Shown: positions 1 to 64,000 of the stretch, piece by piece | Position numbering within the stretch: position 1 is the first letter of the stretch | How the letters are laid out: each line of letters starts with the position of its first letter | DNA from: an uncultured Candidatus Saccharibacteria bacterium | GTDB lineage: Bacteria; Patescibacteriota; Doudnabacteria; UBA920 | NCBI GenBank assembly: GCA_964504715.1 | Contig: CAZDEP010000003.1 | Coordinates: forward strand, 10,111 to 74,110 | Length of the DNA stretch: 64,000 nucleotides | Direction: 5' to 3' | Notes under the pieces: model-generated | What the model was told of the DNA's origin: nothing | Database searches by the model: none | Seen by the model: only the letters and a program-made list of their open reading frames with translations | Position numbers and translations under genes: made by a program

Positions 1-3
1 GTT

Positions 4-480
4 ATGTTTATTATCGGAATAGCAACATTTGTTAAACAGAAATTTCATCAACCAGTCGCTCAATCAGCCTCTTTAACACAAACTGTTACGAGTGAAACCC
101 AAGTTGTTACTCCCGCCGATGTAGCAACCTCTACTCCGGAAACTGTTACCACTTCTACCCCTGCCACAATCCGCAAACGCAAACCCGCACCCAGGCTTAG
201 TTACGGTGATGCAGTAGTAAAGTACGAAAACTTTCGCATACAATTTGCCCCAGGCTGCCTATGGGCTGTTCCCAGCCAAATGGTGGCTAAAAACCCGGTA
301 ACGCTTATGCTAGACAATCGTTCGGACAGCGGCCAAAAAATAACACTCGTCAAAACCACCTACACAATCAAGCCTTATGACTACGCCATAGTTACCCTGA
401 ACGAAAAAACCCTGCCACAAACTGTGGGTATTGCCTGTAATGGCCAGTACAACGTGGCGCAAATACTTTTACAGAAATAA
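4..480 (+). CDS. hypothetical protein, possibly 5'-truncated at the window edge; N-terminal hydrophobic segment and a Thr/Pro/Val-rich linker
   Basis: The ORF-track ORF starts 3 nt from the window edge. No recognisable motif. Confidence 0.35.
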   Translation: MFIIGIATFVKQKFHQPVAQSASLTQTVTSETQVVTPADVATSTPETVTTSTPATIRKRKPAPRLSYGDAVVKYENFRIQFAPGCLWAVPSQMVAKNPVTLMLDNRSDSGQKITLVKTTYTIKPYDYAIVTLNEKTLPQTVGIACNGQYNVAQILLQK

Positions 481-496
481 TTTTTTGAGCTTTTAT

Positions 497-994
497 TTAA
501 TAAGGTAAGTTTCGGATAAGGCTTCGCTCTTTAAAGCTTGTGTGAGCTTCTGCAGTTACTATTATGTGGTCCAAAACCTCTATGCCGAGTAATTTACCGG
601 CATCGACCAAACGTTTGGTAACGTGCAAATCTTCCGTAGAAGGTTCAAGGCTTCCGCTCGGGTGGTTATGAACAAAGATTACTGAACAAGAATTCTTTAG
701 AATAGCTGTCCTAAAACATTCCCTCGGATGAATCAGACTGGCGTTTAAAGTACCAACACTGACTATTTCCCTGCCTAAAATATGATTTTGAGTATCCAGG
801 AAAAAGACGCAGAAGTGTTCTTTACGGGCTTTCCTAAAACTCTTACATCTTAAAGCAATCCCTGCCGGACTAAGAACACAATCCTTCATAGCCTTAACTG
901 TGAGATTGTTAGCAATATACTGTTTGGCTTTCTCTTTAGCCTCGTCTTCACTCTCTGCCATAAACTGGTAGTTAATATTGATTTGGTATTCCAT
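497..994 (-). CDS. radC: RadC-like JAB/MPN-domain protein
   Basis: 165 aa with the JAMM-like motif HNHPSG...PS..D (VHNHPSGSLEPSTEDLHVTKRL), typical of the RadC/UPF0758 family. A strong RBS (AAAAGGAG) precedes the ATG. Confidence 0.85.
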   Translation of the reverse strand: MEYQININYQFMAESEDEAKEKAKQYIANNLTVKAMKDCVLSPAGIALRCKSFRKARKEHFCVFFLDTQNHILGREIVSVGTLNASLIHPRECFRTAILKNSCSVIFVHNHPSGSLEPSTEDLHVTKRLVDAGKLLGIEVLDHIIVTAEAHTSFKERSLIRNLPY

Positions 995-1007
995 AAAACT
1001 CCTTTTT

Positions 1008-1150
1008 GATTACTTATTATGGCGACCAAAAAACTCTGGAATGTTTCGGCAGTCAACGGGATTAAAACCGATTTATGGCTTACGGCAGATAAAGAGGTTT
1101 TACCCTTTACGGCCAAAAACCCAGAGTTAAAATGGGAAGCCCTAAGGAAG
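1008..1150. repeat. Copy A of a duplicated ~140 bp leader element with a 60-nt identical core (1048..1107), sitting immediately 5' of radC on the minus strand
   Basis: The core ggcagtcaacgggattaaaaccgatttatggcttacggcagataaagaggttttaccctt is identical at 1048-1107 and 1719-1778. The flanks are also similar (ttattatggcga; taaaatgGgaaGcc..aagcaaa). Confidence 0.8.
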
Positions 1151-1464
1151 CAAAAAAGTTTTTATTTGTATTTCAAGATAATTTACTATGGGACATGGAA
1201 AAAGCCACCCTGTAAAGGATGGCTTAATCTTGTTTTTATTTTAAACTTCCCATGTCTTGCTGATATAGAGATTAGAACCTCCGCATCCTGCACAGGAGAC
1301 TATGTCTAGGTCAATGACTTCCTGCCTGCTGGCAATCCAGCAATTCCGGCACGCCGGGCAGGAAATTAAGTATTGAATGTGAGCAGTTATTGTTTTTTGC
1401 ATAAATTTTTAAATTAAGGATTTAAAGAGAGTATTTTTGTTTTTGTTTGTATTTTTGTATTTGT

Positions 1465-1662
1465 TTAGAGTTGCTCTTTTACAGCGATATACGCCGAGAC
1501 TTTTTTCCCGAAATCGTAGTAGTCGCTGGAAGCCGGGTCTACAGAATTTCTCAACTCCATAAAGTAGTTGATACTTCTCTGCAAGGACGCTTTGATGATA
1601 TTTGACTTCATCTCCGGCGTTATTCCCTGTTTTTGGCTAACTGCCTTTTTGAATTTAGGCAT
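1465..1662 (-). CDS. small hypothetical protein (65 aa), basic N-terminus
   Basis: ORF preceded by the RBS AAAGGAG. It has the same conserved leader element upstream as radC. Confidence 0.45.
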   Translation of the reverse strand: MPKFKKAVSQKQGITPEMKSNIIKASLQRSINYFMELRNSVDPASSDYYDFGKKVSAYIAVKEQL

Positions 1663-1678
1663 ATTAACTCCTTTCTTT

Positions 1679-1830
1679 GCTTAATTATTATGGCGAAATA
1701 ACACTGGCCGCAGGTTATGGCAGTCAACGGGATTAAAACCGATTTATGGCTTACGGCAGATAAAGAGGTTTTACCCTTGACCGGCTATAAACGGCCAGTA
1801 AAATGAGAAACCATAAGAAAGCAAAGGCTG
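1679..1830. repeat. Copy B of the duplicated leader element (core 1719..1778), 5' of the 65-aa gene on the minus strand
   Basis: See copy A. The spacing from core to downstream start codon is the same (~55-58 nt). Confidence 0.8.
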
Positions 1831-2017
1831 TTTTAAAAGTCGCAGACAACAAAGAAGAGCGGTATGAAGACCGCTCTACATTTTTGTGGGTGTATTAAAA
1901 TTTATTCTTGCTTTGCCAAATTAAATGGTTCTTCTATCAAAGTCATTACATAATTAATATCCTCTAGCTTATTAAGATTTACTTCAGTAACCCCACCTCT
2001 ATAATGACCAATTCGAT

Positions 2018-2194
2018 TTATTTCCTTAAAAGTTTATAAGGCCAGAGCAGGATAAAAATTATGGCCGTGGCAACGCTGCGATCTTGAATAAAGCGAGGCG
2101 GGTCGTGCAAGGTATTATTAGGACGAAAATCCCAAAGTGCCATAGCCAACCCAATTAAAGTATAAATAAAAATAAGCCAAAGTAGTAAGTTCAT
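2018..2194 (-). CDS. possible small membrane protein (58 aa, MNLLLWLIFIYTLIGLAMALW...)
   Basis: ORF read manually; it is below the 60-aa ORF-track cutoff. Hydrophobic. There is no strong RBS evidence. Confidence 0.2.
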   Translation of the reverse strand: MNLLLWLIFIYTLIGLAMALWDFRPNNTLHDPPRFIQDRSVATAIIFILLWPYKLLRK

Positions 2195-2236
2195 ACGCCT
2201 TTGTAATACTTAGGAAATTTATTTAGCTAAACAATA

Positions 2237-2425
2237 TTAACTGTTCCTTTTGTGTATTCTATACATACCCCAACCATGCGACAATACCCCTATTATAATA
2301 AGCCAAAATTGCCAACCCCGTAAATAATCCGCTAGCCAAATACCTAAACCCAAGGCAATGCCGCAGGCTCCAAATAACGAAGCTTGCCATTCAATATATT
2401 TTGCTTTTGTGAGTTTTTCTTCCAT
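2237..2425 (-). CDS. small membrane protein (62 aa, two predicted TM segments)
   Basis: Hydrophobic ORF on the same strand as the metal cluster. Confidence 0.35.
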   Translation of the reverse strand: MEEKLTKAKYIEWQASLFGACGIALGLGIWLADYLRGWQFWLIIIGVLSHGWGMYRIHKRNS

Positions 2426-2565
2426 AGTTAAAAAAGTTTAATGATAGCGAAAATAACTAAGCCGACCAAGATAGGCCAGCAAACCCAGTAAAGCAAATTT
2501 TGAATAAATTTATTTTTATCCATTTTTGGAGAAAGGCTCCCTGGCATGGCCAAGGAGCCTTATTA

Positions 2566-2823
2566 TTAATCCTTTACTGACCGGTTAAATACCCAAGCGA
2601 ATAGCCAGCCTGCAATATGGCTGTATATAGCCATCTGTATCAAGCCGCCTATGAAGCCGCCGAAGGTATAACTCCTGCCATCTATGCTTGCTACATGGAG
2701 AAGCGACTGCATTAACCGCGCAGCAAATTCGGGGAATAGATAAACAAATAGTGAACATACGGCATACAAAAGTGCCGCTATTCCAGTAATTCCCCAAGCA
2801 AACTTAACTTTATTGAGTTGCAT
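2566..2823 (-). CDS. small integral membrane protein (85 aa)
   Basis: Two to three hydrophobic helices. It lies immediately downstream of the copA-like gene on the same strand. Confidence 0.5.
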   Translation of the reverse strand: MQLNKVKFAWGITGIAALLYAVCSLFVYLFPEFAARLMQSLLHVASIDGRSYTFGGFIGGLIQMAIYSHIAGWLFAWVFNRSVKD

Positions 2824-2870
2824 AATTTTGTTTCTGGTTAGTTTTTATCGACCTTTATATTTTAACACTT

Positions 2871-5800
2871 TTATTGAACAAAATCACTGGTAATATAATG
2901 GAAGTTGTCTAGAGGCGTTTTTGTTTCAGGCAATACTCCAGCCACAACCACATCCTTTCCAAAGAAGTTAGTTAGGGTATCACCTGGCTTTTGAAATAAC
3001 TTCTCAGCTTCCATAACTTGAGCTTCTTTGCTGCCAATATAAACTGGCAAATACCGCTTTGTTCCAAACGTTACCGGAAATAACCCGTCCCGATTAATGC
3101 TGCTACTATAAACGGCAGGGATAGTATTTTGATCTATTCCATAGAATAGCTTTAACTCATCTTTTGCCTGAGCTGCTGATGCGCCAGAAACCGAAGCGAT
3201 TTGGGTTTCAGTTTTCATGATATGGGTATTATCCAAAAATGTTCCGGTCGGTTTTAAAATACCCACAATCTTCATGCTTGGTATGCCAAAGAAATTGGCC
3301 AGGGTATCGCCAGGCTTCTCAAACAGTTTTTCTTTTTTCATCATTTCCGCCTCATCGTAGCCGATGATCATTTCGTCTTTTCCTAAATTTCCAGATCCTT
3401 CTGCCAACGGCATATCAATATTCCCTTGGTTAGTTTGCAAGAAGAATTTTGGATTATTCTCGGCAAAGTTTACCCTCATGACAGACTGCTTTATCAGGTT
3501 CTGGCTCTTTTGCGTAATCTCAGGAGATGCCTTAACAACAGTCATGGCTTTGGTTGGTTCTGCCATGCGCGAGCTGAATTGGGCGAACTCAAAGAATACA
3601 AGGGAAAAGAATACGGCCATGGCCACCGGAGCCAATGCGGATATCCAGTTGCGTTTGGTCGGCTTAAAGAACCGCAAGGTCAGGGAATTTGTAACAACCG
3701 AAACAGAGCTTAAAGCCATAGCTAGCCCAGCTAGTTCTGGCTTCAAGACCAACCCCAAACCCATAAATACGCGAGCAGCAATTGGGATGCCTACGACATT
3801 GTAGAATAACGCAAAGAACATATTTTGTTTAATTTTGCTCATGGTTTCGCGGGAGAGCTGGATGGAATTGACCACATCATTCAAGTCGCTTCTCATAATT
3901 ACGATGCCGCCGGTTTCCATGGCAACGTCAGTGCCATTGCCCATGGCAATACCGAGGTTAGCCTGCGCCAGTGCTGGTGCGTCATTAATGCCATCGCCAA
4001 CCATGGCAACTTTCTTGCCATCCGCTTGCAGCTTTTTCACCTCGTTGGCTTTATCTTCCGGCAATACCTCTGCCAGCACATTGGTAATACTGACTTGGGA
4101 AGCAATGGCTTTGGCCGTGCGTTCGTTGTCGCCGGTGATCATGTATACCGTAATACCCATTTTCTGAAGCTTTTCAACTGCAGCTTTGGAAGTGGCTTTT
4201 ACAGTATCTGCCACCGCCACTACCCCAAGCAAATTCTCATTTGTGCCGAGCAACATGGCAGTCTTACCAGCTTCTTCAAGCCTTGATTGTTTTTTTCCGA
4301 CTTTCTCCGGGTTAATGCCTGCAACATCAGACATCATTTTGCGGTTACCAAAATAGTAGGTAATGCCATAAATATCGCCCTGCACTCCATGTCCGGGAAC
4401 GGCCTTGAAGTTTTTGACTTCCAGCAAATCCACATCTTCGTCCTGCGCGTGGCTATAAATAGCTTCCGCTAACGGATGCTCGGAAAGCTTTTCCAAGCTG
4501 GCAGCAATCTGCAAAACATCATCTTCGTCTTTGTCTGCAAACGCAAGAATATCAGTTACCTCCGGTTTGCCGTAAGTTAACGTTCCGGTTTTATCAAAGA
4601 TAATAGTATTGATCTTGCAAGCGGCCTCCAAAGGTTCGCCGCCTTTAACCAATATGCCATTTTCCGCACCCTTGCCAGTGCCTACCATAATAGCCGTAGG
4701 AGTAGCAAGTCCCAAAGCGCAAGGACAAGCGATGACGATAACGGCTGTAAACGCCATCAAGGCAAAAGCTAACGTTGCGCCTAGGAAGAAATACCAAACC
4801 AAGAACGTGATGACTGCAATCACAATAACCGCCGGAACAAACCAGGCGGAAATTTTGTCTGCAACGGCCTGTATGGGAGCTTTGGATCCTTGGGCTTCTT
4901 CAACTAAGCGGATAATTTGCGCCAGCACGGTTTCGCTGCCGACCTTAGTAACTTCAAACTCAAAGCTGCCGGTCTTGTTAAGGGTTCCACCTGCCACGTT
5001 ATCTCCAACCTTTTTTTCTACGGGCAAGCTTTCACCGGTCAACATAGATTCATCAACGGCGGAGGATCCTTTAATAATACGTCCGTCAATTGGAATTTTT
5101 TCTCCGGGGCGCACGATGACAATGTCTTTATGGACAACTTGATCGATAGCGATATCCTGCGTGCCGCCATTGCGAATCACTCGGGCTGTTTTTGCCTGAA
5201 GACCCATTAATTTCTTAATGGAATCTGAGGTCTTGCCTTTGGTCCTGACTTCCAACCACTTACCCAAGATTACGAAGGTAATCAGAAATGCCGCGGTTTC
5301 AAAATATAAATCTTGAATTTTTCCGCCATTTAACCCGAGTAGAGTTTTATTTGCGACAGCGAAAAACACAAAAGTCACTAAGCTGTAAAAGTAAGCGGTA
5401 GAAGTGCCAATGGCTATTAAGCTATCCATGTTAAAGGTTTTCATCCGCAAGGCTGACCACATGCCCTTATAGAATCCCTTGCCAATAATGAACTGGACAG
5501 GTGTGGCAAGGATAAGGGAAACAATGCCTACATAAGGCAAAAGCTGCGCTTTGCCCGGCATCCAGCCAAAGAAGTCAAAGAACATGAAGTAAAGCATTGG
5601 CGCGCTCAAGATTGCGCTAAACAAAAATTTCTTCCAGTATGATCCAATTTCTGCCTGCCTTTTCTTGGCGTCGAACTCCGTATCTTTTGCATCAACCTCT
5701 TCGGCCTTATAACCAACTTTCTTTACTGCCGCGACAAGGTCTGAAATTTGAGTTTGGGAGTTATCGAATACAATTACGGCTTTTTCTGCCGCAAAATTTA

Positions 5801-6482
5801 CGCTAGCTTGGGAAACGCCCGAAACTTTCTTTAAAGACTTTTCAATAATGCCAGCACAAGAAGCGCAGTGCATGCCTGAAAGAGAAAGGCTGATTTTTCT
5901 GCTCTTGCTATTGCTCTCAATTGCGGCCGGAACGGCTGTCATGGCGACTGCCTGTGCCTGAGGTGACTGAATCCGCGGCGAATTTTGTTGTTCACTGCTG
6001 ACCTGATCAAAGACATTAAAGAACTTCGCGCTTTTCACTAATTGCTCTAAAAACCCTTTGGCCTCTTCTTGTCCTTCAGGAACAGCAATGTCAGCAGTTT
6101 TGTGGCTCGTATAAGTGCCTTCAAAATATGGCTTGCCAGTTTCTGATTCCATCACTTTCCCGTGCGCTTCCAAGCGAGTGTCCAATTTTACTGAAAAAGG
6201 TATTCCTTTTGCCACCCTGGTTTTTACTTCTATACTTTCGTTGGCAACAGGTTCTGAAGCTGTTCCTCCGCTGATTTCAGCGACATACCCCGCCCGCTTA
6301 ACAGCATCTGCAATTTGTTCTGTGGTAACCAGTTCAGGGTTTGCCTTGACTGTGCCTTTGCCTTCGGCAGCAGATATCTGGATTTCTCCTACGCCTGGCA
6401 ATTCTCTAAGTTCCTCCGTTATAAGTGTTTCGCAAGAGCTGCAATGCATCCCTTGAATGTTTAAATGTAAAGTATTTTCCAT
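2871..6482 (-). CDS. copA: copper-translocating P1B-type ATPase with two N-terminal HMA domains (GMHCSSC, GMHCASC) and an unusual C-terminal extension: one extra TM helix plus a tandem duplicated ~90-aa domain
   Basis: Motifs TGES, CPC ([12 protein letters not shown]), DKTGTLT and [10 protein letters not shown]. Two MxCxxC metal-binding domains. The C-terminal repeats share AEKLF.KPGDTL.NFFG...LDN.H. Confidence 0.9.
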
Positions 6483-6502
6483 ATCGGTTTATTAGTTACA
6501 GA

Positions 6503-6709
6503 TTATGCTGCGTGCACTTTGTATTGAGTGCCAGCAAGCGCTTCTTGCAATTCGTTAATTGTAATTTCCCTGTCAGCCTCCACTTCTCCTTGAGCCTCAT
6601 TGCCACTTTGCTCTAACTTTACGTTCCTGACTCCGCTAATTTTACTAATCTTCATGCGCGACACTTTGCCGCATGCATCGCAATTTAAATTTGTTAATAA
6701 AAATTTCAT
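6503..6709 (-). CDS. copZ: CopZ-like heavy-metal-associated (HMA) domain metallochaperone
   Basis: 68 aa, beta-alpha-beta-beta-alpha-beta-sized, with the CxxC metal-binding motif (LNCDACGKV). It sits directly upstream of the copA-like gene. Confidence 0.7.
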   Translation of the reverse strand: MKFLLTNLNCDACGKVSRMKISKISGVRNVKLEQSGNEAQGEVEADREITINELQEALAGTQYKVHAA

Positions 6710-6723
6710 AGTGTAATAGTTAA

Positions 6724-8409
6724 TTATTCTACGTTTATAATCCCGCGCTGCACTCCCATGGCGCAGGTGATGGGATATTCTCCCTTGTCCTTGGCGGTGA
6801 AGTCCAAAGCCAGTGTTTTATTTTTTTCGAGCAGCTCCGGTTGGTTATACAAGCCTGGAATCATTATGGTGCTCATACATCCATAGCCTTCGTCTTTTAC
6901 ATCAACTTCTAACCGCGCGGCTTGCCCAACTTTTACTGTGAATGTATTTGGTTCAATGTCATTATCAGTTCTATAGACTGTTTTTAATATTTGTGTGCCA
7001 GTTGCAGGTTCAGCGGTTTTTGCTTCAACTGCCGGTTGTGCTTGCTGGGGAGTTGAAGCCGGGGTAGCCTGAGACTGGACGGGGTTTGTGTCCTCAATGA
7101 CATTAAACGATCCTCTATACATTCCCATTGAACACGTAAAGCTTACGGTGCCGGTTTTAGTAGGAGTGAATTCAATAATATTTTCCCCTGATTTTAGCGG
7201 TTGGCTAATTTTATAAGCAGACATTACTATATAGCTTGAACATGAGTATTGGCTGGTAGAATTGATTATCCATTTTACCGGCCGTCCTTTGACCACAGTA
7301 AATGACTTTGGGCTGTAACCGCTGTCGCTTTGGGTCATTCTTACTTCTTGCGCTGGTCCCGTTGCCTGCGCTGTATTTGCCGTTTTCGTGCCTGGCGTGA
7401 ATACAATCCTGCTGGCGTTGGAAATATTAAATATTCCCAACACAATAACTGCTATGCCAGCGCCCATAAAGAAGATGCGGGCTTTTTGGCCTTTGAATAC
7501 ACTGGACAATCCTCCGATCCCTAAAAGTCCAGGAGCGGTGCCTAAGGCAAACAGCATCATAATTAATGCTCCTTTGGTAAGGCTCCCGGTGCTTACCGCA
7601 TACAGCTGCATGGCTTGTGTAAAACCGCATGGCAAGAAGAACGTCATGGCTCCGCCAATAAACGCAGACTTGTGGCTATACTCCTTGTTCTCATTGCGGA
7701 TGCCTAATGCGCGGGATATGAACTTTGGAAGGGTTATGGTTTTGTCCCGCAATGCCGGAAATATTTCAATGAGCTTAAGCCCCAGGAAGATCATCACCCC
7801 GCCCACAATAATAGTCATGATTCCCAAGGTGGAAGCAGAAGGTCTGAAAGCAGATCCCAACAGGCCAATTGCCCCGCCAAAGAAGGCATATCCTGCAATT
7901 CTCCCGACGTTAAAGAATATGTGCGGACGGAACTTTTGCGCTGCCGTCGCTTCTGGGTGAAGTTCGCTATGACGAGCCGCCAAACCTAATACTAATCCGC
8001 CGATTAAAGCCATACAGGACGAAAATCCGGCAACTAGCCCTACTAGAACAACCACGCCCATACTGCCGCCGCCTGTGCTGATGTTCACATTGAACAGCCC
8101 GGTAGAACTTGCGATAAAATACAGGACTGCAAGAATGGAACCGGCAAGCAGCAAGTAAAAGTAATCTCGCGGGTTGCGCGATATCCAAGGCAGTTTCTCT
8201 TTTTGCCCGATTTCATAACCCGCAGCCTGCACAGCATCCCTTATACTTTGTTTGGAAGGCGTTGGTCCTTCAAAATGGACTTTCGCTTTTCCGTCTTTAT
8301 AGCTTACATTGACTGATTTGACTCCCTTAACTTCTTTAAGGTTGTCTTCAATGAGGATTTCGCACGATCTACAGTGCATCCCTCTAATTGGAACAATAAA
8401 TTTTCCCAT
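6724..8409 (-). CDS. HMA-domain fused TauE/SafE(DsbD_2)-like polytopic membrane protein with a C-terminal tandem pair of ~55-aa C-x-M-G-M (cupredoxin-like?) domains; putative metal permease
   Basis: N-terminal GMHCRSCE HMA domain and ~8 TM helices with an LPCGFTQAMQ motif. The C-terminus has the repeats FTCSMGMYRGSFNV and ITCAMGVQRGIINV. Confidence 0.7.
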   Translation of the reverse strand: MGKFIVPIRGMHCRSCEILIEDNLKEVKGVKSVNVSYKDGKAKVHFEGPTPSKQSIRDAVQAAGYEIGQKEKLPWISRNPRDYFYLLLAGSILAVLYFIASSTGLFNVNISTGGGSMGVVVLVGLVAGFSSCMALIGGLVLGLAARHSELHPEATAAQKFRPHIFFNVGRIAGYAFFGGAIGLLGSAFRPSASTLGIMTIIVGGVMIFLGLKLIEIFPALRDKTITLPKFISRALGIRNENKEYSHKSAFIGGAMTFFLPCGFTQAMQLYAVSTGSLTKGALIMMLFALGTAPGLLGIGGLSSVFKGQKARIFFMGAGIAVIVLGIFNISNASRIVFTPGTKTANTAQATGPAQEVRMTQSDSGYSPKSFTVVKGRPVKWIINSTSQYSCSSYIVMSAYKISQPLKSGENIIEFTPTKTGTVSFTCSMGMYRGSFNVIEDTNPVQSQATPASTPQQAQPAVEAKTAEPATGTQILKTVYRTDNDIEPNTFTVKVGQAARLEVDVKDEGYGCMSTIMIPGLYNQPELLEKNKTLALDFTAKDKGEYPITCAMGVQRGIINVE

Positions 8410-8428
8410 GAAGTAATTAATTTAATTA

Positions 8429-9490
8429 TTAGACCCCGCAACCACCACCGCCCTTAGGTGCAACCGGCTCTACTTGGCTTCTAATTTGTTGGTATCCTTG
8501 GGCGCTGGAAAACGCTGCTCCCAATACTTCCTGCGGGTTGACCTGTTTCCAGTCAACTCCTTGGCTTTTTTTATACTTGGCTATTGTCAGGTAAGTATCC
8601 GGGAACCAATAAGAATTTACTGTTAGAGCATACTTATACATGTCCTGTTCGTTTACCCCTTGGGAAGCCATGAGTTCCAGCAAGCCCAGCATTGCCATCC
8701 CATGGTTGCAATCAGGGAAGTGGGTGGAATTGCCGCAGCAAGGGCGGAAGATTCCCCGCGAGACTTTATCTACAATCGCTTGCTGCTCTGCTGTTAAAGT
8801 TATAAAGCGATGTTTTGAATAGTGCTCCATGGCAGTTCCGCTGGCCAATGTCCATCCTCCCGTTGAGGCGAACTTTCCGGCATCGCCGCCGTATTGCTTA
8901 TCCCACATTTCGCCTTTATCCAGGATCTCATTTTTCTGTCCTAGTCCGAATGCCCAGAGAATATTTAACAGGCCGGAAGAATTTTGAGCGGTAAATTTGA
9001 TTTTCCCATTATTGCTTTCTGTCAGCATCTTTTTCATATCCGCTGGCATTCCGCCTCTTTGGGCATATAAGGCCTCTATTTTTTGCTGGTCAATTACTCC
9101 TTCTTTGACCAATTGCTTGCCTAAGTCTCCCCATACAACCGGCAATTCAAGGCCAGCGCTAGGTAAAACTTTTTCTTCCATATCTTTATCGATCGGAGCG
9201 GCGGCTGGCGCAGTTGAAGTTTGGGCTAAGGTCTGGGTGGTAACCGCCGTCTGTTGCGCCGGTTTGACACCCAATACTTTATTAAGCCAAGGTTTGCGTT
9301 TTACCGTAACCTGAAACTCAAAGGTAGAGGTTATGATAAGGATCGCGATTGCGGCCATTCCGGCCATTTCCAGATAGGAAAAGTCTTCCATGCGGGCATA
9401 TGTTTTTTTCAGAAACATTTTTATCCCGCTTTTTTCATGATGGTGTTCAGTAATTTTTTGCTCTTCACCGGGAACATGATGGTTTTCCAT
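8429..9490 (-). CDS. membrane-anchored hypothetical protein with a His-rich N-terminus (HHVPGEEQKITEHHHE) and a Cys/His cluster CCGNSTHFPDCNHGM; putative metal-binding exoprotein
   Basis: 353 aa, a single TM segment after the His-rich tail, and a conserved-looking Cys/His cluster. No family recognised. Confidence 0.55.
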   Translation of the reverse strand: MENHHVPGEEQKITEHHHEKSGIKMFLKKTYARMEDFSYLEMAGMAAIAILIITSTFEFQVTVKRKPWLNKVLGVKPAQQTAVTTQTLAQTSTAPAAAPIDKDMEEKVLPSAGLELPVVWGDLGKQLVKEGVIDQQKIEALYAQRGGMPADMKKMLTESNNGKIKFTAQNSSGLLNILWAFGLGQKNEILDKGEMWDKQYGGDAGKFASTGGWTLASGTAMEHYSKHRFITLTAEQQAIVDKVSRGIFRPCCGNSTHFPDCNHGMAMLGLLELMASQGVNEQDMYKYALTVNSYWFPDTYLTIAKYKKSQGVDWKQVNPQEVLGAAFSSAQGYQQIRSQVEPVAPKGGGGCGV

Positions 9491-9526
9491 AATCTTATTT
9501 TATTGTTTAATAATTTTAATTATTGA

Positions 9527-10045
9527 TTATTCCTGGCAACAGTCGACCAATTTGCTGACTATATCTTCTTTTGTCCACGGTTTATTCTCCCCATTTTGGT
9601 CGTGCTTATTAAGCTGGTTTTCTCCTATTTGCTTAATGTCACCGGTGTTAATAAGTTTTAGCCTTAATCCCCAAAACAGAGAATAGAGTTCGTAGGATTT
9701 GCCAAAAATGTCCTGCGCTTCTTCAGTTTTGCCGTTGCTTTGAAGCTTCGTGCCTACTTCCATAAGCCTCATTGAGGCGGCAAGCAAGTGTTTTGATATG
9801 CACCAAGTCTCGCCTTCATTTTTGTCCATCATGCGGCCGAGCAATTGCTTCCTAATTTCCCTCGTTTGCTCAAGTAGATTAAAGTATTCGGGTTTGCTGG
9901 TTTTTTGGCCGGTAAAGAAGAAGTGTTCTTCTAAGCTAATCAAGTTCATTATTGCCAAGCTTAGGTCTTCTTCGGTGGAAAGATCAACAGTGCCGCTGGC
10001 TTTAAGTTCCTCCACTTTTTTCATTAGCTCTTTTTGTGTAAGCAT
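9527..10045 (-). CDS. hypothetical cytoplasmic protein (172 aa)
   Basis: Clean ORF in an operon-like arrangement. No motif recognised. Confidence 0.5.
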   Translation of the reverse strand: MLTQKELMKKVEELKASGTVDLSTEEDLSLAIMNLISLEEHFFFTGQKTSKPEYFNLLEQTREIRKQLLGRMMDKNEGETWCISKHLLAASMRLMEVGTKLQSNGKTEEAQDIFGKSYELYSLFWGLRLKLINTGDIKQIGENQLNKHDQNGENKPWTKEDIVSKLVDCCQE

Positions 10046-10049
10046 AAGA

Positions 10050-10838
10050 TTACATTTTAAGGATTAATAGTCCCAAGAGGATCATAATGATCCCGCCAAT
10101 CCATCGCATTGCATTCAGGTGGTTTCGTTTCCAGTCTTGCATCTTAGTAAGCACGGTTTGTTCGCTTGCTACAAACAATACAGCCACCAATGGAGCTACG
10201 AATAAAATGTTATACCATATTAGATATCCCATTCCTCGGAATTTTGTCTGGGCATCGTGGAGAAGCCCTAGCACCATCAAGTATGGTCCGCCGGTGCAGG
10301 GAAACTCGCATAATCCCACAAGCGCGCCAAGCAGGAACACAGCGGGAATGGAAGTCTTTTCCATCAGGTCGGCAATTTTACCATGGACAGCATGAGGAAT
10401 TTGAAGCTTTACCGGAAACTTAGGAAAGAACTGGTTGATAATATTTAGAATGCCCATGCCAATAAGCAGATAGGCTCCCAGCACGCCCATAAAGTGGGGA
10501 GTGTTAAATAAGTGCAAAGCTCCTAAAATGCCAAGGCCAATAGCCAGATAGGCTATAAAGATTCCAAATATGTAAGCCCCGCCAATTTCTAACATTTTTC
10601 TCCTGCTAAAGGTTCCTAAGCTAAATAAGAAAGCTATAGTAAGCAGCAGTATGGAGAAAGCACAGGGGTTTATGCTGTCGATTAACGCCGCGAGGGAAAC
10701 CAATGGAAACAGTTTTGTGCCTCCACCGGATATGTTCCAGATTACTTGAGTGGCGGAAGAACTGGATTTGAGGAACAAGAGAATGCCGAAAGCCAATGCA
10801 ACCCCGCCTAACACAAAGAAAAATCTTTTATAGTTCAT
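10050..10838 (-). CDS. ccdA: CcdA/DsbD-family thiol:disulfide interchange membrane protein (cytochrome c biogenesis CcdA-like)
   Basis: Polytopic protein with conserved Cys-containing motifs (INPCAFSILL and LCEFPCTGGPYL), typical of CcdA/DsbD TM domains. Confidence 0.8.
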   Translation of the reverse strand: MNYKRFFFVLGGVALAFGILLFLKSSSSATQVIWNISGGGTKLFPLVSLAALIDSINPCAFSILLLTIAFLFSLGTFSRRKMLEIGGAYIFGIFIAYLAIGLGILGALHLFNTPHFMGVLGAYLLIGMGILNIINQFFPKFPVKLQIPHAVHGKIADLMEKTSIPAVFLLGALVGLCEFPCTGGPYLMVLGLLHDAQTKFRGMGYLIWYNILFVAPLVAVLFVASEQTVLTKMQDWKRNHLNAMRWIGGIIMILLGLLILKM

Positions 10839-10842
10839 AGGG

Positions 10843-11382
10843 TTATGGAGTTACCTGGGCTTTAAAGGCCAGGTTTAATTTGCCGCCGTCCGTGGTTTCA
10901 ACATAGATATCGCGGGCAATGGATCCGACGCCGGCCGGACCATGGGCTGCCGGGTCATATACAGCTTCTATGGTCGCCTCGACTCCGGGCGCTAGCGTTT
11001 CGGTGATAGTAGGGATTGCGCCATGCCCGGGCATGCCGAATGGCCCCGCTCTGCGATCGCCATTGTAGAGTGTGGCTTTAGTGCACATGCACGAAGTATA
11101 TATTTTGCTGATTGTAATCGTGTCAGAGGTTGGGTTTTTTATTTTGAAGCTTTTCTTAACCACACCTTTGGCCATTGAAATGGTTCCGAAGTCGTAAGCT
11201 TTTTCTAAAGCCTCAATAGGACTGGCTTTAGAAGATCCGGTCTGCGTTGAGGCAGCGGGAGAGGAAGAAGAGCTGGTAGAAAATACAAGCGAGCCTCCAA
11301 GCACTACAAAGAATAAGGCGATGCCAGCCACAACCCAATTCGCTTTCTTCTGAGTTTCTTTTATTTGATAACGATGTGACAT
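10843..11382 (-). CDS. DUF1573-domain protein, membrane anchored
   Basis: N-terminal TM segment, then YDFGTI....FxIKNxG...L.I..I.TSCMCT, characteristic of DUF1573 (often found with thioredoxin/CcdA systems). Confidence 0.65.
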   Translation of the reverse strand: MSHRYQIKETQKKANWVVAGIALFFVVLGGSLVFSTSSSSSPAASTQTGSSKASPIEALEKAYDFGTISMAKGVVKKSFKIKNPTSDTITISKIYTSCMCTKATLYNGDRRAGPFGMPGHGAIPTITETLAPGVEATIEAVYDPAAHGPAGVGSIARDIYVETTDGGKLNLAFKAQVTP

Positions 11383-11476
11383 AGTTTTTAATAAGCATTA
11401 ATAGAGACACTGTCTATATTAGTTCCTCAGCTCGCTTGTCTTTGTAAACAAAGACAGACTCGCTTACGTCACTAAT

Positions 11477-11508
11477 AAAAAACACCTTTGCAATCTGGTG
11501 CAAAGGGT
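11477..11508 (-). terminator. rho-independent terminator (hairpin cctttgc/gcaaagg followed by a U-tract on the minus strand)
   Basis: 7-8 bp GC-containing stem and a 7-nt loop. An A6 run on the plus strand gives U6 on the minus strand. It lies in the 184-bp gap after the 11567-12016 gene. Confidence 0.5.
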
Positions 11509-11566
11509 CTTGTATTAGCTTATGCTAAAACTATATCAAAAGTTTTAGTAAAAGTTAAAGACCGCC

Positions 11567-12016
11567 TTACACCAAAGCAAAGGCGTAGGAAGGATCTTTC
11601 TTTTGGGTAACGGCAATCCAAAATCCTAGTTGATTTTGGAAAACCCCTACAGTTTCTTCAAATAGTTGTCTAAGCCGAACTTTAATACGGCTGTAATAAA
11701 GGTTAGTTGAATCCAACAGCCCGAAAGCAACAAAAGCCAATAGAACAAAAAGCATTAAGCCTAGTATGCTCGCTCCAATGTTATTTGGAATAGCATTCGC
11801 CAAATTTTGCATAACGCCCAAATGGTAATTTAAACAAACACCGCTGTCTTTAGGTTGGGAGCAGTCGCCTCCATTTACCGAAACAGGGCAGTTTTCTGCT
11901 GCCATCATGGTATTGTGATTCATGGTTGCCATGCTAATAATCCCAATGCTCAAAACGCCCAAAGTAAGGACTGCGAGAACTGTGCGAGTTATAGGATTAT
12001 TGCCTAAGTAGTTCAT
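11567..12016 (-). CDS. hypothetical membrane protein with a Cys-rich extracytoplasmic segment (CPVSVNGGDCSQPKDSGVC)
   Basis: Two TM segments flank a Cys-containing loop. Confidence 0.5.
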   Translation of the reverse strand: MNYLGNNPITRTVLAVLTLGVLSIGIISMATMNHNTMMAAENCPVSVNGGDCSQPKDSGVCLNYHLGVMQNLANAIPNNIGASILGLMLFVLLAFVAFGLLDSTNLYYSRIKVRLRQLFEETVGVFQNQLGFWIAVTQKKDPSYAFALV

Positions 12017-12037
12017 ACTTTTTCTATTATATCATAT

Positions 12038-12475
12038 TTACAACTTATAGTCAATATCTGTATTTTTGCTTGATTTTACTAGGAGAATAGACACTATGCC
12101 GGTAACCATAAGTTGGATCAGGGGATATATCCCAATTTTTGTCCCTAGCAGTAGAGGCATTGAATCAGTATATGCCCACAGATTATTGGATAATGCACCC
12201 CGCTCCACTAAAAAGGCAATTGCCAGCTCAAACAGTAAAAATATAAATAGTTTTACTAATGTAGGATGTCTAAACCAGTTTACCTTCTTAATAGACATAT
12301 CTACCAGCCAATAACTAATCGAGATTGCAGCCGCATCGCCCAGCGCACCGAGAAAGCAAAATGGTAAATGATTCCAGAACCCGCCATAACCTTGATAAAG
12401 GGGAGCTTGTATATTCTCCCATACCACGTTCAATAAAAAACTTATACCTATTATAGCAGTAAAAATCTTTTTCAT
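12038..12475 (-). CDS. hypothetical polytopic membrane protein
   Basis: The ORF-track start (12514) overlaps the upstream ATPase gene. The internal Met (MKKIFTAIIG...) at 12475 is a more plausible start. Confidence 0.5.
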   Translation of the reverse strand: MKKIFTAIIGISFLLNVVWENIQAPLYQGYGGFWNHLPFCFLGALGDAAAISISYWLVDMSIKKVNWFRHPTLVKLFIFLLFELAIAFLVERGALSNNLWAYTDSMPLLLGTKIGIYPLIQLMVTGIVSILLVKSSKNTDIDYKL

Positions 12476-12479
12476 GAAA

Positions 12480-14663
12480 TTATGATAGGCTCTTGCGTCT
12501 AAGCATAACGGCATTTAATGCAACAATAACTGTGCTAAGCGACATAAATACTGCCGCTAAAGCAGGTTGCATTAATATTCCTTTTGAAGCCAGAACCCCA
12601 GCCGCCAGCGGCAATGCAACAACATTGTATCCAGTCGCCCAAAACAGGTTTTGAATCATCTTGGAGTAAGTCAGTTTTGAAAGTTTTATGACTTTAGGAA
12701 TATCGCGCGGGTCATTTTTGACTAAAATAATTCCAGCCGACTCAATTGCTACATTTGTTCCAGCACCAATGGCAATACCTAAGTCTGCCTGCGTCAGAGC
12801 CGGTGCGTCATTAATCCCGTCGCCGACCATGGCAACTTTTAAACCTTTGTCTTGCAATAATTTAACCTTACTAGCTTTTTGCTCAGGCAAAACCTTGGCA
12901 AAATATTCATCAATCTTCAGTTCTCCCGCAACCCAGGCAGCTACATCTTGAGAATCACCAGTAATCATCCCAACTCGGACACCCATGGCTTTTAACGACT
13001 TTATGGCTTCTCTTGATTCCTCACGAATAACATCTGCCAAGGCGATACTGCCAACCAGTTTTTTATCTACAATGACAAAGATAATAGTTTTACCTTGTTT
13101 TTCCGCTCGGCTGTTTTGTTCGACCAGCTGGCTATCCATCCCTGCCCCTGATTCTTGCAGAAGCGTGGCGCTACCAACAAAAACTTCTTTGCCGTCTACT
13201 ATTGCTTTTGTTCCTTTGCCTGGAATCCGCTGAAAGTCCAAAGCGGGACTAAACTGCAATTTCCTTTTTTCGACTTCCTGCATAATAGCTTTGGCAACCG
13301 GATGTTCGGAGTTAGCGTTGACTGAAGCGGCTAACTTAAGCACAAGTTCGGGACTGTTACCGGAAGAACCTATGAGCTTATCAATTCCATATTCGCCTTT
13401 AGTCAAGGTGCCGGTTTTATCAAATAATACAACATCAATATTCCTGGCGGCTTCTAAAGCTAAACGCTGCTTAACCAGCAGGCCATTCTTTGCCGCCATG
13501 TTTGTGGAAATAGAAGCGACCAAAGGAATGGCCAAACCTAAAGCGTGCGGACAGGCGACCACTAAAACCGCCACTGTTCTTTCCAGAGCAAAGTTAACCC
13601 CGGAACTATTTAATATCCAAATAATAAAAGTTAATATTCCGGACACCAGAGCGATTATGGTTAGATAAAAAGCGGCGCGATCTGAAAGCATTTGTAGCTT
13701 GGATTTGGAGCTTTGCGCTTCCGCGACTAATCGCATAACGCCGGAAAGAAAGGTTTTTTCTCCGATCTTGTCTACTTTTATCTTCAAACTACCATCACCG
13801 TTAATCGTACCGGCAATGGCTTCACTCCCAATGTCTTTACTAACCGGTTTAGACTCGCCGGAAACCATAGACTCGTTAACCTCCGATCTTCCTTCAGCAA
13901 TAGTCCCATCGGCTGGAATTTTTCCGCCCGGTTTAACTAAAATAACATCACCTTCTTTTAACTGCTCCAGCGGGATGATTTCGGTTTTGTTACCCCTTAC
14001 AACTTCCGCCGTGTCGGGTAAAAGCTTGGCCAGTTCCTTAAGCGCGCCTTGGGCGCCCTGGACGGCACGCATTTCCATCCAATGACCCAAAAGCATAATG
14101 GTAATTAGCGTGGTTAATTCCCAAAACAGGGTTTCGCCATTTAACAGTAATTTGGAATACAGACTATACACGTAAGCGACCGTAATCGCCATGCCAATCA
14201 AGGTCATCATACCCGGCTGTTTGGCTTTTAGTTCCCTGTAAGCTCCTTGCAAAAATACCCAACCGCCGTGAAAGAAGACAACTGAACCCAAAATTAAAGG
14301 AATATAACCTGACCCGGGGAAAACCGGAGCTGTAAACCCCAGCAGTTGGGTTACCATTTCAGAATACAAAACCACAAGCACGCTTAAAACAAGGCTCACC
14401 CAAAACTTATTTTTAAACACATTAACATTATGGCCTTCGTGCTTATTTACTCCTTCGTTGTGACCATTGTGTCCCATATGTTCTTCTGTTTCTGGGCCTT
14501 TTCTTTTTTCAGGCAATAATTGCATGCCGCAGCCCGGGCATTTGCCTGGCTGATTTTGCCGCACTTGCGGGTGCATTGGACAGGTATAAACAATATCCGA
14601 CTTCGGTTCTTCGATGTGATGCGTATGATTATGATGTTGGTGATTATTGTTATGCATAGTCAT
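12480..14663 (-). CDS. copB: CopB-type (P1B-3-like) copper P-type ATPase with a His-rich N-terminus and an N-terminal CPMHP-type heavy-metal-binding domain
   Basis: N-terminus HNNNHQHHNHTHH, then YTCPMHPQV...GKCPGCGM. Core motifs TGES-like, CPH (VVACPHALGLAIP), DKTGTLT and [10 protein letters not shown]. Confidence 0.85.
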   Translation of the reverse strand: MTMHNNNHQHHNHTHHIEEPKSDIVYTCPMHPQVRQNQPGKCPGCGMQLLPEKRKGPETEEHMGHNGHNEGVNKHEGHNVNVFKNKFWVSLVLSVLVVLYSEMVTQLLGFTAPVFPGSGYIPLILGSVVFFHGGWVFLQGAYRELKAKQPGMMTLIGMAITVAYVYSLYSKLLLNGETLFWELTTLITIMLLGHWMEMRAVQGAQGALKELAKLLPDTAEVVRGNKTEIIPLEQLKEGDVILVKPGGKIPADGTIAEGRSEVNESMVSGESKPVSKDIGSEAIAGTINGDGSLKIKVDKIGEKTFLSGVMRLVAEAQSSKSKLQMLSDRAAFYLTIIALVSGILTFIIWILNSSGVNFALERTVAVLVVACPHALGLAIPLVASISTNMAAKNGLLVKQRLALEAARNIDVVLFDKTGTLTKGEYGIDKLIGSSGNSPELVLKLAASVNANSEHPVAKAIMQEVEKRKLQFSPALDFQRIPGKGTKAIVDGKEVFVGSATLLQESGAGMDSQLVEQNSRAEKQGKTIIFVIVDKKLVGSIALADVIREESREAIKSLKAMGVRVGMITGDSQDVAAWVAGELKIDEYFAKVLPEQKASKVKLLQDKGLKVAMVGDGINDAPALTQADLGIAIGAGTNVAIESAGIILVKNDPRDIPKVIKLSKLTYSKMIQNLFWATGYNVVALPLAAGVLASKGILMQPALAAVFMSLSTVIVALNAVMLRRKSLS

Positions 14664-14669
14664 AAAGTT

Positions 14670-15446
14670 TTAATATCCTTTAAATTCTTCAGTTATAATA
14701 TTATTTTTACTAATACTTAATCCATTGAGTAATTTTCTCATAGCCGTTACCATGACTGGGGGTCCTGCCAAATAATAAATCAGGGTCTGAAAGTTGTCTA
14801 AATATCTCTCCAACATTGTTCGATCTATGTATCCGGTTTCTCCTTGCCATGTTTCCTTTGATTCGTGGAGTTCAGTCATGGTTGGAATTAATTTGAAATT
14901 TGGATTCTGCTTCGCCAGCTCTTCCAATTCTTTCAAAAAAGGAGCATCCTCCGGCTGCTTGTTGGAGTAGAAGAGAAACAGCTGATGGGGCAATTTTCTT
15001 TCTGCAACATCTTTAATTATTGAAAATACCGGGGTGATTCCTATGCCGCCAATCAGGAAAACTGCTGGTTTTGATTCATCATTATGCAGAGTAAATGACC
15101 CATGGATGTGTTCAACTATAACCTTACTTTCCGGGTTCATGCTCCCTAAAACTCTCTTAAACGCGGTATTTCGCATCCGTGTGGCAAAGAGCAGTTCTTT
15201 TTCCGCGGGTGAATTTGCCAGTGAAAAATGGCGGCTACTGCCTTCGTCGTCGGTTTCGGGTGGATTAATAAGCTTCATATTTAAATGCTGGCCTGCTCTA
15301 AAAGAAAATCCTTGCGGCTTTTCAAAAAAGAAAGCCATGGTGCCCTCCGCGACCTGTTTTTTTCCCTTTAGCGCCACTTCAAACACTCCGCCGCTGGCTT
15401 CGGGGTGGTGGTGTGTTTGATTATGATGGTGATGATCGTGATTCAT
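14670..15446 (-). CDS. ferredoxin-NADP+ reductase-like FAD/NAD(P)-binding oxidoreductase with a His-rich N-terminal tail
   Basis: The RHFS (RxYS-type FAD-binding) and GGIGITP (NAD(P)-binding) motifs of the FNR superfamily. N-terminus MNHDHHHHNQTHHH. Its stop lies 6 nt from the copB-like start. Confidence 0.75.
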   Translation of the reverse strand: MNHDHHHHNQTHHHPEASGGVFEVALKGKKQVAEGTMAFFFEKPQGFSFRAGQHLNMKLINPPETDDEGSSRHFSLANSPAEKELLFATRMRNTAFKRVLGSMNPESKVIVEHIHGSFTLHNDESKPAVFLIGGIGITPVFSIIKDVAERKLPHQLFLFYSNKQPEDAPFLKELEELAKQNPNFKLIPTMTELHESKETWQGETGYIDRTMLERYLDNFQTLIYYLAGPPVMVTAMRKLLNGLSISKNNIITEEFKGY

Positions 15447-15449
15447 AAA

Positions 15450-16142
15450 TTATGCAAATAAATATTTATAAAATAATTGAGATTGGTCTACTACGACCTG
15501 CAAAAAAGGATATTCATTGTCCAAATTACTTTCTGCTTTAGGAAGAATGAGAAAACCTTGCACCGTAATTTCTTCGTCTGAAGTCGGCACTACTTGAAAT
15601 TCGCCTAAGTCTTTAATATTTGAGGACTGATTTCTTGTTGACAGCAATTCGCGGTTGCCGACCCGCTGGGTTAACAGCACATAGTCGCCATTGGTATATA
15701 AAAATTCTTTGACAGTGCGCTGGGTGTCAATTTCCACAAACCGCAATAGCCCCCATTTGGCCTTGGCAATAGACACAATAGCAGAAGCCAATAGGTTATT
15801 GAATATTGTTTTCTTATGTTGCTTGGTATATTTTGAACTGGCCAACAACTCGCTGCTTAAGCGCTTGAACAATGGCAATCTGGTATTTACTGAACCAATA
15901 TACTTAAATGAATCCAATAATTTCCCCTGTGAAATCCGTAAATCTTCCTGCAATTTTTTACTCTTTTTAACCTCTTGTTGATGCAAATAATATATTGCAA
16001 CGCCCGCCCCAACAATAAATATTGTTACAAGGGATTCCGCATAAGCTTCGGGCAGTATCCCAATATGGTCGGGGACCAAGTGTGGGTGAATGACTAAACC
16101 GACAAACAGCAAGAAGTATATAATTTTTATAAATTTAGACAT
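15450..16142 (-). CDS. hypothetical membrane protein (two N-terminal TM segments plus a cytoplasmic domain)
   Basis: ORF in the operon. No motif recognised. Confidence 0.45.
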   Translation of the reverse strand: MSKFIKIIYFLLFVGLVIHPHLVPDHIGILPEAYAESLVTIFIVGAGVAIYYLHQQEVKKSKKLQEDLRISQGKLLDSFKYIGSVNTRLPLFKRLSSELLASSKYTKQHKKTIFNNLLASAIVSIAKAKWGLLRFVEIDTQRTVKEFLYTNGDYVLLTQRVGNRELLSTRNQSSNIKDLGEFQVVPTSDEEITVQGFLILPKAESNLDNEYPFLQVVVDQSQLFYKYLFA

Positions 16143-16144
16143 AT

Positions 16145-16801
16145 TTAGTGCATTCGTAAATTATTTTGAGGCTTCACTTCAATTTGGTAAGCGCCTTCGG
16201 GTTCTCTATAACTAATAAGCAAACCCGAGGCAACTGCCAAAAATATCATCCACAAATACGCTGCCAATTTCATTTTGCTTTTACCCAATACTTCCACCAT
16301 TCTGAAGATTCCTGCCAAAATCAAGGAGGCGCCCAAATATCTATGAATAATCACTGCATTCATTACAGCCTCCGAAGTGCCATGTTGTTGGTGAGCCAAA
16401 AATAAAAGTCCAATGATTAATAAACCTGCCGGGAAGGCAACTTTTGCCCACAATTTATCTGTTTTTATACTATAAAATTCCAATGCTGCCGCAACCGTTA
16501 CAATAATGGCTATATACAAATGCTGGCGCTGCTGCGCGTCATAAATAGTAGCTTTAAAGGCTAGCTCCATTTCATTCCAATGATGTGAAAACGAAAAAAT
16601 GGGTAAAAATAATCCGGCCGCAAGTATTAAGCTTGGCCAGACATACTTCAGCCAGCTTGCCCGGTAAATTCCTGTTGCCTGGACGAAAGCAATAATAACC
16701 ACCGCGGAAAAAAGCCCGCCCTCAATCCAGTGTGCCAAGTTAGAAAGATAAATCAATTCTTCCAGTGTATGTAATTGTAGAATAAGCGGTAAATTTTCCA
16801 T
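16145..16801 (-). CDS. polytopic membrane protein with conserved His residues (possibly CopD-like)
   Basis: ~6 TM helices with the motifs SHHWNEM and HQQHG. It is adjacent to a small secreted HH-containing protein (a CopC/CopD-like arrangement). The assignment is speculative. Confidence 0.45.
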   Translation of the reverse strand: MENLPLILQLHTLEELIYLSNLAHWIEGGLFSAVVIIAFVQATGIYRASWLKYVWPSLILAAGLFLPIFSFSHHWNEMELAFKATIYDAQQRQHLYIAIIVTVAAALEFYSIKTDKLWAKVAFPAGLLIIGLLFLAHQQHGTSEAVMNAVIIHRYLGASLILAGIFRMVEVLGKSKMKLAAYLWMIFLAVASGLLISYREPEGAYQIEVKPQNNLRMH

Positions 16802-16802
16802 A

Positions 16803-17273
16803 TTATTTAAGTTGCCAGATAAAGCTTCTTATTGCCACATCGCCCACTTTCAAAATCCTTATTTCAATTTCCTTTGGCAAAGACGTGATCGTATTAAAAA
16901 TCAAATTGCCCTCAATATGATGCCCGCCGGGACCCGGGCCTTCCCAGTTTACCGCCTTATATTCTTTGCCTTGTTCATCAAACAATGAAACGGCTTTGGT
17001 TAAATCGTAGTCTAATTCTACGGTGTGGGTGTCCAAAACAATATTAAATTTCCATAGCTTTGAGTTTTGTGATACATCAAGCGGAGTAACATCAACCTTA
17101 ACTGGGCCCTCCTCATTAGTTTTGGCTTCTAAACCTGTTTGGGATCCCAAACTTGTGATGGGATTTTGAATGCTATCCGGATTGCTGGCGGTTTTATTCC
17201 TAGATAATAAAAATAAGACGGCCAAAACGGCAATAAAAAATACTACGATAATTAAAATTTTGTTATTTTTCAT
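16803..17273 (-). CDS. membrane-anchored extracytoplasmic beta-rich protein (possibly a CopC/YcnI-like copper-binding protein)
   Basis: N-terminal TM anchor, then WEGPGPGGHHIEGNL. It overlaps the upstream gene by 4 nt (ATGA). Confidence 0.45.
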   Translation of the reverse strand: MKNNKILIIVVFFIAVLAVLFLLSRNKTASNPDSIQNPITSLGSQTGLEAKTNEEGPVKVDVTPLDVSQNSKLWKFNIVLDTHTVELDYDLTKAVSLFDEQGKEYKAVNWEGPGPGGHHIEGNLIFNTITSLPKEIEIRILKVGDVAIRSFIWQLK

Positions 17274-17716
17274 ACCTGTTGCCTAAATTTAATTATCTGT
17301 CTGCCAACATAAATTATTCCAAAAAGGTTAAAGGCCAATCCTGCCCAGAAAAATTGCACCTGGTATTGCGCCACTACTGCCAGAAAACCCGCAATGCCTA
17401 AAATGGGAACGATGTTAACCAAGTAATGAGCGCAGCAAGAAATCATGGTCAAAGTGGAAGTGGTGCCGGTAACGGCCACCGCTTGTTTAGCGTGCGTCAT
17501 GTTGTGGTTTTGAATGGCGTTTTTTAAATAAACATACATGCCGATTTGCAAGCCAAACCCTACAGCTAAGCTCACCAAAAAATACCAGTATTTTATAAAC
17601 TGCTCTTTGGCAAAACTTGGTTCGGTAATCAAACCAACCGCGATGAAATAAACTGCGACCAACAAAACTGTTGCCATGACCCCCCAAAATATAGGCTTTT
17701 TCAAATTGCTCATCAT
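17270..17716 (-). CDS. hypothetical 4-TM membrane protein with a CC motif (ISCCAHY)
   Basis: Hydrophobic ORF, translationally coupled to the next gene. Confidence 0.5.
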   Translation of the reverse strand: MMSNLKKPIFWGVMATVLLVAVYFIAVGLITEPSFAKEQFIKYWYFLVSLAVGFGLQIGMYVYLKNAIQNHNMTHAKQAVAVTGTTSTLTMISCCAHYLVNIVPILGIAGFLAVVAQYQVQFFWAGLAFNLFGIIYVGRQIIKFRQQV

Positions 17717-17722
17717 ATGGAA

Positions 17723-17968
17723 TTAATGATTATGGTCATGGGGTGCGTCTTCAACCGGTTTTGACTCTGATTCATCATCTTCCTTTTTACCATGTCGCAT
17801 GCCAAAAAGATGGAAAACCACCATAAGCCCGACAGCGCCTAATATAGCCCACTTAAACCAGGAACTGTCTCCACCCCGGCCGGCAAACACCAAAAGCAAA
17901 ATCGGCAAAGCGCACCCAATCATCATCCACCACATCATATTGGAATTGTTGTCATTGTGATTGTGCAT
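17723..17968 (-). CDS. DUF2933-like small membrane protein with His-rich termini
   Basis: 81 aa, MHNHNDNNSNMMWWMMIGCALPILLL...HDHNH. This small-protein type commonly flanks heavy-metal ATPases. Confidence 0.5.
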   Translation of the reverse strand: MHNHNDNNSNMMWWMMIGCALPILLLVFAGRGGDSSWFKWAILGAVGLMVVFHLFGMRHGKKEDDESESKPVEDAPHDHNH

Positions 17969-17980
17969 AAATTTAGATGA

Positions 17981-18250
17981 TTAATTTTTACCTACTAAAC
18001 TGGAATTGTGCATCCAGACCATGTAAGCCCCAAAGACCCAAGCTATAATGGCAATTAAAATTGCTCCCCAGATAAAGCTGCCAAAGCTTATCCACGTAAA
18101 ACCGGGCAGGGTTTCAAATAACTGATGATGCAATTCTACTGCTCTTTGGCTGCGAAAAGGCAGGAATCCGCCAACCAGGCAAAGCACGTAAGCTATCTCT
18201 GCTCCCAATACGCACTTCTTTACATAAGATTTAAAAGACAGTTTTTCCAT
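17981..18250 (-). CDS. small membrane protein (89 aa)
   Basis: Two hydrophobic helices in the same operon. Confidence 0.45.
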   Translation of the reverse strand: MEKLSFKSYVKKCVLGAEIAYVLCLVGGFLPFRSQRAVELHHQLFETLPGFTWISFGSFIWGAILIAIIAWVFGAYMVWMHNSSLVGKN

Positions 18251-18268
18251 ATATTTGCAGTTAGTTGA

Positions 18269-18505
18269 TTAGTTTTTGTTTAGTTCTAACTTTTTTGTTT
18301 CAAATTCCTCCTTGCTTATTTCGCCTTTGGCATAGCGTTCTTTAAGAATGTCGAGGGCAGAACCCGCATGAGTGGTAAGTTTACCGCTTGCTTCAATGGT
18401 CAGCCAGATTACAAAGAATATAATCCCCGTCCAAATCAGCATCATAAGAATATCTCCAAAAATACCCCAGCCGAGCATATGCCCAAAATAATAATTACCC
18501 ATCAT
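18269..18505 (-). CDS. SHOCT-domain small membrane protein
   Basis: TM helix followed by ALDILKERYAKGEISKEEFETKK, the characteristic short C-terminal (SHOCT) domain. Confidence 0.7.
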   Translation of the reverse strand: MMGNYYFGHMLGWGIFGDILMMLIWTGIIFFVIWLTIEASGKLTTHAGSALDILKERYAKGEISKEEFETKKLELNKN

Positions 18506-18519
18506 AAATAATCACCCCC

Positions 18520-18798
18520 TTATCTGTTGGCTAAATGGTAAATTTCTATCAGTTCCTTGACTGCCTTATCATTCTGCCCGGAGGTCTGCATTTGGTGCTT
18601 GACGTGGGTTCTAATGTGGTTTTCCAGCAAAAGCTGGTCAAGACTCTTAAGCGACCTTTGAATGGAAAGGGACTGGCGCAATATAAGGGGACAGTATTCC
18701 TCTTTGTCTATGGCTTTGATTAGGCCTTCCATTTGCCCTTTTAGTATTTTTGCCCTATGGAGAGTTTTTGCTTTTAGTTTTTGGTCTAATTGGTGCAT
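18520..18798 (-). CDS. csoR: CsoR/RcnR/FrmR-family (DUF156) metal-sensing transcriptional repressor
   Basis: 92 aa helical protein. HRAKILKGQMEGLIKAIDKEEYCPLILRQ plus downstream His residues match the CsoR Cys/His ligand pattern. It sits between the ATPase and the membrane-protein genes. Confidence 0.8.
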   Translation of the reverse strand: MHQLDQKLKAKTLHRAKILKGQMEGLIKAIDKEEYCPLILRQSLSIQRSLKSLDQLLLENHIRTHVKHQMQTSGQNDKAVKELIEIYHLANR

Positions 18799-18822
18799 AA
18801 ATAGGCTGTTTTGTTAATAGTC

Positions 18823-18866
18823 TATACCCCTATACCCTATTTTAGCAGGTTAAAAAAAATTGTCAA
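18823..18866 (-). promoter_or_regulatory. candidate sigma70-like promoter (TTGACA -16nt- TAAAAT) with an overlapping direct repeat tataccc-c-tataccc (candidate CsoR operator) upstream of csoR
   Basis: Read on the minus strand: ttgacaattttttttaacctgctaaaatagggtatagggggtatag. The -35 overlaps the stop codon of the upstream ATPase gene. Confidence 0.4.
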
Positions 18867-20734
18867 GCCTGGGCTAAGGAAAACAGTTTCAAGCTGTTAA
18901 ATATAACCAAAATTGCCATTCCTGAGTCGGCTCCGATGGCATACTCAAGATGAGTAAAACCAAACAAAGCAAGTATGAGAAAAAGCGCTTTAACCGCTAA
19001 TGCGGCCATAATATTTTGCTTGATGGTTTTAACTGTTTTCCTGCCCAAGTCTATCGCAAAAGGAATATTGAGGAGGTTATTGTTCATCAAAGCAATGTCA
19101 GCGGTTTCTATGGCTACATCGCTTCCACCGGCGCCCATAGCTATGCCAACGCTGGCCGTGGCTAAAGACGGCGCGTCGTTAACCCCATCTCCCACCATTG
19201 CCACAATGCCAAATTCTGCTTTCATGTTTTCAATTTTTTGCACTTTTTCATCTGGCAACAGCGAAGCATAAACTTTTTCAATACCCAGCTGTTTGGCAAC
19301 AAAATTTGCGCTGTGTTTGTTATCCCCACTCACAATGGCAGAGGTAATTTGCTTTTTGCTTAATTCATGAACACTTCGTTTTGCTTCCGGACGAATTTTG
19401 TCTGAAATGGCCAGCGCTCCCATAACAGTCTTGTCGCCGCTCACCAAAACTACGGTTTTGCCCTGCTTCTCCAAATTTTCTGCTTTTGTTAAGACTTCCT
19501 GGCTGACCGCACTGCTTGCGCCAATAAATTTTAAATTGCCTATACAATGATCTTTATCCTCGCAGACCAGACACACCGCCCGCCCGCCTTTGCCAGCGGT
19601 GTTTTGATAGTTTTCCATTTTATGCGGGGAAATGCCTTTTTGTTTGGCAAAATCTATGATGCTTTTGGACAAAGGGTGCGAAGAGAACTGCTCAATCCCT
19701 GCAGCATCTTCCAACACTTCTTTTTCAGTAAAACCATTAAAGGCAACGGCTTCGGATACATAAGGCTCCCCGACAGTTAAAGTTCTAGTTTTATCAAAAG
19801 CCACTGCCTTAATTTTGCCCAAAACTTCCAAAAATTTGCCGCCTTTAATCAAAATTCCTCTCTTGGAAGCTCCTCCGATCGCGGAAGCAATAGATACAGG
19901 AGTGGAAATAACCAGGGCGCAGGGGCAGGCAATGACCAAAAGCACTAAAGCCCGATACAACCAAGTTTCAAAGGGGGCATGAAACAGTAGCGGTGGAATA
20001 ACCGCAATTAAAAAAGCTACTGCAACAATTGCGGGAGTGTAATACCTGGCAAAACTATCAATAAACTCATGGGCGGGGGCGCGGGATGCCTGTGCCTGTT
20101 CTACCAATTTGATAATTTTTGCAAAAGTAGAATCCTTGCTTGCTTTCTCCACTTTAATTTCTAAATACCCGTGCTGGTTTATAGTTCCGGCAAAGACCAT
20201 GTCCCCTTCATGTTTATCTTTGGAAATAGATTCACCGGTAATAGTTGCCTCATCTACAGCCGAAAACCCTTTTACCACGGTTCCGTCCAAGGGAATAAGA
20301 TCTCCCGGACGGACAGCAATAACTGTTCCGATAGCAATTTGTTCAACAGGCAGCTTTTCTCCGTTCAATAAAATGGCTGTTTGAGGAGATTTTTTTATCA
20401 GGGCTTCCACGGCTTTTCGTGAACGTTCAATGCCAAATTCTTCAAAAAACTCTGCCAAAGAAAAGAAAAATACGACCGCGGCCGCTTCTGCCAGCTGATT
20501 TATGTATATGGCGCCAACGGCTGCCATGGTAACCAAAAAGTTGATATTCAAAAAACGCTGCTTTGTCAATCCTCGAACAGCAGTCATAAAGACAAAATAG
20601 CCGCCTGAAGCTATGGATAGGTAATACAAAAACATGGTTGCGGCGGGCGGCGTTTGCAGAAATTTTGCCGCCCATGCCGCAACCAGGCTCAAGCCCGAGA
20701 TGAAAGTAAGCAGTTTTTTTGTATTCATTCTCAA
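18863..20734 (-). CDS. P1B-type heavy-metal ATPase lacking an N-terminal metal-binding domain; CPC motif; TM7/TM8 residues (K..., DSGMAILV) resemble Zn/Cd/Pb-type (P1B-2) pumps
   Basis: [24 protein letters not shown] and GDGVNDAPSL. No HMA domain. Confidence 0.8.
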   Translation of the reverse strand: MRMNTKKLLTFISGLSLVAAWAAKFLQTPPAATMFLYYLSIASGGYFVFMTAVRGLTKQRFLNINFLVTMAAVGAIYINQLAEAAAVVFFFSLAEFFEEFGIERSRKAVEALIKKSPQTAILLNGEKLPVEQIAIGTVIAVRPGDLIPLDGTVVKGFSAVDEATITGESISKDKHEGDMVFAGTINQHGYLEIKVEKASKDSTFAKIIKLVEQAQASRAPAHEFIDSFARYYTPAIVAVAFLIAVIPPLLFHAPFETWLYRALVLLVIACPCALVISTPVSIASAIGGASKRGILIKGGKFLEVLGKIKAVAFDKTRTLTVGEPYVSEAVAFNGFTEKEVLEDAAGIEQFSSHPLSKSIIDFAKQKGISPHKMENYQNTAGKGGRAVCLVCEDKDHCIGNLKFIGASSAVSQEVLTKAENLEKQGKTVVLVSGDKTVMGALAISDKIRPEAKRSVHELSKKQITSAIVSGDNKHSANFVAKQLGIEKVYASLLPDEKVQKIENMKAEFGIVAMVGDGVNDAPSLATASVGIAMGAGGSDVAIETADIALMNNNLLNIPFAIDLGRKTVKTIKQNIMAALAVKALFLILALFGFTHLEYAIGADSGMAILVIFNSLKLFSLAQA

Positions 20735-20750
20735 ATCATGTTCTTTGCTC

Positions 20751-22361
20751 CTATTCTACCTTAAATTTCATCATCATGCCACTTTCTAGATGTTCAGCAA
20801 TATGACAATGCGCCATCCAAACGCCGGGATTGGTAACGTCCAAGAGGATTTCAACAGTGTCTCCGGTTTGAATAAGCGCCGTGTCTTTCCAGACCAGGTT
20901 GTCGTTTTTTACCCCGTTGGTCGAAAGCACCAGAAATCGCTGGCCGTGGAAATGAATGGGATGCTGCATCGGGTGCATGGCGTTGGGGTCGTTGAAAATC
21001 TTGATTTTAACCTTGTCGCCGACTTTAAATTTCCAGTCTATATCCATGTTCTTTTTGCCCGTAACGCTGTCAGTAAGTTGCCAAGTTAATGTTTTGGTTG
21101 TGGAATTGACGTTCATCATGTCCATGTCGTCTTCCCATTCGATTTTTTTGATGCCACCGGACATGCCCATGGCGTCATTGTCCATCATCATGCCGTTGCT
21201 CATCATATGCTGGCCCATTCCACTATTCATCATGCCGTTTTGAGATCCCATATTAACCGCCAGGGTCAGGGTCTTGTCCGGCTGTTTGTCGAAGTACGAC
21301 CTAAAGGGATCTATGCTGGCCTGCACATCTTTATTGGTTCTTAGCATGTTAAATTCCTGGGCGTAAGAAGGATTAGCAGAATCGGCTGAAACGTTTATTT
21401 TCGCCAGAGGGTAAGTTTGTGGCGAGCTCCTGTGCTCTAAGGTAAAACTGCCGGGCTGGGAAAATAACACGTCGACAATGGCGCGCTCGGACGGACTAAT
21501 GATAATATTTTCCACGAACTGCTCTTTTTCGTATTTGCCGCTGTCGCCGCCCACCAGCTTCATTTTTGCTCCCGGCAAGTTAACGTTAAAAGTACGGGTA
21601 TTGGCCGCGTTGGTCAGATACAGTCTGACCAACTCGCCCTTTTTGGCGCTGATTTGATAGTTGGTTTCGCCGTTGACCAGCATAACGTCGCCAAACCTGC
21701 CCATCAGAGTGTGGTCAGCGGTTTCAGCATTGAACGCTGTAATGCCATTATCGTCAAACAGAACGTCATCCAAAAATAGCGCCTGCTCCTGGTTTACCGG
21801 CGACCAATAATCAGGGTCGTTCGATGACACTAAGAAATTGCCGTAAAGTCCCATTTCCTGGGCATAATCTTCCCGGATGTGTGGATGATACCAATACATA
21901 CCTTCGTCCGGGAATTTGATTTTGTAAGCAAACGATTCGCCAATCCCGACTGCTTTCTGGGTCACGTCCGGCACGCCGTCAAAGGCATTGTCCAGCCTGA
22001 CGCCGTGGGAATGAATGGTCGTTGGCACGTCGGTGTTGTTGGTAAAATTTATGGTTACTTCCGAACCCTTAGCCGCTTTAATTAATGGCCCCGGCACAGA
22101 GCCGTTATAACCCAGCATCTTAACTTCTAAATTTCCGATTTTTTTTCTGACAATGTCCGCGGTCAAATTAAAAGTGTCGCCGTTTTTTAATTCCACGGTT
22201 TGCTGGGGTTTGGCTTCCGGCAGCTGGCCTAAAGATTGGCTGGAAAATTTAATTTGCGAACCGGCCGGTTTTGGACTTTGCGATTTGCTTTTTATCAGCC
22301 ATACGGAACCGGCCGCGACCAGCAAAACGGCAATTATTAAATATATGCTGTTTTTTTTCAT
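20751..22361 (-). CDS. multicopper oxidase (CueO/laccase-like) with a Met-rich insert
   Basis: Signal peptide. Copper-ligand motifs HSHG, WYHPH, HPIHFHG and HCHIAEHLESGMMM. Met-rich segment MGSQNGMMNSGMGQHMMSNGMMMDNDAMGM. Confidence 0.9.
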   Translation of the reverse strand: MKKNSIYLIIAVLLVAAGSVWLIKSKSQSPKPAGSQIKFSSQSLGQLPEAKPQQTVELKNGDTFNLTADIVRKKIGNLEVKMLGYNGSVPGPLIKAAKGSEVTINFTNNTDVPTTIHSHGVRLDNAFDGVPDVTQKAVGIGESFAYKIKFPDEGMYWYHPHIREDYAQEMGLYGNFLVSSNDPDYWSPVNQEQALFLDDVLFDDNGITAFNAETADHTLMGRFGDVMLVNGETNYQISAKKGELVRLYLTNAANTRTFNVNLPGAKMKLVGGDSGKYEKEQFVENIIISPSERAIVDVLFSQPGSFTLEHRSSPQTYPLAKINVSADSANPSYAQEFNMLRTNKDVQASIDPFRSYFDKQPDKTLTLAVNMGSQNGMMNSGMGQHMMSNGMMMDNDAMGMSGGIKKIEWEDDMDMMNVNSTTKTLTWQLTDSVTGKKNMDIDWKFKVGDKVKIKIFNDPNAMHPMQHPIHFHGQRFLVLSTNGVKNDNLVWKDTALIQTGDTVEILLDVTNPGVWMAHCHIAEHLESGMMMKFKVE

Positions 22362-22364
22362 GTT

Positions 22365-22922
22365 TTACCTCGCTAATGTTTCCGGCGATTTGTTCTTGTT
22401 CGCCTTAATGAATTCTAAAATTTTAGCTTCGTCATAATTTTCCATCTTTTGCAAGCGCCCCCAGGAAGCCAGGACGATTTTGGAATCATTTGCCGATCTT
22501 GGGGTCATTATAATACTGCTGGAATTGGCTTTAGTTATGGCTTCAAGGCTTGCTTTGGTCTGGTCGTCGATGTCGTTATAGGAAATCCAGATGCCGCCGT
22601 GTTCCAGATTGTGGATCATTTTAACGTCCGGCTGCACATCATCAAACACGCCCCACTTTTCCGCATACTCAAAATGCGGGCCGGAAGTCGGCGGATTGGA
22701 ATTATATTCGGCTTTAAAGTTAATGTCTTTGGTGTGATCCCGTCCCAAAATGGGAATTTCCTCTCCCACCTGGGGCAGATTGGAAGACGCCTCCCTCACA
22801 GCGAGCTTACTGGCTTTCTGGTCCTGCAAGAACAGTAAAACACCCAGTCCTAATGTGCCAACCACTATCAATATGATGATAATAATTTTTTTTCCGCCTC
22901 CAGCGGACATGGTTTTGTTCAT
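22365..22922 (-). CDS. DUF3105-domain membrane-anchored protein
   Basis: NSNPPTSGPH...HNLEHGGIWISY pattern typical of DUF3105. Its stop is 3 nt from the MCO start. Confidence 0.65.
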   Translation of the reverse strand: MNKTMSAGGGKKIIIIILIVVGTLGLGVLLFLQDQKASKLAVREASSNLPQVGEEIPILGRDHTKDINFKAEYNSNPPTSGPHFEYAEKWGVFDDVQPDVKMIHNLEHGGIWISYNDIDDQTKASLEAITKANSSSIIMTPRSANDSKIVLASWGRLQKMENYDEAKILEFIKANKNKSPETLAR

Positions 22923-22934
22923 AATGCTGTAAAA

Positions 22935-23369
22935 TTACTTTTTCAAATCCCCGATATAATATTGTTCCAGCATTTTTCTGGCGTTTTCCGAATGGGGAAT
23001 CTTGGAACCCATTGGCCTGGTTTCAAACAATTTCGTAGCATCTATGCCGCAGGCCTGGAAAATCAATTCTCCGCCGGGATGGCTATTACTGGCAAATTCC
23101 AGGATATCATAAACCCTACCATGGATAATAGCCCAACACTCCTCGGAGTCGGGATCAGCGCCATGAGCGGCTACTTCTTCCATAGTATAGGTTTTGGCCG
23201 GCATGGTGACGCTTTCCATTTCCGTTTTGGCGGTTTCTTGTTGAGACCTGGTCTGTTGCTCCATATTTTGTGTGGTATCTGATTTAACCCGGGTCTTATC
23301 CTTTTTGAAATACAGAACCGACAATATTGCCACTGCCAGAATTAATAAACCTATTGCAACCTTTTTCAT
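22935..23369 (-). CDS. cytochrome b5-like heme-binding domain protein, membrane anchored
   Basis: N-terminal TM segment. The C-terminal domain has the HPGG motif (FASNSHPGGELIF) and a Y..D.......HPGG pattern. Confidence 0.75.
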   Translation of the reverse strand: MKKVAIGLLILAVAILSVLYFKKDKTRVKSDTTQNMEQQTRSQQETAKTEMESVTMPAKTYTMEEVAAHGADPDSEECWAIIHGRVYDILEFASNSHPGGELIFQACGIDATKLFETRPMGSKIPHSENARKMLEQYYIGDLKK

Positions 23370-23884
23370 TGTTTATTGATTATTTTACAGACCTGCTCCG
23401 TGGGATAGGAAATTATCATGAAATACAACGTCATTAGCAATAAAACTATTGCCACGACAGATATTTCCGTTCCTTGGAAAGGAAAATACACTAGACTGCC
23501 ACTTAGTCCCAGCAAGGCAAGGATGGGCAGGCCACACAGGGCGCAACCGCTGCTGACAATCGCCAAAAGCGAACTACCTCCAACCATGATATGTAGCTTC
23601 CCGCCACCCCGCAATACAGATATCCGTAAACCAAGCAAAGTTAAATTAATTCCAGTTAAAACTGCGGTAAAAGCAAGTAGGAACAAAGAAACTTTAGTCA
23701 TTGCCGTCCACATTCCGCCAAGCAAGATGATGAGCAGTCTAAATTTATAAGATAGCGGAAAACTGCCAAAGATAGTGTCCTTTACCAAAATGAAATTCAT
23801 CAAGTAAACAGCCAAAATAATATATATAACGGCAATGCCTAAGCTTAAGCTCAAAAATTTTTTAGATAACAAGATTTCTCTCAT
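23366..23884 (-). CDS. hypothetical polytopic membrane protein with a CALC motif
   Basis: 5-6 TM helices. It overlaps the downstream gene by 4 nt. Confidence 0.5.
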   Translation of the reverse strand: MREILLSKKFLSLSLGIAVIYIILAVYLMNFILVKDTIFGSFPLSYKFRLLIILLGGMWTAMTKVSLFLLAFTAVLTGINLTLLGLRISVLRGGGKLHIMVGGSSLLAIVSSGCALCGLPILALLGLSGSLVYFPFQGTEISVVAIVLLLMTLYFMIISYPTEQVCKIINKQ

Positions 23885-23897
23885 CCGGATTTTTAGA

Positions 23898-24719
23898 TTA
23901 TTTTAGCTGCTGGTCAATTACGGTTTTAAACGCTGCATAAGGCTGGGCGCCGACTATTCTGGCGCCGTTAATTGTGCCGTTGGAAGTGGATTTGCCAATA
24001 AACCAAGTCGGTGTGCCAGAAGCGCCCGCCGCTGTGGCATCGGCGATATCCTTGTCTACTTCGGCCTTAAACTTTTCCGAATCCAAACATTGCTGGAATT
24101 GGCTTACGTTTAATCCTAAATCTTTTGCAATTACCGGCAATTGGTCTAACGCTATCCCGGTGCCGTTGGAAGTGGTTTTGGTGAAAATTTGGTCATGGTA
24201 TTTATAGTATGCCGAATCTCCGCCTTGCGTCCGGGCGCATTCAGCCGCTTGTGCCTCCTTGTGGGCGTTTTGGTGAAAGGCGAGCGGCAAGTCACGATAG
24301 ACGAACTTTACTTTTCCGGTATCAATATAATCCTTTTTTAAGTTAGAGATAACGTCATTAAAGGAGCGTTTGCAGAACGGGCATTCATAATCAGAAAATT
24401 CAATTATCGTTAGCGGCGCATTTTTGCTGCCCATAACAGGATCATCGTCCACAGAAACTTGAGCCGAGCCATCAGTCGGAGGGGTTTGTGCTGCTGCACT
24501 TGGAGCGTTCGGCGCTTGTTGCTGGTAACCAGCAAGTTGAGTAAGCCCCGAGCCTTTGGTTATAAACTGTTTGGTGTTATAGAAGATAGAACCTGAAATT
24601 AAGACTGCGCCAATAAGGATGGCCGCTGGTAGCATATAAGTAGTATTGTTTTCCGTTGTCTTGCTAACCGGCGGCGTATTTTCCGCCTCATGATGTTGGT
24701 GGTGCATGTGCTGTTCCAT
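23898..24719 (-). CDS. DsbA-family thiol:disulfide oxidoreductase (thioredoxin fold), membrane anchored, His-rich N-terminus
   Basis: CPFC active site (YECPFCKR). N-terminus MEQHMHHQHHE, then a TM anchor. Confidence 0.85.
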   Translation of the reverse strand: MEQHMHHQHHEAENTPPVSKTTENNTTYMLPAAILIGAVLISGSIFYNTKQFITKGSGLTQLAGYQQQAPNAPSAAAQTPPTDGSAQVSVDDDPVMGSKNAPLTIIEFSDYECPFCKRSFNDVISNLKKDYIDTGKVKFVYRDLPLAFHQNAHKEAQAAECARTQGGDSAYYKYHDQIFTKTTSNGTGIALDQLPVIAKDLGLNVSQFQQCLDSEKFKAEVDKDIADATAAGASGTPTWFIGKSTSNGTINGARIVGAQPYAAFKTVIDQQLK

Positions 24720-24750
24720 ATTTTATTGTTTGAAATTAATTGTTACCGCA

Positions 24751-24807
24751 AATAAAAAACCAGCGTAATATTTATTTCATAACAAAACAATAAATATTGG
24801 GAGCTGG
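24751..24807 (-). terminator. rho-independent terminator on the minus strand after the 24814-25236 gene
   Basis: Hairpin ccagc-gtaatatttatt...aataaatatt-gggagctgg. An A9 run on the plus strand gives a U-tract on the minus strand. Confidence 0.5.
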
Positions 24808-24813
24808 TTGAAA

Positions 24814-25236
24814 TTAAACGCTGTAGATTTTTGGATTCAAAATTCCTTGAGAAAAAGCTAAAAGCAAATAATTATGCAAAACAGATATGTTTTGCCGTAA
24901 GTAGTAAATTCTGGAAGCTATGAATTTTTCAGCTTGACCAAAAAGTTTAAGAAAAGAAATAAAGACCAGTCCCACCAAAAATATCATGCCGGAGCCAAAG
25001 TTTTTATTTTCTACGATGCTTGAGCCTAGTTGTTCAAAAAAGCTATTATTGGGCGCATGAATTTCACAACAGCTGGAGGAATCTTCAGATATCATCGGCA
25101 TTGTAGAATTTTCCTGTGCGTAAGCTACTGTGTGCATATCTCTGTTAAAAAGACTGCAAATACCCGAAAAGCCTCCTAAAAAGAGGCTTATAAAAATTAG
25201 GCTAAATAACGAATATTTTAATTTACTTGTCAACAT
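24814..25236 (-). CDS. hypothetical membrane protein (140 aa) with a CC motif
   Basis: ORF with a TM segment at each end. This is the first gene of the minus-strand cluster. Confidence 0.45.
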   Translation of the reverse strand: MLTSKLKYSLFSLIFISLFLGGFSGICSLFNRDMHTVAYAQENSTMPMISEDSSSCCEIHAPNNSFFEQLGSSIVENKNFGSGMIFLVGLVFISFLKLFGQAEKFIASRIYYLRQNISVLHNYLLLAFSQGILNPKIYSV

Positions 25237-25374
25237 TTATATTGTAAATGATAACATATTTTTGAAATCGTTTGAAGCACTGTAACAATGGAAATTGTAG
25301 TCCAAATGCGCACACAGCAGGTGGGTAGGACAAGCGCATTAACTCCTATTAAATTGTCTTTTAATTAACATACT

Positions 25375-25620
25375 GCAGTTGGGTTAGTAGGTCTGTATTT
25401 CTCGGTTTTTTGGCCTCTGTTTTGTGTCCTTGTTCCTTGGTTTCCACCCCCCCTCTTCTGTTTTTGGTTTTAGTTAGCTATTTGTATTTGGTATTTAGTT
25501 AGTTTAGTTGATTAGTATTAGTTAATAGATTTAAGTCTAGTTTAGAAGTATATATTGATGTTTTAGTATTGTTAGTATATATATTATTAGTCGTTCAGTT
25601 GATTCTCTGGTGAGATAGTA
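25375..25620. other. strongly composition-biased, non-coding tract (A-poor on plus, T/G-rich with degenerate TTAG(T) repeats)
   Basis: There is no ORF >=60 aa on either strand across 25237-25823. Visible strand skew, and repeated ttagtt/tatttag/tattag units. Confidence 0.5.
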
Positions 25621-25745
25621 GTCGCCACATTAGCCATAACAGAACATCAATATATACAGGTAGTTTAAGAGTTTTACTAGTACAATCGGGTTGAACTAGC
25701 TGTTGTACTAGTAAGACCGCCGGTTCCTTAGCCACAGCTTAAAAC

Positions 25746-25801
25746 AAAAATCCCTGATTAGCAAGAGGATGTCAAGGCTGGTTGCTAAGCTAGGGATTTT
25801 T
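25746..25801. terminator. terminator-like imperfect hairpin (aaatccct..ttagcaa / ttgctaa..agggattt), A/T flanked
   Basis: ~15 bp interrupted stem, lying just before the GIY-YIG gene at the end of the biased tract. Confidence 0.35.
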
Positions 25802-25823
25802 GGTAAAATAGGTTTTAGCCTCG

Positions 25824-26204
25824 TTGTATAGAGGCACCATTCGACTCGTTTTGATAAAACAAAACTCGCTCATGGTCTTCGACCCTATCCAAAATCAAAA
25901 CATCAATTTTAAATACTCACGAGTCGAATGCCCTGAGCATGTCGAAGGGCACCACTATTTTTATATTTTAGAATGCTCTGATAATTCATTGTATTGTGGT
26001 TCTTCAACTAAATTATCAGGACGTTTAATTGAACATCAAATCGGAAAAGCTGCCCATTGGACACGTTTGCGTCGCCCTGTACAGCTTATTTATTTTGAAA
26101 TATACGATAACCATTTGAAAGCACAACAGCGAGAGTTACAAATTAAAGGCTGGGTAAGAGAAAAGAAAGAGAATTTGATACTTGGAAAATGGGGTAAGCA
26201 ATAA
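25824..26204 (+). CDS. GIY-YIG nuclease superfamily protein (UPF0213/YhbQ-like)
   Basis: YFYILECSDNSLYCGSSTKLSGRLIEHQIGKAAHWTRLRRPVQLIY matches the GIY-YIG signature. The true start may be internal. Confidence 0.8.
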   Translation: MYRGTIRLVLIKQNSLMVFDPIQNQNINFKYSRVECPEHVEGHHYFYILECSDNSLYCGSSTKLSGRLIEHQIGKAAHWTRLRRPVQLIYFEIYDNHLKAQQRELQIKGWVREKKENLILGKWGKQ

Positions 26205-26382
26205 GCGTGAACGCTATTTTAAAACTACCACTGCTTCGCTAAAGCTACGCAGTGCAAGCAAAGGCAGGGCCACATTAAACAAATGCTGAGGGAATTTCTT
26301 AAATAACAGGCCATATCCAAATTTCATCCATATATTTAATACCCTCCTCTCCGGGCTAAAACCCCGGGATTTCCTGTAATAG

Positions 26383-26410
26383 AAAAAACCACCGCTTTGG
26401 CGGTGGTTTT
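26383..26410. terminator. bidirectional intrinsic terminator (aaaaaa-ccaccgc-tttg-gcggtgg-tttt)
   Basis: Perfect 7-bp GC-rich stem flanked by A6 and T4. Confidence 0.6.
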
Positions 26411-26414
26411 GCCT

Positions 26415-26510
26415 TTATGCAACAGGAGCTGCCGGTGTAGCCGGGGTTGCCGGAGTGGCGGGAGTTTCAGGAGTTGTCGGATTTTGAGGCACAGTTGTTT
26501 CGTCAGACAT
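26415..26510 (-). CDS. possible 31-aa Pro/Thr-rich peptide (MSDETTVPQNPTTPETPATPATPATPAAPVA)
   Basis: Manually read ORF with an AGGGA RBS ~5 nt upstream, ending at the terminator. Very speculative. Confidence 0.2.
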   Translation of the reverse strand: MSDETTVPQNPTTPETPATPATPATPAAPVA

Positions 26511-26778
26511 ATCATCCCTTTCGCTTCAGTACCTTATCCCAGGCAAGAAGATTAAGTTGTTAGAAGTTCCAATGGACAGAACAAGATCTTAACTTTAACA
26601 GCAATAACCCAATTAGTCAACCAATTTTGGGTAAAAACCACGTATTTGTTGAGATTGTTGACAAACAAACCCATTTATGTCATATTTAACCAGTAAAATC
26701 CTAAGTTTGGAAAAATCGTCGAGCTTCCCCTAGAACAAATTTTGCACTTAATTTTTAATTCCCAACAAAATTACTCAT

Positions 26779-26982
26779 ATGAATGGCGTAATCAAAAAGC
26801 TTATCTCGGACAAAGGCTTCGGCTTTATTTCCGTAGAAGGCCAGGAAAAAGATTTATTTTTCCACAGCAATTCTTTGGTAGACGTACAGTTCGCCGACCT
26901 TAAAGAAGGCGACAAAGTCACGTTCGAAATCGAAGACTCCCCCAAGGGCAAAAATGCTGTAAGCGTAAAGCTTGCAGAATAA
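26779..26982 (+). CDS. cspA: cold-shock protein (CspA family, S1-like cold-shock domain)
   Basis: 67 aa. RNP motifs KGFGFI and the consensus ...DLFFHSNSL...GDKVTFEIEDSPKG. Long AT-rich 5' UTR with a TTGACA promoter ~120 nt upstream. Confidence 0.9.
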   Translation: MNGVIKKLISDKGFGFISVEGQEKDLFFHSNSLVDVQFADLKEGDKVTFEIEDSPKGKNAVSVKLAE

Positions 26983-26997
26983 CCACCCTTTACTTTA

Positions 26998-27032
26998 AAT
27001 CCTCTCTATTTTTTATAGGGAGGATTTTTTGT
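26998..27032 (+). terminator. intrinsic terminator after csp (aatcctc...gaggatt + T6)
   Basis: Hairpin followed by tttttt, directly after the csp stop. Confidence 0.5.
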
Positions 27033-27287
27033 TTTAAAATAGACGAAGAAAAATGGGCAAGCCCTCCTTTCGCGTACTGGGTGTGCCAATATCCCTTACT
27101 TTTTCCACTTCTTTTTATGGCAATATTGGCATATAATACTTCCAGACATGGAAATTAAGCTTGTTGTAAGGGATATAAAAGGCGCAAAATCTGTGAACTA
27201 ATTCAGTCCGGATTTTGTATGCAAAGAAATTGTCATAAATTAAATTCATGACGGAAAAATTTTCTGACCGACTAATATAACTTTACT

Positions 27288-27575
27288 ATGGAAGACAGAA
27301 TTAAAAAATTGGAATCCGAAATGGAGGCGGTCAAACTGCGCAACGCGCGCGTGGAAGCGGACAAGGCCTGGGAAAGCAGTTGGATTAGGATAGGCTTGCT
27401 TACTTTGCTTACCTATTTGGCCGCAGCCCTGGTTTTGCGTTCCATTGGCGCGGAAAATTTCCTTTTCGCTTCGCTCGTCCCTGCGGCCGGCTTTTTCCTT
27501 TCCGTCCAAACCCTGCCGGTTTTAAAACGTTGGTGGATTAAAAAATATTACATTCCAGATCGCAACAAAAAATAA
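27288..27575 (+). CDS. hypothetical small membrane protein (95 aa) with an N-terminal amphipathic/coiled segment and two TM helices
   Basis: ORF-track ORF. No motif recognised. Confidence 0.45.
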   Translation: MEDRIKKLESEMEAVKLRNARVEADKAWESSWIRIGLLTLLTYLAAALVLRSIGAENFLFASLVPAAGFFLSVQTLPVLKRWWIKKYYIPDRNKK

Positions 27576-27616
27576 TTAACCCGCGCCCCCTACAGGGCGC
27601 GAGAAAACAAAAAAAT

Positions 27617-27787
27617 ATGGGCAACCGCAGCACTTCGGAAGCAGTATACGGTCTGGGCCTGATTGGCGCTGCCGTGTATTATTTGCAGCACGCCAGCGCA
27701 TTTTGGCCGGGCGTTTTGGGCCTGCTTAAGGCCATAGTCTGGCCGGCTTTTTTGGTCTACAGGCTCCTCGGATTTTTAGGCATGTAA
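27617..27787 (+). CDS. possible small 2-TM membrane protein (56 aa, MGNRSTSEAVYGLGLIGAAVYYLQHAS...)
   Basis: Manually read ORF between the upstream gene and the terminator, below the ORF-track size cutoff. Confidence 0.3.
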   Translation: MGNRSTSEAVYGLGLIGAAVYYLQHASAFWPGVLGLLKAIVWPAFLVYRLLGFLGM

Positions 27788-27803
27788 GCCTTATTAGCAA
27801 ATT

Positions 27804-27840
27804 AAAAACGGCCTTCTTACAAAACAAGAAGGCCGTTTTT
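27804..27840. terminator. bidirectional intrinsic terminator (aaaaa-cggccttctt-acaaaac-aagaaggccg-ttttt)
   Basis: Perfect 10-bp stem flanked by A5 and T5. It separates the convergent plus-strand small genes from the minus-strand pilin gene. Confidence 0.65.
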
Positions 27841-27865
27841 AATATATAACTAAAATTCCGAGTAA

Positions 27866-28486
27866 TTATTCGCACCGGCCGGTTATCCAACTGGCTTCCG
27901 GCTGCCAATCTCTTGCCGAGCAGCTCCAGCCGGGACTTTGCGGATTTTTACCGCTTGCCGATTCGGACGTTGTAAAACCCAAAACATAATAATACTTGCC
28001 GTTACAGGGATCGCAGTAAGCCGCCGCATGATAAGGGTTATAGCGGAAATACCTATACTGGTACTGCCCGCCGCAAGCCTCGCCGGACTTGGTCTTGGGG
28101 TCGGCAAGTTTTGTAGACAAAAAACCTTCGGTATTAAGGACTTTTAAAAATTCCCCGTCACCTTGGGTATCCCAACCTCCGCAAATTAAATTTACGCAGT
28201 CCCCCTGCGGGTCGCACGCCCCGTCGGGATATTGGCCGAATTTGTTGTAATACATTTCCAAAGCGGTCTGGATTTGCTCCATATCCGAAAGCCGCTTGGC
28301 ATCCCTAGCCTTCAGGCGGGCCCGATTAACGGATATCATTACAATTCCCGCGAGCGTACCAATAATAGCTACAACCACCAATACTTCTAAAAGCGTAAAG
28401 CCTTTTTGCGAAAACTTTTGAAATTTAAATATGGGAGATGGCCGTTTACTGAGCATGTACTTATTATACAAAATAAGCCGATTCAA
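27866..28486 (-). CDS. type IV pilin / pseudopilin-like protein with a prepilin N-terminal cleavage/methylation motif
   Basis: KGFTLLEVLVVVAIIGTLAGIV (G|FTLLE class III signal), then a Cys-containing globular domain. The start may be the internal Met (MLSKRP...). Confidence 0.85.
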   Translation of the reverse strand: MNRLILYNKYMLSKRPSPIFKFQKFSQKGFTLLEVLVVVAIIGTLAGIVMISVNRARLKARDAKRLSDMEQIQTALEMYYNKFGQYPDGACDPQGDCVNLICGGWDTQGDGEFLKVLNTEGFLSTKLADPKTKSGEACGGQYQYRYFRYNPYHAAAYCDPCNGKYYYVLGFTTSESASGKNPQSPGWSCSARDWQPEASWITGRCE

Positions 28487-28647
28487 TTCAAACAGAAATA
28501 AATAAAGCCGGCGTAAATTGCCATAAAAATAAAAATGTTCAAAATAATTTCATAACCCTTGTTTATATTTAAAAGGCGCCACTATTATAAAAAACAAAAC
28601 GCCCCCTCAGGCGTATAAAAAATCATAAATAATTAATAATTTAGCAA

Positions 28648-29790
28648 ATGCTAAAGAAAGGAAAACCCATGAATAAAACAACGAACAGGGCCAAAAACAG
28701 CATTATCGCTGCTTTAATTCTTGCCTTAGGAGCATTTACTTTCGGCAGAATTTCATTGGCGGTAGGTGCACCGCCCCAAACCCCCACCGACCTTAGCGTT
28801 AGTCCCGCCTCCAATACCGAAATGAATCTTTCCTGGACTGCCGCTACAGACCCCGACACCTCGGCTTCCAACCTGACTTACCTTGTATACCGCGACGGAA
28901 TCCAGGTAGCCACCACGACTGCGGGATCGATTAGTTATGCCGATACGGCCTTAAATGAGGGCACCAATTACTCCTACACACTCATTGCAGTTGATCCTGA
29001 AGGCAACCAATCTTCCGCCACCACTGACGTTGCGGGTTCAACTTACTATGGGGAAATTCCGGCAGCCCCTGCCAACCTCACCGCCACGCCCATGTCTTCC
29101 AGCGAAATTCATCTGGCCTGGGACGCGGCCGCCACAACTTCTACCAGCACTCTGGTTTCCGAATATCAAATATATCGGGGCGGGACCAAAGTCGCGACCT
29201 CAAGCTTAGCCAGCTACCACGACACGGGCCTCCTGCCTTCCACAATGTACAGCTATACAGTGACTGCAAAAACCCAGGGCGGCAACACTTCGGTAATGTC
29301 CGCAATCGTGAATGCCACGACTCTGGCATCTTCAACGCCCGAGACTCCGCCGGCCGGCGAGCCCACCACCACGCCGATGAATATTTCCGGCTGGATAGCC
29401 ATACCGCTTTCGGTTTATAACAGCGTTTGGAATGCAAGCTCCACTCCCGCCGGGAGCAGTACGCCTATTACTTATGACGCCCACAACTACCCCATGTGGA
29501 ACGGCCACTACATAACCTGCGAAGGCTTTATAGATGACGATATGGCACACCACACAACCCTCTCCACCGACACCGATCCGGCACACAACATAGGCAAAAA
29601 TTGCCCGGGCGGCGCGCCTCAACAGCCCGCCATAAACCAGTGGAATATGTGGAATATGATGCAGCACGATAACAACTGGCAAGGTGTAATGCCATTAAAA
29701 TTCTGGATGCATGACAACACCAGCCTGTCGGAATGGGTAGTAATCCCGCTTACCAAAGAAAGCCTGGGAAAACTATACAACCGAATGTAA
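28648..29790 (+). CDS. secreted protein with two fibronectin type III-like domains and a C-terminal Trp/His-rich domain
   Basis: Signal peptide. Two repeats with a P..P..L.......I.L.W......S....Y.VYR.G..V pattern. The start is probably at the internal MNKTTNRAK. Confidence 0.7.
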   Translation: MLKKGKPMNKTTNRAKNSIIAALILALGAFTFGRISLAVGAPPQTPTDLSVSPASNTEMNLSWTAATDPDTSASNLTYLVYRDGIQVATTTAGSISYADTALNEGTNYSYTLIAVDPEGNQSSATTDVAGSTYYGEIPAAPANLTATPMSSSEIHLAWDAAATTSTSTLVSEYQIYRGGTKVATSSLASYHDTGLLPSTMYSYTVTAKTQGGNTSVMSAIVNATTLASSTPETPPAGEPTTTPMNISGWIAIPLSVYNSVWNASSTPAGSSTPITYDAHNYPMWNGHYITCEGFIDDDMAHHTTLSTDTDPAHNIGKNCPGGAPQQPAINQWNMWNMMQHDNNWQGVMPLKFWMHDNTSLSEWVVIPLTKESLGKLYNRM

Positions 29791-29857
29791 ACTTTTACAC
29801 AAAATCCCCAAAGGAAACCTTTGGGGATTTTAGTTGGATTTCTCTTTAATTTGTGCC

Positions 29858-30001
29858 CTAGCTTTCCCCCTCGTCCTCGTTGCCCGCCTCCTCATGCGCT
29901 TCCGCGGCTTCCTTATGGGCCTTTGAAGCTTCATCTTGCGCTTTGGAAAGCTGCTCGTCAGCGTCGCTGACTTTTTGGTTCGCGTCTGCTAAATCCGCCA
30001 T
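29858..30001 (-). CDS. small acidic coiled-coil protein (~47 aa, MADLADANQKVSDADEQLSKAQDEASKAHKEAAEAHEEAG...)
   Basis: Internal ATG with an AGGAAA RBS. The upstream part of the ORF-track ORF is unlikely to be coding. Confidence 0.35.
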   Translation of the reverse strand: MADLADANQKVSDADEQLSKAQDEASKAHKEAAEAHEEAGNEDEGES

Positions 30002-30137
30002 ATATTTTCCTTTCTTTAAGCGGTCGTCACGACCGGCTATTAATAATAAGCGGTTAAGATTTACTGATCTCCATAATATAAATATAGCAAAACAGGATGA
30101 AAACATTCTTAACCCATCCAGGCGGCCTTTCTATACT

Positions 30138-31898
30138 TTACTCCTGATCGTTTACTATGCGGCTCGCGCCTGAAAGCTCTTGCTGAATTTCTTCGGTAGA
30201 AAGGTAATATACCTTCGAAGCGCCCGAAGCCTTCACCTGCAACTTTTGCAAATTTCCCATCCACGCCTTGCTCGCGCCGCTTAAATCCAATTCAGCATCG
30301 CGGATGGAGCCCGAAGCGGAATCAAACTGGCTGGCGCCGGAAGCTTTTAAAGAAACCTGTGTGGAAGTCCCGCTTATGCGGGCCTTGGAAGCTCCCGAAA
30401 GTCGAGCATTCATTTCAGCTATATCCACCTCCATATCGCCGCCCGAAGCTCCGGAAAAATCCAAATCCAGCCGCTCGGCTTTAAAACCCGAGGCCGTCAC
30501 GTGTGATGCGCCGCTCAAAAAAACTTTTTCCAGTTTGGGCATATGGATTTCCACATTGGCGCCCTTCCTTATGCAAAATAAACAGAAATTAAAATTATCC
30601 CGAGTGCCAAAAACCGCAGCGGGGCCTTCTTTCCTGATTTCCATAGCCTCTAATTCCCGGTTTGTACCCCGCGCGATTATTTTAAACTCGGGGCCGGGAA
30701 TAATTTGGGCATTGTAGCTGCCTCTCAAATCCACCTGGCTAAAATCATCCAAAGCAAAAACCTTTTCTTCCTTAGCCTGGGTTTGGTAAGTGTTTACGGC
30801 TGATTCAATTTGGGGAGCGAGCCTTATGCCTATGCCGGCCGTTAGGGCAATGGCGGCTATCCATATTCCGACCAAAAAGATGCTGCCAATTTTGCCGAAG
30901 GTGGATTTATAAGCGGCCAAGCTCGTGCCGATTAGCGTTAAAAATACCAAGGGCACAAACCCCACCAGAAAAGCGGAAATTACGGCTACATAAAGCAGCC
31001 CGCCCGCGGCGATTTCGCGCAAGGGAAAATCCACATAAGGCGAATTGGCGTTAAAGGCCACGCTTACGGCAGCCACAGCCAAACCCGCAATAGCCGCCAC
31101 GCCCGCCACTGTAATGACAACCCCAAGCAGCCTCGCAAAAAGCGGGAAAATATTTTTTACCGCCCGCCCTAATGCCCCGAGCGCCCTAAACGGGGCCGTT
31201 AGAGCGTTTTTTATTCCCGAACGGTCTTTTTTTTTACCCTCCCAAGCATTATTTCCCAGTGGGTAATCCGCCGAAGCTTTGGCGGAGGCGGATTCAGACT
31301 GATCACTGTCTTTAAAACGATGATGGATTTCGCTAATCCTTTCCTTAATATTTGCCTCAACATTCTTTAAGTTAATGGCCTCTCCCCGCATCTGCATTTT
31401 TTCCGTGTCGGTCTTGGCCTCAGGCACGATTATCCACAAAATGATATACAGCAATATTCCGAAGCCGCCGAAAAAAATCGAAAGCGCAAATATCAGCCTT
31501 ACCCACACCGCATCAATTCCTACATAGGCCGCAAGCCCGCTGCAAACGCCGGCAATAATAACATCGTCCGCATTCCTAAAAAGCTTCCTGCCTTTGGGTT
31601 GCTCGCCGGAGGCAGCCTTAAAATTTGAACCTCTCTCCGAACCGCCCATTTGCTCGGGCGTACCCATGGCCAAAATCAGCTCTTCAACCGTCTTCAGGCC
31701 TACTATTTTGGCAAGACCGGTTTTTGCCGAAAACTGGTCCGCTATCCGGTCTTCTATGTCGGAAACAATTTCCGTACTCTCCGGGTAAGAGGAAAAATGC
31801 TGCTTAATGGATTTCAAATAGTTATCCAAGCGCTCATAAGCATCTTCCTCTATTTGGAAGCTCATGCCGCCAATAGAAATGCTAATTGTCTTTTTCAT
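30138..31898 (-). CDS. PspC-domain membrane protein with a C-terminal DUF2807/DUF4097-like (putative adhesin / GIN) beta-repeat domain
   Basis: RKLFRNADDVIIAGVCSGLAAYVGIDAVWVRLIFAL....LLYIILWIIVP is the PspC signature. The C-terminus has repeated LSGAS/KASGAS beta-strand repeats. It lies downstream of padR. Confidence 0.8.
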   Translation of the reverse strand: MKKTISISIGGMSFQIEEDAYERLDNYLKSIKQHFSSYPESTEIVSDIEDRIADQFSAKTGLAKIVGLKTVEELILAMGTPEQMGGSERGSNFKAASGEQPKGRKLFRNADDVIIAGVCSGLAAYVGIDAVWVRLIFALSIFFGGFGILLYIILWIIVPEAKTDTEKMQMRGEAINLKNVEANIKERISEIHHRFKDSDQSESASAKASADYPLGNNAWEGKKKDRSGIKNALTAPFRALGALGRAVKNIFPLFARLLGVVITVAGVAAIAGLAVAAVSVAFNANSPYVDFPLREIAAGGLLYVAVISAFLVGFVPLVFLTLIGTSLAAYKSTFGKIGSIFLVGIWIAAIALTAGIGIRLAPQIESAVNTYQTQAKEEKVFALDDFSQVDLRGSYNAQIIPGPEFKIIARGTNRELEAMEIRKEGPAAVFGTRDNFNFCLFCIRKGANVEIHMPKLEKVFLSGASHVTASGFKAERLDLDFSGASGGDMEVDIAEMNARLSGASKARISGTSTQVSLKASGASQFDSASGSIRDAELDLSGASKAWMGNLQKLQVKASGASKVYYLSTEEIQQELSGASRIVNDQE

Positions 31899-31909
31899 AA
31901 TCGTAATTT

Positions 31910-32242
31910 TTAAAATGACTTCTTAATTAATGAATCAACGGATTTGGAAAGTTCTTCCCATGTTACATTCAGCTGTTCCAAAAATTTTTTTCCGTTCTCA
32001 GTCAGCTGGTAGTATTTGCGAGGCGGTCCGGCGGTGGATTCTTTCCAGGAATATTTTAACAGCTCCTCGGATTTCAATCGGGACAAAAGCGGATAAAGCG
32101 TGCCCTCCACGACAATTAAATTATCCTGCTTTAATTCTTTTAAAATATCGGATGCATAAATTTCTCCCCGCGCAATAGTCAGCAAAATTGCGTATTCCAA
32201 AATACCTTTTCGCATTTGAGCTTTGTTGTTTTCTATATCCAT
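31910..32242 (-). CDS. PadR-family transcriptional regulator
   Basis: 110 aa wHTH protein. GILEYAILLTIARGEIYASDILKEL....GTLYPLLSRLKSEELL is the typical PadR pattern. Confidence 0.85.
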   Translation of the reverse strand: MDIENNKAQMRKGILEYAILLTIARGEIYASDILKELKQDNLIVVEGTLYPLLSRLKSEELLKYSWKESTAGPPRKYYQLTENGKKFLEQLNVTWEELSKSVDSLIKKSF

Positions 32243-32652
32243 GGGTTAGTGGCAAGATTTAAAATTTAAATTTCCAGATTGAATATTGAAGATTAACTTT
32301 CAAACCTTTAAAAAAGATTCTTTAATCTCTAATCTTAAATCCTTAATCTAATTATATACCAAGCTACCTTTTTATGCAAGGTACTAGGTTGTGGATAAAT
32401 ATTTGAAGTTTTTATAGTTGGCTTATTCAGTAATGTCCTGACCCGCGCATGAAAGCAAACTTTATTTTCGGCCGACCGAAAGTCGGCCATACTAACCAAC
32501 TACTGTGGTCCCGCTTACAATCCCCTTTTTGCCCCATATTGCATTACAATTAGCTGGGTTTCTAGGAGGGAAAATGACAGGTTTCTGGAAATTAAATAAC
32601 GGCAACCCGGAAGGGACCGCCGTTATTTTAATTAAAGGAATTTGATTAATTC

Positions 32653-35600
32653 TTATTTTAGATTTCGCTTGGGTTCAAACTGCAGAATAAATGACAACGG
32701 TACTTCTTGAATCTGTTGAAAGTTAAATTCGGCTTTCATAAATTCAGCTGGGGTGGAAAAGGCATAGCTAGTGCCGTCACCGAATAAGGCGTAAACTGTC
32801 CTGTCATGTGCGGTTTTGACAACAGCCATAAGCCCTTTATAGTCGGGCAGTCCTTCCTTCAAAGTTAGGCTGAAAGTAGCACCCAACACAGCCGGGGTAT
32901 TTTCCAGGCTGCCGGCGGAAATGGCATAAGTGCTGGGTGCGAACTGTGCCTGCAGAGCAGCATAATCTTTTCCTCGGGCCACTGAAGAAATTCTCACCTC
33001 ATCAAAAATTCCGGCAGCAGGATACTGAGCTGAACCAATCCTAAGCACTTCCTGTCCCCTAACCATGGCCCTGCCGTCCAAGCGGTTGCGTAGAACCTCT
33101 TTGCCGTTTATATAAAGCACGTCAGTGCTGTCCGCGGAATGGCTAAACATAATATGATACCAGTTTCCGGCTTTCATTTCAGAATAGGCAGACGTGGTTA
33201 GCCGACCGTAACTGGGATAATAGCCGCCGGCCTTCAAATAACCGCGACTATAGCTAATGGCAATACCCGAGGAATCGTTCGGTGAAGAAAGCGAAAAAAT
33301 ATTCTTTAAATCGCTTGATGAATTCAAATCCTGGGAAGGACTGAACCAAAATTCCAAAGTTAGGTTGGAATCCTGATCACCAAACCCCGTGCTGCTGAGC
33401 AAGTCTGCGCCGGAACTTATTTCCCTTGCGTCAGCCGCCATGCCCGCCGCGGCTGCGGCATTTCCGGCTAAATTCCTACCCGACTTGGCATCTGAATCCG
33501 AACTTAAATGATATACTGCAACATAATCAGAAGCCCAAACAGAGGCGGAATTTTGCGGAGTCGCGGCGTTTGCGTTTCCCATATAAAGGTAAAATTCCAG
33601 GTTGCCTTTGGCTATGACAGGCTTTATCCAGGCGACCAGCTCGCCGGTTGCCGGATTGTATTTTTCTAACTCATAAGGGATTTGGGTTAAGCCGTCCGAT
33701 TCCGTGAAAAGTAAATCCGCGCCGGAATTGGATGCGACTTTGCCTCCATACGCCAGGGTCCGGAAATTTGCATTAGTCATTTTCACCAACACCGGCATGC
33801 CTGATAATTCGCCGGCCAAACCTGTGGAAATTGCTAACTTTTGCCTGGTAGGCCAATCGCGTGATACCCAATTGCCCACCGAAGGAGTCGGCGTAGGATT
33901 TGGAGTAGGTGTGGGAGTGGGAGTGGGAGTGGGGGTTGGTGTCGGCGTCGGGGCAGGAGTTGGATTTGGCGTAGGAGTGGGTGTAGGGGCTGGAACCGGA
34001 CTTGGTGTAGGTGTAGGTGTGGGTGTTGGCACAGGTGTCGGTACAGGAGAGGGTGTGGGCACAGGCGCAGGCAGATTGGGATTTACGGGCACTGCGGCGG
34101 AACTGTTCGTAACAAATATTTGGTCAATTTTTGAATTAACTTCCCTGCCTTTGAATAAAATTTTATGGGTGCCCGCCGTTAAATTAAGTATTCGAGGATT
34201 TAACGTTAAAGGTGCTGAACCGTTACGGCCATTGAGTTTTGTCCATTGCCAGTTAGCAGACCATGTACCTTCGGCATAGTCGTACACATCTTCCGAACCA
34301 TTATCCACGGAAACAAAGAATGAATCATTTGCCGAATCTTCTGCTTTAACTTTGCCCCATACATAGTAAGTTCCAGCGGTAGCGACATTTACAGTAAATT
34401 CTGCACTGCCTTGGTTGGCTGTTGGAAATTCTAAGTAAGAGCCTGCCGATGCGCCGGAGTCCGCCTTAACTACCGGACCCCCGGAATATTGAGACTGTTC
34501 AGCCTCTATATAAACAGAGATTATTTCGTTCGGAGTTGGGGTGGGGGTTGGGGTGGGCGCGGGAGTTGGGGCTGGAGGGGCTAGGTTAAAAGATTTGGGA
34601 CTGCCGGAGATCTGGACGTTATTGGCAGAATCAGACAAGTCTATGGCCCACATCCATACCTGGTGGCTTTTCCCATCTTTGTATTGTGCCGGTATGGCAA
34701 AATTAAACGCATGGTTTCCGACATCTGAACGGTAATCCCCTGCTTTAACCAAAATAGGAGAAGCTCCGCTAGTGCCCGCATTTTTGTCTATATATGCATG
34801 AACTTCAATAGCCTGGCTTGTATTGTCAGGATCTGCCGCCCATCCATACACAGTGCCATCGGCTTTAACCCCGTCAAAAGATCCGTTTGGTTTTTGGTTA
34901 ACGGGTTGAGGCACGGGGGTGGGCGCAGGCGTTGGTACAGGAGTCGGTGTCGGCACAGGGCTTGGCGCAGGCGTTGGCAAACCAGCCAAAGAACCCAAAA
35001 CGCCAAAGGGATTGGCAGAAACCTGGGTCGGTAAAACCACAAAACTGCCAAACTCCGCGCTGGTATGGGTAATGGGTTTAGCCGACAAACGGGGGTTTGC
35101 CGGATTGGAAACCAACGAGGCTACGGCGCTCAAATTCATAGGCACGTTAACCGGTTGGCCGTTATAAGTACCGGTCATTATAGCCGGACCGCTAAAATTT
35201 TGCGCGTCTTTAATCTGGTACGCGTCGCCAATTTTTAAACCGGCTTGGGAAAGGTCTACGGAAACCGAGTCCTGCTTGTCCCAGTTGAAGATTATAATAT
35301 TCGCCTGGCCCGGTTGGTATTTATTCGGCCGATAAAACACTTTTAACCCGGTTGGCCGCGTGGATGCATACGTATTGTTGGAATAACTGGAAGGCGAAAA
35401 TTCAGCCAAACCGCCGTAAAAGGTATTTCCCGACATGTCTTTAATGTTTACACAGTCCAGGTTTAAAGCCGTAGGCGCAACAAAGTAGTTGTTCTTTATA
35501 ATCGGGCCTTCGCACCCGTTATAGTGTATATCCAAGCCTTTGCCCGAACCACCCGCTGACATGTCGTAATAATTAAAGTTGTTAATGTATACAGGATTCA

Positions 35601-38010
35601 AGCCGCGGTAATTTAAGTCATTGTTCTGGCCGTATAAGAAACCCGCCTTAGGTTCGCCGGATGGCACGCCGCTATTTAAGGCAAGGTTACCCTCGTAATA
35701 TAAGTAGTCAACTAGGTAGTCGGGATTGGCTGGATTTTCACTGCCCTGGCCATAAGCATGGTAGCCATATTGCATGCCGTTTAAAACCATGTTGTCTATG
35801 AAATACTGATATTCACCGTTGGACTTAGTCCGCGAATTTTGTACATAAATTCCGTGGCCATGTCCGCGGGTACCCGGGTCCCATACGCCAACATTATAAA
35901 TAATGTTACCGTAAAATTCGCTGCCACCGGAAAGCTGCCAGGTATTTATGCCGGTGAAAATATCGTGGATGGTATTGTTAATAAACTTTATGTGGTGGCC
36001 AAAATTGTATATATCACCGCTCATATAGTTCCCATTCCCAATCGCATTGGAGTTGGTAAATTCCAAATCCCAAAACCATACATAACCCGAACCTTCATAA
36101 ATTTCCAGTCCCCTGCGCGCGTCATTTAGGTTATGGTCAAATATGGCTTTTTCTCCCGGGTAAGACCTAAAAATAATTGGCTGGGTTTTAGTGCCATTTA
36201 CATAACTCGTATATGAACCGGTATACCTGCCGCCGCGCAGCCAAACTACATCGCCCGGCTTTACGGATTTTTGGTTTGCAAATACGCTTTCCAAATTCCA
36301 AGGGTTGTTTATGCTGCCATCCCCTGCCGAACTGCCGTTGGGCGAGACATACCAGTACGTACCAGAAAGCTGCACTTTTTCTGCGCTAGGTGCAGGGGTC
36401 GGGGTTGGAGTAGGCGTCGGGGTTGGAACTGGCGCAGGAGTGGGAGTAGGGGTCGGGGTTGGAGTAGGCGTCGGCGTCGGCGCTGGAGCCGGGGTTGGCA
36501 CGGGGGCTGGAACCACAATTCCTGAAACGGGCAACACAACATACACATTAAATTCTTTGTCCGTGTGGGTAGGGGCAACAATAGTACCCACTGGGGTAGA
36601 CACGTTGCTGGGCACACCAACGGATTTATATACCGCCGTCATGGTAGTGGGTACGCTTACCTGACCGCCGGTATAGGTGCCACTAGCTATAGCACCACCA
36701 AAGAAATTTTGCGCGTCCCGGACTTCATATTTTGTGCCCGCAGGCATAAACGAAGAAAAATCCAGGTCAACGGTATTTTTGTTGTCCCAATTAAAGACAG
36801 TAATATAAGCGCGGCCATTTTCGTATTTGTTTGCGCGCACGGAAACTTTGGTGCCGGTGGGCCGGACGCTGCCGGTTGAATTATTGTATACCTGGGTGTT
36901 GTTTGGAAATGCGGACAAGTCAGACTTCATTTGGTAGACATTTCCGGGGTATAAGTCTTCAAACACCACCGGACCGACAAACACATTTCGGTTGAGTTTA
37001 AAATTCCTGCCCGTTTGGTTCTGCTGGACAAACTTGCTGGTGCCAACGACATAGTTGTCTTCCACGGTACCGTTTTGGCATTTGCCGTAAATTGAATAGC
37101 CAAAATTTAAACTCTGAGTTGTAAAACTGGAAAGCGGATAATATATGCTGTTGTTTTTTACTTGGTTGCCGTCGCAGGTTATGCCGCCGCCAACCAGCAA
37201 ATTTCTTTCAAAACCGCCTTGCATCACGCCGCTGTTAAAATATGTGTTGCCGTCAAACGTAATGTTATTGAGCCACGCGCCGTCGCCGGAACCGTACGCT
37301 TGGCTGCCGTGGTTAAACCCGTTAAAGAAAATATTATCGGCAATAGTTTTTGTTCCGCTTTGGTTTTGAATATACAAACCGTGGCCGTGTCCCCTGTCTG
37401 ATGCCAGGCCGCCGTTGTTAAAAACCAAGTTGCCATAAAATTCGGACGCGTCAGGCGTCGTGCCGGTAGACCAAAAACCGTTGCCGCCGGTATCATAAAT
37501 GGCAAGGTTTATATATTTATTTTTCGGGCCGTACGCGGCCAAACCATAGGGCCTAAGATCGTTAGCAAACGAACCCGGTTGCGTGGTCCAGCGCTGGCTC
37601 CAGGAGTTTGTAATTTCAAAACCCCAGTACCAGGTGTTGGAGCCATACACGTTTAAACTGCCGCCGGCATCTATGCCGGTTGCAGCTCGGTCTAAAATAA
37701 CCCGTTCACCCGGATACGCGCGCACAACAATGGGCGCCGTATCTGACCCTTTTAAATTTGAATCAAAGCGGCCAACATACGTGCCGCCCCTTAACCAAAT
37801 AGTATCACCGGGCTTGACGGCAGTAGGGTGGTTTAAAGCCGTCTTTAAGTCCCAAGGACTGTTAATGCTGCCGCTGCCCGATGGGCTGCCGCTCGTGGAA
37901 ACGTACCAATCACTTAAAGCTTTTGCCTGCTCTGCGAACGGGGGAAAAACGAACGAAGCGCTAACTAACACAAGAGCGCCCAAAAACGCAAAAATTTTAT
38001 TTTTATTCAT
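32653..38010 (-). CDS. giant (1785 aa) secreted surface protein: two right-handed beta-helix (pectin-lyase-fold) modules, several Pro-Thr linker tracts, CBM-like beta-sandwich domains and a C-terminal concanavalin A-like/LamG domain
   Basis: Signal peptide. Duplicated N-terminal module ([12 protein letters not shown]...[11 protein letters not shown] / [12 protein letters not shown]...[11 protein letters not shown]). PTPTPTPAP linkers. C-terminal LEFWFSPS...WYHIMFSH...LYINGKEV, LamG-like. Confidence 0.85.
33885..34080 (-). repeat. low-complexity coding repeat (GGNGTN)n encoding a Pro/Thr/Val/Ala linker
   Basis: ggagtgggagtgggagtggg... on the plus strand translates to PTPTPTP on the minus strand. 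Similar tracts occur at ~34530-34580, 34905-34990 and 36385-36500. Confidence 0.7.
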
Positions 38011-38238
38011 AGTTAAAATATCTAATTATTTTTTTATTTTAATGTGTTTTTGTTTCAAGGAAGTTGAATTCCTCTTCACCTTTCTATTTTAAGTATATCA
38101 CATTTTTCCTTAATTTACAAGGGATTCATTAAAATTTTCTTTTTTTAGAGGAGTTTTTTTGTTTATTAGCTGAGGGGCTGCTAATAGCCTTATTTTGTGT
38201 AAATTGTTTAATTATTTCCCAAGTTTCACAGCTCACTC

Positions 38239-38290
38239 TTGACAAAACAAAAAGGTTAAGATAATATTTAGATATACATCTAAATATCTA
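38239..38290 (+). promoter_or_regulatory. sigma70-like promoter (TTGACA -17- TAATAT) followed by an inverted repeat tagatat-N8-atatcta overlapping the transcription start; candidate ArsR/SdpR operator
   Basis: ttgacaaaacaaaaaggttaagataatatttagatatacatctaaatatctatATG. Palindromic arms of 7 bp. Confidence 0.5.
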
Positions 38291-38291
38291 T

Positions 38292-38555
38292 ATGTCTTTA
38301 ACCCAAACCTTCCAGGCTTTAAGTGAGCCAAATCGAAGAAAAATTATTGAACTTTTAAGGGAAACCGAAATGGCCGTCTCGGACATTGGGGCAAAATTGG
38401 CCATTACACTCCCTACTCTCTCCCACCACTTGGACGTACTTAAACGTGCCGGGCTTATTTTAAGCCGGCGCGACGGTCAAAAAATCCTTTACAGCATAAA
38501 TATGAGCGTATTAGAAGACATTACCGAACAAATAATTAAATTTTTAAAAAATTAA
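38292..38555 (+). CDS. ArsR/SmtB-family winged-helix transcriptional regulator (SdpR-like)
   Basis: LSEPNRRKIIELL...EMAVSDIGAKLAITLPTLSHHLDVLKRAGLI is the canonical ArsR HTH. It lies directly upstream of an SdpI-family gene. Confidence 0.85.
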   Translation: MSLTQTFQALSEPNRRKIIELLRETEMAVSDIGAKLAITLPTLSHHLDVLKRAGLILSRRDGQKILYSINMSVLEDITEQIIKFLKN

Positions 38556-38606
38556 TTATTTCTGGTCTCAAAAAAACTTTTTTAGGAGACCGGAAAAAAT
38601 AAATAT

Positions 38607-39272
38607 ATGACAAACCCACTCAAGTATGACTTTAAAACCGAAGCTCCTGCCCTGGCGATTCTTGCGGGCGCGGGAGTTTTAAGCTGGTATTTTTATGCAC
38701 ACTTTCCGGAAAAAGTAATCACCCATTGGAATTTTTACGGCCAGGCGGACGGCTTTTCAGGCAAAGCTTTTGGGGCATTCTATATGCCGCTGATTTTAGC
38801 AGCTATGTACATTTTGTTTTGGGTTTTGCCGTTTTTTGACCCGAAAAAAGAACGTTATGCCGACTTTGCTTCGGCCTATTTCCACTTTCGCTTCGCCCTC
38901 CTCTCTTGCATGTTTGCGGTATTTGCAGTGGCGGGTTTTAGCAACCTGGGCTATAAAATTCCCATGGATAAAACCATAACTGTAATTATTGGATTGCTCT
39001 TCATGTATATGGGCAACCTCATGGGCAAAATAAAAAACAACTGGTTTGTCGGGATTAAAACTCCCTGGACGCTTTCCTCGGAAAATGTTTGGAACAAAAC
39101 CCACCGCTTTGGCGGATACGCTTTTGTAATTTTTGGACTGATGCTTATTCTTATCCCCTATTTGGGCAAAACTTTGGGCCTGGTGGCTTTTATAAGCGGC
39201 CTTGCGCTTTTGGTCTTCGGTACCACCGCGTATTCCTATCTTATCTACAGGCGCGAACAAAAACGCATGTGA
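38607..39272 (+). CDS. sdpI: SdpI/YhfL-family membrane protein (immunity/signal-transduction protein family)
   Basis: Polytopic protein with GIKTPWTLSSENVWNKTHR, matching the SdpI family signature. It is paired with an ArsR-family regulator, as in Bacillus sdpRI. Confidence 0.7.
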   Translation: MTNPLKYDFKTEAPALAILAGAGVLSWYFYAHFPEKVITHWNFYGQADGFSGKAFGAFYMPLILAAMYILFWVLPFFDPKKERYADFASAYFHFRFALLSCMFAVFAVAGFSNLGYKIPMDKTITVIIGLLFMYMGNLMGKIKNNWFVGIKTPWTLSSENVWNKTHRFGGYAFVIFGLMLILIPYLGKTLGLVAFISGLALLVFGTTAYSYLIYRREQKRM

Positions 39273-39284
39273 TATAATTTAGCT

Positions 39285-39995
39285 ATGAACATTCATAGCT
39301 ACAAAACGCTGCCGGAAGCAACCGCCGCGGCCGGCGAACATTTAAACGAACTTTTAACGGACAATAAAAAATCCCAAATTTTGCTTTTACTTTCGGGCGG
39401 TTCTTCGCTTGCGATTTTGGATTATATGAGCAGTTCCGGCTTGGGAGAAAACCTCACCATTACCATGCTGGACGAACGCTTCAGCCAGGAAGCGGAAATT
39501 AACAACTTCCTTAAGCTGCAAAAACTGGATTTTTATTCAGGCGCGCTGGCTGCGGGCGCGAATTTTATTGGCACGCTCCCCAGGCCCGGCGAAAATGTGG
39601 AAGATATGCGCTACCGCATGGAAACCAACCTGCGCTCATGGCAAAAAGACCACCCCCGGGGAAAAATTTTTGCGGTATTCGGCATGGGCCCAGACGGTCA
39701 TACTGCCGGCATTTTCCCTTTTGAGGAAGATGCGCAGTTTTTCTCGGAAAATTTTGAAAACCAGCACTACGTCGCCGGCTACAAAGCCGAAGGCAAGCAT
39801 AAATATCCCGAACGCCTAACAGCCACGTTTCCTTTTTTTAAAAATATTGACGAAGCTATTTTATTTGCCTGCGGACAAGAAAAAAAAGAAGCTTTAAACA
39901 AACTTATAAAAGGCGCCGAACAACCCCACCGCCTACCGGCCTTAGGCATTTACGAAACCAAAAACTTTTCAATCTTTACCGATATTGCACAATAA
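39285..39995 (+). CDS. pgl: 6-phosphogluconolactonase (NagB/Pgl family sugar-phosphate isomerase-like fold)
   Basis: LLLSGGSS and FGMGPDGHTAGIFP match the Pgl/DevB signature. Confidence 0.75.
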   Translation: MNIHSYKTLPEATAAAGEHLNELLTDNKKSQILLLLSGGSSLAILDYMSSSGLGENLTITMLDERFSQEAEINNFLKLQKLDFYSGALAAGANFIGTLPRPGENVEDMRYRMETNLRSWQKDHPRGKIFAVFGMGPDGHTAGIFPFEEDAQFFSENFENQHYVAGYKAEGKHKYPERLTATFPFFKNIDEAILFACGQEKKEALNKLIKGAEQPHRLPALGIYETKNFSIFTDIAQ

Positions 39996-39996
39996 A

Positions 39997-41283
39997 TTAC
40001 AGAGGCTTGCTGGGCTTGTAACGCCCAAGCTGCAAGTTGCCAGGGCCGCCTATGGACAACACTTCCTTTATGGCTTTTATTGGGTTTTGCACTTTAAGCT
40101 TGCCGATATTTTCTTTTACGTGACTGTAAGCATCCCTAAAAGGCATCCCCTCTTTTACCAGGCGGTTGGCTTCGTGGACCGCAAAAAATTCCGGCGCCAA
40201 TGACTTTATAAGTACTTTCCTGTTGGGCTTAACTTTCCCCATCACGAGCGCGCAAACTTCCAGGCTGCGCCTTGCAATCCCCAAGCCTTTTATGAGTGGC
40301 TCTTTGGTCAGCTGCGTATCGCGGTTATAGCCGGAAATAAGGCCGGTGGAAATGTCCTTTACCTGGGTTTGAAGAGCCACGATTACGCGCACATTGCTCC
40401 TCATAATTTCAAAAATATCTGGATTCCGTTTTTGCGGCATAATGGAGGAGCCGGTGGTAAATTCCCAGGGCAAGTCAAAAAAATTAAATTCCGGCGTGGT
40501 GAACCAGATCATTTCGTTGGCCAGGCGCCCGAGCGTCATCATAATTTTTGTCAGCACGGAAAGCAAATGCGCTTCCGTGGTGCCGCGGCTGTTTACGGCG
40601 TAAAGCGAATTAATTTGAAGGCGCTTAAATCCCAAAAGCCGTGTGGTCAATTCCCTATCGAGCGGCAAGTTTATTCCAAAGCCCGCGGCCGCCCCAAGCG
40701 GGTTCTGATCGTTTAAATCATACGCGGCCTCGAGCAATCTATGGTCGTTAATCAGCTCTTCCACATAAGCGGCCGCCCAATGGCCCACGCTGGAGGGCAT
40801 GGCCCGCCGCGTGTGAGTGTAGCCGGGCATGGGCACAAATTCATTGGCCTTGGCCATTTTTAAAAACACATTTTGCAGCTTTATTAATTCCGCGCTTATC
40901 TGCTTTAATTTTTTCCGCGTGTAAAGCCTGGTGGCCACCAGCACCTGGTCGTTCCGGGAGCGGCCGGTGTGGATTTTTTTTCCCAAATCACCCAACTTTT
41001 CCACCAAATATCCTTCAATCGCGGTATGACAGTCTTCGTCCGACTGTTTAATTTCAAATTTTCCGGCGGCATGGAGCTTTAGAATTTCGTTTAAAGCCTT
41101 GTTTAATTTTTGGTATTCGCCCGCAGTTAAAATTTTGGCCTTTACCAGCGCCTGCGCATGGGCTTTGCTCGCTTCAATGTCAAAAGGCAACAGCCTCAAA
41201 TCCAAAATATAGTCGTTGCCGACCGTGTATTTTTCCACCAAAGGATGAAGCTTGGTGGATTTAGATTGCCAAAGTTTGGCCAT
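39997..41283 (-). CDS. argH: argininosuccinate lyase
   Basis: The N-terminus KLWQ, TGRSRNDQV, and the fumarate-lyase signature GSSIMPQKRNPD. Start placed at the internal MAKLW. Confidence 0.9.
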   Translation of the reverse strand: MAKLWQSKSTKLHPLVEKYTVGNDYILDLRLLPFDIEASKAHAQALVKAKILTAGEYQKLNKALNEILKLHAAGKFEIKQSDEDCHTAIEGYLVEKLGDLGKKIHTGRSRNDQVLVATRLYTRKKLKQISAELIKLQNVFLKMAKANEFVPMPGYTHTRRAMPSSVGHWAAAYVEELINDHRLLEAAYDLNDQNPLGAAAGFGINLPLDRELTTRLLGFKRLQINSLYAVNSRGTTEAHLLSVLTKIMMTLGRLANEMIWFTTPEFNFFDLPWEFTTGSSIMPQKRNPDIFEIMRSNVRVIVALQTQVKDISTGLISGYNRDTQLTKEPLIKGLGIARRSLEVCALVMGKVKPNRKVLIKSLAPEFFAVHEANRLVKEGMPFRDAYSHVKENIGKLKVQNPIKAIKEVLSIGGPGNLQLGRYKPSKPL

Positions 41284-41290
41284 AAAATTA

Positions 41291-41365
41291 TTAGTTGTAA
41301 GTTGTAAGTAAATAAGTAGCAAGCAACTTACAACTCTACAACTTACTACTTACAACTTAAATTAC
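41291..41365. repeat. cluster of octamer repeats gttgtaag (x2 forward) / cttacaac (x3 reverse) able to form a long hairpin, between the amidohydrolase gene end and the argH start
   Basis: ttagttgtaagttgtaagtaaataagtagcaagcaacttacaactctacaacttactacttacaactt. Confidence 0.4.
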
Positions 41366-42336
41366 TTGTATTCCAAAAGCTTTCTTCCATTCGCCGTCGC
41401 AATTTCAACCAGCTGGTCAAAATCATAAAACCTGCACGCTTCCTGCAATATGCGCATTTCGGTCCAGAGGTCGCCATCTATGAAAGGCTGATAAAAATCG
41501 GCGACATTATCAACGCCCATTCCTACAAGCACTCCGGCTTCGAGCATTTCCGGCACATTGGCAATGCTGTTATGCACGCCGGACTGCAAATCGTTTAACT
41601 GGCGCATGGATAGCCCGGCCGACGGGCAGGTTACCGCGGCAACCCCCAAACCTTTCATCCGCTTGTAAATTTGGCTGCGGTAAGTTTTAGGCTGGGCTGA
41701 AACCGACAAAACATGCACGCCCACTACTCGGCCCTCGTAGCCGTATTTTTCCGTAAAATCCAAAAGTTTTTCCGTGTCTTTTTCTTCCGGGTTATTTTCC
41801 TGGTCAATATGCACATGCAGCGGCTTGTTTAAATTTTTTGCGATGCTAAAAAGCAATTCATAATTTTCCAAATCCCTGGGACGGTCTTTGGAAGGCAGGC
41901 CCCCGGCAATATCCGCTTTGGCGGTAATGGCTTCATATAAATCACGTTCGGCTTTATCAACCAACCCGCCCAAAGGCTGGGTGATGGTTAAGAGTTTTAT
42001 TTTTTCCTGATATTCGTCTTTAACCTTATTGGCCGCGTCTATGGCTTTGTGGCCCACCGCAGAATACGCATCTACAAAAGTACAGGTGGTTTTGCAGCCC
42101 TGAGCAACTAAAATATCCAAGGCTGTCCTAATGCGTTCCTCAATTTGCGCTTGGGTGGATGCCCGCTTCATATCGTCCGACATGCGCCACTTGGTTTCCA
42201 TATCGACCATAGATTTGTCCAAACCCTCCTTGGTAATATAAAACGCCTTGTCAAAATGAGCGTGGCAGTTTACAAAGCCGCCTTTGGCCGCAATTGCTTC
42301 CAGCATTTGTGATTTTAGGTCCCAAAGTTTATTCAT
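41362..42336 (-). CDS. metal-dependent amidohydrolase-superfamily protein (cytosine/aminohydrolase-like)
   Basis: HxH motif near the N-terminus (VNCHAHFDK), then HVHIDQ, VGVHV and a late Asp (MGVDNVADF), consistent with a TIM-barrel amidohydrolase metal-ligand pattern. The exact substrate is unknown. Confidence 0.55.
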   Translation of the reverse strand: MNKLWDLKSQMLEAIAAKGGFVNCHAHFDKAFYITKEGLDKSMVDMETKWRMSDDMKRASTQAQIEERIRTALDILVAQGCKTTCTFVDAYSAVGHKAIDAANKVKDEYQEKIKLLTITQPLGGLVDKAERDLYEAITAKADIAGGLPSKDRPRDLENYELLFSIAKNLNKPLHVHIDQENNPEEKDTEKLLDFTEKYGYEGRVVGVHVLSVSAQPKTYRSQIYKRMKGLGVAAVTCPSAGLSMRQLNDLQSGVHNSIANVPEMLEAGVLVGMGVDNVADFYQPFIDGDLWTEMRILQEACRFYDFDQLVEIATANGRKLLEYK

Positions 42337-42467
42337 ATATATTTGATACTTAACTATTTGATAAAAAATATTTTAATCGATTTTTTAAATATCTTTTTCC
42401 GGGTCCAGATTTAAGAAATTTTTCCCTAGTCCTTGCATCTTGTGGATTAATACATACCTCGTAATTT

Positions 42468-42533
42468 ACCCCGTTAGAAGTCAGTCGCCTAAGGCGACTG
42501 CCGATGCCCTTGGCATCGGACTTCTAACGGGGT
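42468..42533. other. perfectly nested Y-shaped (three-way) hairpin: a 14-15 bp outer stem enclosing two hairpins (7 bp and 8 bp, triloops)
   Basis: accccgttagaagtc | agtcgcc-taa-ggcgact | g | ccgatgcc-ctt-ggcatcgg | a cttctaacggggt. All arms are perfectly complementary. Confidence 0.6.
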
Positions 42534-42541
42534 AAAAAAAT

Positions 42542-42571
42542 AACCCCATTTCCCTATGTAGGGATGGGGTT
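42542..42571. other. second hairpin (aaccccat..ccct / agggatggggtt) immediately following the Y-shaped element
   Basis: aaccccatttccctatgtagggatggggtt. Confidence 0.45.
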
Positions 42572-42685
42572 GAAACGAGCAAATTTGAAGTGAAAAATTA
42601 AATTCATCCCCTTAACAATACCAAAGTGGAAAACTGCAGTCAACCCCCTTAAAATATGTTATAATATGGCTATAAAGGAGAGGAT

Positions 42686-44062
42686 GTGCCCACGAAACCA
42701 ATACCAAATCCACAAATCCCCTACACGCCGCAAAAAAACCCATCACCCGGAAAAACCGGCACTTTTGGCAATGGCCTAAAAAACGCCGTGGAGGCTCCGC
42801 TTAAAGGTGCGGGCAAGTTCTGGGAAGCCTTAGGCCCGGGCTTTACCACCGGCGCGGCAGACGACGACCCTTCGGGCATTGCCACCTATTCCCAAACCGG
42901 CGCCGGCTTTGGCAACAAGCTTTTGTGGCTCGCGCCTTTTTCTTTCCCGCTTATGGCCGTGGTGCAGGAAATGTGCGCGCGCATTGGCCTGGTTACCGGC
43001 AGGGGTTTGGCCGGCAACATTAAAAAGTTTTATTCCAAAAAATTTCTCTACCTGGTTTCCGGCTTACTGTTTTTTGCCAACGCCTTTAACATAGGGGCCG
43101 ATTTGGGCGCCATGGCCGCGGCCACGCGCCTGCTTTTACCCGGCCTTAATTTCAATTTTTTGGTCAGCGTCTTTGCCATAATTTGCGCAAGCCTGCAAAT
43201 TTACATTTCTTACCGGACCTATTCCAAATATTTAAAATGGCTCGCCCTAATTTTGCTGGCCTATGTTTTTGCGGCCCTAAACCTAAATTTGGATTGGACG
43301 CAAATTTTCCGCCAGGGCATTATCCCGCACCTGAATTTCAGCCGCTCGGAAATAGTTTTGGTATGCGCCATTTTGGGCACGACCATTTCACCCTACCTGT
43401 TCTTTTGGCAAACTTCGCAGGAAGTGGAAGAAGAAATTTTGCAGGGCAAAACTACGCTAAAAATCAGGCAAAGCGAAACCCATCCGGCTGAAATAAAAAA
43501 AATGCGCGCAGACGTGTGGTGGGGTATGTTTTTCTCCAACTTGGTAATGTTCTTTATTATAGTCACCACGGCCGCCACCCTGTTTAAAAACGGCATTACT
43601 GACATAAATACCGCTTCCGAAGCCGCGGCCGCGCTTAAGCCTTTCGCCGGCAAATATGCTTCCTGGCTGTTTACCTTTGGCATAATCGGCACCGGCCTCT
43701 TGGCCGTACCCGTCTTAGCCGGCAGCGCATCTTACGCGCTTTCGGAGGCCTTCGGCTGGCGCGCGGGCCTGTTTAAAAAACTCCGGCAAGCCAAAGCTTT
43801 TTACGGCACCATAATTGCGGCCATGGTTTTTGGGCTGCTCATGAATTTTTTAAACATTAATCCTATTAAAACCCTGATTTTGTCCGCGGTAATAAATGGC
43901 CTGGTCGCGCCTTTAATTTTAGTGCCAATTGTCCAGTTAAGCGATAATCCCAAACTTATGGGCAATTGGGTAAACAGCCGGCCGATTTCAGTCTTAGGGT
44001 GGATAATTTGCATAATTATGATTTTGGTGGGAGTCGCCACAGTCGCCACTCTTCTGTTTTGA
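42686..44062 (+). CDS. mntH: NRAMP-family divalent metal (Mn2+/Fe2+) transporter
   Basis: GPGFTTGAADDDPSGIATYSQTGAGFG...LLW and MAVVQEMCARIGLVTG match the Nramp consensus motifs. ~11 TM helices. Confidence 0.85.
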   Translation: MPTKPIPNPQIPYTPQKNPSPGKTGTFGNGLKNAVEAPLKGAGKFWEALGPGFTTGAADDDPSGIATYSQTGAGFGNKLLWLAPFSFPLMAVVQEMCARIGLVTGRGLAGNIKKFYSKKFLYLVSGLLFFANAFNIGADLGAMAAATRLLLPGLNFNFLVSVFAIICASLQIYISYRTYSKYLKWLALILLAYVFAALNLNLDWTQIFRQGIIPHLNFSRSEIVLVCAILGTTISPYLFFWQTSQEVEEEILQGKTTLKIRQSETHPAEIKKMRADVWWGMFFSNLVMFFIIVTTAATLFKNGITDINTASEAAAALKPFAGKYASWLFTFGIIGTGLLAVPVLAGSASYALSEAFGWRAGLFKKLRQAKAFYGTIIAAMVFGLLMNFLNINPIKTLILSAVINGLVAPLILVPIVQLSDNPKLMGNWVNSRPISVLGWIICIIMILVGVATVATLLF

Positions 44063-44165
44063 CAAATTTGGCTAGATATACTAGAATATACCAGTAAATT
44101 CACCCTCCTTAAGCCTTAAAGTCCTTTAAATGGACTGGGCTTAATTTAGAGGCAAACAAAAAACA

Positions 44166-44672
44166 TTGCTTAAAGTAAGGATTAACCACCAAATAAAAGC
44201 TTCAGAAGTCCGCGTTGTCACTGAAGAAGGTGAACAATTGGGGATTATGAAGCTTTCGCAGGCCCTGGGATTGGCCAATGAACACGGCCTCGATTTAATA
44301 GAGGTCGCGCCCAATGCCCAGCCGCCTGTTTGTAAAATTATAGATTTCGCCAAGTACAAGTACCAGCAAAAAAAAGCCGAAAGCGAAGCCAGGAAGAAGG
44401 CGAAAAAGACCGAGGTTAAGACCATCTGGCTGTCCATGAGGATTGGTCAGCACGACATGGAGGTTAAATCCAAAAAAGTGGACGAATTCCTAGAAGGCGG
44501 CGATGTCGTCAGGATTGAACTTCGGATGCGCGGGCGCGAACAAGCCTTTCCCGATTTGGCCAGACAGCAGCTTGAAGGCTTTTTAAAACTCGTTTCCAAA
44601 CCTTACCGCGTGGACGTGCCCATAAAAAAAATGGGCGGAACCTTTTCATTAACAATCGCACCAAGTAAATAA
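44166..44672 (+). CDS. infC: translation initiation factor IF-3, with a non-AUG (TTG) start codon
   Basis: INHQIKASEVRVVTEEGEQLGIM...LDLIEVAPNAQPPVCKIIDF aligns with the IF3 N- and C-domains. The start codon at 44166 is ttg. Confidence 0.9.
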   Translation: MLKVRINHQIKASEVRVVTEEGEQLGIMKLSQALGLANEHGLDLIEVAPNAQPPVCKIIDFAKYKYQQKKAESEARKKAKKTEVKTIWLSMRIGQHDMEVKSKKVDEFLEGGDVVRIELRMRGREQAFPDLARQQLEGFLKLVSKPYRVDVPIKKMGGTFSLTIAPSK

Positions 44673-44784
44673 TTTTTGATGCGAGGCCTCGACTTTACGT
44701 CGGGCCGAGCAAACAATATAGGGAAAAAGATAAGACTTGAAAAGAAAAAACCGTTAGGTTTTGTCTTTTCAAAAAAACAATCCT

Positions 44785-44979
44785 ATGCCTAAAGTAAAAA
44801 CTCACAAAGGTACCGTAAAAAGAATTAAAAAAACCAAGCGCGGCAAACTGATTGCTAGGAGCACGGGCCAGGACCATTTTAATTCGCGCGAATCCGGCAA
44901 GACGACCAAAAACAAGCGCCGGGATTTAGTACTGCACCCCAGCCACAATAAACTGAAATCATTAATACCGTATAAATAA
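44785..44979 (+). CDS. rpmI: 50S ribosomal protein L35
   Basis: MPKVKTHKGTVKRIKKTKRGK...H is the L35 signature. The ORF-track start at 44761 was replaced by the internal ATG. Confidence 0.9.
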   Translation: MPKVKTHKGTVKRIKKTKRGKLIARSTGQDHFNSRESGKTTKNKRRDLVLHPSHNKLKSLIPYK

Positions 44980-45058
44980 CTGTAGCATGTATCATGTAGC
45001 AAGTATTAAGGGCGAACCTTTTGCTTGATACTTGATACTTAATACTTGATACTAATTT

Positions 45059-45400
45059 ATGACCAGAATCAAACGCGGCGTAGCCGCCAACAAACGAAGA
45101 AAAAACCTTTTAAAGCGCGCCAAAGGCTTTACTAACCGCCGCTCCACTAATTTTGTCTATGCGCGCCAAGCCCTGCTTAAGGCCGACAGCTATTCCTACC
45201 GCGACCGTCGGAATAAAAAGCGCGATATGCGCGCCCTTTGGCTCATAAGGGCCAACGCCGCCTTAAGGGACAGCGGCACCACTTGGAGCAAGTTTGCAGG
45301 CAAACTCAAAAAAGCCAACATTACTATAAACCGCAAAATGCTTTCCGAATTGGCCATCCGTCACCCCGAAGCTTTTGACCGCTTGGTAAAATCGGTATAA
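45059..45400 (+). CDS. rplT: 50S ribosomal protein L20
   Basis: MTRIKRGVAANKRRKNLLKRAKGF...RDRRNKKRDMRALWLIRANAA. It is the last gene of the conserved infC-rpmI-rplT operon. Confidence 0.9.
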   Translation: MTRIKRGVAANKRRKNLLKRAKGFTNRRSTNFVYARQALLKADSYSYRDRRNKKRDMRALWLIRANAALRDSGTTWSKFAGKLKKANITINRKMLSELAIRHPEAFDRLVKSV

Positions 45401-45421
45401 AAGCGCATGCTTTAAAAATTT

Positions 45422-45453
45422 AAAAGGGCATCCCGTATGGGATGCCCTTTTGT
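45422..45453. terminator. bidirectional intrinsic terminator (aaaa-gggcatccc-gtat-gggatgccc-tttt)
   Basis: Perfect 9-bp GC-rich stem with A/T flanks, between convergent rplT and the 45465-46034 gene. Confidence 0.65.
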
Positions 45454-45464
45454 TATGTACAGAA

Positions 45465-46034
45465 TTACTGTAACGGCTGCTGCTGGCCTTGGGGGGCTGC
45501 CTGCTGTTGCTGCTGGGGGGCTGCCTGGCTGCCTTGGGGGTTAGCCTTGTATTCCTTTATGGCCTGGACTACGCGGCCGTCGGACTTCAAGTCTTCCCAG
45601 AACAAAACCTGCGATCGGTTTATGTACATTTCGTCCACCGGACCGTGCAATTCCTGGCCTAACTTAACCAAGGAGATTTGCGGCTGCTGGTTAGCCTGGG
45701 CCTGCTGCTGTTCCGGCGTGCCCTGGAGAGGCTGCTGCTGGATAACCTGGAGGTAAAATATATCTTTCAGCCTTATAACGTCCCGATCCGTTTTTGATAC
45801 CTGCCCGAAGTATACCTGGCCGTTGGTCAAAAAGACTGCCTGGTATTTGTCGCCGGATTCTTTTTTAGAAGAGAAGAGTTTGTCGCGGAAAAGCACGCCT
45901 AAGACTACCACAACTACCACAACCACAGCCAGTACGATCCAGGGCAATTTGGAAGATGAAGGGGCGGACTGGGGCATTAAAACCGGTTCGGGCCTTGGAG
46001 TTACCGGCCTGTTCACTTTGATTTCTTCTGACAT
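45465..46034 (-). CDS. hypothetical membrane-anchored protein with a poly-Val TM segment and a Gln-rich C-terminus
   Basis: TM LAVVVVVVVVLGVLF. C-terminus PQQQQQAAPQGQQQPLQ. Confidence 0.5.
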   Translation of the reverse strand: MSEEIKVNRPVTPRPEPVLMPQSAPSSSKLPWIVLAVVVVVVVVLGVLFRDKLFSSKKESGDKYQAVFLTNGQVYFGQVSKTDRDVIRLKDIFYLQVIQQQPLQGTPEQQQAQANQQPQISLVKLGQELHGPVDEMYINRSQVLFWEDLKSDGRVVQAIKEYKANPQGSQAAPQQQQQAAPQGQQQPLQ

Positions 46035-46095
46035 AATATAGATTTTATTGTTTAATTAGTAATATATTGTTCAAGATAAAGCCACAACCTCCGGC

Positions 46096-46689
46096 TCAGC
46101 ACCGCATTATTGCGAGCTCCTCAAGCGAAAATATTTTTCGGGTAAAAATTCGGCCGGTTTTTTTGGCCGGCTGCCTTCCGAGCCGGCGGTACCACAACAG
46201 CGGCACAAACGAAGCATAAATTAAGGGCGCCTGATTAAAATCGGCACGGGAATTTTCACCTTGGTTTAAATTTTGCAGAGAAAACGCAGAACCCACCACC
46301 CTGACTTTTGCCGCGGAATAATCAAACATTAACGGCCTTACCGACAGGGCGTAGGTGATCGGCGCGGCGGCGGAAAAGGACAGGCTAAAACAGGAAGCCG
46401 GCTGGTTTAAATTAATAACCCCGGCCGATTGCACGGCCATAAAAGCGCCCGCCTGGCCGGCCACACAGCCGTTTTCCAAAACCGGGGAGGAAACCGCTTT
46501 AACTTCTCCCGGGCGAGCAACTATAATATTAACCGAGCCCGCAGCTTGGGAAACTGAACCCGCGGTTGCCATTTGCACAGGCAAAACTTCCGCCTGCGGC
46601 AAATCGGCCATAAAGCGCAAAAAAGGCGTTATGGATAATATTGCCACAAGTAATCCCATCAATTTTGGATTTTTTATGTATTTCAACAT
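46096..46689 (-). CDS. hypothetical protein (membrane-anchored; start uncertain)
   Basis: ORF-track ORF. Hydrophobic N-terminal region. Confidence 0.4.
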   Translation of the reverse strand: MLKYIKNPKLMGLLVAILSITPFLRFMADLPQAEVLPVQMATAGSVSQAAGSVNIIVARPGEVKAVSSPVLENGCVAGQAGAFMAVQSAGVINLNQPASCFSLSFSAAAPITYALSVRPLMFDYSAAKVRVVGSAFSLQNLNQGENSRADFNQAPLIYASFVPLLWYRRLGRQPAKKTGRIFTRKIFSLEELAIMRC

Positions 46690-46862
46690 TTTTTAGCCGT
46701 TTAGGCTGGAACAATTACATTTAATTATACCATAAATTAACGCCTTAATTAAAACTTTTCTATTTTTTTTATACCTTAAAAACATGGGCTTTTGGACCCT
46801 ATTTTTTATTTATCCACAAACCAACCCATAGCATAGTTTACGACCCTAAAGTATTAAAATGC

Positions 46863-46938
46863 TAGTATGATAAAATGTTTAGATAATATTGTGATAAAAT
46901 GATAGTATGATAAAATGTTAGCATGTTAACCCCCCAGC
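46863..46938 (+). promoter_or_regulatory. three direct repeats of gataaaatg (two extended to 17 nt tagtatgataaaatgtt) plus agcatgt x2, immediately upstream of the PaaX-like regulator gene; candidate operator/iterons
   Basis: gctagtatgataaaatgtttagataatattgtgataaaatgatagtatgataaaatgttagcatgttaaccccccagcATG. Confidence 0.45.
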
Positions 46939-47442
46939 ATGTCCCGTCCTTTTGACCCCACAACCCTTAATATTTTGGCCGAACTTGCCGACAAACCGTC
47001 CGTAAGTTTTTTGGAACTCCGAAAAAACATTTGCCCCCAAAAATCCTATAAAGAATTTTACAATACGCTTTACAGGCTCCATTCCGAAGGCCTTATAAAA
47101 AAAAGCGGCGACCAGGGGACGCTTAAAGCGGAAATTACCCACGAAGGCAAAACTTTGCTTATGAGAAAAACCCCGCGCCGCGACGGCGTGTGGAAACTTG
47201 TAATTTTTGACATTCCGGAAAAACACAAATACGTCAGAAGCGTCCTGAGGGCCAAATTAAAAAGCCTGCTATTTAAAAAATGGCAAAACAGCATTTGGGT
47301 TTCGCCTTACGCGCTGGACAAAGAATTGGAAGAAGAAATGAAGCAGCTGGCAAAAAAATATTTTGTCCGCCTCATCCGCGCCGCTGACATTAACGAAATG
47401 TCGGATTTGGAAAGAATGTTTAAATCTGATTTTACTGCTTAA
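46939..47442 (+). CDS. PaaX-like transcriptional regulator (N-terminal wHTH plus PaaX_C-like C-terminal domain)
   Basis: C-terminal WKLVIFDIPEKHKYVRSVLRAKLKSLLFKKWQNSIWVSPY resembles the PaaX C-terminal signature (W.LV.....E..R..R..LR..L...GF..L..S.W..P). Confidence 0.55.
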   Translation: MSRPFDPTTLNILAELADKPSVSFLELRKNICPQKSYKEFYNTLYRLHSEGLIKKSGDQGTLKAEITHEGKTLLMRKTPRRDGVWKLVIFDIPEKHKYVRSVLRAKLKSLLFKKWQNSIWVSPYALDKELEEEMKQLAKKYFVRLIRAADINEMSDLERMFKSDFTA

Positions 47443-47581
47443 TACAAACCAAAAAAACTTTTTTTGGTTTAACTACGCAATAATTTCGCACGATATATTC
47501 TACCGTCCCTCTAAGCATGCTAAAATATTAGAGGAGGCTTTTTGTTTAGATAAAAATTCCAACTATTTAAAACTACACAAC

Positions 47582-48928
47582 ATGCCTCAGAATGATACTG
47601 TCATCAAACATTATAAATCCGGCGTAGAGCTGGAACATTTTATTTTAGACCGCAAAGGAAATGTTTCGAACTGGGCAAACGAACTAATTTCAAAAATCAA
47701 AAAACTCGACCCGACCAACGGCGTCAAGCACGAAATAGCAGCAGGCATGGTGGAAATTGCCACCGAAGCGGAACTCAATATACCCTATATTGGGCGCCAA
47801 CTGTGCTCCGACTTGGAATTGCTAATTAAAACCGCCGAAGCCAATGACTTGAGCCTTTACCCCTTCGGGACGTATCCCGGCGCTTTCATGCCGGAAATCT
47901 TTGACACGCCCAGGTATGCCGCGCAACAAAAAATTTTTGGCAAGCAACGGCTGGCTATAGCAGGGCGCGTTGCCGGGCTCCACTGCCATTTTACCCTGCC
48001 AAAAGGCGTTTTTGATGAAAACCGCAGGCAAATAAAAAACTTAATATTTTCCAAGCATAAAGAAAGCCTTATTAACATTTTTAACCTTTTTACCGCTTTG
48101 GATCCGGCTTTAACCTGTTTTGCCCAAAGTTCGCCTTTCTATCAGGGCGATCATTTGGCTAAAGACAGCCGGCTGGTTGTATACCGCGGTGGCGAGGTCT
48201 TTAATTACCCTCAGGGATGCTGCGCGATATTTGACGGAAAATATGGGGGTCTCCAGCCGTATCTGGCTACCGGCACGGACTTACTCCACTTCATTGAACG
48301 GCAATTTGATTTTTTCAAAAAACTCTTAAAAGAACTGGAAATCAATATAAAAACCTTCCTGAAGCACGGGTCGATCCTAAGCGTCACTTGGGCGCCAGTA
48401 AGGATAAACGCCCATGGCACCACCGAACATCGGGGCATGGACAGCAATTTGCCGTCGATTGTCATTGCACTCTCTCTGCTCATAAAATACATAGCCAAAG
48501 AAGTTCAGGAAAAGTTTATTTCGGTCGTAGCTTCGGACGAAGCCATAAACAACCCCTTTGCCTATGACGGAAAAAAAATTATCATCCCCCCGGCTTCAAT
48601 TGTAAGGTCGCACCTCCAGCCCAAAAGCGCATTTGAAGGCCTGTCTAACCCGGATATATTCCGCTATTGCCAGGCTCTTTTAAAACTGGGAAAGAGCCTA
48701 ATACCCGAGGACAGGCTGCCCTTTCTATCGCCTTTGGATAATATGTTAAAAAGCGGAGAAACTATTTCTGATAAGTTGATAAAACTTGCCAAAGAGTCAG
48801 GCTGGAATGGCAAAAGCAGTTTAAACCCCGAGCTCTGCAGACATCTGGCCTTAAGTTCCGCAGAAATGCTAAAAACGGATTTGACCTCATTAAAACAGCC
48901 GCTTGTAGATTTTACCCCAAAAAACTGA
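47582..48928 (+). CDS. glutamate-cysteine ligase family 2 (GCS2) / carboxylate-amine ligase YbdK-like protein
   Basis: The N-terminal GVELEHFILD motif and overall size (~450 aa) fit GCS2. The start was chosen at MPQNDTV, to avoid overlap with the upstream regulator gene. Confidence 0.6.
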   Translation: MPQNDTVIKHYKSGVELEHFILDRKGNVSNWANELISKIKKLDPTNGVKHEIAAGMVEIATEAELNIPYIGRQLCSDLELLIKTAEANDLSLYPFGTYPGAFMPEIFDTPRYAAQQKIFGKQRLAIAGRVAGLHCHFTLPKGVFDENRRQIKNLIFSKHKESLINIFNLFTALDPALTCFAQSSPFYQGDHLAKDSRLVVYRGGEVFNYPQGCCAIFDGKYGGLQPYLATGTDLLHFIERQFDFFKKLLKELEINIKTFLKHGSILSVTWAPVRINAHGTTEHRGMDSNLPSIVIALSLLIKYIAKEVQEKFISVVASDEAINNPFAYDGKKIIIPPASIVRSHLQPKSAFEGLSNPDIFRYCQALLKLGKSLIPEDRLPFLSPLDNMLKSGETISDKLIKLAKESGWNGKSSLNPELCRHLALSSAEMLKTDLTSLKQPLVDFTPKN

Positions 48929-48988
48929 ACAGCAATTACCGCTTAATAAAGCCTATCAGCAAAGGCAGGACAGGCTTCGATTAACACA

Positions 48989-49025
48989 CAAAGATCATCT
49001 TTGCTTAAAGCAAAGATGATCTTTG
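48989..49025. terminator. perfect 16-bp hairpin (caaagatcatctttgc-ttaaa-gcaaagatgatctttg) between convergent genes
   Basis: Perfect inverted repeat. The flanks are not strongly U-rich, so terminator function is only an inference. Confidence 0.45.
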
Positions 49026-49060
49026 TAATAATATGCTTGAACCTATAGGAAAAATAATTT

Positions 49061-50167
49061 TTATTCGACTATTCGCTTTGTGACGTTTTCCCCCACCGGC
49101 AGCAGCCTGTCTGCACTGTTGGCTGGGACTACGGCAGAAAAGTCATTGTCAGGATTCCAGGAATTGTAGACGTCCAAGGAAGGATAAGGGTGGCGCGCCG
49201 TCGCTGTCAGGTAGTAAATGGTGCCGTTGTCGCTAATGTTTAGGCCGGGTTTGTGGCGGACGGTACCTTGGGACAAAATGTCGCCCAAAGGCAGGCCATC
49301 CAGCTCAGGAGCGGTAACTACCAGGACGGAAGAGAACTTAAAGCCCAATGTACTAAAGACCTGGGAAGAGACAAAACCGTGCTTTTGGCCTTCGGCTATT
49401 AAGTACACTGTGGGATTAGTGGGAGATTTAACAAGGCTGCCGCTGCCGGGCTTTAAAAGGGTGCCTTCGGGTACGCTTAAGTCTACGGAACTTGCCGGCT
49501 TGGCGTCTTTGAATTCCAAGCCATAGGATTTAAGCATGCCGGGGTTGGTTACGCCCTGCCTTTGGCCGTTTTGGATGACGTAGAAAGTACCGGAGTTGTT
49601 GATGAGTTTAATTGAATACGCGGAACCGTAAGTATTGCCTGAAGAGCCGGTTAATGACGATCCGCCGCTCGAAGATCCCGATGAAGATCCTCCCCCGCCG
49701 CTAGAAGACCCTGACCCGCCTGAGCTGTATGATCCTCCGCCGCCTCCCCCGCCGCCGCCTGATGATCCCGAGCCTTCCGAAAGTACCGGGGGATTTGACC
49801 CGCCTTGGGTGCCGCCCGTCTGGCTGTCAGCCGGCGTGGTGAAGGAAAATTTTTCCGGCCCCACCCAGCCGCCTGACTTATCGTAGGAAAATAAGGAATA
49901 ATAATAAGCCGTCCCGCCGGCAACGGTCGAATCGGTATAAGTGCTTGAACCGCAGACCAAGGTTGTCAAAGGCTGTTCGTTACCCGGCGAGCTTAGGTGG
50001 CCGAACGTCGAACGGAAAATTTTCATGCTGGCACAATCTTCGTCTTCTGTGAGTTCCCATTCCAAAGTAACAGGCGCCGCGGCAAGCGCAGGCCGGATTA
50101 AACTGAATACCAAAAAACAAAAGCTGAAGGAAGCCAAACCAAGGAAAAATTTTCTGTTCATAATCAT
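49061..50167 (-). CDS. secreted protein: N-terminal FN3-like domain, Gly/Ser-rich linker, and a ~190-aa C-terminal domain nearly identical to the C-terminus of the 54673-58173 protein
   Basis: Signal peptide. GGGGGGGGSYSSGGSGSSS linker. C-terminus SIKLINNSGTFYVIQNGQRQGVTNPGMLKSYGLEFKDAKPAS... is shared with the other gene. Confidence 0.7.
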   Translation of the reverse strand: MIMNRKFFLGLASFSFCFLVFSLIRPALAAAPVTLEWELTEDEDCASMKIFRSTFGHLSSPGNEQPLTTLVCGSSTYTDSTVAGGTAYYYSLFSYDKSGGWVGPEKFSFTTPADSQTGGTQGGSNPPVLSEGSGSSGGGGGGGGGSYSSGGSGSSSGGGGSSSGSSSGGSSLTGSSGNTYGSAYSIKLINNSGTFYVIQNGQRQGVTNPGMLKSYGLEFKDAKPASSVDLSVPEGTLLKPGSGSLVKSPTNPTVYLIAEGQKHGFVSSQVFSTLGFKFSSVLVVTAPELDGLPLGDILSQGTVRHKPGLNISDNGTIYYLTATARHPYPSLDVYNSWNPDNDFSAVVPANSADRLLPVGENVTKRIVE

Positions 50168-50181
50168 TAATTATGGATTTC

Positions 50182-53100
50182 TTAAGGCCGAGGCAAAAAC
50201 GCCCATTTAGGCGAACCGTTAAATCGGTCCTGATAACCTATGTGCGTCCTATACCACTCCCAGGCATCCAAGCCCGAGCGGCCGTTATAAGAGAATTTGG
50301 TTAAGAAGGAGGAAGCGCCGTAGCTCAACACCGAATAGCCGCCCTCGTAATCGCCGTCATTAACAAAGCCCGAAGTCCTGAGCTGGTACTGCAACTGCAT
50401 GGCATCTTTAACCTGTGCCCAGGTCTGGAAATAATTCCCGCTTAAGTCCATGGAAGGCGTGCGGTAATCCTGCGTGTAATAGGGGCTGTAAGAAGGATCA
50501 AAAACCTGCCCGAGCAAATTCTGGGCAAACCTTTCGCGCATAGGGCCAATTTGCGGATAGCCTAATTCTTCAATATGCCCAAACACCACGTGCAGAAAGG
50601 CATTTTGGAAAGGAATGCTCACGCGCGAAGCTTTGCTGGTGTCAGCTTCGCCATCCGCGCCATAGCCGCCGCTTAGGAAATTTAAAGGATTCGGGAATTT
50701 ATTAAAGGCGTTTTTGCCGATGCACCAAATAGAAGTTTCAGCCATCTTGTTAAACGGATTGGTTGAACACGGCTGGTAGAAATAACCATTGGTTACATTA
50801 AACGAACCTTCACGAACAGCCAAGTTATTCATTAACTTGTCGGTAAAATATTTCTTTTCCGGCGTACCGTCCGGCGCTATAGATGCCGTCTCGGCTATGC
50901 TTCTAAATGCCCAAGCCACGCCCCTGTCTTCATGCGCGAACAAGCCTTTGTTATTTAGGCGCGTATTGGGATTCGGCACCATTAAGTCGTAACCCGCCAC
51001 ATTGTATAAGCTTTCCAATATATACCAATCCCCGCTCAAAAGATACGGGATATAGTAATAGTTCGGTTCGTGGGTAACATCGGGTGTCCAACCCGGAGTT
51101 TGGTCGTCATCGACAGCGAACATATAATCACCGTCCTGGTCCGCGCTTTTGCTTGTGTTGCCGTAAGTCTTGGGCCGCGCATCCAAGGAAATACTGCGGC
51201 CGAACATATCGTCGCTCATGCCAGAGACATACGCTTTGCCCGTCTTAAGTTCCCGCGCCTGCAAAGGTACCTGGTTGGCAGCTTCCACGTTGCCCATTAG
51301 TTCAGAAAAAAGTTCCGGATTCCTGCTGTCTTGCGACTTCATGGAATACAAATAAACCATTTGCCAGGTAGTGAACAGGCCAATGTCGGGACGTTGGCCG
51401 GCGGCGGGCTGATTTTTCCAAATTTGTCCCTGCACGCCCAATGTAGGATTGTAGCCAATGTCGCCCTTGTCGCTATTGCGCCAGCCTGGCGTGTGGCCTT
51501 CCGAATGTGAATAGCCGGTATCCAGCATGGCGTTTATGGCGCCATCGGTAATATTCAAATTGGTGTTAAAATTCGGAATGGCTTTACTGTAAACCAAATA
51601 GGGCAAATTGTAATCTATATAAGAAGTTCCCGGCGTTTGGCCAATATAGAAAGTCTTGCGCCAGCGCGTGCGCGCCAGCTGGGTAATGTTGGCCTTGGAA
51701 TAGACCGGCGTTAAGCCGGCACCCAGCTTTAATGTTAAGTCATACTTTTGATTCTGCAATTTCTGCGTCCACATATTTTCCAAAATCATTTCGACTTTGG
51801 TGGAATTTGGGGTTTTGGGAGTAAAGGTTGCCACAAAAATCGGATGCATGGCTTTAAACAAGGAGGTGTCCGCCGCGCGCCAGCCACTAACGCCTTCTAC
51901 AGTACCAAGCGCGCCCCAGGCGGCAACGCTGAGTTCCGGCGTACCGCCGTATTTGCGGCCGTCCGCATTCGGGCAAGAGCTCACCCCAATTTTTAAAGTA
52001 TTGCCGGTCTTGCCGCAAATTCTTATTCTTTCTCCAAACAGGTTTACTACCGAAGGCACCGGAATATCGCTGGCATCCAGCACGTTCATGGTCGTATCCC
52101 CGGCTCTAAAATAGCCGTTGGGCGTGGCCAAAAACGAAGTTTTATTTTTATAGCCAAAATCGTACTTTAAGGCCGTACTTCTGTCTTCCAAAATTATTTG
52201 CGTAACAATAGACCCTTTTAGCCAATACCTGAAATCCCCGTTTTGGAGCATTGTACGGGCACTGGCTGACTGTGTGCTTCCGTCTTTACTGGTTTCAATC
52301 TGAGCATCAAAATTATATCCGGCCGCGAGCATTTGGTCTTTGGTCAGGGCCTGCGCTGTGCCGCAATTGCAGTTCGACTGGTTTACGAAATCTACATTTA
52401 ACGAACCATTGCCCGGCAAAGTAGCCACAAAAGAAATAATAACATGTTTTACGCTGCCGTCCTCGTAGCGGCTCATTACATCTGCCTGGGTAAGAGTTGC
52501 CGAGCCATTCACCCTCGCCTGCGGATAATTGGTTATTTCACCTTTGGCAAATACGCGCGAGATGGAAAAAGTCCGCTGTTCCGATTGCGCGGCCCCGCTT
52601 TTTATAGTTACGCCATTAGAAGAGGGCATGGGATTAACTATGGCCGGCACGGTGGAACCGTATGTTGGTATGGTAGAAGAAGTGGTAGAAGTGGGTGTTG
52701 GATTGGGCGTGGGGGTGGAAATAGGCGGGGAGATCACCGCTTCTTTTTTCATCCAGGACAATTTTGCCACGGCATCAACGGCATTTTCAAAATATTCCAT
52801 TTTTACCGTGTGGGTGCCGGCTGTTAAAGTTTTGGTATAGCTGTAAGTCGTTGCCGACTGGTTTATCCATTTGTCTATAATTGCCTGGCCGTCCACATAC
52901 ACTCTTACGCCGTCGTCTGCCGTCGCTGCAAAAATATAATCAGCCGCTTCAAAATTAAATTTGCCTTCGTAAGTAGCGGAAAATTTGTCCGCCGGCACGA
53001 GGGAGGAAGGGCTGCCGCCGGCCCAGTCAAAATTAATGGAATTAACCGTGGAAGTGGCTTTTAAAGTTTCAAAATTCATGCCCGCGTAGTAGCAAGCAGT

Positions 53101-54444
53101 AAAAGCGTTGGTAGCCGCGGAAGGACACACAAACTGGGGAGGAGATGAAGTCGGGGGTGTAGATACCGGGGGATCGGTTGAGATGGGAGTGGTAGTGGCC
53201 GCTGACTGGTCCAAGGCCGTATAATATTTGCGTGCAAGCAAAACACCCTTGCCATTGGGTTCGCTGTAAAATTCCACCTTGACCCTGGATTTGGGCGAAA
53301 TAACATACCCCGAATAAGCCGAACCCTCTTTCGGGGCGTTAGCTAAAATTGCGGCGCCGTTTACATACAAAGAACCGGAGCGGTCCAAAGTCCTTTGCCA
53401 CTCAACTCGGTAATTCCAAAAATTATTTTGGTAGCTTGCGGCTGTCACGGAAATTTTTAAAGACCGGTTATTTACAAGTTGGCGGGTGTAAATCACCGTA
53501 TCGTTTGTTGTGGTAGTCGGGGTGGAAGTTGGCCCCGAAGCCTGGGCGGGCGGCTGGGTGGTAGTGGTGGGGGTAGATGTAGCAGGGGGGGTGGTCGGCG
53601 TGGTAACGACAGGCTGGTTCGGGCTCGTGGCGGGCGCGCCGGCAAAAGCGTAAATGTCGGAAACTTCCTGGCCGCTTAAAGCGCGGTTATAAATCCTCAG
53701 TTCGTCCAGTTCGCCGTAGTATGGGTTGCGTGGCGAATCGTCTTTGTCTCCCAGGGTGATGTTGGGATTGCTGCTTAAAGCAAGCGTGGTAGCCGTACGG
53801 GTAGCCTGCAAAGCGCCGTTTATGAACAAAGACAAAAGTCCGGTAGATTTGGCACGCTCGGCGCAAAAATGCTGCCAGGCGTCGTTGCTGACTTGGGAAG
53901 TGCTGCGGATACTTTTGTCTATGTTAATATCCGGACTGGCGCCGCCAACGCCAAAGACAAACCTGCCCCATGCGTCCACTCCCATCCCGAAGTCCTGTCC
54001 TATCCCCCTCGATTCCGAAGTGACTATGGCGGTGGATTGGTAATGTTCGGCGTCAGTGCCTTCGGCGTCGGTTTTTATCCAGGCACAAATTGTAAAGTCA
54101 TCCTGGACCGGCTTTTTAAAAATTATTTTCTGCGTGCCGTTGCCGTCAAAGCTCGCGGCCTTGCCTATTTTCCCTTCAGCCTGGCTGGCGGTATTGGTTG
54201 TCGGCTTGTATTCGTCGGAAACCAAAAATCCGCCCTCAAAAGGAGCGGATTGATTTTCAAAAGGCAAATATACCACCAAGCCGCTGGTAGTCACCTCGCC
54301 CAAAACACGGGGATTCTTAACAATTGATGCGGCTGTCTGGGCGGCCAGGTTGTCTACGTAAAGGCTGGTCAAAAAACCCTGGTAGCCCACGGTCAGCATG
54401 CACAGAGAAGCAAATACCCAAACGGTAAATAATCGGCGGTTCAT
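50182..54444 (-). CDS. giant (1420 aa) secreted protein with an N-terminal LamG/concanavalin A-like domain and a PA14-like domain, followed by a ~800-aa uncharacterised (possibly polysaccharide-active) region
   Basis: Signal peptide. LamG signature ...GELDELRIYNRALSGQEV. PA14-like YYAGMNFETL...FSATYEGKF...FAATADDGVRVYVDGQAIIDKW. Confidence 0.75.
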   Translation of the reverse strand: MNRRLFTVWVFASLCMLTVGYQGFLTSLYVDNLAAQTAASIVKNPRVLGEVTTSGLVVYLPFENQSAPFEGGFLVSDEYKPTTNTASQAEGKIGKAASFDGNGTQKIIFKKPVQDDFTICAWIKTDAEGTDAEHYQSTAIVTSESRGIGQDFGMGVDAWGRFVFGVGGASPDINIDKSIRSTSQVSNDAWQHFCAERAKSTGLLSLFINGALQATRTATTLALSSNPNITLGDKDDSPRNPYYGELDELRIYNRALSGQEVSDIYAFAGAPATSPNQPVVTTPTTPPATSTPTTTTQPPAQASGPTSTPTTTTNDTVIYTRQLVNNRSLKISVTAASYQNNFWNYRVEWQRTLDRSGSLYVNGAAILANAPKEGSAYSGYVISPKSRVKVEFYSEPNGKGVLLARKYYTALDQSAATTTPISTDPPVSTPPTSSPPQFVCPSAATNAFTACYYAGMNFETLKATSTVNSINFDWAGGSPSSLVPADKFSATYEGKFNFEAADYIFAATADDGVRVYVDGQAIIDKWINQSATTYSYTKTLTAGTHTVKMEYFENAVDAVAKLSWMKKEAVISPPISTPTPNPTPTSTTSSTIPTYGSTVPAIVNPMPSSNGVTIKSGAAQSEQRTFSISRVFAKGEITNYPQARVNGSATLTQADVMSRYEDGSVKHVIISFVATLPGNGSLNVDFVNQSNCNCGTAQALTKDQMLAAGYNFDAQIETSKDGSTQSASARTMLQNGDFRYWLKGSIVTQIILEDRSTALKYDFGYKNKTSFLATPNGYFRAGDTTMNVLDASDIPVPSVVNLFGERIRICGKTGNTLKIGVSSCPNADGRKYGGTPELSVAAWGALGTVEGVSGWRAADTSLFKAMHPIFVATFTPKTPNSTKVEMILENMWTQKLQNQKYDLTLKLGAGLTPVYSKANITQLARTRWRKTFYIGQTPGTSYIDYNLPYLVYSKAIPNFNTNLNITDGAINAMLDTGYSHSEGHTPGWRNSDKGDIGYNPTLGVQGQIWKNQPAAGQRPDIGLFTTWQMVYLYSMKSQDSRNPELFSELMGNVEAANQVPLQARELKTGKAYVSGMSDDMFGRSISLDARPKTYGNTSKSADQDGDYMFAVDDDQTPGWTPDVTHEPNYYYIPYLLSGDWYILESLYNVAGYDLMVPNPNTRLNNKGLFAHEDRGVAWAFRSIAETASIAPDGTPEKKYFTDKLMNNLAVREGSFNVTNGYFYQPCSTNPFNKMAETSIWCIGKNAFNKFPNPLNFLSGGYGADGEADTSKASRVSIPFQNAFLHVVFGHIEELGYPQIGPMRERFAQNLLGQVFDPSYSPYYTQDYRTPSMDLSGNYFQTWAQVKDAMQLQYQLRTSGFVNDGDYEGGYSVLSYGASSFLTKFSYNGRSGLDAWEWYRTHIGYQDRFNGSPKWAFLPRP

Positions 54445-54672
54445 TATTTTTTTGTTAAAAACAAATAGTTAAAATTTTTATCTTTACAACGACTACGCAA
54501 AAAACTTCGGAACCAAAAAAACCTTGCAAAAAAACTTAAGGAGCCGGCTCCTCGGACCAAAATATTTTATTGTATTTTTGTTTGCTTTTATTTCAAATCC
54601 GAAACTCAAACTGTATATATTATAGCACATCTAGAAAATTTTGTCCAATGGAAATTCTCGCTTATTGATGCT

Positions 54673-57600
54673 TTATTCCACCACCCTCTTTGCCACCACA
54701 TCGCCTATGGGTATTTGCCGGTCGGCTTCGTTAGCCGGGACTACGGCGGAAAAGTCATTGTCCGCGTTCCAGGAGTTGTAGACATCCAAAGAGGGATAAG
54801 GCAGCCTGTGGGTGTCGGTCAGGTAATAAACGGTGCCATTGTCGCTGATGTTAAGGCCGGCTTTGTGGCGGGCAGTACCTTGGGACAAGATTTCTCCCAA
54901 AGACATACTGTCAAGTTCCGGAGCCGTAACCACCAGTACGGAAGAGAACTTAAAGCCTAAAGCCGAGAAAACCTGGGAAGAGACAAAACCGTGCTTTTGG
55001 CTGTTGGCAATCAGGTAGACTGTGGGATTTAATGGGGATTTGACCAAGCTGCCGTCTGCGGGCTTAAGTAGCGAGCCTTCGGCCACGCCTAAGTCCACGG
55101 GACTGGCAGGCTTGGCGTCTTTAAATTCCAAACCGTAAGTCTTGAGCATGCCCGGGTTGGTAACGCCCTGGCGCTGGCCGTTTTGGACTACATAAAAAGT
55201 GCCGGAGTTGTTGATGAGTTTAATTGAATCGCCCAAACTTTGGCGCGGCAAAACTGACGGCGAGGCGGGCATAACCCCAAACGATCCCCCACTCCCGCCC
55301 GATCCGCCAGATGCGGACGAAGGACCGGAAGATCCCGCTCCGCCTGAAACGGGCGGAAGATTAGGCCCAAGTTGGGCGGGAGGAATTGGGGCCGAAGACG
55401 GAGGAGTTGAAGTGGCTAATGGAATTCCGCTAACAGTGGAAGGCGGAGTGCCGGAGGCGTTTGGCGCGGGAGGGTTATTCGGAAGTGCCGCAGAAGTTGA
55501 TGTTGCTGCCGGCGCGGCAGGTGGCGTGATGACAACCGGCGGAACTGCCGGCGCAGCGGGTAAAGTTCCGCCGACCGAATACGCAAAATCCAAAGGCCCG
55601 TAAGTTGCATTGGTAATGCCGGTCGGGTACCAGGTATTTTGAGAAGTGAAATACACGCCGCTGTTTGCAAAAGCGTCGCCCGTGGTAACCACGCGGCTGT
55701 CCAAATCGCGCCATGTATCCCCTGCCGCCCTTTCCTGGCTGACCAGGTAATAAGTTTTATTGGCGGACAAAACCACCGGCGCGGAAAGCTGCGCGTAGGC
55801 AAACTGGCCGGACGCAAAATTGGCGAGGTTAATACTGACCTGCGTGCCGCTTACGTCCTGCCCGGCTGAGGCATCAACAATTTTTAATTGATGATTTTCA
55901 ATGCTGCCGCTTTCTACAAATCTTGCCAGGGCTTTGATTGTCAAATTAGCGCTGCCGACAGTAAACTTCGTCCCCACCCAGCCGGTGTAGTCGCTGCGCA
56001 GCGTGCCTAAAGTTTTACCGGTTACAAAAATTTGGCTGCCGGAAGGAGGAGTTGATATCGTTCCCAAAGGGGCGGGAGCCGGCGACGGGGCAGGAACAGG
56101 AGCGGGTGGAACAACGGGAGTTGATGTGGCAACCGGCGCAGGGGCGGGAGTGGGAGCAGGAGCCGGCGCAGGGATGGGGCTGGGCGCGGGAGCGGGCGGC
56201 GGAGTGGTGGGGCTAGGGGGCGTGCCCACATAATATTTAAAATCCACGGGAACATAAGACGTCCTTGAAATGCCGGTGGTGCTGTAACCTGAACCGTTGT
56301 AATATACGCCGTTATTTACCGCTGCGTCGGTTTTCGTGCTTAAAATAGTGTTGCCATTGTTATGCCACTGGTCCCCCAAGATGGTTTCCTGGCTTACTAT
56401 ATAGTAAGACGTATTCGCGGAAAGAGTAACCGGCGAGGACACATCTGTATAAGCAAACTGGCCCGCGGTTTTTCCAGATGTTGTTACCGTGGCCGAACCC
56501 AAATCGGAGGCGTCAGAAGCGCGGACAATTTTCACGGCATGATTTTGGCTGTTGCCCGTTACCACATAGCGACCCAGGGCAGTTAAAGTAATAGGCTGGC
56601 TGCCCACAGTCATGGAAAAACCCACCCAGCCCGAATAATCGTTCCGGAGTGAATCAAAAGAATTTACGGAAGTTACAAAGCCGGCCGAAGAGGTTACGGG
56701 CGAAGGCGCGGGAGCCGGGGCGGGGCTGGGGGCGGGAGCGGGAGAAGGGCTGGGAGAGGCGGCCGCGGTTAGGGTTATGTTGGAACTTGTCTGGTTGCCG
56801 TTGCCGGAAAAAACATTGCCTGAGCCGCTAACGCCGGAAAAAGCGGCAGAGCCCGCGCCGGACACGGCGTAAGAGGCGTTGCCGGAAAAATTGTTGTCGG
56901 AAATTACCACACCCTGGGACTGCGCTGGCGTGTTCCAAAAAGTTATCCCGTCGCGCGAATGGCCGCTAAAGCTGTTCGAGCTTATGTTGAAGCCGTTTAA
57001 ATTTGCGTTGCCGCCAAAAACTATCCCGGCAAGCTGGGGCTGGGAAGCGTTGGTGCTGGAAAAGGTATTGCCAGAAACAGTGACGTTCTGCCCCCCGTTG
57101 TTGAAATACAGTCCGCCTGTCAAGTTGGAGCTTTTGTTGTTGCGGATAGTATTTCCGGAGAAACTTGAATTGCGCAAAATTTCCGAAGAGGCGCCGTCTT
57201 CATTTACCACATAAATGCCCGACTGGGTATTTTCCTCAAATATGTTATTGCTGACGGTTACGTTGCGCGCGCCGTAATTTAAGGTTACCTGCAAACCATG
57301 GCAATCGTTCCGGTTTGCGGTGTTGCCGGAAATTAGGCCGGTGGAATTCGCGTTATAATACCCATCCATTAAAACTTTAAGTCCGGCGCAGCCGGTGTCA
57401 TTGGCCGTGTTGTTTTGTACTTTTACGGTGCCCGTGCCCTGAACCACAATGCCGGAGTGGCCCGTTTTGTAGACAAAGTTGCCTTCCACAGTCGGATCGG
57501 TCTCTATTGCCGACTGCCACCAGTTGCCCAGCCACATGCCGCGCATGACCCGAACGCTTGGCTGCGGCAGGTTGGTGGTATCGCGGTCTATGGTAATATT

Positions 57601-58173
57601 TCGGTAAATATTACCTCTGTTTCCCGAAGCCTCAAAAACCGCGGTCGCCGCGCTGTCGGGCCCGCACTGCATGTTCATGTTGCGTATGGTAATGTCGGAA
57701 AAAACCGCGTTGGTGTTGTTGGTGGCGCCAAAAGCCGCAGCGCAATAATTGCTGTTGCCATCAACATTCAAATTTTTTATGGTACAGTTGGCGCAGCTTC
57801 GGACATCGAACAAAATTCCGCCGCTTATCCCGTTGGAAGCTGTCCCGATGCCAGTAACTTTAAAACCGCCGCCGTTTACTCCCTGCACTGTAATCCCGCT
57901 TCGGTTGCTTAAAGTTACGGTGCTGCCCAAATTCGCCTGGCAGTCGAAATTCACCGTGCCGTTGTCGGCTACGGCCGAGAATGCCTGGGCAATGGCGCTT
58001 GCGGCATCGCCCGCGCCGCACGCGCCGAAGCTGCTTATGTTAACGCTGGTGGCCGTGCCTTTTACCTGGCCCGATATTTCGGCATAGGTTAAGGCCCAAA
58101 GCGGTTGAAGTGGCATGAGCGCGGCGAGTAAAAGAGATGCGGTTGTCACTATACGAAAAAATTTTTTTTGCAT
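54673..58173 (-). CDS. large (1166 aa) secreted right-handed beta-helix repeat protein with Pro/Ala-rich linkers, two copies of a ~170-aa beta-sandwich domain, and the shared C-terminal domain
   Basis: Signal peptide. Repetitive N..GN.....N......G (PbH1-like) turns. Linkers SPSPSPAPAPSPAPAPAPSP. Duplicated domain (SDYTGWVG...QFAY...LSANKTYY). The C-terminal ~190 aa is ~85% identical at the DNA level to 49061-49650. Confidence 0.8.
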   Translation of the reverse strand: MQKKFFRIVTTASLLLAALMPLQPLWALTYAEISGQVKGTATSVNISSFGACGAGDAASAIAQAFSAVADNGTVNFDCQANLGSTVTLSNRSGITVQGVNGGGFKVTGIGTASNGISGGILFDVRSCANCTIKNLNVDGNSNYCAAAFGATNNTNAVFSDITIRNMNMQCGPDSAATAVFEASGNRGNIYRNITIDRDTTNLPQPSVRVMRGMWLGNWWQSAIETDPTVEGNFVYKTGHSGIVVQGTGTVKVQNNTANDTGCAGLKVLMDGYYNANSTGLISGNTANRNDCHGLQVTLNYGARNVTVSNNIFEENTQSGIYVVNEDGASSEILRNSSFSGNTIRNNKSSNLTGGLYFNNGGQNVTVSGNTFSSTNASQPQLAGIVFGGNANLNGFNISSNSFSGHSRDGITFWNTPAQSQGVVISDNNFSGNASYAVSGAGSAAFSGVSGSGNVFSGNGNQTSSNITLTAAASPSPSPAPAPSPAPAPAPSPVTSSAGFVTSVNSFDSLRNDYSGWVGFSMTVGSQPITLTALGRYVVTGNSQNHAVKIVRASDASDLGSATVTTSGKTAGQFAYTDVSSPVTLSANTSYYIVSQETILGDQWHNNGNTILSTKTDAAVNNGVYYNGSGYSTTGISRTSYVPVDFKYYVGTPPSPTTPPPAPAPSPIPAPAPAPTPAPAPVATSTPVVPPAPVPAPSPAPAPLGTISTPPSGSQIFVTGKTLGTLRSDYTGWVGTKFTVGSANLTIKALARFVESGSIENHQLKIVDASAGQDVSGTQVSINLANFASGQFAYAQLSAPVVLSANKTYYLVSQERAAGDTWRDLDSRVVTTGDAFANSGVYFTSQNTWYPTGITNATYGPLDFAYSVGGTLPAAPAVPPVVITPPAAPAATSTSAALPNNPPAPNASGTPPSTVSGIPLATSTPPSSAPIPPAQLGPNLPPVSGGAGSSGPSSASGGSGGSGGSFGVMPASPSVLPRQSLGDSIKLINNSGTFYVVQNGQRQGVTNPGMLKTYGLEFKDAKPASPVDLGVAEGSLLKPADGSLVKSPLNPTVYLIANSQKHGFVSSQVFSALGFKFSSVLVVTAPELDSMSLGEILSQGTARHKAGLNISDNGTVYYLTDTHRLPYPSLDVYNSWNADNDFSAVVPANEADRQIPIGDVVAKRVVE

Positions 58174-58190
58174 ACATTCTTAATTAATTA

Positions 58191-58244
58191 GGACTAATAG
58201 GTCGAATAGGTCGCATGAGACTTATAAGTCCTATAAATTTATAG
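58191..58244 (-). promoter_or_regulatory. conserved upstream element: palindromic CTTATAAG followed by tandem GACCTAT(T)C repeats, ~20-65 nt upstream of the start codon; it recurs upstream of the next two genes on this strand
   Basis: Minus-strand reading: tataggacttataagtctcatgcgacctattcgacctattagtcc...ATG. Similar copies occur at 60937-60967 and 63037-63100. Confidence 0.4.
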
Positions 58245-58248
58245 TAGC

Positions 58249-60360
58249 TTATTTGCCCAAAGTATAAAGACGGTAGACTTCGGCGGCGGTAAGGGAGCGG
58301 GAATATACGCGCACGTCGTCCAGACTGCCGTCAAAGTCGCCGGCATCGCCTGCGCACGAACCCGTAGAGTATGCTAGCCATAGATAATTACTTAAGCCAC
58401 TGGCAATGTACGTAGCCTGGGAAGTGGTATTTTCCAAAGAACCATTGACGTAAATTTTCAAGCCGCCGCTCGCGTCCCAGGTATTTACTATGTGCGTCCA
58501 AACTCCGCTGCTTATGGTGGATGTGCCGGTTACCGAAACCCCTCCCCCATTCCAACTGTAGCCGCGGGCATAGCCCGATACAATTGCCATTGGCGGCAGG
58601 CACCAACCTAAGGCGTCAGCTCGAGAAGACATGTGAATTATATTCCCGTCGGTTTCCCCGCTGTTCGGCCTTACCCAAGCCGCGAAAGTATAGTCTCGGT
58701 TGGAAGTGCCCGCTTCGCTAAAACCGCTTGCGGTAGTGTACTGGCCGCTGCCCGTAAAATTCATGCCCTGGCCAACTTTCCCAATGGCCGGGGCAGGACT
58801 GCCCGTAAGAGTTGAATTTCGCGCGTTGCCGCTGCGGTCGTAAACTGTGGCGCCGGAAACGTCGGGACCGTCAAAACTCCACAGGCCCACCAGGCCTTCC
58901 GTCATTTTGCTGTTTTGCGACGCGTTAACTTTGGTTTCATTCTGCGTATAAAGCGCGGCAATTTCGGCAGCCGACAACGCGCGGTTGTAAACGCGAACGT
59001 CGTCTATTATTCCGTTAAAATAGGCGTAAGTTCCACCTCCTAAATTAACATCTAAGCGCCCCATTTCAGGTTTTGAATCGGTAATGTTGGGCGACTGATC
59101 GCCCCCCACATCAAAATAGGCTGCGCCGGTTACCAACGAACCATCTACATATATTTTACTTGTCGATGCTATTAGGCCGGGAGTTTTAGTCATAACTACA
59201 AAATGCCATTCTGCGGTTGATAAAGCGTTATCGGCTTTAAATCTTTTTTGATAGAAATCCAAAGCTGGCCTTCCCCCATATAAAGTCATTGATAAACCCT
59301 GAGCTGTTGCATAGCGCTGTATTGAAATTGGCGCTGCATAATTAGAGTACCACTGACTTGCTTTTACCCACAGACTTAAAGTTAATGTTGCATCTCCCGA
59401 AATCCCTAAATTTTGACTTCCAACAATGTAGTTAGTGCTGCCGTTAAAATTAAGTGCGCCGCCTTTTTTACCAGTGGTCCAAGTTGCAGATGTTATTATT
59501 CCTGTGTTGCCGTTTCCGCTTGAGTCGCCGGCATGTCCGCCCGAGCCTTCATTCATTGGCCAGTAGCCCACTAGGCCGGAATTGGAAACCAATTTTCTGG
59601 TAACCTGCCCGCTTTGGTAAAGCGCGGTGATTTCGGTGGCGCTTAACTCACGGCTATAAAGCCTCAAGTCATCTATTTTGCCGTTAAAAAAAGCTTGTTC
59701 GTTTACGCCTGTGGGGGCATCAACGCCAATATATAGAGGAGCCGATGTGGTTTCGGTGTTTAAGAGCCCGCTTACTGCGCCGTCCGCCACTCCGTCCAAA
59801 TAAAATGTTCCTGTCTTTGCCGCATTGTTAAAAACAAACGCCACATGATGCCAGGTGTTGAGGCTGGGGGATGTGTTGCTTGTCCTTAAAGCGGACCCGC
59901 CAAACTCCTGATACCAAATTAATTTATTCCCATTTGAAAGGCCAAATTCGTAAGTAGGCGAATTTAAACCATCGTTCTTGCTAATAATAATTCTATATGT
60001 GCCTGCTCCGCCAGCTATGTATATCCAGGCTGCCGTAGTTATGTCAGTACTTATCATATCCAAAGCCGGAGTGGTAGATGCGGCAATGTAGTCGCTGCTG
60101 CCGTTAAAATTCAAAGCACCGCCTTTTTTACCAGTTGTCCAAGTCCCGCCGGTTATTGTTCCGGCGTTGCCGTTGCCGCTTGCGTCGCCGGCTTTGTAGC
60201 CGGTGGCGTCGTCAAGCGGCCAGTAGCCCACGAGGCCGAGGTTGCTCGGCGGTTTGCCTATGGTGGCGGCCAAGGCTGTTTTGGGCAATGGGAAAAAGGC
60301 GGCGAGAATGGCCAAAAGGAGGAAAAGGGTGAAATGGGTTTTAAAAGGTGAAAGGGGCAT
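58249..60360 (-). CDS. secreted protein with four tandem concanavalin A-like lectin/LamG (Laminin_G_3-type) domains
   Basis: Signal peptide, then four repeats of LVGYWP(L/M)(D/N)...GDSSGNGN.G.I....W..G..G.AL.FNG...YI ... DDVRVYNRALSAAEI. Confidence 0.8.
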   Translation of the reverse strand: MPLSPFKTHFTLFLLLAILAAFFPLPKTALAATIGKPPSNLGLVGYWPLDDATGYKAGDASGNGNAGTITGGTWTTGKKGGALNFNGSSDYIAASTTPALDMISTDITTAAWIYIAGGAGTYRIIISKNDGLNSPTYEFGLSNGNKLIWYQEFGGSALRTSNTSPSLNTWHHVAFVFNNAAKTGTFYLDGVADGAVSGLLNTETTSAPLYIGVDAPTGVNEQAFFNGKIDDLRLYSRELSATEITALYQSGQVTRKLVSNSGLVGYWPMNEGSGGHAGDSSGNGNTGIITSATWTTGKKGGALNFNGSTNYIVGSQNLGISGDATLTLSLWVKASQWYSNYAAPISIQRYATAQGLSMTLYGGRPALDFYQKRFKADNALSTAEWHFVVMTKTPGLIASTSKIYVDGSLVTGAAYFDVGGDQSPNITDSKPEMGRLDVNLGGGTYAYFNGIIDDVRVYNRALSAAEIAALYTQNETKVNASQNSKMTEGLVGLWSFDGPDVSGATVYDRSGNARNSTLTGSPAPAIGKVGQGMNFTGSGQYTTASGFSEAGTSNRDYTFAAWVRPNSGETDGNIIHMSSRADALGWCLPPMAIVSGYARGYSWNGGGVSVTGTSTISSGVWTHIVNTWDASGGLKIYVNGSLENTTSQATYIASGLSNYLWLAYSTGSCAGDAGDFDGSLDDVRVYSRSLTAAEVYRLYTLGK

Positions 60361-60372
60361 AAAAGGGGTTAA

Positions 60373-60927
60373 TTACCAATTCCAGCTGGTTAAAATGTCG
60401 CTGACTAATTGCTGGTTTTCAATTTTTGCCGAAATTTGGTACAAATGCCCGCTATGGACAAACCACACTTCCCGCGTTTTGCTTCCGCCCGCATCACTTT
60501 CAAACGCCACGGCCGGTTCGCCGTCGACCATTACATCCATAGTTTGCTCCATTGGCATATCGGGCAAATCCTGCGAAATTTTTTGCGCGGTGAGCGGGCC
60601 TTTTTCACTGAACTCCGTAACATATATTTGCGTTTGGCGGTTTTGCTCCCCTGTTAATTTTACCATAAGCATTTCGCCTTCGCCTTCGGGAAAAGTGCCG
60701 GTGCTGAATTTTTCGGCAAGCGAAAAGGTAAAGCCAAAAAGCGGATGGGTGTAGCTAAAACTTTCCGCGGAATTTTTTTGCGGTTGCAATAAGGCTGCGG
60801 GGTTTTGGAAAATGGTTTTTTCCGTGTTTGAGGCTTGGTCGGTTTTTTTACTTTTATCCCAAACAAACGTCCCGGCCGCTAAGGCTAAGATAATGGCGAT
60901 TAAGATATAAGGGAGATTTTTTTTCAT
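60373..60927 (-). CDS. hypothetical membrane-anchored extracytoplasmic protein (184 aa)
   Basis: N-terminal TM anchor with a soluble domain. It is inserted between two LamG paralogs and has the same upstream motif. Confidence 0.5.
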   Translation of the reverse strand: MKKNLPYILIAIILALAAGTFVWDKSKKTDQASNTEKTIFQNPAALLQPQKNSAESFSYTHPLFGFTFSLAEKFSTGTFPEGEGEMLMVKLTGEQNRQTQIYVTEFSEKGPLTAQKISQDLPDMPMEQTMDVMVDGEPAVAFESDAGGSKTREVWFVHSGHLYQISAKIENQQLVSDILTSWNW

Positions 60928-60936
60928 AAAAATTTT

Positions 60937-60967
60937 AATAGGTCCAATAGGACTTATAAGCCCTATT
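60937..60967 (-). promoter_or_regulatory. second copy of the CTTATAAG / (G)GACCTATT-repeat upstream element (upstream of the 60373-60927 gene; it overlaps the stop codon of the 60963-63083 gene)
   Basis: Minus-strand reading: aatagggcttataagtcctattggacctattaaaatttttATG. Confidence 0.4.
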
Positions 60968-63083
60968 TTCCTAAATTATAAAGCTGCTTAATTTCCGCGG
61001 CCGAAAGGGCGCGGTTGTAAATGCGGACTTCGTCTAAAATCCCGTTAAAATAATACCCCGCTATTCCCGCAATACTGCCAAGGGTAATATCCACATTGCT
61101 TGTCCAGCTGTAAGAAAGCGTACCGCTCCCGTCAGCCGTGCCGTTTAAATAAAAAGTGGCACTTGTTCCGTTTATTGAAACCGCGGCGTGATACCATTCG
61201 TCTGTATTTAAAATCGTGTTAGCGTAAATAGCCGGACCGCCGGAGTCAAACAATGCCAGTCTTTGATAGTTGGCCTCGGGGCTGCCGTTAATTCCGGTGA
61301 CAACAAAATTCAAACCAGGCCGGCGGCTTACTATTCCGGCCCTATACGAACTCGTAAACGCAGAGACTTTTATCCAGGCCGAAAAAGTCATGGCACTAAG
61401 CCCATTGAAACTCGCCTTCTGTCCGACATTAATAGTGTCGTCCACTCCGTCAAAACTCCAACCCTGGCCGATTCTGCCGGCGTCCGCGCGGCCGCCGGAA
61501 TTGTCGCCGTTGTTGCCCTGGCCGCTCATATCCAAAATTTCCGCGGTGGTAGACGCCATATTTAAATTATTCCCGTTAAAGCTCCACAAACCCACCAGGC
61601 CGTCGGTGAGCCGGTTGTTGGTATTGGCGTTCAGCGTAGTTTCGTTTTGTCTGTAAAGATTTTGGATTTCGGCTGCGGAGAGCGCGCGGTTGTAAAAGCG
61701 GAGGTCGTCATACTTTCCGGTAAAAGGTATACCATGTCCATACCCAATACGGGCAGAAGAATCTACGGTGGCCTGAAAATTTGCGTTACTCCTGGAAGTT
61801 ACTAGTGCGCCATTTACATACACAGCCATTGTATCATTGGCCACGGCATCGGAAGTGCCCGACCAAGTAAAGGCTATGTAAGACCATTGATTTTGGGGTA
61901 TATAAGATGAAGTGGTAAAAGTTAAATCATTACTGCAACAGTCTGAACCGTTGCCCATGCGAAAATAAAATGTTCCGCCCCAATAATTAAACATAGAAAT
62001 CCAATCCACCCAGTTTTGGCTGGCAGAATCGTGGGTTTGCCAGAAGCCCCACTGCGCGGCTGTCGGATAAACCCATCCGGCAACCGTGCCATTGGTAGAA
62101 CTTATACCTGTGGTATTGTGAGTCAGGTACGTGTCGCCTCCCGCGAAATTTAATCCATTACTCCGTTTGCCATTTATCCAGGTAGGGAGAGCCCCGCCCG
62201 CAAACGTGGCAGTATTAGCTTTTCCACTGCTGTCCCCCGCCACGGTGCCGCGGTTTTCGTTAAAAGGCCAATACCCCACAAGGCCTCGTTCGCTGACGGA
62301 TTTTCTTGTCACCTGTCCGGAACGGTAAAGAGTTGCAACGTCGGCTGCCGACAAAGCGCGATTGTATACGCGCACGTCGTCTATTTGTCCGTCAAAATGA
62401 TGTCCGGTAGCGCAACAATAGGCCAATTTGCCGATTGTGAACGGATTGGAATCGTAAGATATGGAAGCTACTGTGTGAGAATGCGTGCCCACCTGCACCC
62501 CATTAACGTACAAATATAAATTGCCTGAAGCGGAATAGGTACCAACCACATGATACCATTGTCCGACCGGCAATAGGACAGATACGCTGTCATATGACCC
62601 ATCACCAACTTCAAAAATAAATGAGTTACTGGCCGTGTAATAACCAAAAAAATACCCTGTCCCGCTGTTTAAATTCCCGCCACTCTCCACTACCGGTCCC
62701 CATTCATTATCTACAGCATCCGGCTTAATCCAAGCAGATACTGTTAAGGCTGTTGTGGGATTTAACACTGACGATGCAGTGACTGATACATGTTGGTCTG
62801 TGCCGTTAAAATCTAAAGCTTTCCCCCTCTTCCCGCTTGCCCAACTTGCGCCGGTAATTGTGCCGGTGTTGCCGTTGCCGGAAGAGTCGCTGGCAATTAC
62901 GCCACTGGCGTCGTCAAGCGGCCAGTAGCCCACGAGCCCAAGATTGCTCGGGGCTTTGGTGAGGGTGGCGGCGCGGACGGGGAGGGGTCGGGCGAAGGGC
63001 GCGGTTAAAATAGCGGCGATGATTATAGTCAACGCAAGATAAGTCTTATAAGTCGTATTGGTCGCATAGGTCTTATTTGTCAT
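60963..63083 (-). CDS. secreted protein with four tandem LamG/concanavalin A-like domains; paralog of 58249-60360
   Basis: Same repeat signature (LVGYWPLDDASG...SSGNGNTGTITGASW..GKRGKALDFNG...; DDVRVYNRALSAADV; DEVRIYNRALSAAEI). Confidence 0.8.
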   Translation of the reverse strand: MTNKTYATNTTYKTYLALTIIIAAILTAPFARPLPVRAATLTKAPSNLGLVGYWPLDDASGVIASDSSGNGNTGTITGASWASGKRGKALDFNGTDQHVSVTASSVLNPTTALTVSAWIKPDAVDNEWGPVVESGGNLNSGTGYFFGYYTASNSFIFEVGDGSYDSVSVLLPVGQWYHVVGTYSASGNLYLYVNGVQVGTHSHTVASISYDSNPFTIGKLAYCCATGHHFDGQIDDVRVYNRALSAADVATLYRSGQVTRKSVSERGLVGYWPFNENRGTVAGDSSGKANTATFAGGALPTWINGKRSNGLNFAGGDTYLTHNTTGISSTNGTVAGWVYPTAAQWGFWQTHDSASQNWVDWISMFNYWGGTFYFRMGNGSDCCSNDLTFTTSSYIPQNQWSYIAFTWSGTSDAVANDTMAVYVNGALVTSRSNANFQATVDSSARIGYGHGIPFTGKYDDLRFYNRALSAAEIQNLYRQNETTLNANTNNRLTDGLVGLWSFNGNNLNMASTTAEILDMSGQGNNGDNSGGRADAGRIGQGWSFDGVDDTINVGQKASFNGLSAMTFSAWIKVSAFTSSYRAGIVSRRPGLNFVVTGINGSPEANYQRLALFDSGGPAIYANTILNTDEWYHAAVSINGTSATFYLNGTADGSGTLSYSWTSNVDITLGSIAGIAGYYFNGILDEVRIYNRALSAAEIKQLYNLGK

Positions 63084-63101
63084 ATAGGTCGTATTGGTCC
63101 T

Positions 63102-64000
63102 TTACCTAATTTTCACCTGGCCACGGACTTTTATGGCCGGGGCTGTGCCTGTGCCGCCGGCGCCGGATTTGGAGCTGGTTTGTGTGGCGCCAAAGGAATA
63201 AAAAGTAGCCGGATTGCTTTGGTTGTTATATTCGGTAGCAACCCAGTCGGGACCGCGGGCCATGCCCTTGCTTAAACGGATTTCGTCCCCATACCCACTC
63301 AACATTTCACTGGCGACATCTTGCGTGTTAAAAAGCACCAGGGTATCTACGTCGGTAACCGGCGCGGCGTTACCGGTGTTGGCCCACGCGCCGGTAACTT
63401 GAACACCATCCACATATAATTTTGCGGTTGTGCTGCTGGCAAAAGTATAAGTGAAAACATAATGATGATACGCCGTAATATCCGTATCGGCCACGTTATG
63501 GTAATACGCCGCCCACGAAACATCGCCCGACTCGCGGTAATGAAAACTAATGGAATTAGAAACAGATTCCCCCACCCCGCCACCATTAAAGTCAAATTCC
63601 AAATTACGCTTGCTGCTAGAGCCGGCTTTTACCAGAGAAATTATTGGCCTATAACTAGTCGTGCCAATCCGCTTAATCCAAGCTTCTATGGTTATAATGT
63701 CCGCGGAATTATATGCCAGGGCGCCCATGGCAGAACGCTTGGCAAAAGCCGAAGTACTTGTAGCGCTGGCACCTCCATCTATATAGCCCGCAGCCGGGTA
63801 GACCGTGCTGTTATTGGTTAAATTATAAGCGTTAGTGGTTGAATCGTTAAGCGAAAGGGTTGTGCCGTTGGCTAAATGGTACACGGCCTTATAATAACTA
63901 TCCCACGTGGAAGTCGCATTCTGCTGGTCGGCGGCGCCGCTGTTGCCGTAATATAAATATAAAACCGTATCAGATGTGCCTGAAAGCGTGGGCACGTTTA
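63102..64000 (-). CDS. C-terminal part of another large LamG/jelly-roll-like secreted protein (the gene continues beyond the window end)
   Basis: The ORF runs to the window edge. Its composition is similar to the neighbours (N.S/T-rich, ...YHHYVFTY...LYVDGVQV). Confidence 0.55.
   Translation of the reverse strand, partial: NVPTLSGTSDTVLYLYYGNSGAADQQNATSTWDSYYKAVYHLANGTTLSLNDSTTNAYNLTNNSTVYPAAGYIDGGASATSTSAFAKRSAMGALAYNSADIITIEAWIKRIGTTSYRPIISLVKAGSSSKRNLEFDFNGGGVGESVSNSISFHYRESGDVSWAAYYHNVADTDITAYHHYVFTYTFASSTTAKLYVDGVQVTGAWANTGNAAPVTDVDTLVLFNTQDVASEMLSGYGDEIRLSKGMARGPDWVATEYNNQSNPATFYSFGATQTSSKSGAGGTGTAPAIKVRGQVKIR

What the first reader, a model, noticed from the sequence alone, without database searches (positions are those of the whole stretch)
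1008..1830. Duplicated ~140-bp leader element with a 60-nt perfectly identical core 5' of two unrelated minus-strand genes
The same element lies 55-58 nt upstream of the radC-like gene and of a 65-aa ORF. It has a 60/60 identical core, similar flanks, and strong AAAGGAG RBSs after it. The core has internal complementarity (gggattaaaacc / ggttttaccc; ggcag...ctgcc on the transcript strand). The first copy would be coding in a +-strand ORF (1019-1309), but the second copy contains an in-frame stop, so it is not protein-coding. Candidates are a shared cis-regulatory RNA (riboswitch or leader), a duplicated promoter cassette, or the terminal repeats of a tiny mobile unit carrying the 65-aa gene.
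Basis: seen in the sequence. Interest (0 to 1): 0.6.

Follow-up and report, generated by a model that had tools for sequence, protein, structure and literature searches.

The report
Hairpin promoter for single-stranded DNA
The repeat is a conserved, roughly 160-base DNA hairpin that most likely acts as a promoter only while the DNA is single-stranded, switching on two small gene units next to a DNA-transfer (type IV secretion) gene cluster in an uncultured Candidatus Doudnabacteria bacterium; this would be indirect evidence that such clusters move DNA as single strands.

Summary
Two ~162-nt copies (996-1157 and 1667-1828, minus strand) share a 60/60 identical core, and each ends a few bases before the ribosome-binding site of radC or of a 65-aa gene.

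It is a family. I found about 42 copies in Candidatus Doudnabacteria genomes and peat metagenomes. Every copy with readable downstream sequence heads either a RadC unit or a 65-aa(+53-aa) unit, or its remnant.

The element is one long hairpin with strong covariation. On the strand opposite the genes, all copies carry TTGAC(C/T/G)-N16-18-TA(A/C/T)AAT. Folded as DNA, that strand is duplex from -35 to -12, unpaired from -11 to -8, loosely paired to -1, and duplex again from +1.

No conserved sense promoter exists; in most copies a terminator lies just upstream. There is no Rfam match and no similarity to F-plasmid Frpo.

Best explanation (0.55): a compact Frpo-like single-stranded-DNA promoter that reads into the genes when the plus strand is single-stranded.

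Rivals are an RNA leader, an outward dsDNA promoter and a priming site. The transferred strand and the transcripts are untested.

The parts
996..1157 (-). Copy 1 of the element (RadC type): one long imperfect hairpin from TTTGCTT to AATCAAA, ending 4 nt before the GGAG of the radC ribosome-binding site
   Evidence: Covariance model R1, 172.1 bits. DNA fold of the plus strand -27.3 kcal/mol, z -4.2. RNA folds.
1667..1828 (-). Copy 2 of the element (65-aa-gene type)
   Evidence: R1, 177.1 bits. DNA fold of the plus strand -31.0 kcal/mol, z -5.7.
1048..1107 (.). 60-nt core of copy 1, identical to 1719-1778: the -35-proximal stem, the inner stem and the apical hairpin
   Evidence: Apical modules are mosaic between element types in other genomes, so the identity is best explained by recombination between the two copies.
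1719..1778 (.). 60-nt core of copy 2
1106..1133 (+). Sigma-70-type promoter on the strand opposite radC: TTTACG (1106-1111), 16-nt spacer, TAAAAT (1128-1133). It lies on the 3' arm of the plus-strand hairpin.
   Evidence: The same geometry is found in all 34 family copies examined.
1777..1804 (+). The same promoter in copy 2: TTGACC (1777-1782), 16-nt spacer, TAAAAT (1799-1804)
1018..1024 (-). Inferred transcription start region for radC when the plus strand is folded. It is the template position facing +1, where the duplex resumes (GCC/GGC). The predicted leader is about 25-30 nt.
   Evidence: Inference from the pairing profile and the folds. Not measured.
1689..1695 (-). Inferred transcription start region for the 65-aa gene
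   Evidence: Inference. Not measured.
497..994 (-). Short RadC-like JAB-domain gene (165 aa), the unit driven by copy 1
   Evidence: Pfam PF04002, E 2.5e-41. The same protein lies next to the VirB4/TraC-like gene on contigs L001 and L002.
1465..1662 (-). 65-aa gene, first gene of the unit driven by copy 2. It matches no known family; its relatives form a small restricted family of 55 clusters.
1241..1402 (-). 53-aa CxxC...CxxC (zinc-ribbon-like) gene, second gene of the copy-2 unit. It follows the 65-aa gene in 13 of the related loci.
   Evidence: Weak NF047912 match below cut-off.
1200..1226 (-). Intrinsic terminator after the 53-aa gene (AGCCATCC-TTTACA-GGGTGGCT followed by TTTTT), about 45 nt upstream of copy 1
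   Evidence: Sequence. Conserved upstream of RadC-type copies in other loci. This stretch aligned to the terminator part of an unrelated Rfam leader model.
1856..1877 (.). Two-way terminator hairpin (AGAGCGG...CCGCTCT), about 30 nt upstream of copy 2
   Evidence: Conserved upstream of 65-aa-type copies.

Best explanation
The element is a compact promoter that works on single-stranded DNA, in the way of Frpo in plasmid F.

Proposed mechanism. When the window's plus strand is single-stranded (after transfer through the neighbouring type IV secretion system, or during rolling-circle replication of the element), each ~160-nt element folds back on itself. The fold rebuilds a double-stranded sigma-70 promoter. 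The 3' arm supplies the non-template -35 (TTGACC or TTTACG) and -10 (TAAAAT) hexamers. The 5' arm is the template and runs on directly into the template of radC or of the 65-aa/53-aa unit. The -10 region is already unpaired in the fold, and a short duplex resumes at about +1. RNA polymerase could therefore bind, start about 25-30 nt before the start codon, and make a short unstructured leader with a strong ribosome-binding site. Once the complementary strand is made the hairpin is gone. The genes, which have terminators upstream and no promoter of their own, fall silent. The same hexamers now point outward, in most copies into a terminator hairpin.

Shown: the hairpin and its covariation; the invariant hexamers, their spacing and their strand; the unpaired -10; the absence of a conserved sense promoter; the setting beside a transfer gene cluster.

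Inferred: that the plus strand is the one that becomes single-stranded, that polymerase uses the fold, and where transcription starts.
For: (1) It is a family: 42 strong sense-strand matches in 26 sources, from Candidatus Doudnabacteria genomes and peat metagenomes.

(2) The hairpin is under selection. 89.5% of cells pair, against 82.4% in shuffles (0/500 reach it) and 32-53% when partners are slid. The covariation score is 0.190 against 0.087 (0/500). In the outer stem 7 of 9 pairs change on both sides. In further copies the inner stem is replaced wholesale, TAAAACC/GGTTTTA by TAAATTT/AAATTTA or by a GC-rich GGCGGC/GCCGC stem.

(3) On the strand opposite the genes, all 34 copies examined read TTGAC(C/T/G) or a near variant, then a spacer of 16 (29 copies), 17 (3) or 18 (2), then T34 A34 [A17 C12 T5] A33 A34 T34. 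The only variable base is position 3 of the -10 hexamer. The spacer sequence differs completely between subtypes.

(4) That covarying outer stem is the promoter spacer, so its partner lies about 90 nt away. An ordinary double-stranded promoter has no need of that.

(5) Pairing probabilities with DNA parameters over 37 copies: -35 and spacer mostly 0.75-0.99, with dips at the last -35 base and two spacer positions; T(-12) 0.91; A(-11) to A(-8) 0.07-0.20; -7 to -1 0.1-0.5; +1 to +17 mostly 0.7-0.9. This matches the shape of an open promoter complex.

(6) The non-template side of the bubble is invariant, while the template side varies in both sequence and length.

(7) There is no conserved sense promoter. 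In most copies a sense-direction terminator lies between 1 and about 45 nt upstream.

(8) The element stays at the head of each unit although unit order and number vary between genomes. Copies are co-oriented in every multi-copy locus.

(9) Setting: convergent with a cluster encoding a coupling protein, a Replic_Relax protein, a VirB4/TraC-like ATPase and an M23 peptidase, and otherwise among metal-resistance and defence genes.

(10) Precedent: Frpo1 and Frpo2 of plasmid F are 92% identical, lie 5 kb apart upstream of different leading genes, and are switched off by conversion to double strand (PMC9849209). Frpo-like promoters are widespread in leading regions (PMC11541004).
Against: No experiment or transcript data bear on this. 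The nick site and the transferred strand are unknown, because the only relaxase candidate is an uncharacterised PD-(D/E)XK 'Replic_Relax' protein.

Most Patescibacteria type IV secretion clusters lack known relaxases and may not conjugate at all (PMC12102498).

The test for which strand folds is inconclusive by wobble pairs: 52 G-T pairs on the sense strand against 50 on the opposite strand. Only energies favour the opposite strand (35 of 37 copies, mean -32.9 against -29.6 kcal/mol).

The hexamers are canonical on one arm alone, so in double-stranded DNA they should still work as an ordinary outward promoter. In at least two copies (both in L006) an uninterrupted divergent gene starts about 90-110 nt away that they might serve, and two more copies (L007, L008) have a divergent ORF about 190-200 nt away.

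There is no sequence similarity to Frpo.

The apical hairpin is conserved in all copies for a reason this model does not explain.

The element precedes only two gene units, so the number of independent lineages is small.
Confidence: 0.55

Rival explanations
1. Structured 5' leader RNA. The hairpin is transcribed as part of the radC and 65-aa mRNAs and acts at the RNA level, for example as a protein-binding site, a processing or stability element, or a translational control. On this reading the antisense promoter-like hexamers are coincidental or secondary.
For: The sense-strand RNA folds well (z -4.2 to -6.1). Covariation is equally compatible with RNA. Two positions show G-U/U-G on the sense strand (columns 38/122 and 49/111). 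The apical hairpin is conserved in all copies. The element abuts the ribosome-binding site. In L010, L018 and L020 it follows the radC stop codon by only 7-11 nt, so read-through transcription could include it.
Against: There is no Rfam match even at E<=10. There is no conserved sense promoter, and in most copies a terminator lies directly upstream. An RNA role does not explain an invariant TAnAAT plus TTGAC at 16-18 nt on the opposite strand, with the variable base exactly at -10 position 3. It also does not explain why the other side of that internal loop is hypervariable. Inner stems are swapped wholesale. An A-C mismatch within the outer stem persists in six sequences, and it is a G-T pair only on the opposite strand. 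The opposite strand is more stable in 35 of 37 copies.
Confidence: 0.12
2. Ordinary double-stranded outward promoter. The conserved hexamers drive plus-strand transcription away from radC, producing a short RNA or a divergent neighbouring gene. The inverted repeat would then be an operator for a regulator, or be kept symmetrical by template switching.
For: The hexamers are canonical and need no fold to be recognised. About 25 nt after the -10 are conserved. In L006 both copies face an uninterrupted divergent gene about 90-110 nt away, and single copies in L007 and L008 face a divergent ORF about 190-200 nt away. Terminator hairpins lie 60-90 nt downstream in the window.
Against: Most copies, including both in the window and those in L012 and L017, have no divergent gene. 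One subtype has no terminator in that direction, so no consistent small RNA is defined. The putative ATG is not conserved. This reading does not explain compensatory changes between the promoter spacer and a partner about 90 nt away, or why pairing breaks exactly at -11 and resumes at +1. It leaves radC and the 65-aa unit without any promoter.
Confidence: 0.13
3. Single-strand origin (priming site). The folded plus strand recruits RNA polymerase only to make a short primer for complementary-strand synthesis, as in RNA-polymerase-dependent sso elements of rolling-circle plasmids and ICEBs1. Its position before the genes would be incidental.
For: The structural evidence is the same as for the best explanation. 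Frpo itself also primes DNA synthesis, and sso elements are strand-specific hairpins recognised as promoters (PMC4595007, PMC9849209). A stable hairpin can also stall complementary-strand synthesis (bioRxiv 10.64898/2026.01.09.698686).
Against: The distance to the start codon is constant at 61-67 nt from the inner stem. A strong ribosome-binding site lies about 20 nt after the inferred start. There are two or three copies per locus, and each copy with readable downstream sequence heads a gene unit that has no other promoter. The CS-6 motif of ssoA is absent. Priming could still be a second function.
Confidence: 0.1
4. Non-functional repeat: a recent local duplication, or a small mobile element (MITE) with terminal repeats.
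For: The 60/60 identity in the window suggests recent exchange between the copies. Assemblies break inside the element.
Against: The family is conserved across many genomes with covariation. Copies with readable downstream sequence stand before one of two gene units or its remnant, at a fixed distance. No copies occur at unrelated sites and none elsewhere in the 64-kb window.
Confidence: 0.03

Closest known systems
Frpo / ssi single-stranded-DNA promoters of enterobacterial conjugative plasmids (F Frpo1 and Frpo2, ColIb-P9 ssi)
   Same: One DNA strand folds into a long stem-loop that rebuilds -35 and -10 boxes for host sigma-70 polymerase. Near-identical copies stand upstream of different genes on the same strand. 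The genes lack other promoters and should fall silent once the DNA is double-stranded. The setting is beside a conjugation-type gene cluster (PMC9849209, PMC11541004).
   Different: There is no sequence similarity (blastn gives only 10-20-nt chance matches, nhmmer finds nothing). The element is about 160 nt, against about 310 nt for the F hairpin. Here the hexamers are canonical on one arm alone, whereas a simple consensus scan finds none in F Frpo2. The host is a Candidatus Doudnabacteria (CPR) bacterium with a monoderm-type secretion system. The origin of transfer and the transferred strand are unknown. The downstream genes are a short RadC and two tiny unknown proteins, not ssb/psiB/ardA.
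RNA-polymerase-dependent single-strand origins (ssoA/ssoU of rolling-circle plasmids, sso1 of ICEBs1) and the minus-strand origin of filamentous phages
   Same: These are strand-specific hairpins in single-stranded DNA that host RNA polymerase treats as a promoter (PMC4595007; the filamentous-phage case is from my own knowledge).
   Different: Those make short primers and are not coupled to a downstream reading frame. The CS-6 motif is absent here. Here every copy with readable downstream sequence sits at a fixed distance before a ribosome-binding site.
radC RNA motif (a bioinformatically defined 5'-UTR structure upstream of radC and other DNA-related genes; recalled from memory, accession not checked)
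   Same: A conserved structured element directly upstream of radC-like genes on mobile DNA.
   Different: No Rfam family matches either copy, at gathering score or at E<=10. The present element is a single unbranched hairpin with promoter hexamers on the opposite strand.
Integron attC sites
   Same: Imperfect hairpins of about 60-140 nt, functional as folded single strands, repeated between small gene cassettes that all face one way.
   Different: The R'' (RYYYAAC) and R' (GTTRRRY) core sites are absent on both strands. I noticed no integrase among the ORFs I annotated in the window or related loci (not all ORFs were scanned). Only two cassette types occur. The element lies 5' of its gene at a fixed distance from the start codon.

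Membership tests
Frpo-like single-stranded-DNA promoters (functional class) | One strand folds into a long, stable stem-loop | tested here: met
   Plus-strand DNA folds of -27.3 and -31.0 kcal/mol, z -4.2 and -5.7. Covariation over 32 sequences.
Frpo-like single-stranded-DNA promoters (functional class) | The fold rebuilds sigma-70 -35 and -10 boxes, oriented so that the folded strand is the template of the downstream genes | tested here: met
   The hexamers lie on the 3' arm of the strand that is the template for radC and the 65-aa gene. They are invariant in 34/34 copies with 16-18 nt spacing. The -35 and spacer are paired and the -10 is unpaired. That this orientation reads into the genes follows from strand polarity (inference).
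Frpo-like single-stranded-DNA promoters (functional class) | Lies on the transferred strand in the leading region next to the origin of transfer | not testable with these tools
   A coupling protein, a Replic_Relax protein and a VirB4-like cluster are adjacent and convergent. The nick site and its polarity are unknown.
Frpo-like single-stranded-DNA promoters (functional class) | RNA polymerase transcribes from the single-stranded form and not toward the genes from the double-stranded form | not testable with these tools
   This needs in vitro transcription or early-transfer RNA data. The only indirect support is that there is no sense promoter and terminators lie upstream.
Frpo/ssi sequence family of F, ColIb-P9 and relatives | Sequence homology to known Frpo/ssi elements | tested here: not met
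   blastn against the F leading region gives only 10-20-nt chance matches (E >= 0.08). An nhmmer profile of the family finds nothing. The closest plasmid-database hits are AT-rich 65-nt matches outside the element.
Cis-regulatory leader RNA / riboswitch (including any Rfam family) | Match to a curated covariance model | tested here: not met
   There are 0 matches at gathering score in the whole window. At E<=10 only scattered chance hits appear, none spanning the element with a meaningful score.
Cis-regulatory leader RNA / riboswitch (including any Rfam family) | The element is transcribed on the gene strand from a promoter upstream of it | tested here: inconclusive
   No conserved sense promoter was found, and in most copies a terminator lies 1-45 nt upstream. 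Read-through cannot be excluded without RNA data.
MITE / small mobile unit | Copies at many unrelated loci with terminal inverted repeats and target-site duplications | tested here: not met
   Every copy with readable downstream sequence precedes a RadC or a 65-aa/53-aa unit or its remnant, at a fixed distance. The window has only the two copies.
Integron attC | R''/R' core sites and an integron integrase nearby | tested here: not met
   There is no RYYYAAC or GTTRRRY on either strand of either copy. No integrase was noticed among the ORFs annotated, which did not cover every ORF.
ssoA-type single-strand origin | Conserved CS-6 (TAGCGT/A) loop motif | tested here: not met
   The motif is absent on both strands. 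Priming activity itself is not testable here.

The most novel reading that the evidence does not exclude
These hairpins are promoters whose direction depends on whether the DNA is single- or double-stranded. Folded single strand reads inward into the RadC and 65-aa units. After second-strand synthesis the same hexamers read outward, in most copies into a terminator hairpin. Their presence beside a Patescibacteria type IV secretion cluster that carries a coupling protein and a PD-(D/E)XK 'Replic_Relax' protein would then be the first sequence-level sign that such clusters deliver their own DNA as single strands, that is, that they conjugate using an unrecognised relaxase.
Probability: 0.4. Interest if true: 0.75.

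Novelty: new variant of a known kind. Interest (0 to 1): 0.62.

Why it matters
Single-stranded-DNA promoters have been shown experimentally only for a few enterobacterial plasmids. Elsewhere they are predicted from similarity or from single folds. This family would add three things.

First, it gives comparative evidence for the mechanism itself: compensatory changes across the promoter spacer, invariant hexamers on one arm, and a bubble at -11 to -8.

Second, at about 160 nt it is compact enough to synthesise and test directly.

Third, it bears on an open question. Type IV secretion systems are widespread in Patescibacteria, but known relaxases are mostly missing, so whether they conjugate is unresolved (PMC12102498). 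A promoter that only makes sense on single-stranded DNA, placed beside such a cluster, predicts which strand moves and in which direction, and it nominates the adjacent Replic_Relax protein as the relaxase.

It also marks the short RadC and the 65-aa and 53-aa proteins as candidate early establishment or anti-defence functions.

Tried and rejected
Rfam at gathering score (whole window) and at E<=10 (900-1950) found nothing relevant.

BLAST of 1000-1850 against plasmids returned only AT-rich chance matches in staphylococcal plasmids, outside the element.

A scan of viral contigs with the inner-stem pattern found nothing.

Exact-protein look-ups of the 65-aa and 53-aa products found nothing on record.

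The wobble-pair test for the folding strand was inconclusive, 52 against 50.

I tried to check the hexamer geometry against F-plasmid Frpo1 and Frpo2. The F hairpins fold as published, but a simple consensus scan finds no canonical hexamers on either strand, so F could not serve as a geometric control.

I looked for the same design upstream of distant RadC homologues (52-64% identity). The covariance model finds nothing there, and one GC-rich island has ordinary sense promoters. The design is therefore specific to this lineage as far as I could see.

A literature search gave no nick polarity for the Replic_Relax protein.

Rejected readings:
- Plus-strand ORF 1019-1309 or a short plus-strand peptide: the ATG lies within the -10 hexamer and is not conserved.
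- Retron: a reverse transcriptase lies next to the array only in L014 and L017.
- attC and ssoA: the defining motifs are absent.
- Processive antitermination RNA: each unit has its own copy after a terminator, which is not what a single upstream antiterminator would need.
Full report
**Observation.** The two copies are real.
- The repeat finder reports 1043-1154 against 1714-1825 (84% identity, 671 nt apart) and 1005-1025 against 1676-1696.
- The pairwise alignment shows a 60-nt block of complete identity, 1048-1107 = 1719-1778, with flanks 70-85% alike.
- A 48-nt piece of the core occurs exactly twice in the window and never in shuffled sequence.
- Both copies sit on the minus strand, just before strong AAAGGAG-type ribosome-binding sites.
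- Copy 1 precedes a 165-aa RadC-like JAB-domain gene (497-994; Pfam PF04002, E 2.5e-41). Copy 2 precedes a 65-aa gene (1465-1662), which is followed by a 53-aa CxxC...CxxC gene (1241-1402).
- Read along the minus strand, the layout is: terminator (1877-1856), copy 2, 65-aa gene, 53-aa gene, terminator (1226-1200), copy 1, radC.

**Structure.**
- Each copy folds into one long imperfect hairpin. As RNA, z is -4.2 to -6.1. As DNA, the plus strand gives -27.3 and -31.0 kcal/mol with z -4.2 and -5.7. No shuffle folds as well.
- Within the window the two copies already differ by compensating changes in the outer stem: CTCTGG/CCAGAG against CTGGCCG/CGGCCAG.
- No Rfam family matches, at gathering score or at E<=10.

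**It is a family.**
- A 20-mer from the core found six contigs among the species-representative genomes. Five are labelled Candidatus Doudnabacteria (Patescibacteria/CPR) and one is an unclassified bacterial MAG; three of the six contigs come from a single MAG.
- A gapped inner-stem pattern found 17 true loci in metagenomes, mostly peat and permafrost, plus four chance hits.
- I aligned 32 distinct full-length copies. A covariance model built from them finds 42 strong sense-strand matches in 26 sources. Five of these are more diverged copies, and the window holds only the two known copies.
- For the structure I specified, 89.5% of cells pair. Shuffles give 82.4% (0 of 500 reach the observed value) and slid partners give 32-53%. 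The covariation score is 0.190 against 0.087 (0/500). In the outer stem 7 of 9 pairs change on both sides.
- In the diverged copies the inner stem TAAAACC/GGTTTTA is replaced by TAAATTT/AAATTTA or by a GC-rich GGCGGC/GCCGC stem.
- The apical stem switches between GCC/GGC and CCC/GGG.

**What the element precedes.**
- Every copy with readable downstream sequence precedes one of two units: a short RadC (160-165 aa), or the 65-66-aa protein usually followed by the 53-aa protein. Degraded versions occur, such as a truncated RadC in L004 and units lacking the 65-aa gene in L023 and L024.
- The ATG lies 61-67 nt after the inner stem.
- The order and number of units vary between genomes. Some read E-p65-p53-E-RadC, others E-RadC-E-p65-p53, and L008 and L012 carry triple arrays. 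The element always stays at the head of its unit.
- Apical modules are mosaic between the two element types. The 60/60 identity in the window is therefore best explained by recombination between the copies, not by extra constraint on the core.

**The key finding: a promoter on the opposite strand.**
- On the window plus strand, the arm of the hairpin distal to the gene carries a sigma-70-type promoter in all 34 copies examined.
- The -35 is TTGACC (17 copies), TTGACT (5), TTTACG (5), TTGATC (3), TTGACG (3) or TTGTAC (1).
- The spacer is 16 nt (29 copies), 17 (3) or 18 (2).
- The -10 reads T34 A34 [A17 C12 T5] A33 A34 T34. The one variable base is position 3, the least informative position of the -10 consensus (established knowledge).
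- The spacer sequence differs entirely between subtypes while its length is kept. That spacer is the covarying outer stem, so it co-varies with a partner about 90 nt away.
- In the window the sites are TTTACG-16-TAAAAT (1106-1133) and TTGACC-16-TAAAAT (1777-1804).

**Pairing profile.** I folded the opposite strand with DNA parameters for 37 copies and averaged the pairing probability relative to the -10.
- -35 and spacer: mostly 0.75-0.99, with dips at the last -35 base and at two spacer positions.
- T(-12): 0.91.
- A(-11) to A(-8): 0.07-0.20.
- T(-7): 0.49.
- -6 to -1: 0.1-0.5.
- +1 to +17: mostly 0.7-0.9.

The fold thus looks like a promoter with its -10 already opened and a downstream duplex in place. 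The non-template side of the bubble is invariant, while the template side varies in both sequence and length.

**Geometry (inference from strand polarity).** If the plus strand is single-stranded and folds, its 3' arm supplies the non-template hexamers. Its 5' arm is the template and continues directly into the template of radC or the 65-aa gene. Polymerase would therefore read toward the genes, starting near 1018-1024 and 1689-1695, and give a leader of about 25-30 nt with the strong ribosome-binding site. On the minus strand the equivalent position of the -10 is TTTTTT or variable, so only the plus strand rebuilds a full promoter.

**No ordinary promoter for the genes.**
- Upstream of the element I find no conserved sense -35/-10.
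- In most copies a sense-direction terminator lies between 1 and about 45 nt before TTTGCTT.
- Sense-strand look-alikes fail at the critical positions. In T[T/G/A]TAAC the variable base falls at position 2. In CATAAT/CATAAC/CATAAA the variable base falls at position 6.

**Setting.**
- The identical RadC protein lies on two other contigs next to a VirB4/TraC-like ATPase and an M23 peptidase.
- In L012 the full cluster reads: coupling protein (TrwB/TraG-type, 920 aa), Replic_Relax protein (295 aa), several unknown genes, VirB4-like ATPase (799 aa), M23 peptidase. The element array is convergent with it.
- Elsewhere the module sits among metal-resistance genes (window and L005) or defence genes: type III R-M, NYN and a reverse transcriptase in L017; type I R-M, AbiEii and HEPN in L006.
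- Copies are co-oriented in every multi-copy locus.

**Comparison with known systems.**
- The closest kind is the Frpo/ssi single-stranded-DNA promoter. In plasmid F, Frpo1 and Frpo2 are 92% identical, lie 5 kb apart, stand before different leading genes, fold into stem-loops carrying -35 and -10 boxes, and are inactivated by conversion to double strand (PMC9849209). Frpo-like sequences are common in leading regions (PMC11541004). The hairpin can also stall second-strand synthesis (bioRxiv 10.64898/2026.01.09.698686).
- Membership in that sequence family fails. There is no similarity to the F leading region. The F hairpin is about twice as long and shows no canonical hexamers in a simple scan.
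- I therefore file this element as working like Frpo, not as a homologue of it.
- RNA-polymerase-dependent single-strand origines are the next closest kind (PMC4595007). Priming may be a second function here.

**Weaknesses.**
- There are no transcript or biochemical data.
- The transferred strand is unknown. The model needs the coding strand of the secretion genes to be the displaced strand. To my knowledge this is the polarity of ICEBs1, but I did not verify it here, and it cannot be tested for this element.
- Most Patescibacteria secretion clusters lack known relaxases and their role in conjugation is open (PMC12102498).
- The wobble-pair count does not identify the folding strand, 52 against 50. 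Only energies lean toward the opposite strand.
- In double-stranded DNA the hexamers should still fire outward. In L006 both copies face an uninterrupted divergent gene about 90-110 nt away, and single copies in L007 and L008 face a divergent ORF about 190-200 nt away.
- The conserved apical hairpin is unexplained.

**Verdict.** The best explanation is a compact single-stranded-DNA promoter (0.55). The rivals are an RNA leader (0.12), an ordinary outward promoter (0.13), a priming-only origin (0.10) and a non-functional or mobile repeat (0.03). I rate it a new variant of a known kind, with interest 0.62.

Noticed in passing
window 42465-42536: An inverted repeat with 31-nt arms (84% complementary, 10-nt loop) lies about 150 nt upstream of an Nramp-family metal transporter gene (42686-44062, plus strand). 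There is no Rfam match at gathering score. It might be a regulatory hairpin or a terminator.
   Followed up: no
window 25548-25657: An inverted repeat with 27-nt arms (81% complementary) separated by 56 nt. It may lie between ORFs; I did not examine it.
   Followed up: no
window 2566-22361, minus strand: A large copper/heavy-metal cluster that all faces one way. It holds three P-type ATPases (2871-6482, with a long C-terminal extension; 12480-14663; 18863-20734), a DsbD_2+cupredoxin+HMA protein (6724-8409), a multicopper oxidase (20751-22361) and a DUF5676 membrane protein (2566-2823). It lies directly upstream of copy 2 and looks like cargo of the same element.
   Followed up: partly
L017 793-9533 (same in L014): In another genome, directly upstream of the element array, lie a type III restriction-modification pair, an NYN-domain protein and a 320-aa reverse transcriptase (RVT_1). 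The reverse transcriptase is not next to the element in other loci, so I did not link it to the element.
   Followed up: partly
L006 8-6647: Type I R-M (HsdS, HsdM), an AbiEii toxin and a RiboL-PSP HEPN protein are interleaved with the two units. Here the outward-facing hexamers of both elements point at divergent genes that start about 90-110 nt away.
   Followed up: partly
L001 1-82 and L002 1-82: Two independent Logan assemblies carrying the identical radC both end at the same base, in the apical loop of the element. This is an assembly break caused by the repeat or hairpin. Many family contigs are very short for the same reason.
   Followed up: yes
L012 180-3832: The secretion cluster carries a TrwB/TraG-type coupling protein (920 aa) followed by a 295-aa Replic_Relax (PD-(D/E)XK superfamily) protein. 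The latter is a candidate unconventional relaxase in a phylum where relaxases are mostly undetected.
   Followed up: partly
L031-L036 (distant RadC homologues, 52-64% identity): These RadC genes sit in long arrays of co-oriented 50-100-aa ORFs, together with DUF932, a primase-like protein, an SNF2 helicase or a serine recombinase. This resembles the anti-defence and establishment islands of conjugative elements. The hairpin family is absent there, and the GC-rich island L034 has ordinary sense TTGACA-N17-TATGCT promoters before several genes.
   Followed up: partly
L004 7127-7273; L023 2502-2892; L024 723-1099: Degraded versions of the units. In L004 the element is followed by a RadC truncated to 54 aa. 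In L023 and L024 the element is followed directly by the 53-aa gene, with the 65-aa gene missing.
   Followed up: no

Follow-up and report, generated by a model that had tools for sequence, protein, structure and literature searches.

A probable copper-centred metal-defence cluster built from recurrent CsoR-operon modules in a Patescibacteria bacterium

The window analysed here, a 64,000-nucleotide stretch of DNA from a tiny-genome Patescibacteria (CPR) bacterium, carries an island of 27 consecutive minus-strand open reading frames (about 30 in the first-pass annotation) at positions 2566-25236, with a coding fraction of 0.975. The tight packing described earlier was confirmed, with a gap or overlap of 21 nt or less at 21 of the 26 gene junctions; the "several" 4-nt overlaps came to only two, at g15/g16 and g24/g25. 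A 35-nt overlap between g10 and g11 vanished when the start of g10 was placed at the second Met (12475; 145 aa, as called in loci L001 and L095). The island comprises about four transcription units, and the terminators proposed at 11.5 kb and 24.8 kb are both present as hairpins with U-runs behind them. The features of the island, in window coordinates, are as follows.

2566-2823, minus: g01, 85-aa two-TM DUF5676 protein, last gene of unit D (Pfam PF18926, 58.4 bits)
2871-6482, minus: g02, 1203-aa CopA-type P1B-1 ATPase with two HMA domains (Pfam and P1B-1 signature motifs)
2874-3647, minus: C-terminal extension of g02 (residues 946-1203), a ninth TM helix plus an external domain of ~210 aa, duplicated and MacB_PCD-like
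6503-6709, minus: g03, 68-aa CopZ-like HMA protein with a CDAC motif (HMA 20.6 bits, cutoff 24.8)
6724-8409, minus: g04, 561 aa, HMA, DsbD_2 membrane domain and two cupredoxin-like domains (Pfam)
8429-9490, minus: g05, 353 aa, a His-rich N-tail, a TM helix as signal anchor and an external domain of ~250 aa, with RPCCGNSTHFPDCNHG (invariant) and a C-terminal Cys
9527-10045, minus: g06, 172-aa cytoplasmic helical-bundle protein, invariant H41, C82 and H86 and a C-terminal DCCxE
10050-10838, minus: g07, 262-aa CcdA/DsbD_TM-like membrane thiol-electron transporter, NPCA and FPCTGGP motifs
10843-11382, minus: g08, 179 aa, DUF1573 protein anchored in the membrane, CMC motif, opens unit D (Pfam)
11485-11506, minus: intrinsic-terminator hairpin, end of unit C (-21.4 kcal/mol, z = -7.0, U-run)
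11567-12016, minus: g09, 149-aa membrane protein, with homologs behind the ATPase in L001, L003, L004, L026, L044 and L095
12038-12475, minus: g10, 145-aa membrane protein, start revised as above
12480-14663, minus: g11, 727-aa CopB-type P1B-3 ATPase, His-rich N-terminus and HMBD (Pfam; motifs CPHALGLAIP, NLFWATGYNVVALP and MSLSTVIVALNA)
14670-15446, minus: g12, 258-aa FNR-like flavoprotein, His-rich N-tail (NAD_binding_1, 73 bits)
15450-16142, minus: g13, 230-aa membrane-anchored protein, one homolog, in copper locus L017
16145-16801, minus: g14, 218-aa polytopic membrane protein, four His invariant in the alignment (H24, H94, H137, H153)
16803-17273, minus: g15, 156 aa, anchored external domain, paired with g16 through the 4-nt overlap
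17270-17716, minus: g16, 148-aa membrane protein with a CC motif, paired with g15
17723-17968, minus: g17, 81 aa, His-rich at both ends
17981-18250, minus: g18, 89 aa, DUF5676-like
18269-18505, minus: g19, 78 aa, SHOCT
18520-18798, minus: g20, 92-aa CsoR-family repressor, ligand set C36-H61-H65 of the x-C-H-H type (Pfam 61 bits; ligand fingerprint)
18823-18866, minus: promoter TTGACA-16-TAAAAT overlapping operator ATAGGGTATAGGGGTATA, upstream of csoR
18863-20734, minus: g21, 623-aa P1B-2-type ATPase, DKTRT variant, no metal-binding domain at the N-terminus (Pfam and motifs)
20751-22361, minus: g22, 536-aa three-domain multicopper oxidase (MCO) with a Met-rich insert (Pfam)
22365-22922, minus: g23, 185-aa anchored DUF3105 protein (Pfam 96 bits)
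22935-23369, minus: g24, 144-aa membrane-anchored cytochrome b5-like protein (Pfam 65.7 bits)
23366-23884, minus: g25, 172-aa membrane protein with a CALC motif, recurrent pair with g26
23898-24719, minus: g26, 273-aa anchored DsbA-like protein, CPFC, His-rich N-tail (Pfam)
~24757-24810, minus: terminator hairpin of the g27 unit (24.8 kb, z = -2.5, U-run)
24814-25236, minus: g27, 140-aa membrane protein, a separate transcription unit with its own terminator

Pfam matches above cutoff, which cover most of the domains named in the first-pass annotation, comprise three E1-E2 ATPases, two HMA domains (g02), HMBD (g11), HMA with DsbD_2 and two Cupredoxin_1 domains (g04), DUF1573, NAD_binding_1, SHOCT, Trns_repr_metal, three Cu-oxidase domains, DUF3105, Cyt-b5, Thioredoxin_4/DSBA and DUF5676 (g01). 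The HMA-permease fusion is seen in g04 as an HMA-DsbD_2-cupredoxin fusion, and the Met-rich multicopper oxidase in g22, where the motifs HSH, HPH, HPIHFH and HCHIAEHLESGM were also read. The DUF2933-like member was not recovered, as the Pfam search gave no DUF2933 match in any island gene, and profile searches gave no family match for g09 or g13. His-rich N-terminal tails occur in g05, g11, g12 and g26.

The three P1B ATPases are of distinct subtypes, as first proposed, with signatures of the P1B-1 CopA type, the P1B-3 CopB type and the P1B-2 Zn/Cd type. The last of these, g21, had been described only as a CPC ATPase lacking a metal-binding domain and is now specified as P1B-2 (Zn/Cd/Pb-type) by CPCALVISTP, NIMAALAVK and ADSG. 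The C-terminal extension of g02 matches MacB_PCD just below threshold (E = 1e-5, 26.4 bits, cutoff 27) and belongs to a family of 172 representative clusters; all 10 longer members that were read are CopA fusions, and both of the ~300-aa matches that were read start with the last TM segment of an ATPase. The assignment of g03 as CopZ holds for its CDAC motif and HMA likeness, its Pfam score being sub-threshold, and a homolog lies at the matching position in L003, L004 and L095. Homologs of g01 are found in copper loci L009, L020, L022, L024 and L026, and the counterpart of g04 is split into two separate genes in L010 and L092.

The conserved core of the island consists of the DUF1573 protein, the CcdA-like protein, the 172-aa helical-bundle protein and the 353-aa RPCCGNSTHFPDCNHG protein (g08, g07, g06 and g05). 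The earlier naming of g07 as CcdA is backed by two transmembrane Pro-Cys motifs, with scores below the Pfam cutoffs for DsbD_TM (23.8 vs 27.1) and SfLAP (32.3 vs 35). One sub-domain of g05 resembles CcmH, g06 matches generic helical-bundle profiles only, and both proteins have invariant Cys and His residues in their family alignments. DUF1573 has reported selenocysteine forms, in which a U-G-C motif takes the place of the CxC (PMC9312934). In L005, a thioredoxin gene lies between the g06-like and g05-like genes.

In dozens of CPR species, most of the previously unassigned island genes have counterparts alongside CsoR and Cu-ATPase genes. Linkage was counted within 10 kb of g05 homologs in the 43 loci of at least 15 kb, out of 80 g05 loci. 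P1B ATPase genes were found in 38 of the 43, DUF1573 in 27, CsoR in 26, CcdA-like genes in 20, g15 in 17, g06 and g16 in 16 each and g04 in 11; the linked genes are nearly all on the same strand as g05, and the order of the modules varies. Over all 80 loci, DUF1573 was found near g05 in 49, g07-like genes in 39, g15 in 24, g16 in 23, g04 in 21 and DUF3105 in 7. The g15 and g16 genes form a recurrent, usually adjoining pair, counterparts of g17, g18 and g19 follow CsoR in many loci, and the g25/g26 pair is also present in L026, L028 and L056.

The regulator g20 is a member of the CsoR family, as annotated, with ligands C-H-H and not C-H-C; the CsoR of T. thermophilus is also of the x-C-H-H type (PMC11672702). 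The csoR promoter that had been noted is sigma-70-like, with an 11/12 consensus match at 18866-18839. The G-tract operator ATAGGGTATAGGGGTATA recurs unchanged in front of the orthologous regulator genes of L091, L061 and L024, and the canonical ATACCCC-N-GGGGGTAT boxes at other CPR loci are related to it. The operator is the sole such site within the island, and a recognisable operator is found only at unit C.

Other genomes seldom or never have the FNR-like gene, g13, g14, the MCO, cytochrome b5 or g27 near g05 (the MCO in 1 of the 80 loci). The GC3 of the MCO (0.58) and of DUF3105 is host-like, which would point to a history of their own for these two. MCOs and partial electron-transfer chains have reportedly been proposed as oxygen-handling devices in Parcubacteria, and the MCO, cytochrome b5, FNR-like and g14 genes could likewise form an electron-transfer or oxygen-scavenging chain that merely sits among metal genes. 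This is unlikely, since L091 has g14 and the FNR gene directly between CsoR and CopB, in the g14-FNR-CopB order of the island, and g14 closes the CsoR-CopA cluster of L092. In addition, one member of the small g14 family (43 clusters) is fused to Cupredoxin_1, g12 carries eight His within its first 25 residues, the Met-rich insert of g22 is CueO-like, and g12-g14 lie inside the operator-controlled unit.

The island is bordered by the following features.

1-2565, no strand assigned: left flank with a 174-aa protein fragment, RadC and small ORFs, low GC3 like the island
497-994, minus: RadC
25237-25823, minus: gene-free tract with a conserved repeat-bearing element, 72% identity to a copy that heads the L095 cluster
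25872-26204, plus: GIY-YIG nuclease gene (GC3 0.315)

The RadC-like gene with repeats on the left was confirmed, the repeat being ~150 bp with copies 671 bp apart, and the 580-bp non-coding tract on the right is gene-free over ~590 bp. The element in this tract has homologs in 11 metagenome contigs and consists of two to five direct ~12-nt repeats, one inverted copy, an AT-rich tail and the invariant box GACTAyTATCTCACCAGAGAATCAACTGAACGAC. By composition, the right border falls at ~26.3-26.7 kb. Beyond the left edge lies a T4SS/T4CP/Replic_Relax cluster, contiguous with the window through a 1077-bp stretch of 100% identity. The sequence comes from a metagenome assembly, and the independent-contig matches cover parts other than the right junction at 25-27 kb; even so, a chimera of a mobile-element contig and the chromosome is extremely improbable, as independent Logan contigs are 100% identical over 1749-14433 (L001) and 1-1077 (L093), and island proteins and a member of the IF-3 cluster are on one 79,662-bp NCBI contig.

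GC3 is 0.457 in the island vs 0.535 in the rest of the window (Mann-Whitney p = 1.8e-6), a difference in the direction of the foreign origin first proposed, and RSCU values of the island correlate with those of the rest at 0.75, vs 0.94 within the rest. The low GC3 is shared by the T4SS/T4CP/Replic_Relax cluster, including its non-membrane T4SS ATPases, giving a block of foreign codon usage of at least 36 kb. In L095, identity to the island is 97-100% over a ~5.4-kb core segment, which lies between adjoining ATPase genes of 71-89% identity and unrelated flanks; for g10 the identity is 93-100% at the nucleotide level. This mosaic suggests that the core cassette recently recombined with another lineage. 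Because the block combines its foreign codon usage with a conjugation-type secretion system and the cassette bears these marks of recombination, the island was most likely acquired or reshuffled horizontally.

The order DUF1573, CcdA-like, g06, g05 beside CsoR and ATPase genes is kept in distantly related CPR chromosomes, across many classes, so the core is a phylum-wide module and not a one-off import; this speaks partly against a mobile reading. The cassette lies amid housekeeping genes elsewhere (tRNA synthetases, RuvA/S20, ScpAB), T4SS genes are unlinked to it in the other genomes examined, and searches around the island found no integrase, tRNA or flanking direct repeats such as att repeats. 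A vertically inherited core CPR copper regulon, grown by local accretion, with codon bias due to gene class or expression, a chromosomal T4SS and nothing mobile, would fit these observations and is credible but doubtful. Low GC3 could partly reflect gene class and not origin, but GC3 is a synonymous-site measure, the non-membrane T4SS ATPases are biased alike, and host-like values are seen in membrane proteins encoded elsewhere in the window (Nramp 0.58, SdpI 0.52). The mosaic identity with L095 and a cassette position that differs in every genome examined also argue against strictly vertical descent. Taken together, GC3 and RSCU, the like bias of the adjacent T4SS cluster and the L095 mosaic support the horizontal origin suggested in the first-pass annotation; the searches for an integrase, tRNA or flanking repeats gave no proof of mobility. 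The island is possibly cargo of an integrated conjugative element; the neighbouring T4SS is no proof of one, because T4SS clusters in Patescibacteria are ordinary, widespread chromosomal features, usually without a relaxase (PMC12102498).

The metal-homeostasis role first suggested is upheld by the ATPase signatures, by a CsoR whose operator is kept in orthologous loci and by the recurrence beside CsoR and Cu-ATPase genes. We propose that the locus is probably a copper-centred metal-defence cluster composed of recurrent CsoR-operon modules and horizontally acquired or reshuffled. Cu(I) in the cytoplasm would cause g20 to leave the promoter-overlapping operator, to which it is predicted to bind, and unit C, including the pump g11, would be turned on. 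To judge from their motifs, the CopA-type g02, with g03 as donor, and g11 would export Cu(I), and g21 would export Zn/Cd-type ions; outside the membrane, g22 would oxidise Cu(I). A putative thiol relay would keep envelope cysteines reduced or hold Cu(I), with g07 passing reducing power outward to g08 (anchored, CxC) and g05 (CC...C), g06 (CxxxH, CC tail) acting as a donor or Cu(I) carrier in the cytoplasm, and g26 with its partner g25 re-forming disulfides. In the weakest step, these reactions may be served by transmembrane electron transfer through g12, the four-His g14 and cytochrome b5.

Some P1B-1 ATPases of the CtpA/CopA2 type load cuproproteins, and the external cupredoxin domains of g04, the MCO and the Cys-rich anchored proteins would also suit copper supply instead of detoxification, with copper delivered to secreted MCO and cupredoxin proteins and the thiol relay as a metallochaperone line. 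This is distinctly unlikely, as derepression of a CsoR-type regulator by excess copper is the logic of an efflux system, the three pumps are of distinct subtypes, one of them Zn/Cd-type, and the core cassette usually occurs without an MCO. For the defence cluster that we favour, the most conserved island genes, g05 and g06, belong to two very large families, with thousands of members yet no model in Pfam or NCBIfam, and recurrent CPR modules have accumulated here into an unusually large 27-gene array.

The interval 2566-25236 of the window holds 27 consecutive minus-strand genes, numbered g01 to g27, which cover 97.5% of it. The first-pass annotation had described a single-strand array here, which was recovered, and had put its size at about 30 genes, which is slightly too many. 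Neighbouring genes overlap or lie at most 21 nt apart at 21 of the 26 junctions; several 4-nt ATGA overlaps had been claimed, and overlaps do exist, but just two are of the ATGA type. Hairpins were found at both places (11.5 kb and 24.8 kb) where intrinsic terminators had been suspected. Judged by the larger gaps, promoter-like sites and hairpins, the array would consist of about four transcription units:

about 24.76-24.81 kb: hairpin and U-run that end unit A (g27 alone)
24719-18863, minus strand: unit B, g26 to g21
18866-18839: sigma-70-like promoter (11/12) at the start of unit C
18798-11567, minus strand: unit C, g20 to g09
11506-11485: strong hairpin at the end of unit C (z = -7.0)
11382-2566, minus strand: unit D, g08 to g01
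2480-2461: weaker hairpin after unit D

The start of g10 is most likely at 12475. A near-perfect palindrome, TGTCTTTGT-TT-ACAAAGACA, lies at 11432-11457 in the unit D leader, with the terminator on one side and g08 on the other, and could be a candidate binding site for a second regulator. Most of the earlier domain assignments score above the curated Pfam cutoffs. The CopZ-like protein g03 and the CcdA-like protein g07 fall under them but have the expected cysteine motifs; for g07, the scores are 23.8 bits against DsbD_TM (cutoff 27.1) and 32.3 against SfLAP (cutoff 35), with the motifs NPCA and FPCTGGP. The DUF2933-like member could not be reproduced, as no DUF2933 match was obtained. Ten unassigned island proteins had no match in NCBIfam, and a relaxed Pfam search with the same ten returned nothing beyond MacB_PCD and weak Ytp1/LiaF-TM matches (g14). 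His-rich tails are present on g05, g11, g12, g17 and g26. Among the small proteins, g01 and g18 are weakly related; g16 and g25 were tested as paralogs, and this was ruled out.

P1B ATPase subtypes are told apart by the signature motifs of Arguello's classification. The P1B-1 (CopA) signature comprises DKTGT, CPC(x)6P in TM6, N(x)6YN(x)4P in TM7, P(x)6MxxSSxxVxxN in TM8 and N-terminal HMA domains with CxxC. The g02 protein has DKTGT at residue 630, CPCx6P at 586, Nx6YNx4P at 887 and Px6MxxSS at 915, and two HMA domains (CSSC and CASC). For P1B-3 (CopB), the signature is CPH in TM6, NL..GYN(x)4P in TM7, MSxST in TM8 and a His-rich N-terminus; g11 has CPHALGLAIP, NLFWATGYNVVALP and MSLSTVIVALNA, together with an HMBD and 7 His within its first 25 residues. 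The P1B-2 (ZntA/CadA) signature is CPC(x)4SxP in TM6, N(x)7K in TM7 and DxG in TM8, and g21 carries the corresponding Zn/Cd/Pb-type motifs CPCALVISTP, NIMAALAVK and GADSG; it lacks an N-terminal metal-binding domain and has the phosphorylation motif DKTRT instead of DKTGT. The three pumps thus belong to three different subtypes, as had been proposed, and a set of CopA, CopB and Zn/Cd/Pb types points to an island that is copper-centred but not copper-only. Several P1B ATPases with an HMBD in other CPR loci (L091, L066, L028, L039 and L031) have CPD in TM6 where CPH or CPC would be usual; to our knowledge, CPD is outside the classical subtype signatures.

CueO-like multicopper oxidases (MCO) have three cupredoxin domains, the copper motifs HxH, HxH, HxxHxH and HCHxxxHxxxxM, and a Met-rich segment. 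As g22 matches Pfam Cu-oxidase_3, Cu-oxidase and Cu-oxidase_2 and contains the copper motifs and a Met-rich insert, it is a predicted CueO-like multicopper oxidase. Staphylococcus aureus and Listeria have horizontally transferred copB-mco(-copL) copper hyper-resistance loci. These loci and the island have in common a His-rich P1B-3 CopB-type pump and an MCO in a mobile-looking context. The differences are that the island has no CopL homolog, is about ten times larger, adds thiol-redox modules and lies in a CPR host.

By Pfam, the regulator g20 clearly belongs to the CsoR/RcnR family (PF02583, 61 bits versus a cutoff of 22.8). Its ligands are C36-H61-H65 rather than the canonical CsoR x-C-H-C set, and it has a His at position 2 (H2) and a CsoR-like Tyr35. 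The CsoR of T. thermophilus is x-C-H-H and is considered a Cu(I) sensor, possibly with relaxed selectivity, while the Ni/Co sensor RcnR is H-C-H-H (PMC11672702); with H2 included, g20 could also be read as RcnR-like H-C-H-H. Since g20 mixes C-H-H, H2 and Tyr35, we infer its sensor specificity and read it as a probable Cu(I)-sensing CsoR-type repressor. The predicted operator, ATAGGGTATAGGGGTATA, is a G/C tract at a Cu-efflux promoter that starts in the last bases (3' end) of the -10 hexamer and extends downstream. An identical ATAGGGTATAGGGGTATA is found upstream of the orthologous regulators in three other loci (L091, L061 and L024). In the equivalent position, the majority of other CPR loci carry the classical ATACCCC-N-GGGGGTAT palindrome, in place of which the g20 clade uses the direct-repeat-like ATAGGGTATAGGGGTATA. 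No further CsoR boxes or G-tract operators were found before the other island transcription units; the ATAGGGTATAGGGGTATA site is unique in the island.

CPR copper loci hold two classes of CsoR-family regulators, C-H-C and C-H-H. Among the fetched CPR loci, C-H-C regulators are followed by a CPC/HMA CopA in 15/15 cases, while C-H-H regulators are followed by an HMBD ATPase with CPH or CPD in 14 of 20 (Fisher p = 1.8e-5). In many CPR csoR promoters (L019, L027, L028, L039, L058, L061, L076, L081 and L087), a DnaA-box-like TxTCCACAG sits some 8-12 nt upstream of TTGACA, the -35 element.

With the CsoR-CopZ-CopA operons of the Bacillus subtilis and Thermus thermophilus types, the island shares a CsoR-family repressor, an HMA chaperone-like protein, a full-signature P1B-1 ATPase and a G/C-tract operator overlapping the promoter; the x-C-H-H ligand set is that of the T. 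thermophilus subgroup (PMC11672702). Those operons use an inverted repeat, whereas ATAGGGTATAGGGGTATA looks like a direct repeat. Also unlike them, the island regulator heads the CopB unit and not the CopA unit, and the island CopA is extended by one TM helix and an external domain that is MacB-like.

This addition occupies residues 946-1203 of g02, where the extra TM helix is followed by a duplicated domain that matches MacB_PCD (PF12704) in two stretches (E = 1e-5, 26.4 bits versus a cutoff of 27). An exhaustive HMMER search gave 172 representative clusters for the extension family. The ten longer members examined (504-1125 aa) all have the P1B-1 TM7 and TM8 motifs ahead of the extension; seven of these are CopA-type ATPases of nearly full length, and the other three are truncated at the N-terminus. 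The two members of about 300 aa that were examined begin with the last TM segment of the ATPase and, from this opening, appear to be gene fragments. The motifs EAxMM and LDxxH are kept in both halves of the g02-type extension. The PF12704 match is shared with the periplasmic core of MacB/FtsX-type ABC transporters, but unlike in those systems the g02 domain is fused to a P-type ATPase and not to an ABC permease. Since it comes after the added TM helix, the domain should face outward, and a reasonable guess is that it serves as an outward-facing Cu(I) acceptor or docking domain. Two relatives of the extension that are also CopA fusions (P0313 and P0326) have W where G is expected, for example DKTWT, which suggests that they come from lineages with UGA as Gly (code 25) and were read with the wrong translation table.

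Next to the CopA gene and its partners lie proteins that domain models do not describe, and g05 was used as the anchor for their recurrence in other genomes. The g05 family contains at least 5986 clusters at 90% identity, whose few named members are labelled CPR or 'bacterium', and relatives are present in at least 587 species-level genomes. The best 80 of these genomes carry a Patescibacteria/CPR label in nearly all cases, with a few labelled just 'bacterium' and three labelled Gammaproteobacteria. In the relatives, a same-strand set recurs, made up of CsoR, SHOCT, DUF5676, a P1B ATPase, a membrane protein of about 140 aa, DUF1573, the CcdA-like protein, g06 and g05, often joined by an HMA-DsbD_2 protein with cupredoxin. 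All 27 island proteins were compared by tblastn with the loci of the 80 genomes, and genes up to 10 kb away from g05 were counted in those 43 loci that are 15 kb or longer.

Island gene types up to 10 kb from g05 (number of loci out of 43)
P1B ATPase: 38
DUF1573: 27
CsoR: 26
CcdA-like: 20
g15: 17
g06: 16
g16: 16
g04 (HMA, DsbD_2 and cupredoxin): 11
g18: 9
DsbA: 8

The FNR-like gene, g13, g14, the MCO, cytochrome b5, g27, g09 and g10 were rare within this distance. The family of the four-His membrane protein g14 comprises 43 clusters and also occurs in CsoR operons: one locus (L091) has the order g14, FNR-like gene, CopB, in another (L092) g14 is the end of a CsoR-CopA-HMA/DsbD_2-cupredoxin-DsbA cluster, and one family member is fused to a cupredoxin domain. 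Because these neighbourhoods recur, most of the unassigned island genes are linked with copper operons beyond their position in the window. The metal-homeostasis interpretation of the first pass is well supported by the pump signatures, by the CsoR-family regulator and its operator, and by the recurrence beside CsoR and Cu-ATPase genes. The array in the window is the largest of those compared; the fetched stretches of the other loci contain between 1 and 13 of the 27 gene types. In one relative with 71% g05 identity (L003, 11119-16427), an RND-type transporter (ACR_tran, 1036 aa) and a 590-aa partner lie between g05 and g04, which shows module insertion inside the cassette.

The g05 protein (353 aa) has a signal-anchor helix and an external domain of about 250 aa, in which the invariant residues include C251, C252, C261, H263 and C351; its AlphaFold model is confident (pLDDT 83.8). 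It has no Pfam or NCBIfam match and no sequence match in the PDB as a single sequence or as a profile, 32 members of its family have no Pfam match at E <= 10, and Foldseek against the PDB returned nothing. In an hhalign comparison, RPCCGNSTHFPDC of g05 stands opposite LRCPKCQNNS of CcmH in equal register at a non-significant E = 0.59. CcmH itself was considered as an identity for g05 and set aside, as g05 does not match its signature, which combines the LRCxxC motif, CcmH Pfam membership and a three-helix-bundle fold. Because of the non-significant alignment and the Foldseek result, we describe g05 as having a CcmH-like sub-domain and not as CcmH. Compared with the CcdA - ResA/CcmG - CcmH pathway, g05 has RPCCGNS...C against LRCxxC of CcmH, its domain is about three times the size of that of CcmH, and it sits in copper operons; unlike in the cytochrome c maturation setting of CcdA-CcmH, no cytochrome c genes were seen near g05.

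The g06 family (172 aa in the island) is larger still, with at least 8000 clusters and 63-82% identity among 29 aligned homologs, and like the g05 family it has neither a Pfam nor an NCBIfam model. The protein lacks a TM helix; H41, C82, H86 and a C-terminal DCCxE are among its invariant residues, and its structure model (pLDDT 75.2) consists of five helices, for which all fold matches are generic. For the DUF1573 protein g08, the CxC motif corresponds to a U-G-C selenocysteine motif in some family members (PMC9312934), indicative of a redox or metal site. In one relative (L005), a thioredoxin gene sits between the g06-like and g05-like genes.

The invariant Cys and His residues and the thioredoxin gene of L005 fit a mechanism in which g07, the CcdA-like protein, would drive an external thiol relay through DUF1573 (CxC) and g05, with a logic that may resemble that of the CcdA-CcmH pathway or of Scs-type copper tolerance. 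The Scs system, ScsABCD (suppressor of copper sensitivity), acts in envelope thiol redox with the thioredoxin-fold proteins ScsC and ScsD as external partners. The logic proposed for the island matches it: a DsbD/CcdA-type membrane reductase that feeds external copper-protective Cys-motif proteins, possibly Cu(I)-binding; unlike in ScsABCD, the external partners in the island would be DUF1573 (CxC) and the g05 family, with no sequence homology to the Scs proteins. Full-text literature on DUF1573 or DUF3105 with copper and on CPR copper resistance gave no description of a DUF1573-CcdA-like-g06-g05 module. We tentatively propose, at somewhat less than an even chance, that these four genes form a previously undescribed, phylum-wide extracytoplasmic copper thiol relay, in which a CcmH-like fold would be re-used for copper defence or Cu(I) capture and g06, a helical-bundle protein with Cys and His sites, would be a dedicated cytoplasmic driver.

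In the composition check suggested at the first pass, the island differs from its flank. GC is 43.4% in the island versus 47.8% at 26-64 kb, and the tetranucleotide correlation is 0.85 between the island and the rest of the window versus 0.96 within the rest. GC3 is 0.457 versus 0.535 (Mann-Whitney on per-gene GC3, p = 1.8e-6), and the RSCU correlation is 0.75 versus 0.94. By GC3, RSCU and tetranucleotides, the interval is a compositional genomic island. The MCO (GC3 0.58) and DUF3105 (0.55) genes are both host-like, and therefore the island itself is mosaic. Outside the island, the gene content fits a CPR genome, with pilin-like proteins, giant surface proteins and a small number of metabolic genes. 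Two genes there, both with host-like GC3, encode a metal importer of the Nramp type (42686-44062) and a glutamate-cysteine ligase-like protein of the GCS2 family (47363-48928).

A contig reached via the RadC protein (L093) is 100% identical to window positions 1-1077 and extends the window to the left. At 598-10581 of L093, immediately left of the window, are genes for an M23 peptidase, VirB4, PrgI, two membrane proteins, a T4SS pilin, a Replic_Relax protein and a coupling protein (T4CP). The GC3 of this cluster (0.447) is indistinguishable from that of the island (p = 0.50) and differs from the rest (p = 3.8e-5). On the right border, a GIY-YIG gene (GC3 0.315) is inside the atypical block, while Csp and later genes are host-like; since the T4SS on the left and GIY-YIG on the right share the bias, the atypical block is at least 36 kb long.

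The mating-pair-formation genes (VirB4, T4CP) are contiguous with the cargo, as in an integrative conjugative element (ICE). The Replic_Relax (PF13814) protein, a candidate relaxase, adjoins T4CP. As in metal-cargo ICEs and the MPF-FATA-like T4SS of Patescibacteria (PMC12102498), VirB4, PrgI, pilin, M23 hydrolase, T4CP, Replic_Relax and RadC adjoin the island cargo, and the T4SS-side genes have its atypical codon usage. Unlike in ICEs, neither an integrase nor att sites were found. No integrase or recombinase was present in the 74 kb examined (the window and L093 to its left), tRNA/tmRNA and Rfam scans (the latter at the gathering threshold) of the whole window gave nothing, and a search of 1-28500 for att sites in the form of flanking repeats, direct or inverted, gave nothing convincing. 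A segment of about 150 bp occurs twice (1005-1154 and 1676-1825, 671 bp apart, 84-90% identity) in the part of the left flank that separates RadC from the island, and it overlaps small ORFs. In other genomes, T4SS genes are generally unlinked to the core cassette (g08-g07-g06-g05). A 2025 survey found that T4SS of Patescibacteria are chromosomal, widespread and mostly without relaxases, and argued that most CPR T4SS are co-opted for other roles (PMC12102498).

A second genome (L095, GCA_040960095.1) matches window positions 3190-14467, with strongly mosaic identity in 300-nt bins:

g11 body: 71-78%
g10: 93-100%
g09 with the spacer between it and g08: 80-83%
11455-6056 (from g08 as far as the first part of g02): 97-100% in most bins, 86-94% in three
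g02 body: 81-89%
end of g02: 47-62%
DNA on either side: unrelated

This mosaic pattern indicates recent recombination of the core cassette between lineages. The earlier proposal of a mobile, horizontally acquired island is thus partly supported: atypical composition and mosaic identity favour it, but no integrase, tRNA or flanking repeat does. The island probably has a horizontal origin or has undergone horizontal exchange, with a conjugative element as a possible vehicle.

The gene-free tract at 25237-25823, beside the island, contains a conserved element:

25301-25795, minus-strand sense: conserved non-coding element (13 copies)

In L095, a copy 72% identical to window positions 25301-25692 lies at 3036-3532, where it likewise heads a copper cluster with unrelated DNA beyond. 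A 16-mer metagenome scan, which gave mostly chance matches and was filtered by BLAST, yielded homologs in eleven further contigs (L138, L137, L144, L101, L210, L173, L142, L117, L150, L189 and L211), none near island genes; the element was absent from a scan of viral contigs. Several copies have a promoter-like TTGACA. Two to five direct repeats of about 12 nt (CTAGTTGAAC-like) and one inverted copy are followed by a spacer of about 65 nt, a 34-nt box and an AT-rich tail. The box (GACTAyTATCTCACCAGAGAATCAACTGAACGAC) is near-invariant, and its last 16 bases are identical in 13/13 copies. Direct and inverted repeat copies form an 11-bp stem with compensatory changes at 8 pairs; in the RNA consensus fold just one helix is supported, and it could equally reflect DNA-level repeats. 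Rfam has no match for the element, and at E <= 1 over 24700-27900 there were weak chance-level matches, none in the tract. The element may be either a small RNA gene or a DNA site (an origin, or a site of partition or attachment). A putative tyrosine recombinase fragment, judged by its C-terminal motif, lies about 380 nt upstream of the element in L137, and a serine-recombinase-like N-terminus, also judged by motif, lies about 1.4 kb upstream in L189.

Since mobile DNA is well known to carry copper resistance clusters, the island as such is unsurprising. It is a variant of known copper-defence clusters, and its chief value is that two unannotated CPR families and a CopA external domain are tied to copper handling. 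If CPR genomes are assumed to be about 1 Mb, the cluster takes up about 2% of the genome. The recent recombination of a metal module between CPR lineages, beside conjugation-type secretion genes, is relevant to whether CPR T4SS still move DNA. The very large and highly conserved g05 and g06 families gain a functional context from their CsoR/Cu-ATPase linkage, invariant Cys and His residues and predicted topology, which makes them directly testable, and a CopA family with an added external domain bears on Cu(I) release and hand-over outside the membrane. If the thiol relay and a CopA with a MacB-like acceptor are true, these ultra-small bacteria would handle surface copper using parts without a characterised counterpart.

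What the first reader, a model, noticed from the sequence alone, without database searches (positions are those of the whole stretch)
2871..3790. CopA-like ATPase carries an extra C-terminal TM helix plus a tandem duplicated ~90-aa extracytoplasmic domain
After the canonical end of the P1B core (...[14 protein letters not shown]) the ORF continues ~300 aa. It has one more hydrophobic helix ([23 protein letters not shown]) and then two repeats sharing AEKLF.KPGDTL.NFFG....G.L......LDN.H. With the normal cytoplasmic C-terminus of CopA, an extra TM would place these repeats outside the cell. Such an extracellular tandem domain fused to a Cu pump is not a described feature. It could be a metal acceptor/hand-off module or a partner-binding domain.
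Basis: seen in the sequence. Interest (0 to 1): 0.6.

Follow-up and report, generated by a model that had tools for sequence, protein, structure and literature searches.

The report
Copper pump with external tandem domain
A copper-exporting pump from an uncultured ultra-small bacterium carries a ninth membrane helix and, outside the cell, two copies of a small uncharacterised domain. In other microbes the same domain is a separate gene always next to the copper pump, so it is probably an unstudied outside helper of copper export.

Summary
ORF 2871-6482 (-) encodes a 1203-aa CopA-type Cu(I) pump. After its eight-helix core ends at aa 946 it continues for 257 aa, not ~300: a ninth TM helix, a linker, and two homologous ~95-aa repeats (profile-profile E 9e-31).

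It is not a frame-fusion artefact. The identical protein occurs on 3 contigs, and the same in-frame fusion occurs in 26 other species-level genomes, all apparently Patescibacteria.

The module defines a small unnamed family (207 clusters at 50% identity). Most members are stand-alone, membrane-anchored ~260-aa proteins. In archaea and one deltaproteobacterium they lie within 411 bp of a CopA gene. Fused or adjacent, all 37 loci examined link it to CopA, usually alongside an HMA-DsbD_2 protein and a CupA-like cupredoxin.

Each repeat models confidently (pLDDT 90) and resembles only periplasmic domains of MacB/LolC/YbbP-type ABC transporters, most likely the Sabre subdomain. It lacks their Porter subdomain, permease and ATPase.

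Four lines of evidence place it outside the cell. Conserved E-A-x-M-M and T...D-x-x-H motifs and near-total absence of Cys suggest extracytoplasmic Cu(I) capture or hand-off. That function is inferred, not shown. No description was found in the literature searched.

The parts
2871..6482 (-). Whole gene: 1203-aa CopA-type P1B-1 ATPase with C-terminal extension (stop codon 2871-2873)
   Evidence: TIGR01511 scores 628 bits (cut-off 397). Motifs DKTGT630, CPC586, YN(x)4P 894 and M(x)2SS 922 are present.
3645..6482 (-). Canonical CopA part (aa 1-946): two HMA domains (about 6279-6467 and 5706-5888), eight TM helices, A/P/N domains
3570..3650 (-). Ninth TM helix (aa 945-971, [27 protein letters not shown]), preceded by the positively charged connector KPTKRNW
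   Evidence: Hydropathy peak 2.15. AF2 helix at extension residues 4-25. Sequence verified.
3486..3569 (-). Juxtamembrane linker (aa 972-999). Its first part is disordered in the model and it contains Met residues (RMAEPTKAM).
   Evidence: pLDDT below 50 for extension residues 13-38. A Met just after the TM helix occurs in only about half of members.
3207..3485 (-). Repeat 1 (aa 1000-1092), a Sabre-like alpha/beta domain
   Evidence: AF2 pLDDT 89.7, pTM 0.82. The top 22 Foldseek hits are all MacB/LolC/LolE/YbbP periplasmic domains, TMq 0.39-0.58. Pfam MacB_PCD E 9.9e-6, 26.4 bits.
3330..3353 (-). Repeat 1 helix motif E1044-A-E-M1047-M1048-K-K-E1051
   Evidence: Conservation over 95 members: E 88/95, M 77/94, M 90/94, E 79/94
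3222..3233 (-). Repeat 1 motif D1084-N-T-H1087 (preceded by T1079-G-T)
   Evidence: D 94/95, H 86/95, T 92/95
2883..3188 (-). Repeat 2 (aa 1099-1200), a paralogue of repeat 1
   Evidence: hhalign repeat 1 vs repeat 2 E 8.9e-31. Modelled with pLDDT 85-94. Absent in 5 single-repeat fusions, which keep the repeat-1 type.
3012..3026 (-). Repeat 2 helix motif E1153-A-Q-V-M1157
   Evidence: E 88/95, A 90/95, M 89/95. Position 1156 is M in 62/95 members and V here.
2898..2909 (-). Repeat 2 motif D1192-N-F-H1195 (family consensus D-M-M-H)
   Evidence: D 95/95, H 82/95. The two middle positions are M in 55 and 49 of 95 members.
6503..6709 (-). Upstream neighbour: 68-aa CopZ-like HMA protein
   Evidence: Present in many related loci.
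6724..8409 (-). Upstream neighbour: 561-aa HMA + DsbD_2 membrane domain + two CupA-like cupredoxin domains (C...CxMxM). It accompanies the module in most related loci.

Best explanation
The gene encodes a genuine nine-helix variant of the Cu(I)-exporting P1B-1 ATPase CopA. The ninth helix carries the chain back across the membrane. It tethers two Sabre-like domains, related to the periplasmic domain of MacB-type ABC transporters, on the outer face next to the pump's exit.

The module belongs to a dedicated CopA accessory family. It is fused to the pump in Patescibacteria. In archaea and one deltaproteobacterium it is a separate membrane-anchored gene beside the pump.

Most likely mechanism (inferred, not shown): each repeat presents a Cys-free, Met/His/carboxylate site. 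The site is made of the helix face E-A-x-M-M-x-x-E plus T...D-x-x-H. It captures Cu(I) as it leaves the pump. It then either holds the metal away from the membrane or passes it to the co-encoded extracytoplasmic CupA-like cupredoxin domains. Those domains have Cys ligands, which the attached DsbD_2 membrane domain could keep reduced.

Shown here: the architecture, the outside topology (by prediction and homology), the fold relationship, and the obligate genomic linkage to CopA. Inferred: metal binding and hand-off.
For: Architecture and reality of the fusion.

CopA identity.

Outside location:
- Eight core TM helices plus one more.
- Positive-inside bias of stand-alone anchors, 28 against 4.
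- No Cys in the soluble part of 93 of 95 members.
- The only fold relatives are extracytoplasmic domains.
- The co-encoded cupredoxins carry an N-terminal anchor or signal-like segment.

Functional linkage, of the split/fused 'Rosetta-stone' type: in all 37 loci examined the module is fused to CopA (26 of the 32 species genomes) or lies within 411 bp of a CopA gene. In L001-L004 the two genes overlap by 4 bp. About 30 of 161 family representatives carry CopA sequence and none carries any other recognised domain. CupA-like cupredoxin and HMA-DsbD_2 genes accompany the module in most loci.

Candidate ligands: E, M, M, T, D and H are conserved at 81-100% in both repeats across CPR and archaeal members that share only ~30-45% identity. 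Repeat 2 has the consensus D-M-M-H. E1044, M1047 and E1051 fall on one face of the helix opposite its hydrophobic face (helical-wheel reasoning secondary structure).

Precedents: extracytoplasmic Cu(I) proteins use Met/His rather than Cys, for example CusF with His plus two Met (review PMC7558416). CopL is a surface protein with tandem domains and His/Met clusters, encoded with a P1B ATPase (PMC5947656).
Against: I could not read model coordinates, so I do not know whether the conserved Met, His, Asp and Glu residues cluster in space.

M1048 and M1157 lie near the hydrophobic side of the helix and could be structural. His is replaced by Tyr or others in 9-13 of 95 members. In this very protein one Met of repeat 2 is Val, and repeat 2 has D-N-F-H rather than D-M-M-H.

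Sabre-type domains in MacB and LolC are known as protein-docking surfaces, not metal sites. Sequence similarity to MacB_PCD is below Pfam's threshold (26.4 against 27 bits) and was not seen for other members. Fold-search E-values are marginal (6e-3 at best).

Topology is predicted, not measured.
Confidence: 0.5

Rival explanations
1. Docking or scaffold module without its own metal site. The tandem Sabre-like domain is a protein-protein adaptor. It holds an extracytoplasmic partner at the pump's exit, most obviously the CupA-like cupredoxin domains of the neighbouring HMA-DsbD_2 protein. The conserved E/M/D/H surface would be an interface rather than a ligand set.
For: Sabre and periplasmic domains of the structural relatives act as docking surfaces. 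[quoted passage not shown] The cupredoxin and HMA-DsbD_2 genes co-occur with the module in most loci. The cupredoxin already has a complete CupA-type Cu(I) ligand set, C...CxMxM.
Against: No fusion of the module with a cupredoxin was found among 161 representatives. A few loci with full flanks show no cupredoxin at E<1e-5 (L019, L028, L032). Strict conservation specifically of Met and His in a Cys-free domain is more typical of Cu(I) sites than of interfaces.
Confidence: 0.25
2. Regulatory or gating module. The tethered domain senses extracytoplasmic copper, or caps the exit funnel, and feeds back through TM9 on pump turnover. Alternatively it simply stabilises the pump in these envelopes. This would be loosely analogous to mechanotransmission through the stalk helices of MacB-type transporters.
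For: The module is covalently joined to M6 by only 7 residues, so TM9 must pack against the core. The fold relatives belong to transporters that couple TM helix movement to their periplasmic domains.
Against: [quoted passage not shown] It is not evident here: each repeat is one contiguous Sabre-like unit. Most family members are separate proteins with their own anchor, so covalent coupling is not required. About 28 residues, the first half disordered in the model, separate TM9 from the first repeat.
Confidence: 0.13
3. The feature is an artefact or is misplaced. Either it is a frameshift or assembly fusion of CopA with a downstream gene, or the hydrophobic segment does not span the membrane and the repeats are a cytoplasmic regulatory tail.
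For: Terminal extensions of P-type ATPases are usually cytoplasmic regulatory elements (PMC11970713). In archaea the module is indeed a separate gene.
Against: The identical ORF occurs on 3 contigs, including a Logan assembly of a public sequencing run. There are 26 in-frame fusions in different species at 37-78% identity. Only 7 residues separate M6 from the next helix, leaving no room for a gene start. Stand-alone members have N-in/C-out anchors, the domain is Cys-free, and its fold relatives are extracytoplasmic.
Confidence: 0.02

Closest known systems
CopA, P1B-1 Cu(I)/Ag(I)-exporting P-type ATPase (e.g. Legionella, Archaeoglobus and E. coli CopA)
   Same: Residues 1-946 are a complete CopA: two N-terminal CxxC HMA domains, eight TM helices, CPC / YN(x)4P / M(x)2SS metal-site motifs, DKTGT, TGE and GDGxND.
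   Different: It has a ninth TM helix and a 230-aa extracytoplasmic tandem domain after M6. Described P1B ATPases have eight helices and cytoplasmic termini. There is also an unassigned ~130-aa insert between the two HMA domains.
Sabre subdomain of the periplasmic domain of Type VII (MacB-type) ABC transporters: MacB, LolC/LolE, YbbP, HrtB
   Same: These are the only significant fold relatives. For a single repeat the top 22 PDB hits are all from this group, TMq 0.39-0.58, probability up to 1.00. Pfam MacB_PCD gives E 1e-5 over profile positions 65-201, which map to the Sabre region of E. coli MacB. Both follow a TM helix and lie outside the membrane.
   Different: There is no Porter subdomain, no FtsX four-helix permease and no ABC ATPase. 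The unit is duplicated in tandem, attached to a P-type pump or to a lone anchor helix. It scores below the Pfam threshold, with clade-specific E-A-x-M-M and D-x-x-H motifs.
CopL (S. aureus copXL/copBL; B. subtilis YdhK), a surface lipoprotein with tandem DUF1541 domains
   Same: Closest functional analogue. It is an extracytoplasmic, membrane-attached protein with two tandem small domains carrying conserved His and Met. It is encoded with a P1B ATPase in a monoderm and contributes to copper resistance (PMC5947656).
   Different: It is an unrelated family: there is no DUF1541 hit. CopL has a lipid anchor rather than a TM helix, and the cited paper does not describe it fused to the pump. Copper binding by the present module is untested.
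CusF as periplasmic acceptor of Cu(I) from CopA in E. coli
   Same: Concept of direct hand-off from the pump's exit to an extracytoplasmic Met/His site. The CusF site is His plus two Met (review PMC7558416). The CopA-to-CusF transfer itself is from my own knowledge of Padilla-Benavides et al. 2014.
   Different: CusF is a soluble OB-fold protein of diderms that feeds CusCBA. It did not appear in the fold searches. The present module is membrane-tethered and occurs mostly in lineages without an outer membrane.
CupA (S. pneumoniae), a membrane-anchored cupredoxin-like Cu(I) chaperone
   Same: The cassette partner, not the module itself, has Cupredoxin_1 domains with the CupA ligand pattern C...CxMxM, and it is encoded beside CopA.
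   Different: CupA is described as handing Cu(I) to CopA for efflux, that is, upstream of export. Here the cupredoxin domains follow about 7 TM helices or an N-in anchor, so they are predicted to be outside.

Membership tests
P1B-1 Cu(I) ATPase (CopA) | P-type catalytic core: DKTGT phosphorylation motif, TGE, GDGxND, E1-E2_ATPase and HAD domains | tested here: met
   DKTGT 630, TGE 482, GDGIND 829. PF00122 E 8e-63 and PF00702 E 4.5e-38.
P1B-1 Cu(I) ATPase (CopA) | Cu(I) transmembrane site signature: CPC in M4, YN(x)4P in M5, M(x)2SS in M6 | tested here: met
   CPC 586, YNVVGIP 894, MALSS 922. TIGR01511 628 bits against cut-off 397.
P1B-1 Cu(I) ATPase (CopA) | Eight TM helices with both termini cytoplasmic | tested here: not met
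   Eight core helices plus a ninth at aa 944-971. The C-terminus is predicted to be outside. This is the feature that makes it a variant.
Type VII ABC transporter periplasmic domain (Pfam MacB_PCD) | Score at or above the Pfam gathering threshold for PF12704 | tested here: not met
   26.4 bits against 27, E 9.9e-6. No hit for P0013, P0030, P0033 or P0103 at E<=0.01.
Type VII ABC transporter periplasmic domain (Pfam MacB_PCD) | Sabre-type alpha/beta fold | tested here: met
   The single-repeat model gives TMq 0.50-0.58 to YbbP, MacB and LolC domains, with the top 22 hits exclusively this group. The assignment to Sabre rests on profile-coordinate mapping, not on residue-level superposition.
Type VII ABC transporter periplasmic domain (Pfam MacB_PCD) | Porter subdomain (two beta-alpha-beta motifs flanking the Sabre) connected to two stalk helices | tested here: inconclusive
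   Each repeat is one contiguous unit and only one TM helix precedes the module. No Porter-like element is apparent, but I could not inspect coordinates.
Type VII ABC transporter periplasmic domain (Pfam MacB_PCD) | Domain inserted between TM1 and TM2 of an FtsX-type four-helix permease, working with an ABC ATPase | tested here: not met
   The protein ends after repeat 2. No FtsX or ABC_tran domain occurs in the protein or in the neighbours examined. Stand-alone members are ~260 aa with one anchor.
CopL / DUF1541 extracellular copper-binding lipoproteins | Tandem DUF1541 domains | tested here: not met
   No DUF1541 hit at E<=1
CopL / DUF1541 extracellular copper-binding lipoproteins | Surface-exposed, encoded with a P1B ATPase, conserved His/Met clusters | tested here: met
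   Outside topology is predicted. All 37 loci are linked to CopA. E/M/M/D/H are conserved. This is a functional resemblance only.
CopL / DUF1541 extracellular copper-binding lipoproteins | Binds Cu(I) and contributes to copper resistance | not testable with these tools
   Needs biochemistry and genetics
CusF-type periplasmic Cu(I) chaperone | OB-fold barrel with a His-Met-Met(-Trp) site | tested here: not met
   No CusF or OB-fold chaperone among the PDB fold hits, and no Pfam or NCBIfam hit

The most novel reading that the evidence does not exclude
Patescibacteria and several archaea, which lack an outer membrane, possess a previously unrecognised extracytoplasmic Cu(I) relay built around CopA. 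A Sabre-like Met/His module, fused to the pump through a ninth helix or encoded beside it, takes Cu(I) directly from the exit site. It passes the metal to externally displayed CupA-like cupredoxin domains, whose thiol ligands are kept reduced by a fused DsbD_2 electron conduit. This would be a monoderm counterpart of the CopA-CusF-CusCBA route. It would also be the first case of a MacB-type periplasmic subdomain recruited by a P-type ATPase.
Probability: 0.3. Interest if true: 0.8.

Novelty: new variant of a known kind. Interest (0 to 1): 0.62.

Why it matters
How Cu(I) leaves a P1B pump, and what receives it on the outer side, is poorly understood. This is especially so in organisms without a periplasm.

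A natural fusion that tethers a candidate acceptor to the pump at fixed 1:1 stoichiometry gives a direct handle on that step, for structure determination and for transfer assays.

It also defines an unnamed protein family (about 200 clusters at 50% identity) with an unambiguous functional context. It shows that a subdomain so far reported only in MacB-type ABC transporters has been reused by a different class of primary pump. And it adds a copper-handling cassette to the sparse functional knowledge of Patescibacteria and DPANN/methanogen envelopes.

Tried and rejected
- **No solved relative by sequence.** A profile search of the family against PDB sequences gave nothing meaningful; the best hit was E 0.36 to a ribosomal protein.
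- **hhalign against MacB.** Comparing the repeat profiles with the single E. coli MacB periplasmic sequence gave no significant alignment. The Sabre assignment therefore rests on Pfam coordinate mapping plus fold hits.
- **Second-tier fold hits.** Retropepsin/Ddi1 and p97-N barrels had probability <=0.21 and were rejected as the relevant fold.
- **NCBIfam.** No hit for the extension.
- **Extra C-terminal regions.** The tails of P0114 and P0086 gave no Pfam hit.
- **Cupredoxin fusions.** I looked for fusions of the module with cupredoxin or DsbD_2 domains that would prove a partnership; none exists among 161 representatives.
- **Juxtamembrane Met motif.** I considered it as a first Cu acceptor, but Met is present in only about half of members.
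- **Literature.** Seven full-text searches found no description of a nine-helix CopA or of this module. The library excludes most subscription journals, so absence is not proof.
- **Model coordinates.** I could not read them, so spatial clustering of the conserved residues was not tested.
Full report
**1. What is in the sequence**

On the minus strand, 2871-6482 is one uninterrupted ORF of 1203 aa.

Residues 1-946 are a complete copper pump.
- Pfam finds two HMA domains, E1-E2_ATPase and the HAD hydrolase domain.
- NCBIfam's copper-translocating P-type ATPase model TIGR01511 scores 628 bits against a cut-off of 397.
- The P1B-1 signature is present: CPC at 586, YN(x)4P at 894, M(x)2SS at 922, with DKTGT at 630.
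- Hydropathy shows the eight helices expected of this class (MA, MB, M1-M6). A review states that P1B ATPases usually have eight (PMC7558416).

Seven residues after M6 comes a strongly hydrophobic 23-27-residue segment with a Kyte-Doolittle peak of 2.15. About 28 linker residues follow, and then two similar stretches.

The similarity between the two stretches is far above chance.
- Local score is 132, against 26 +/- 4.6 for shuffles.
- Profile-profile comparison across 95 homologues gives E 8.9e-31 over 81 columns.
- Global identity in this protein is 40%.

**2. Not an artefact**

The identical 1203-aa protein is recorded on three contigs, one of them in a Logan assembly of a public sequencing run (SRR12487046), with the same neighbours.

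A scan of one genome per prokaryotic species found 32 loci encoding the module. In 26 of them it follows the CopA core in the same frame without a stop, at 37-78% identity in the extension and 67-94% in the core.

A full HMMER scan of 1.84 billion cluster representatives found further full-length fusions of 954-1125 aa.

With only seven residues between M6 and the next helix, there is no room for a separate gene start.

**3. A family tied to CopA**

The profile search found 207 representatives at E<=1e-3, and 112 at E<=1e-30. Most are ~250-280-aa proteins with an N-terminal anchor helix followed by the two repeats. About 30 of the 161 sequences retrieved carry CopA sequence. Sources give no name other than 'hypothetical protein'.

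The genomic context is consistent across very different genomes.
- In a 64% GC archaeal-type contig set (L001-L004), the stand-alone gene overlaps the stop of a 725-aa CopA by 4 bp. It is followed by a cupredoxin gene.
- In a 35% GC contig (L005), it lies between a cupredoxin gene and a CopA gene.
- In all 37 loci examined, the module is fused to CopA or within 411 bp of one.

The fused form is confined to Patescibacteria (Doudna-, Woese-, Levy-, Falkow-, Sacchari-, Gracili-, Peribacteria and Microgenomates). The split form occurs in Methanoregulaceae, Methanosarcinales, Woesearchaeota, unclassified archaea and one 'delta proteobacterium'.

Five fusions carry a single repeat, always of the repeat-1 type. 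Repeat-specific profiles score their own repeat about twice as high in every locus printed. This fits a duplication older than these lineages.

Most loci also encode an HMA-DsbD_2 membrane protein and one or two Cupredoxin_1 domains. A split gene in some lineages and a fused one in others, with conserved neighbours, is strong evidence that the module works with this pump.

**4. Where it sits**

Four independent lines place it outside the cytoplasm.
- Eight core helices plus one, with a KPTKRNW connector on the cytoplasmic side.
- Stand-alone members have more Lys and Arg before the anchor than after it in 28 cases against 4.
- 93 of 95 members have no cysteine at all in the soluble part; overall Cys content is 0.02%.
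- Its only structural relatives are domains that are always extracytoplasmic (section 5).

One archaeal member also has a long Asn/Thr/Gln-rich tail after the repeats. The topology is nevertheless predicted, not measured.

**5. What the repeat is**

AlphaFold2 with the 14-sequence alignment gave a confident model of the extension (pLDDT 80.9, pTM 0.71). It shows a TM helix, a disordered stretch, and two similar alpha/beta units. Repeat 1 alone gave pLDDT 89.7 and pTM 0.82.

Foldseek against the PDB returned, for the whole extension, about 30 top hits. All are periplasmic domains of Type VII ABC transporters: YbbP, MacB, LolC, LolE, HrtB and YtrF. For the single repeat the top 22 hits are from the same group, with TMq 0.39-0.58 and probability up to 1.00. 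E-values are marginal (6e-3 at best), but the hits are exclusive. They also agree with a sub-threshold Pfam MacB_PCD match (E 9.9e-6, 26.4 against 27 bits) covering profile positions 65-201.

E. coli MacB residues 272-491 span the same profile. The Sabre subdomain is the contiguous stretch 347-465, flanked by the two halves of the Porter subdomain (PMC5985334). Each repeat therefore most likely corresponds to a Sabre subdomain. This rests on coordinate mapping, not on superposition.

The Porter subdomain, the FtsX permease and the ABC ATPase that define those transporters are absent. The module shares a fold with them but is not a member of that transporter family. The same review notes that the role of the Sabre is unclear and may be adapted to specific tasks.

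**6. How it probably works**

Across 95 two-repeat members that share only about 30-45% identity, each repeat keeps the same small set of polar or soft-ligand residues.

| Position in this protein | Repeat | Conservation |
|---|---|---|
| E1044 | 1 | 88/95 |
| M1047 | 1 | 77/94 |
| M1048 | 1 | 90/94 |
| E1051 | 1 | 79/94 |
| T1079 | 1 | 92/95 |
| D1084 | 1 | 94/95 |
| H1087 | 1 | 86/95 |
| E1153 | 2 | 88/95 |
| M1157 | 2 | 89/95 |
| T1187 | 2 | 86/94 |
| D1192 | 2 | 95/95 |
| H1195 | 2 | 82/95 |

The repeat-2 consensus around the last two positions is D-M-M-H. On a helical wheel, E1044, M1047 and E1051 face away from the hydrophobic side of the helix.

Met and His ligands without Cys are the hallmark of extracytoplasmic Cu(I) sites such as CusF.

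My best explanation is that the module captures Cu(I) at the pump's exit. It then acts as a local sink or passes the metal to the co-encoded cupredoxin domains. Those domains carry the CupA ligand pattern C...CxMxM (CupA ligands from PMC5646241). They are predicted to be outside as well. The fused DsbD_2 domain could keep their thiols reduced.

I put about 0.5 on a direct metal-handling role. The rivals are:
- a metal-free docking role for a partner, about 0.25, in line with what Sabre domains do in MacB and LolC;
- a regulatory or stabilising role, about 0.13;
- artefact or cytoplasmic tail, about 0.02.

The weak points are these. I could not read model coordinates to see whether the residues cluster. 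M1048 and M1157 may be structural. His is not invariant. This protein's repeat 2 has V-M and D-N-F-H rather than the Met-richer consensus.

**7. Comparison with what is known, and novelty**

The pump part is an ordinary CopA. The nearest functional precedent is CopL of S. aureus, a surface lipoprotein with two tandem DUF1541 domains bearing His/Met clusters. It is encoded with a P1B ATPase and needed for full copper resistance (PMC5947656). It is an unrelated family: there is no DUF1541 hit. The cited paper does not describe it fused to the pump.

The CopA-to-CusF hand-off in E. coli (my own knowledge) is the conceptual parallel in diderms.

I found no report of a nine-helix P1B ATPase with an extracytoplasmic C-terminal domain, nor of this family, in the searchable literature. 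Pfam and NCBIfam have no model for it.

I rate it a new variant of a known kind: a new architecture of a well-known pump, plus an unnamed accessory family, with a plausible but untested mechanism. Interest is 0.62.

Noticed in passing
window 6724-8409 (-): 561-aa protein with an N-terminal HMA domain, a DsbD_2 membrane domain (with SSC and LPCG motifs) and two Cupredoxin_1 domains carrying CupA-like C...CxMxM ligands (TCSMGM, TCAMGV). Hydropathy suggests about 7 TM helices, which would put the cupredoxins outside. The protein accompanies the CopA module in most related loci.
   Followed up: partly
window 5889-6278 (-), CopA aa 72-198: A ~130-aa insert between the two HMA domains of CopA has no Pfam match. 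The same spacing between the HMA hits is seen in the Patescibacteria homologues.
   Followed up: no
window 12480-14663 (-): A second P1B-type ATPase (727 aa) has an N-terminal HMBD (PF19335) instead of HMA. Nearby are a DsbD_TM/SfLAP-like membrane protein (10050-10838), a DUF1573 protein (10843-11382) and an NAD-binding oxidoreductase (14670-15446). The first ~17 kb look like a metal/redox island.
   Followed up: partly
window 8429-9490 (-): 353-aa protein without any Pfam hit. It has a His-rich N-terminus (MENHH...EHHHEK), a Cys/His cluster (CCGNSTHFPDCNHGMA) and a C-terminal GGGGCGV. It may be another metal protein. It was not found in the related loci.
   Followed up: partly
window 2566-2823 (-) and 2237-2425 (-): A DUF5676 two-TM protein and a 62-aa membrane protein lie directly downstream of the pump. 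They recur downstream of the fused pump in some relatives (L006; L007, L008, L013).
   Followed up: partly
L001 2595-3611 and L005 3-515: In the archaeal-type loci the HMA-DsbD_2 protein is replaced by an HMA protein with a very Met/Gly-rich membrane region (CMTGMMTGMTFGMAGG...). It has no Pfam assignment.
   Followed up: no
proteins P0048 and P0094: These representatives show Trp wherever Gly is expected (for example MVWDWINDSPAL). They are probably Gracilibacteria-type sequences, with UGA coding Gly, translated with a code that reads UGA as Trp.
   Followed up: no
loci L008, L013, L016, L022, L023, L025, L029, L030, L033: MAGs labelled 'uncultured Gammaproteobacteria' carry the Patescibacteria-type fused pump and cassette at 35-49% GC. 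The taxonomic labels look wrong.
   Followed up: no
protein P0114: One fusion continues for ~265 aa beyond the two repeats with a further domain that has no Pfam match. P0086 instead ends in a long Asn/Thr/Gln-rich tail.
   Followed up: partly
window 32653-38010, 50182-54444, 54673-58173 (-): Three very large ORFs (1785, 1420 and 1166 aa) lie elsewhere in the window. They were not examined.
   Followed up: no
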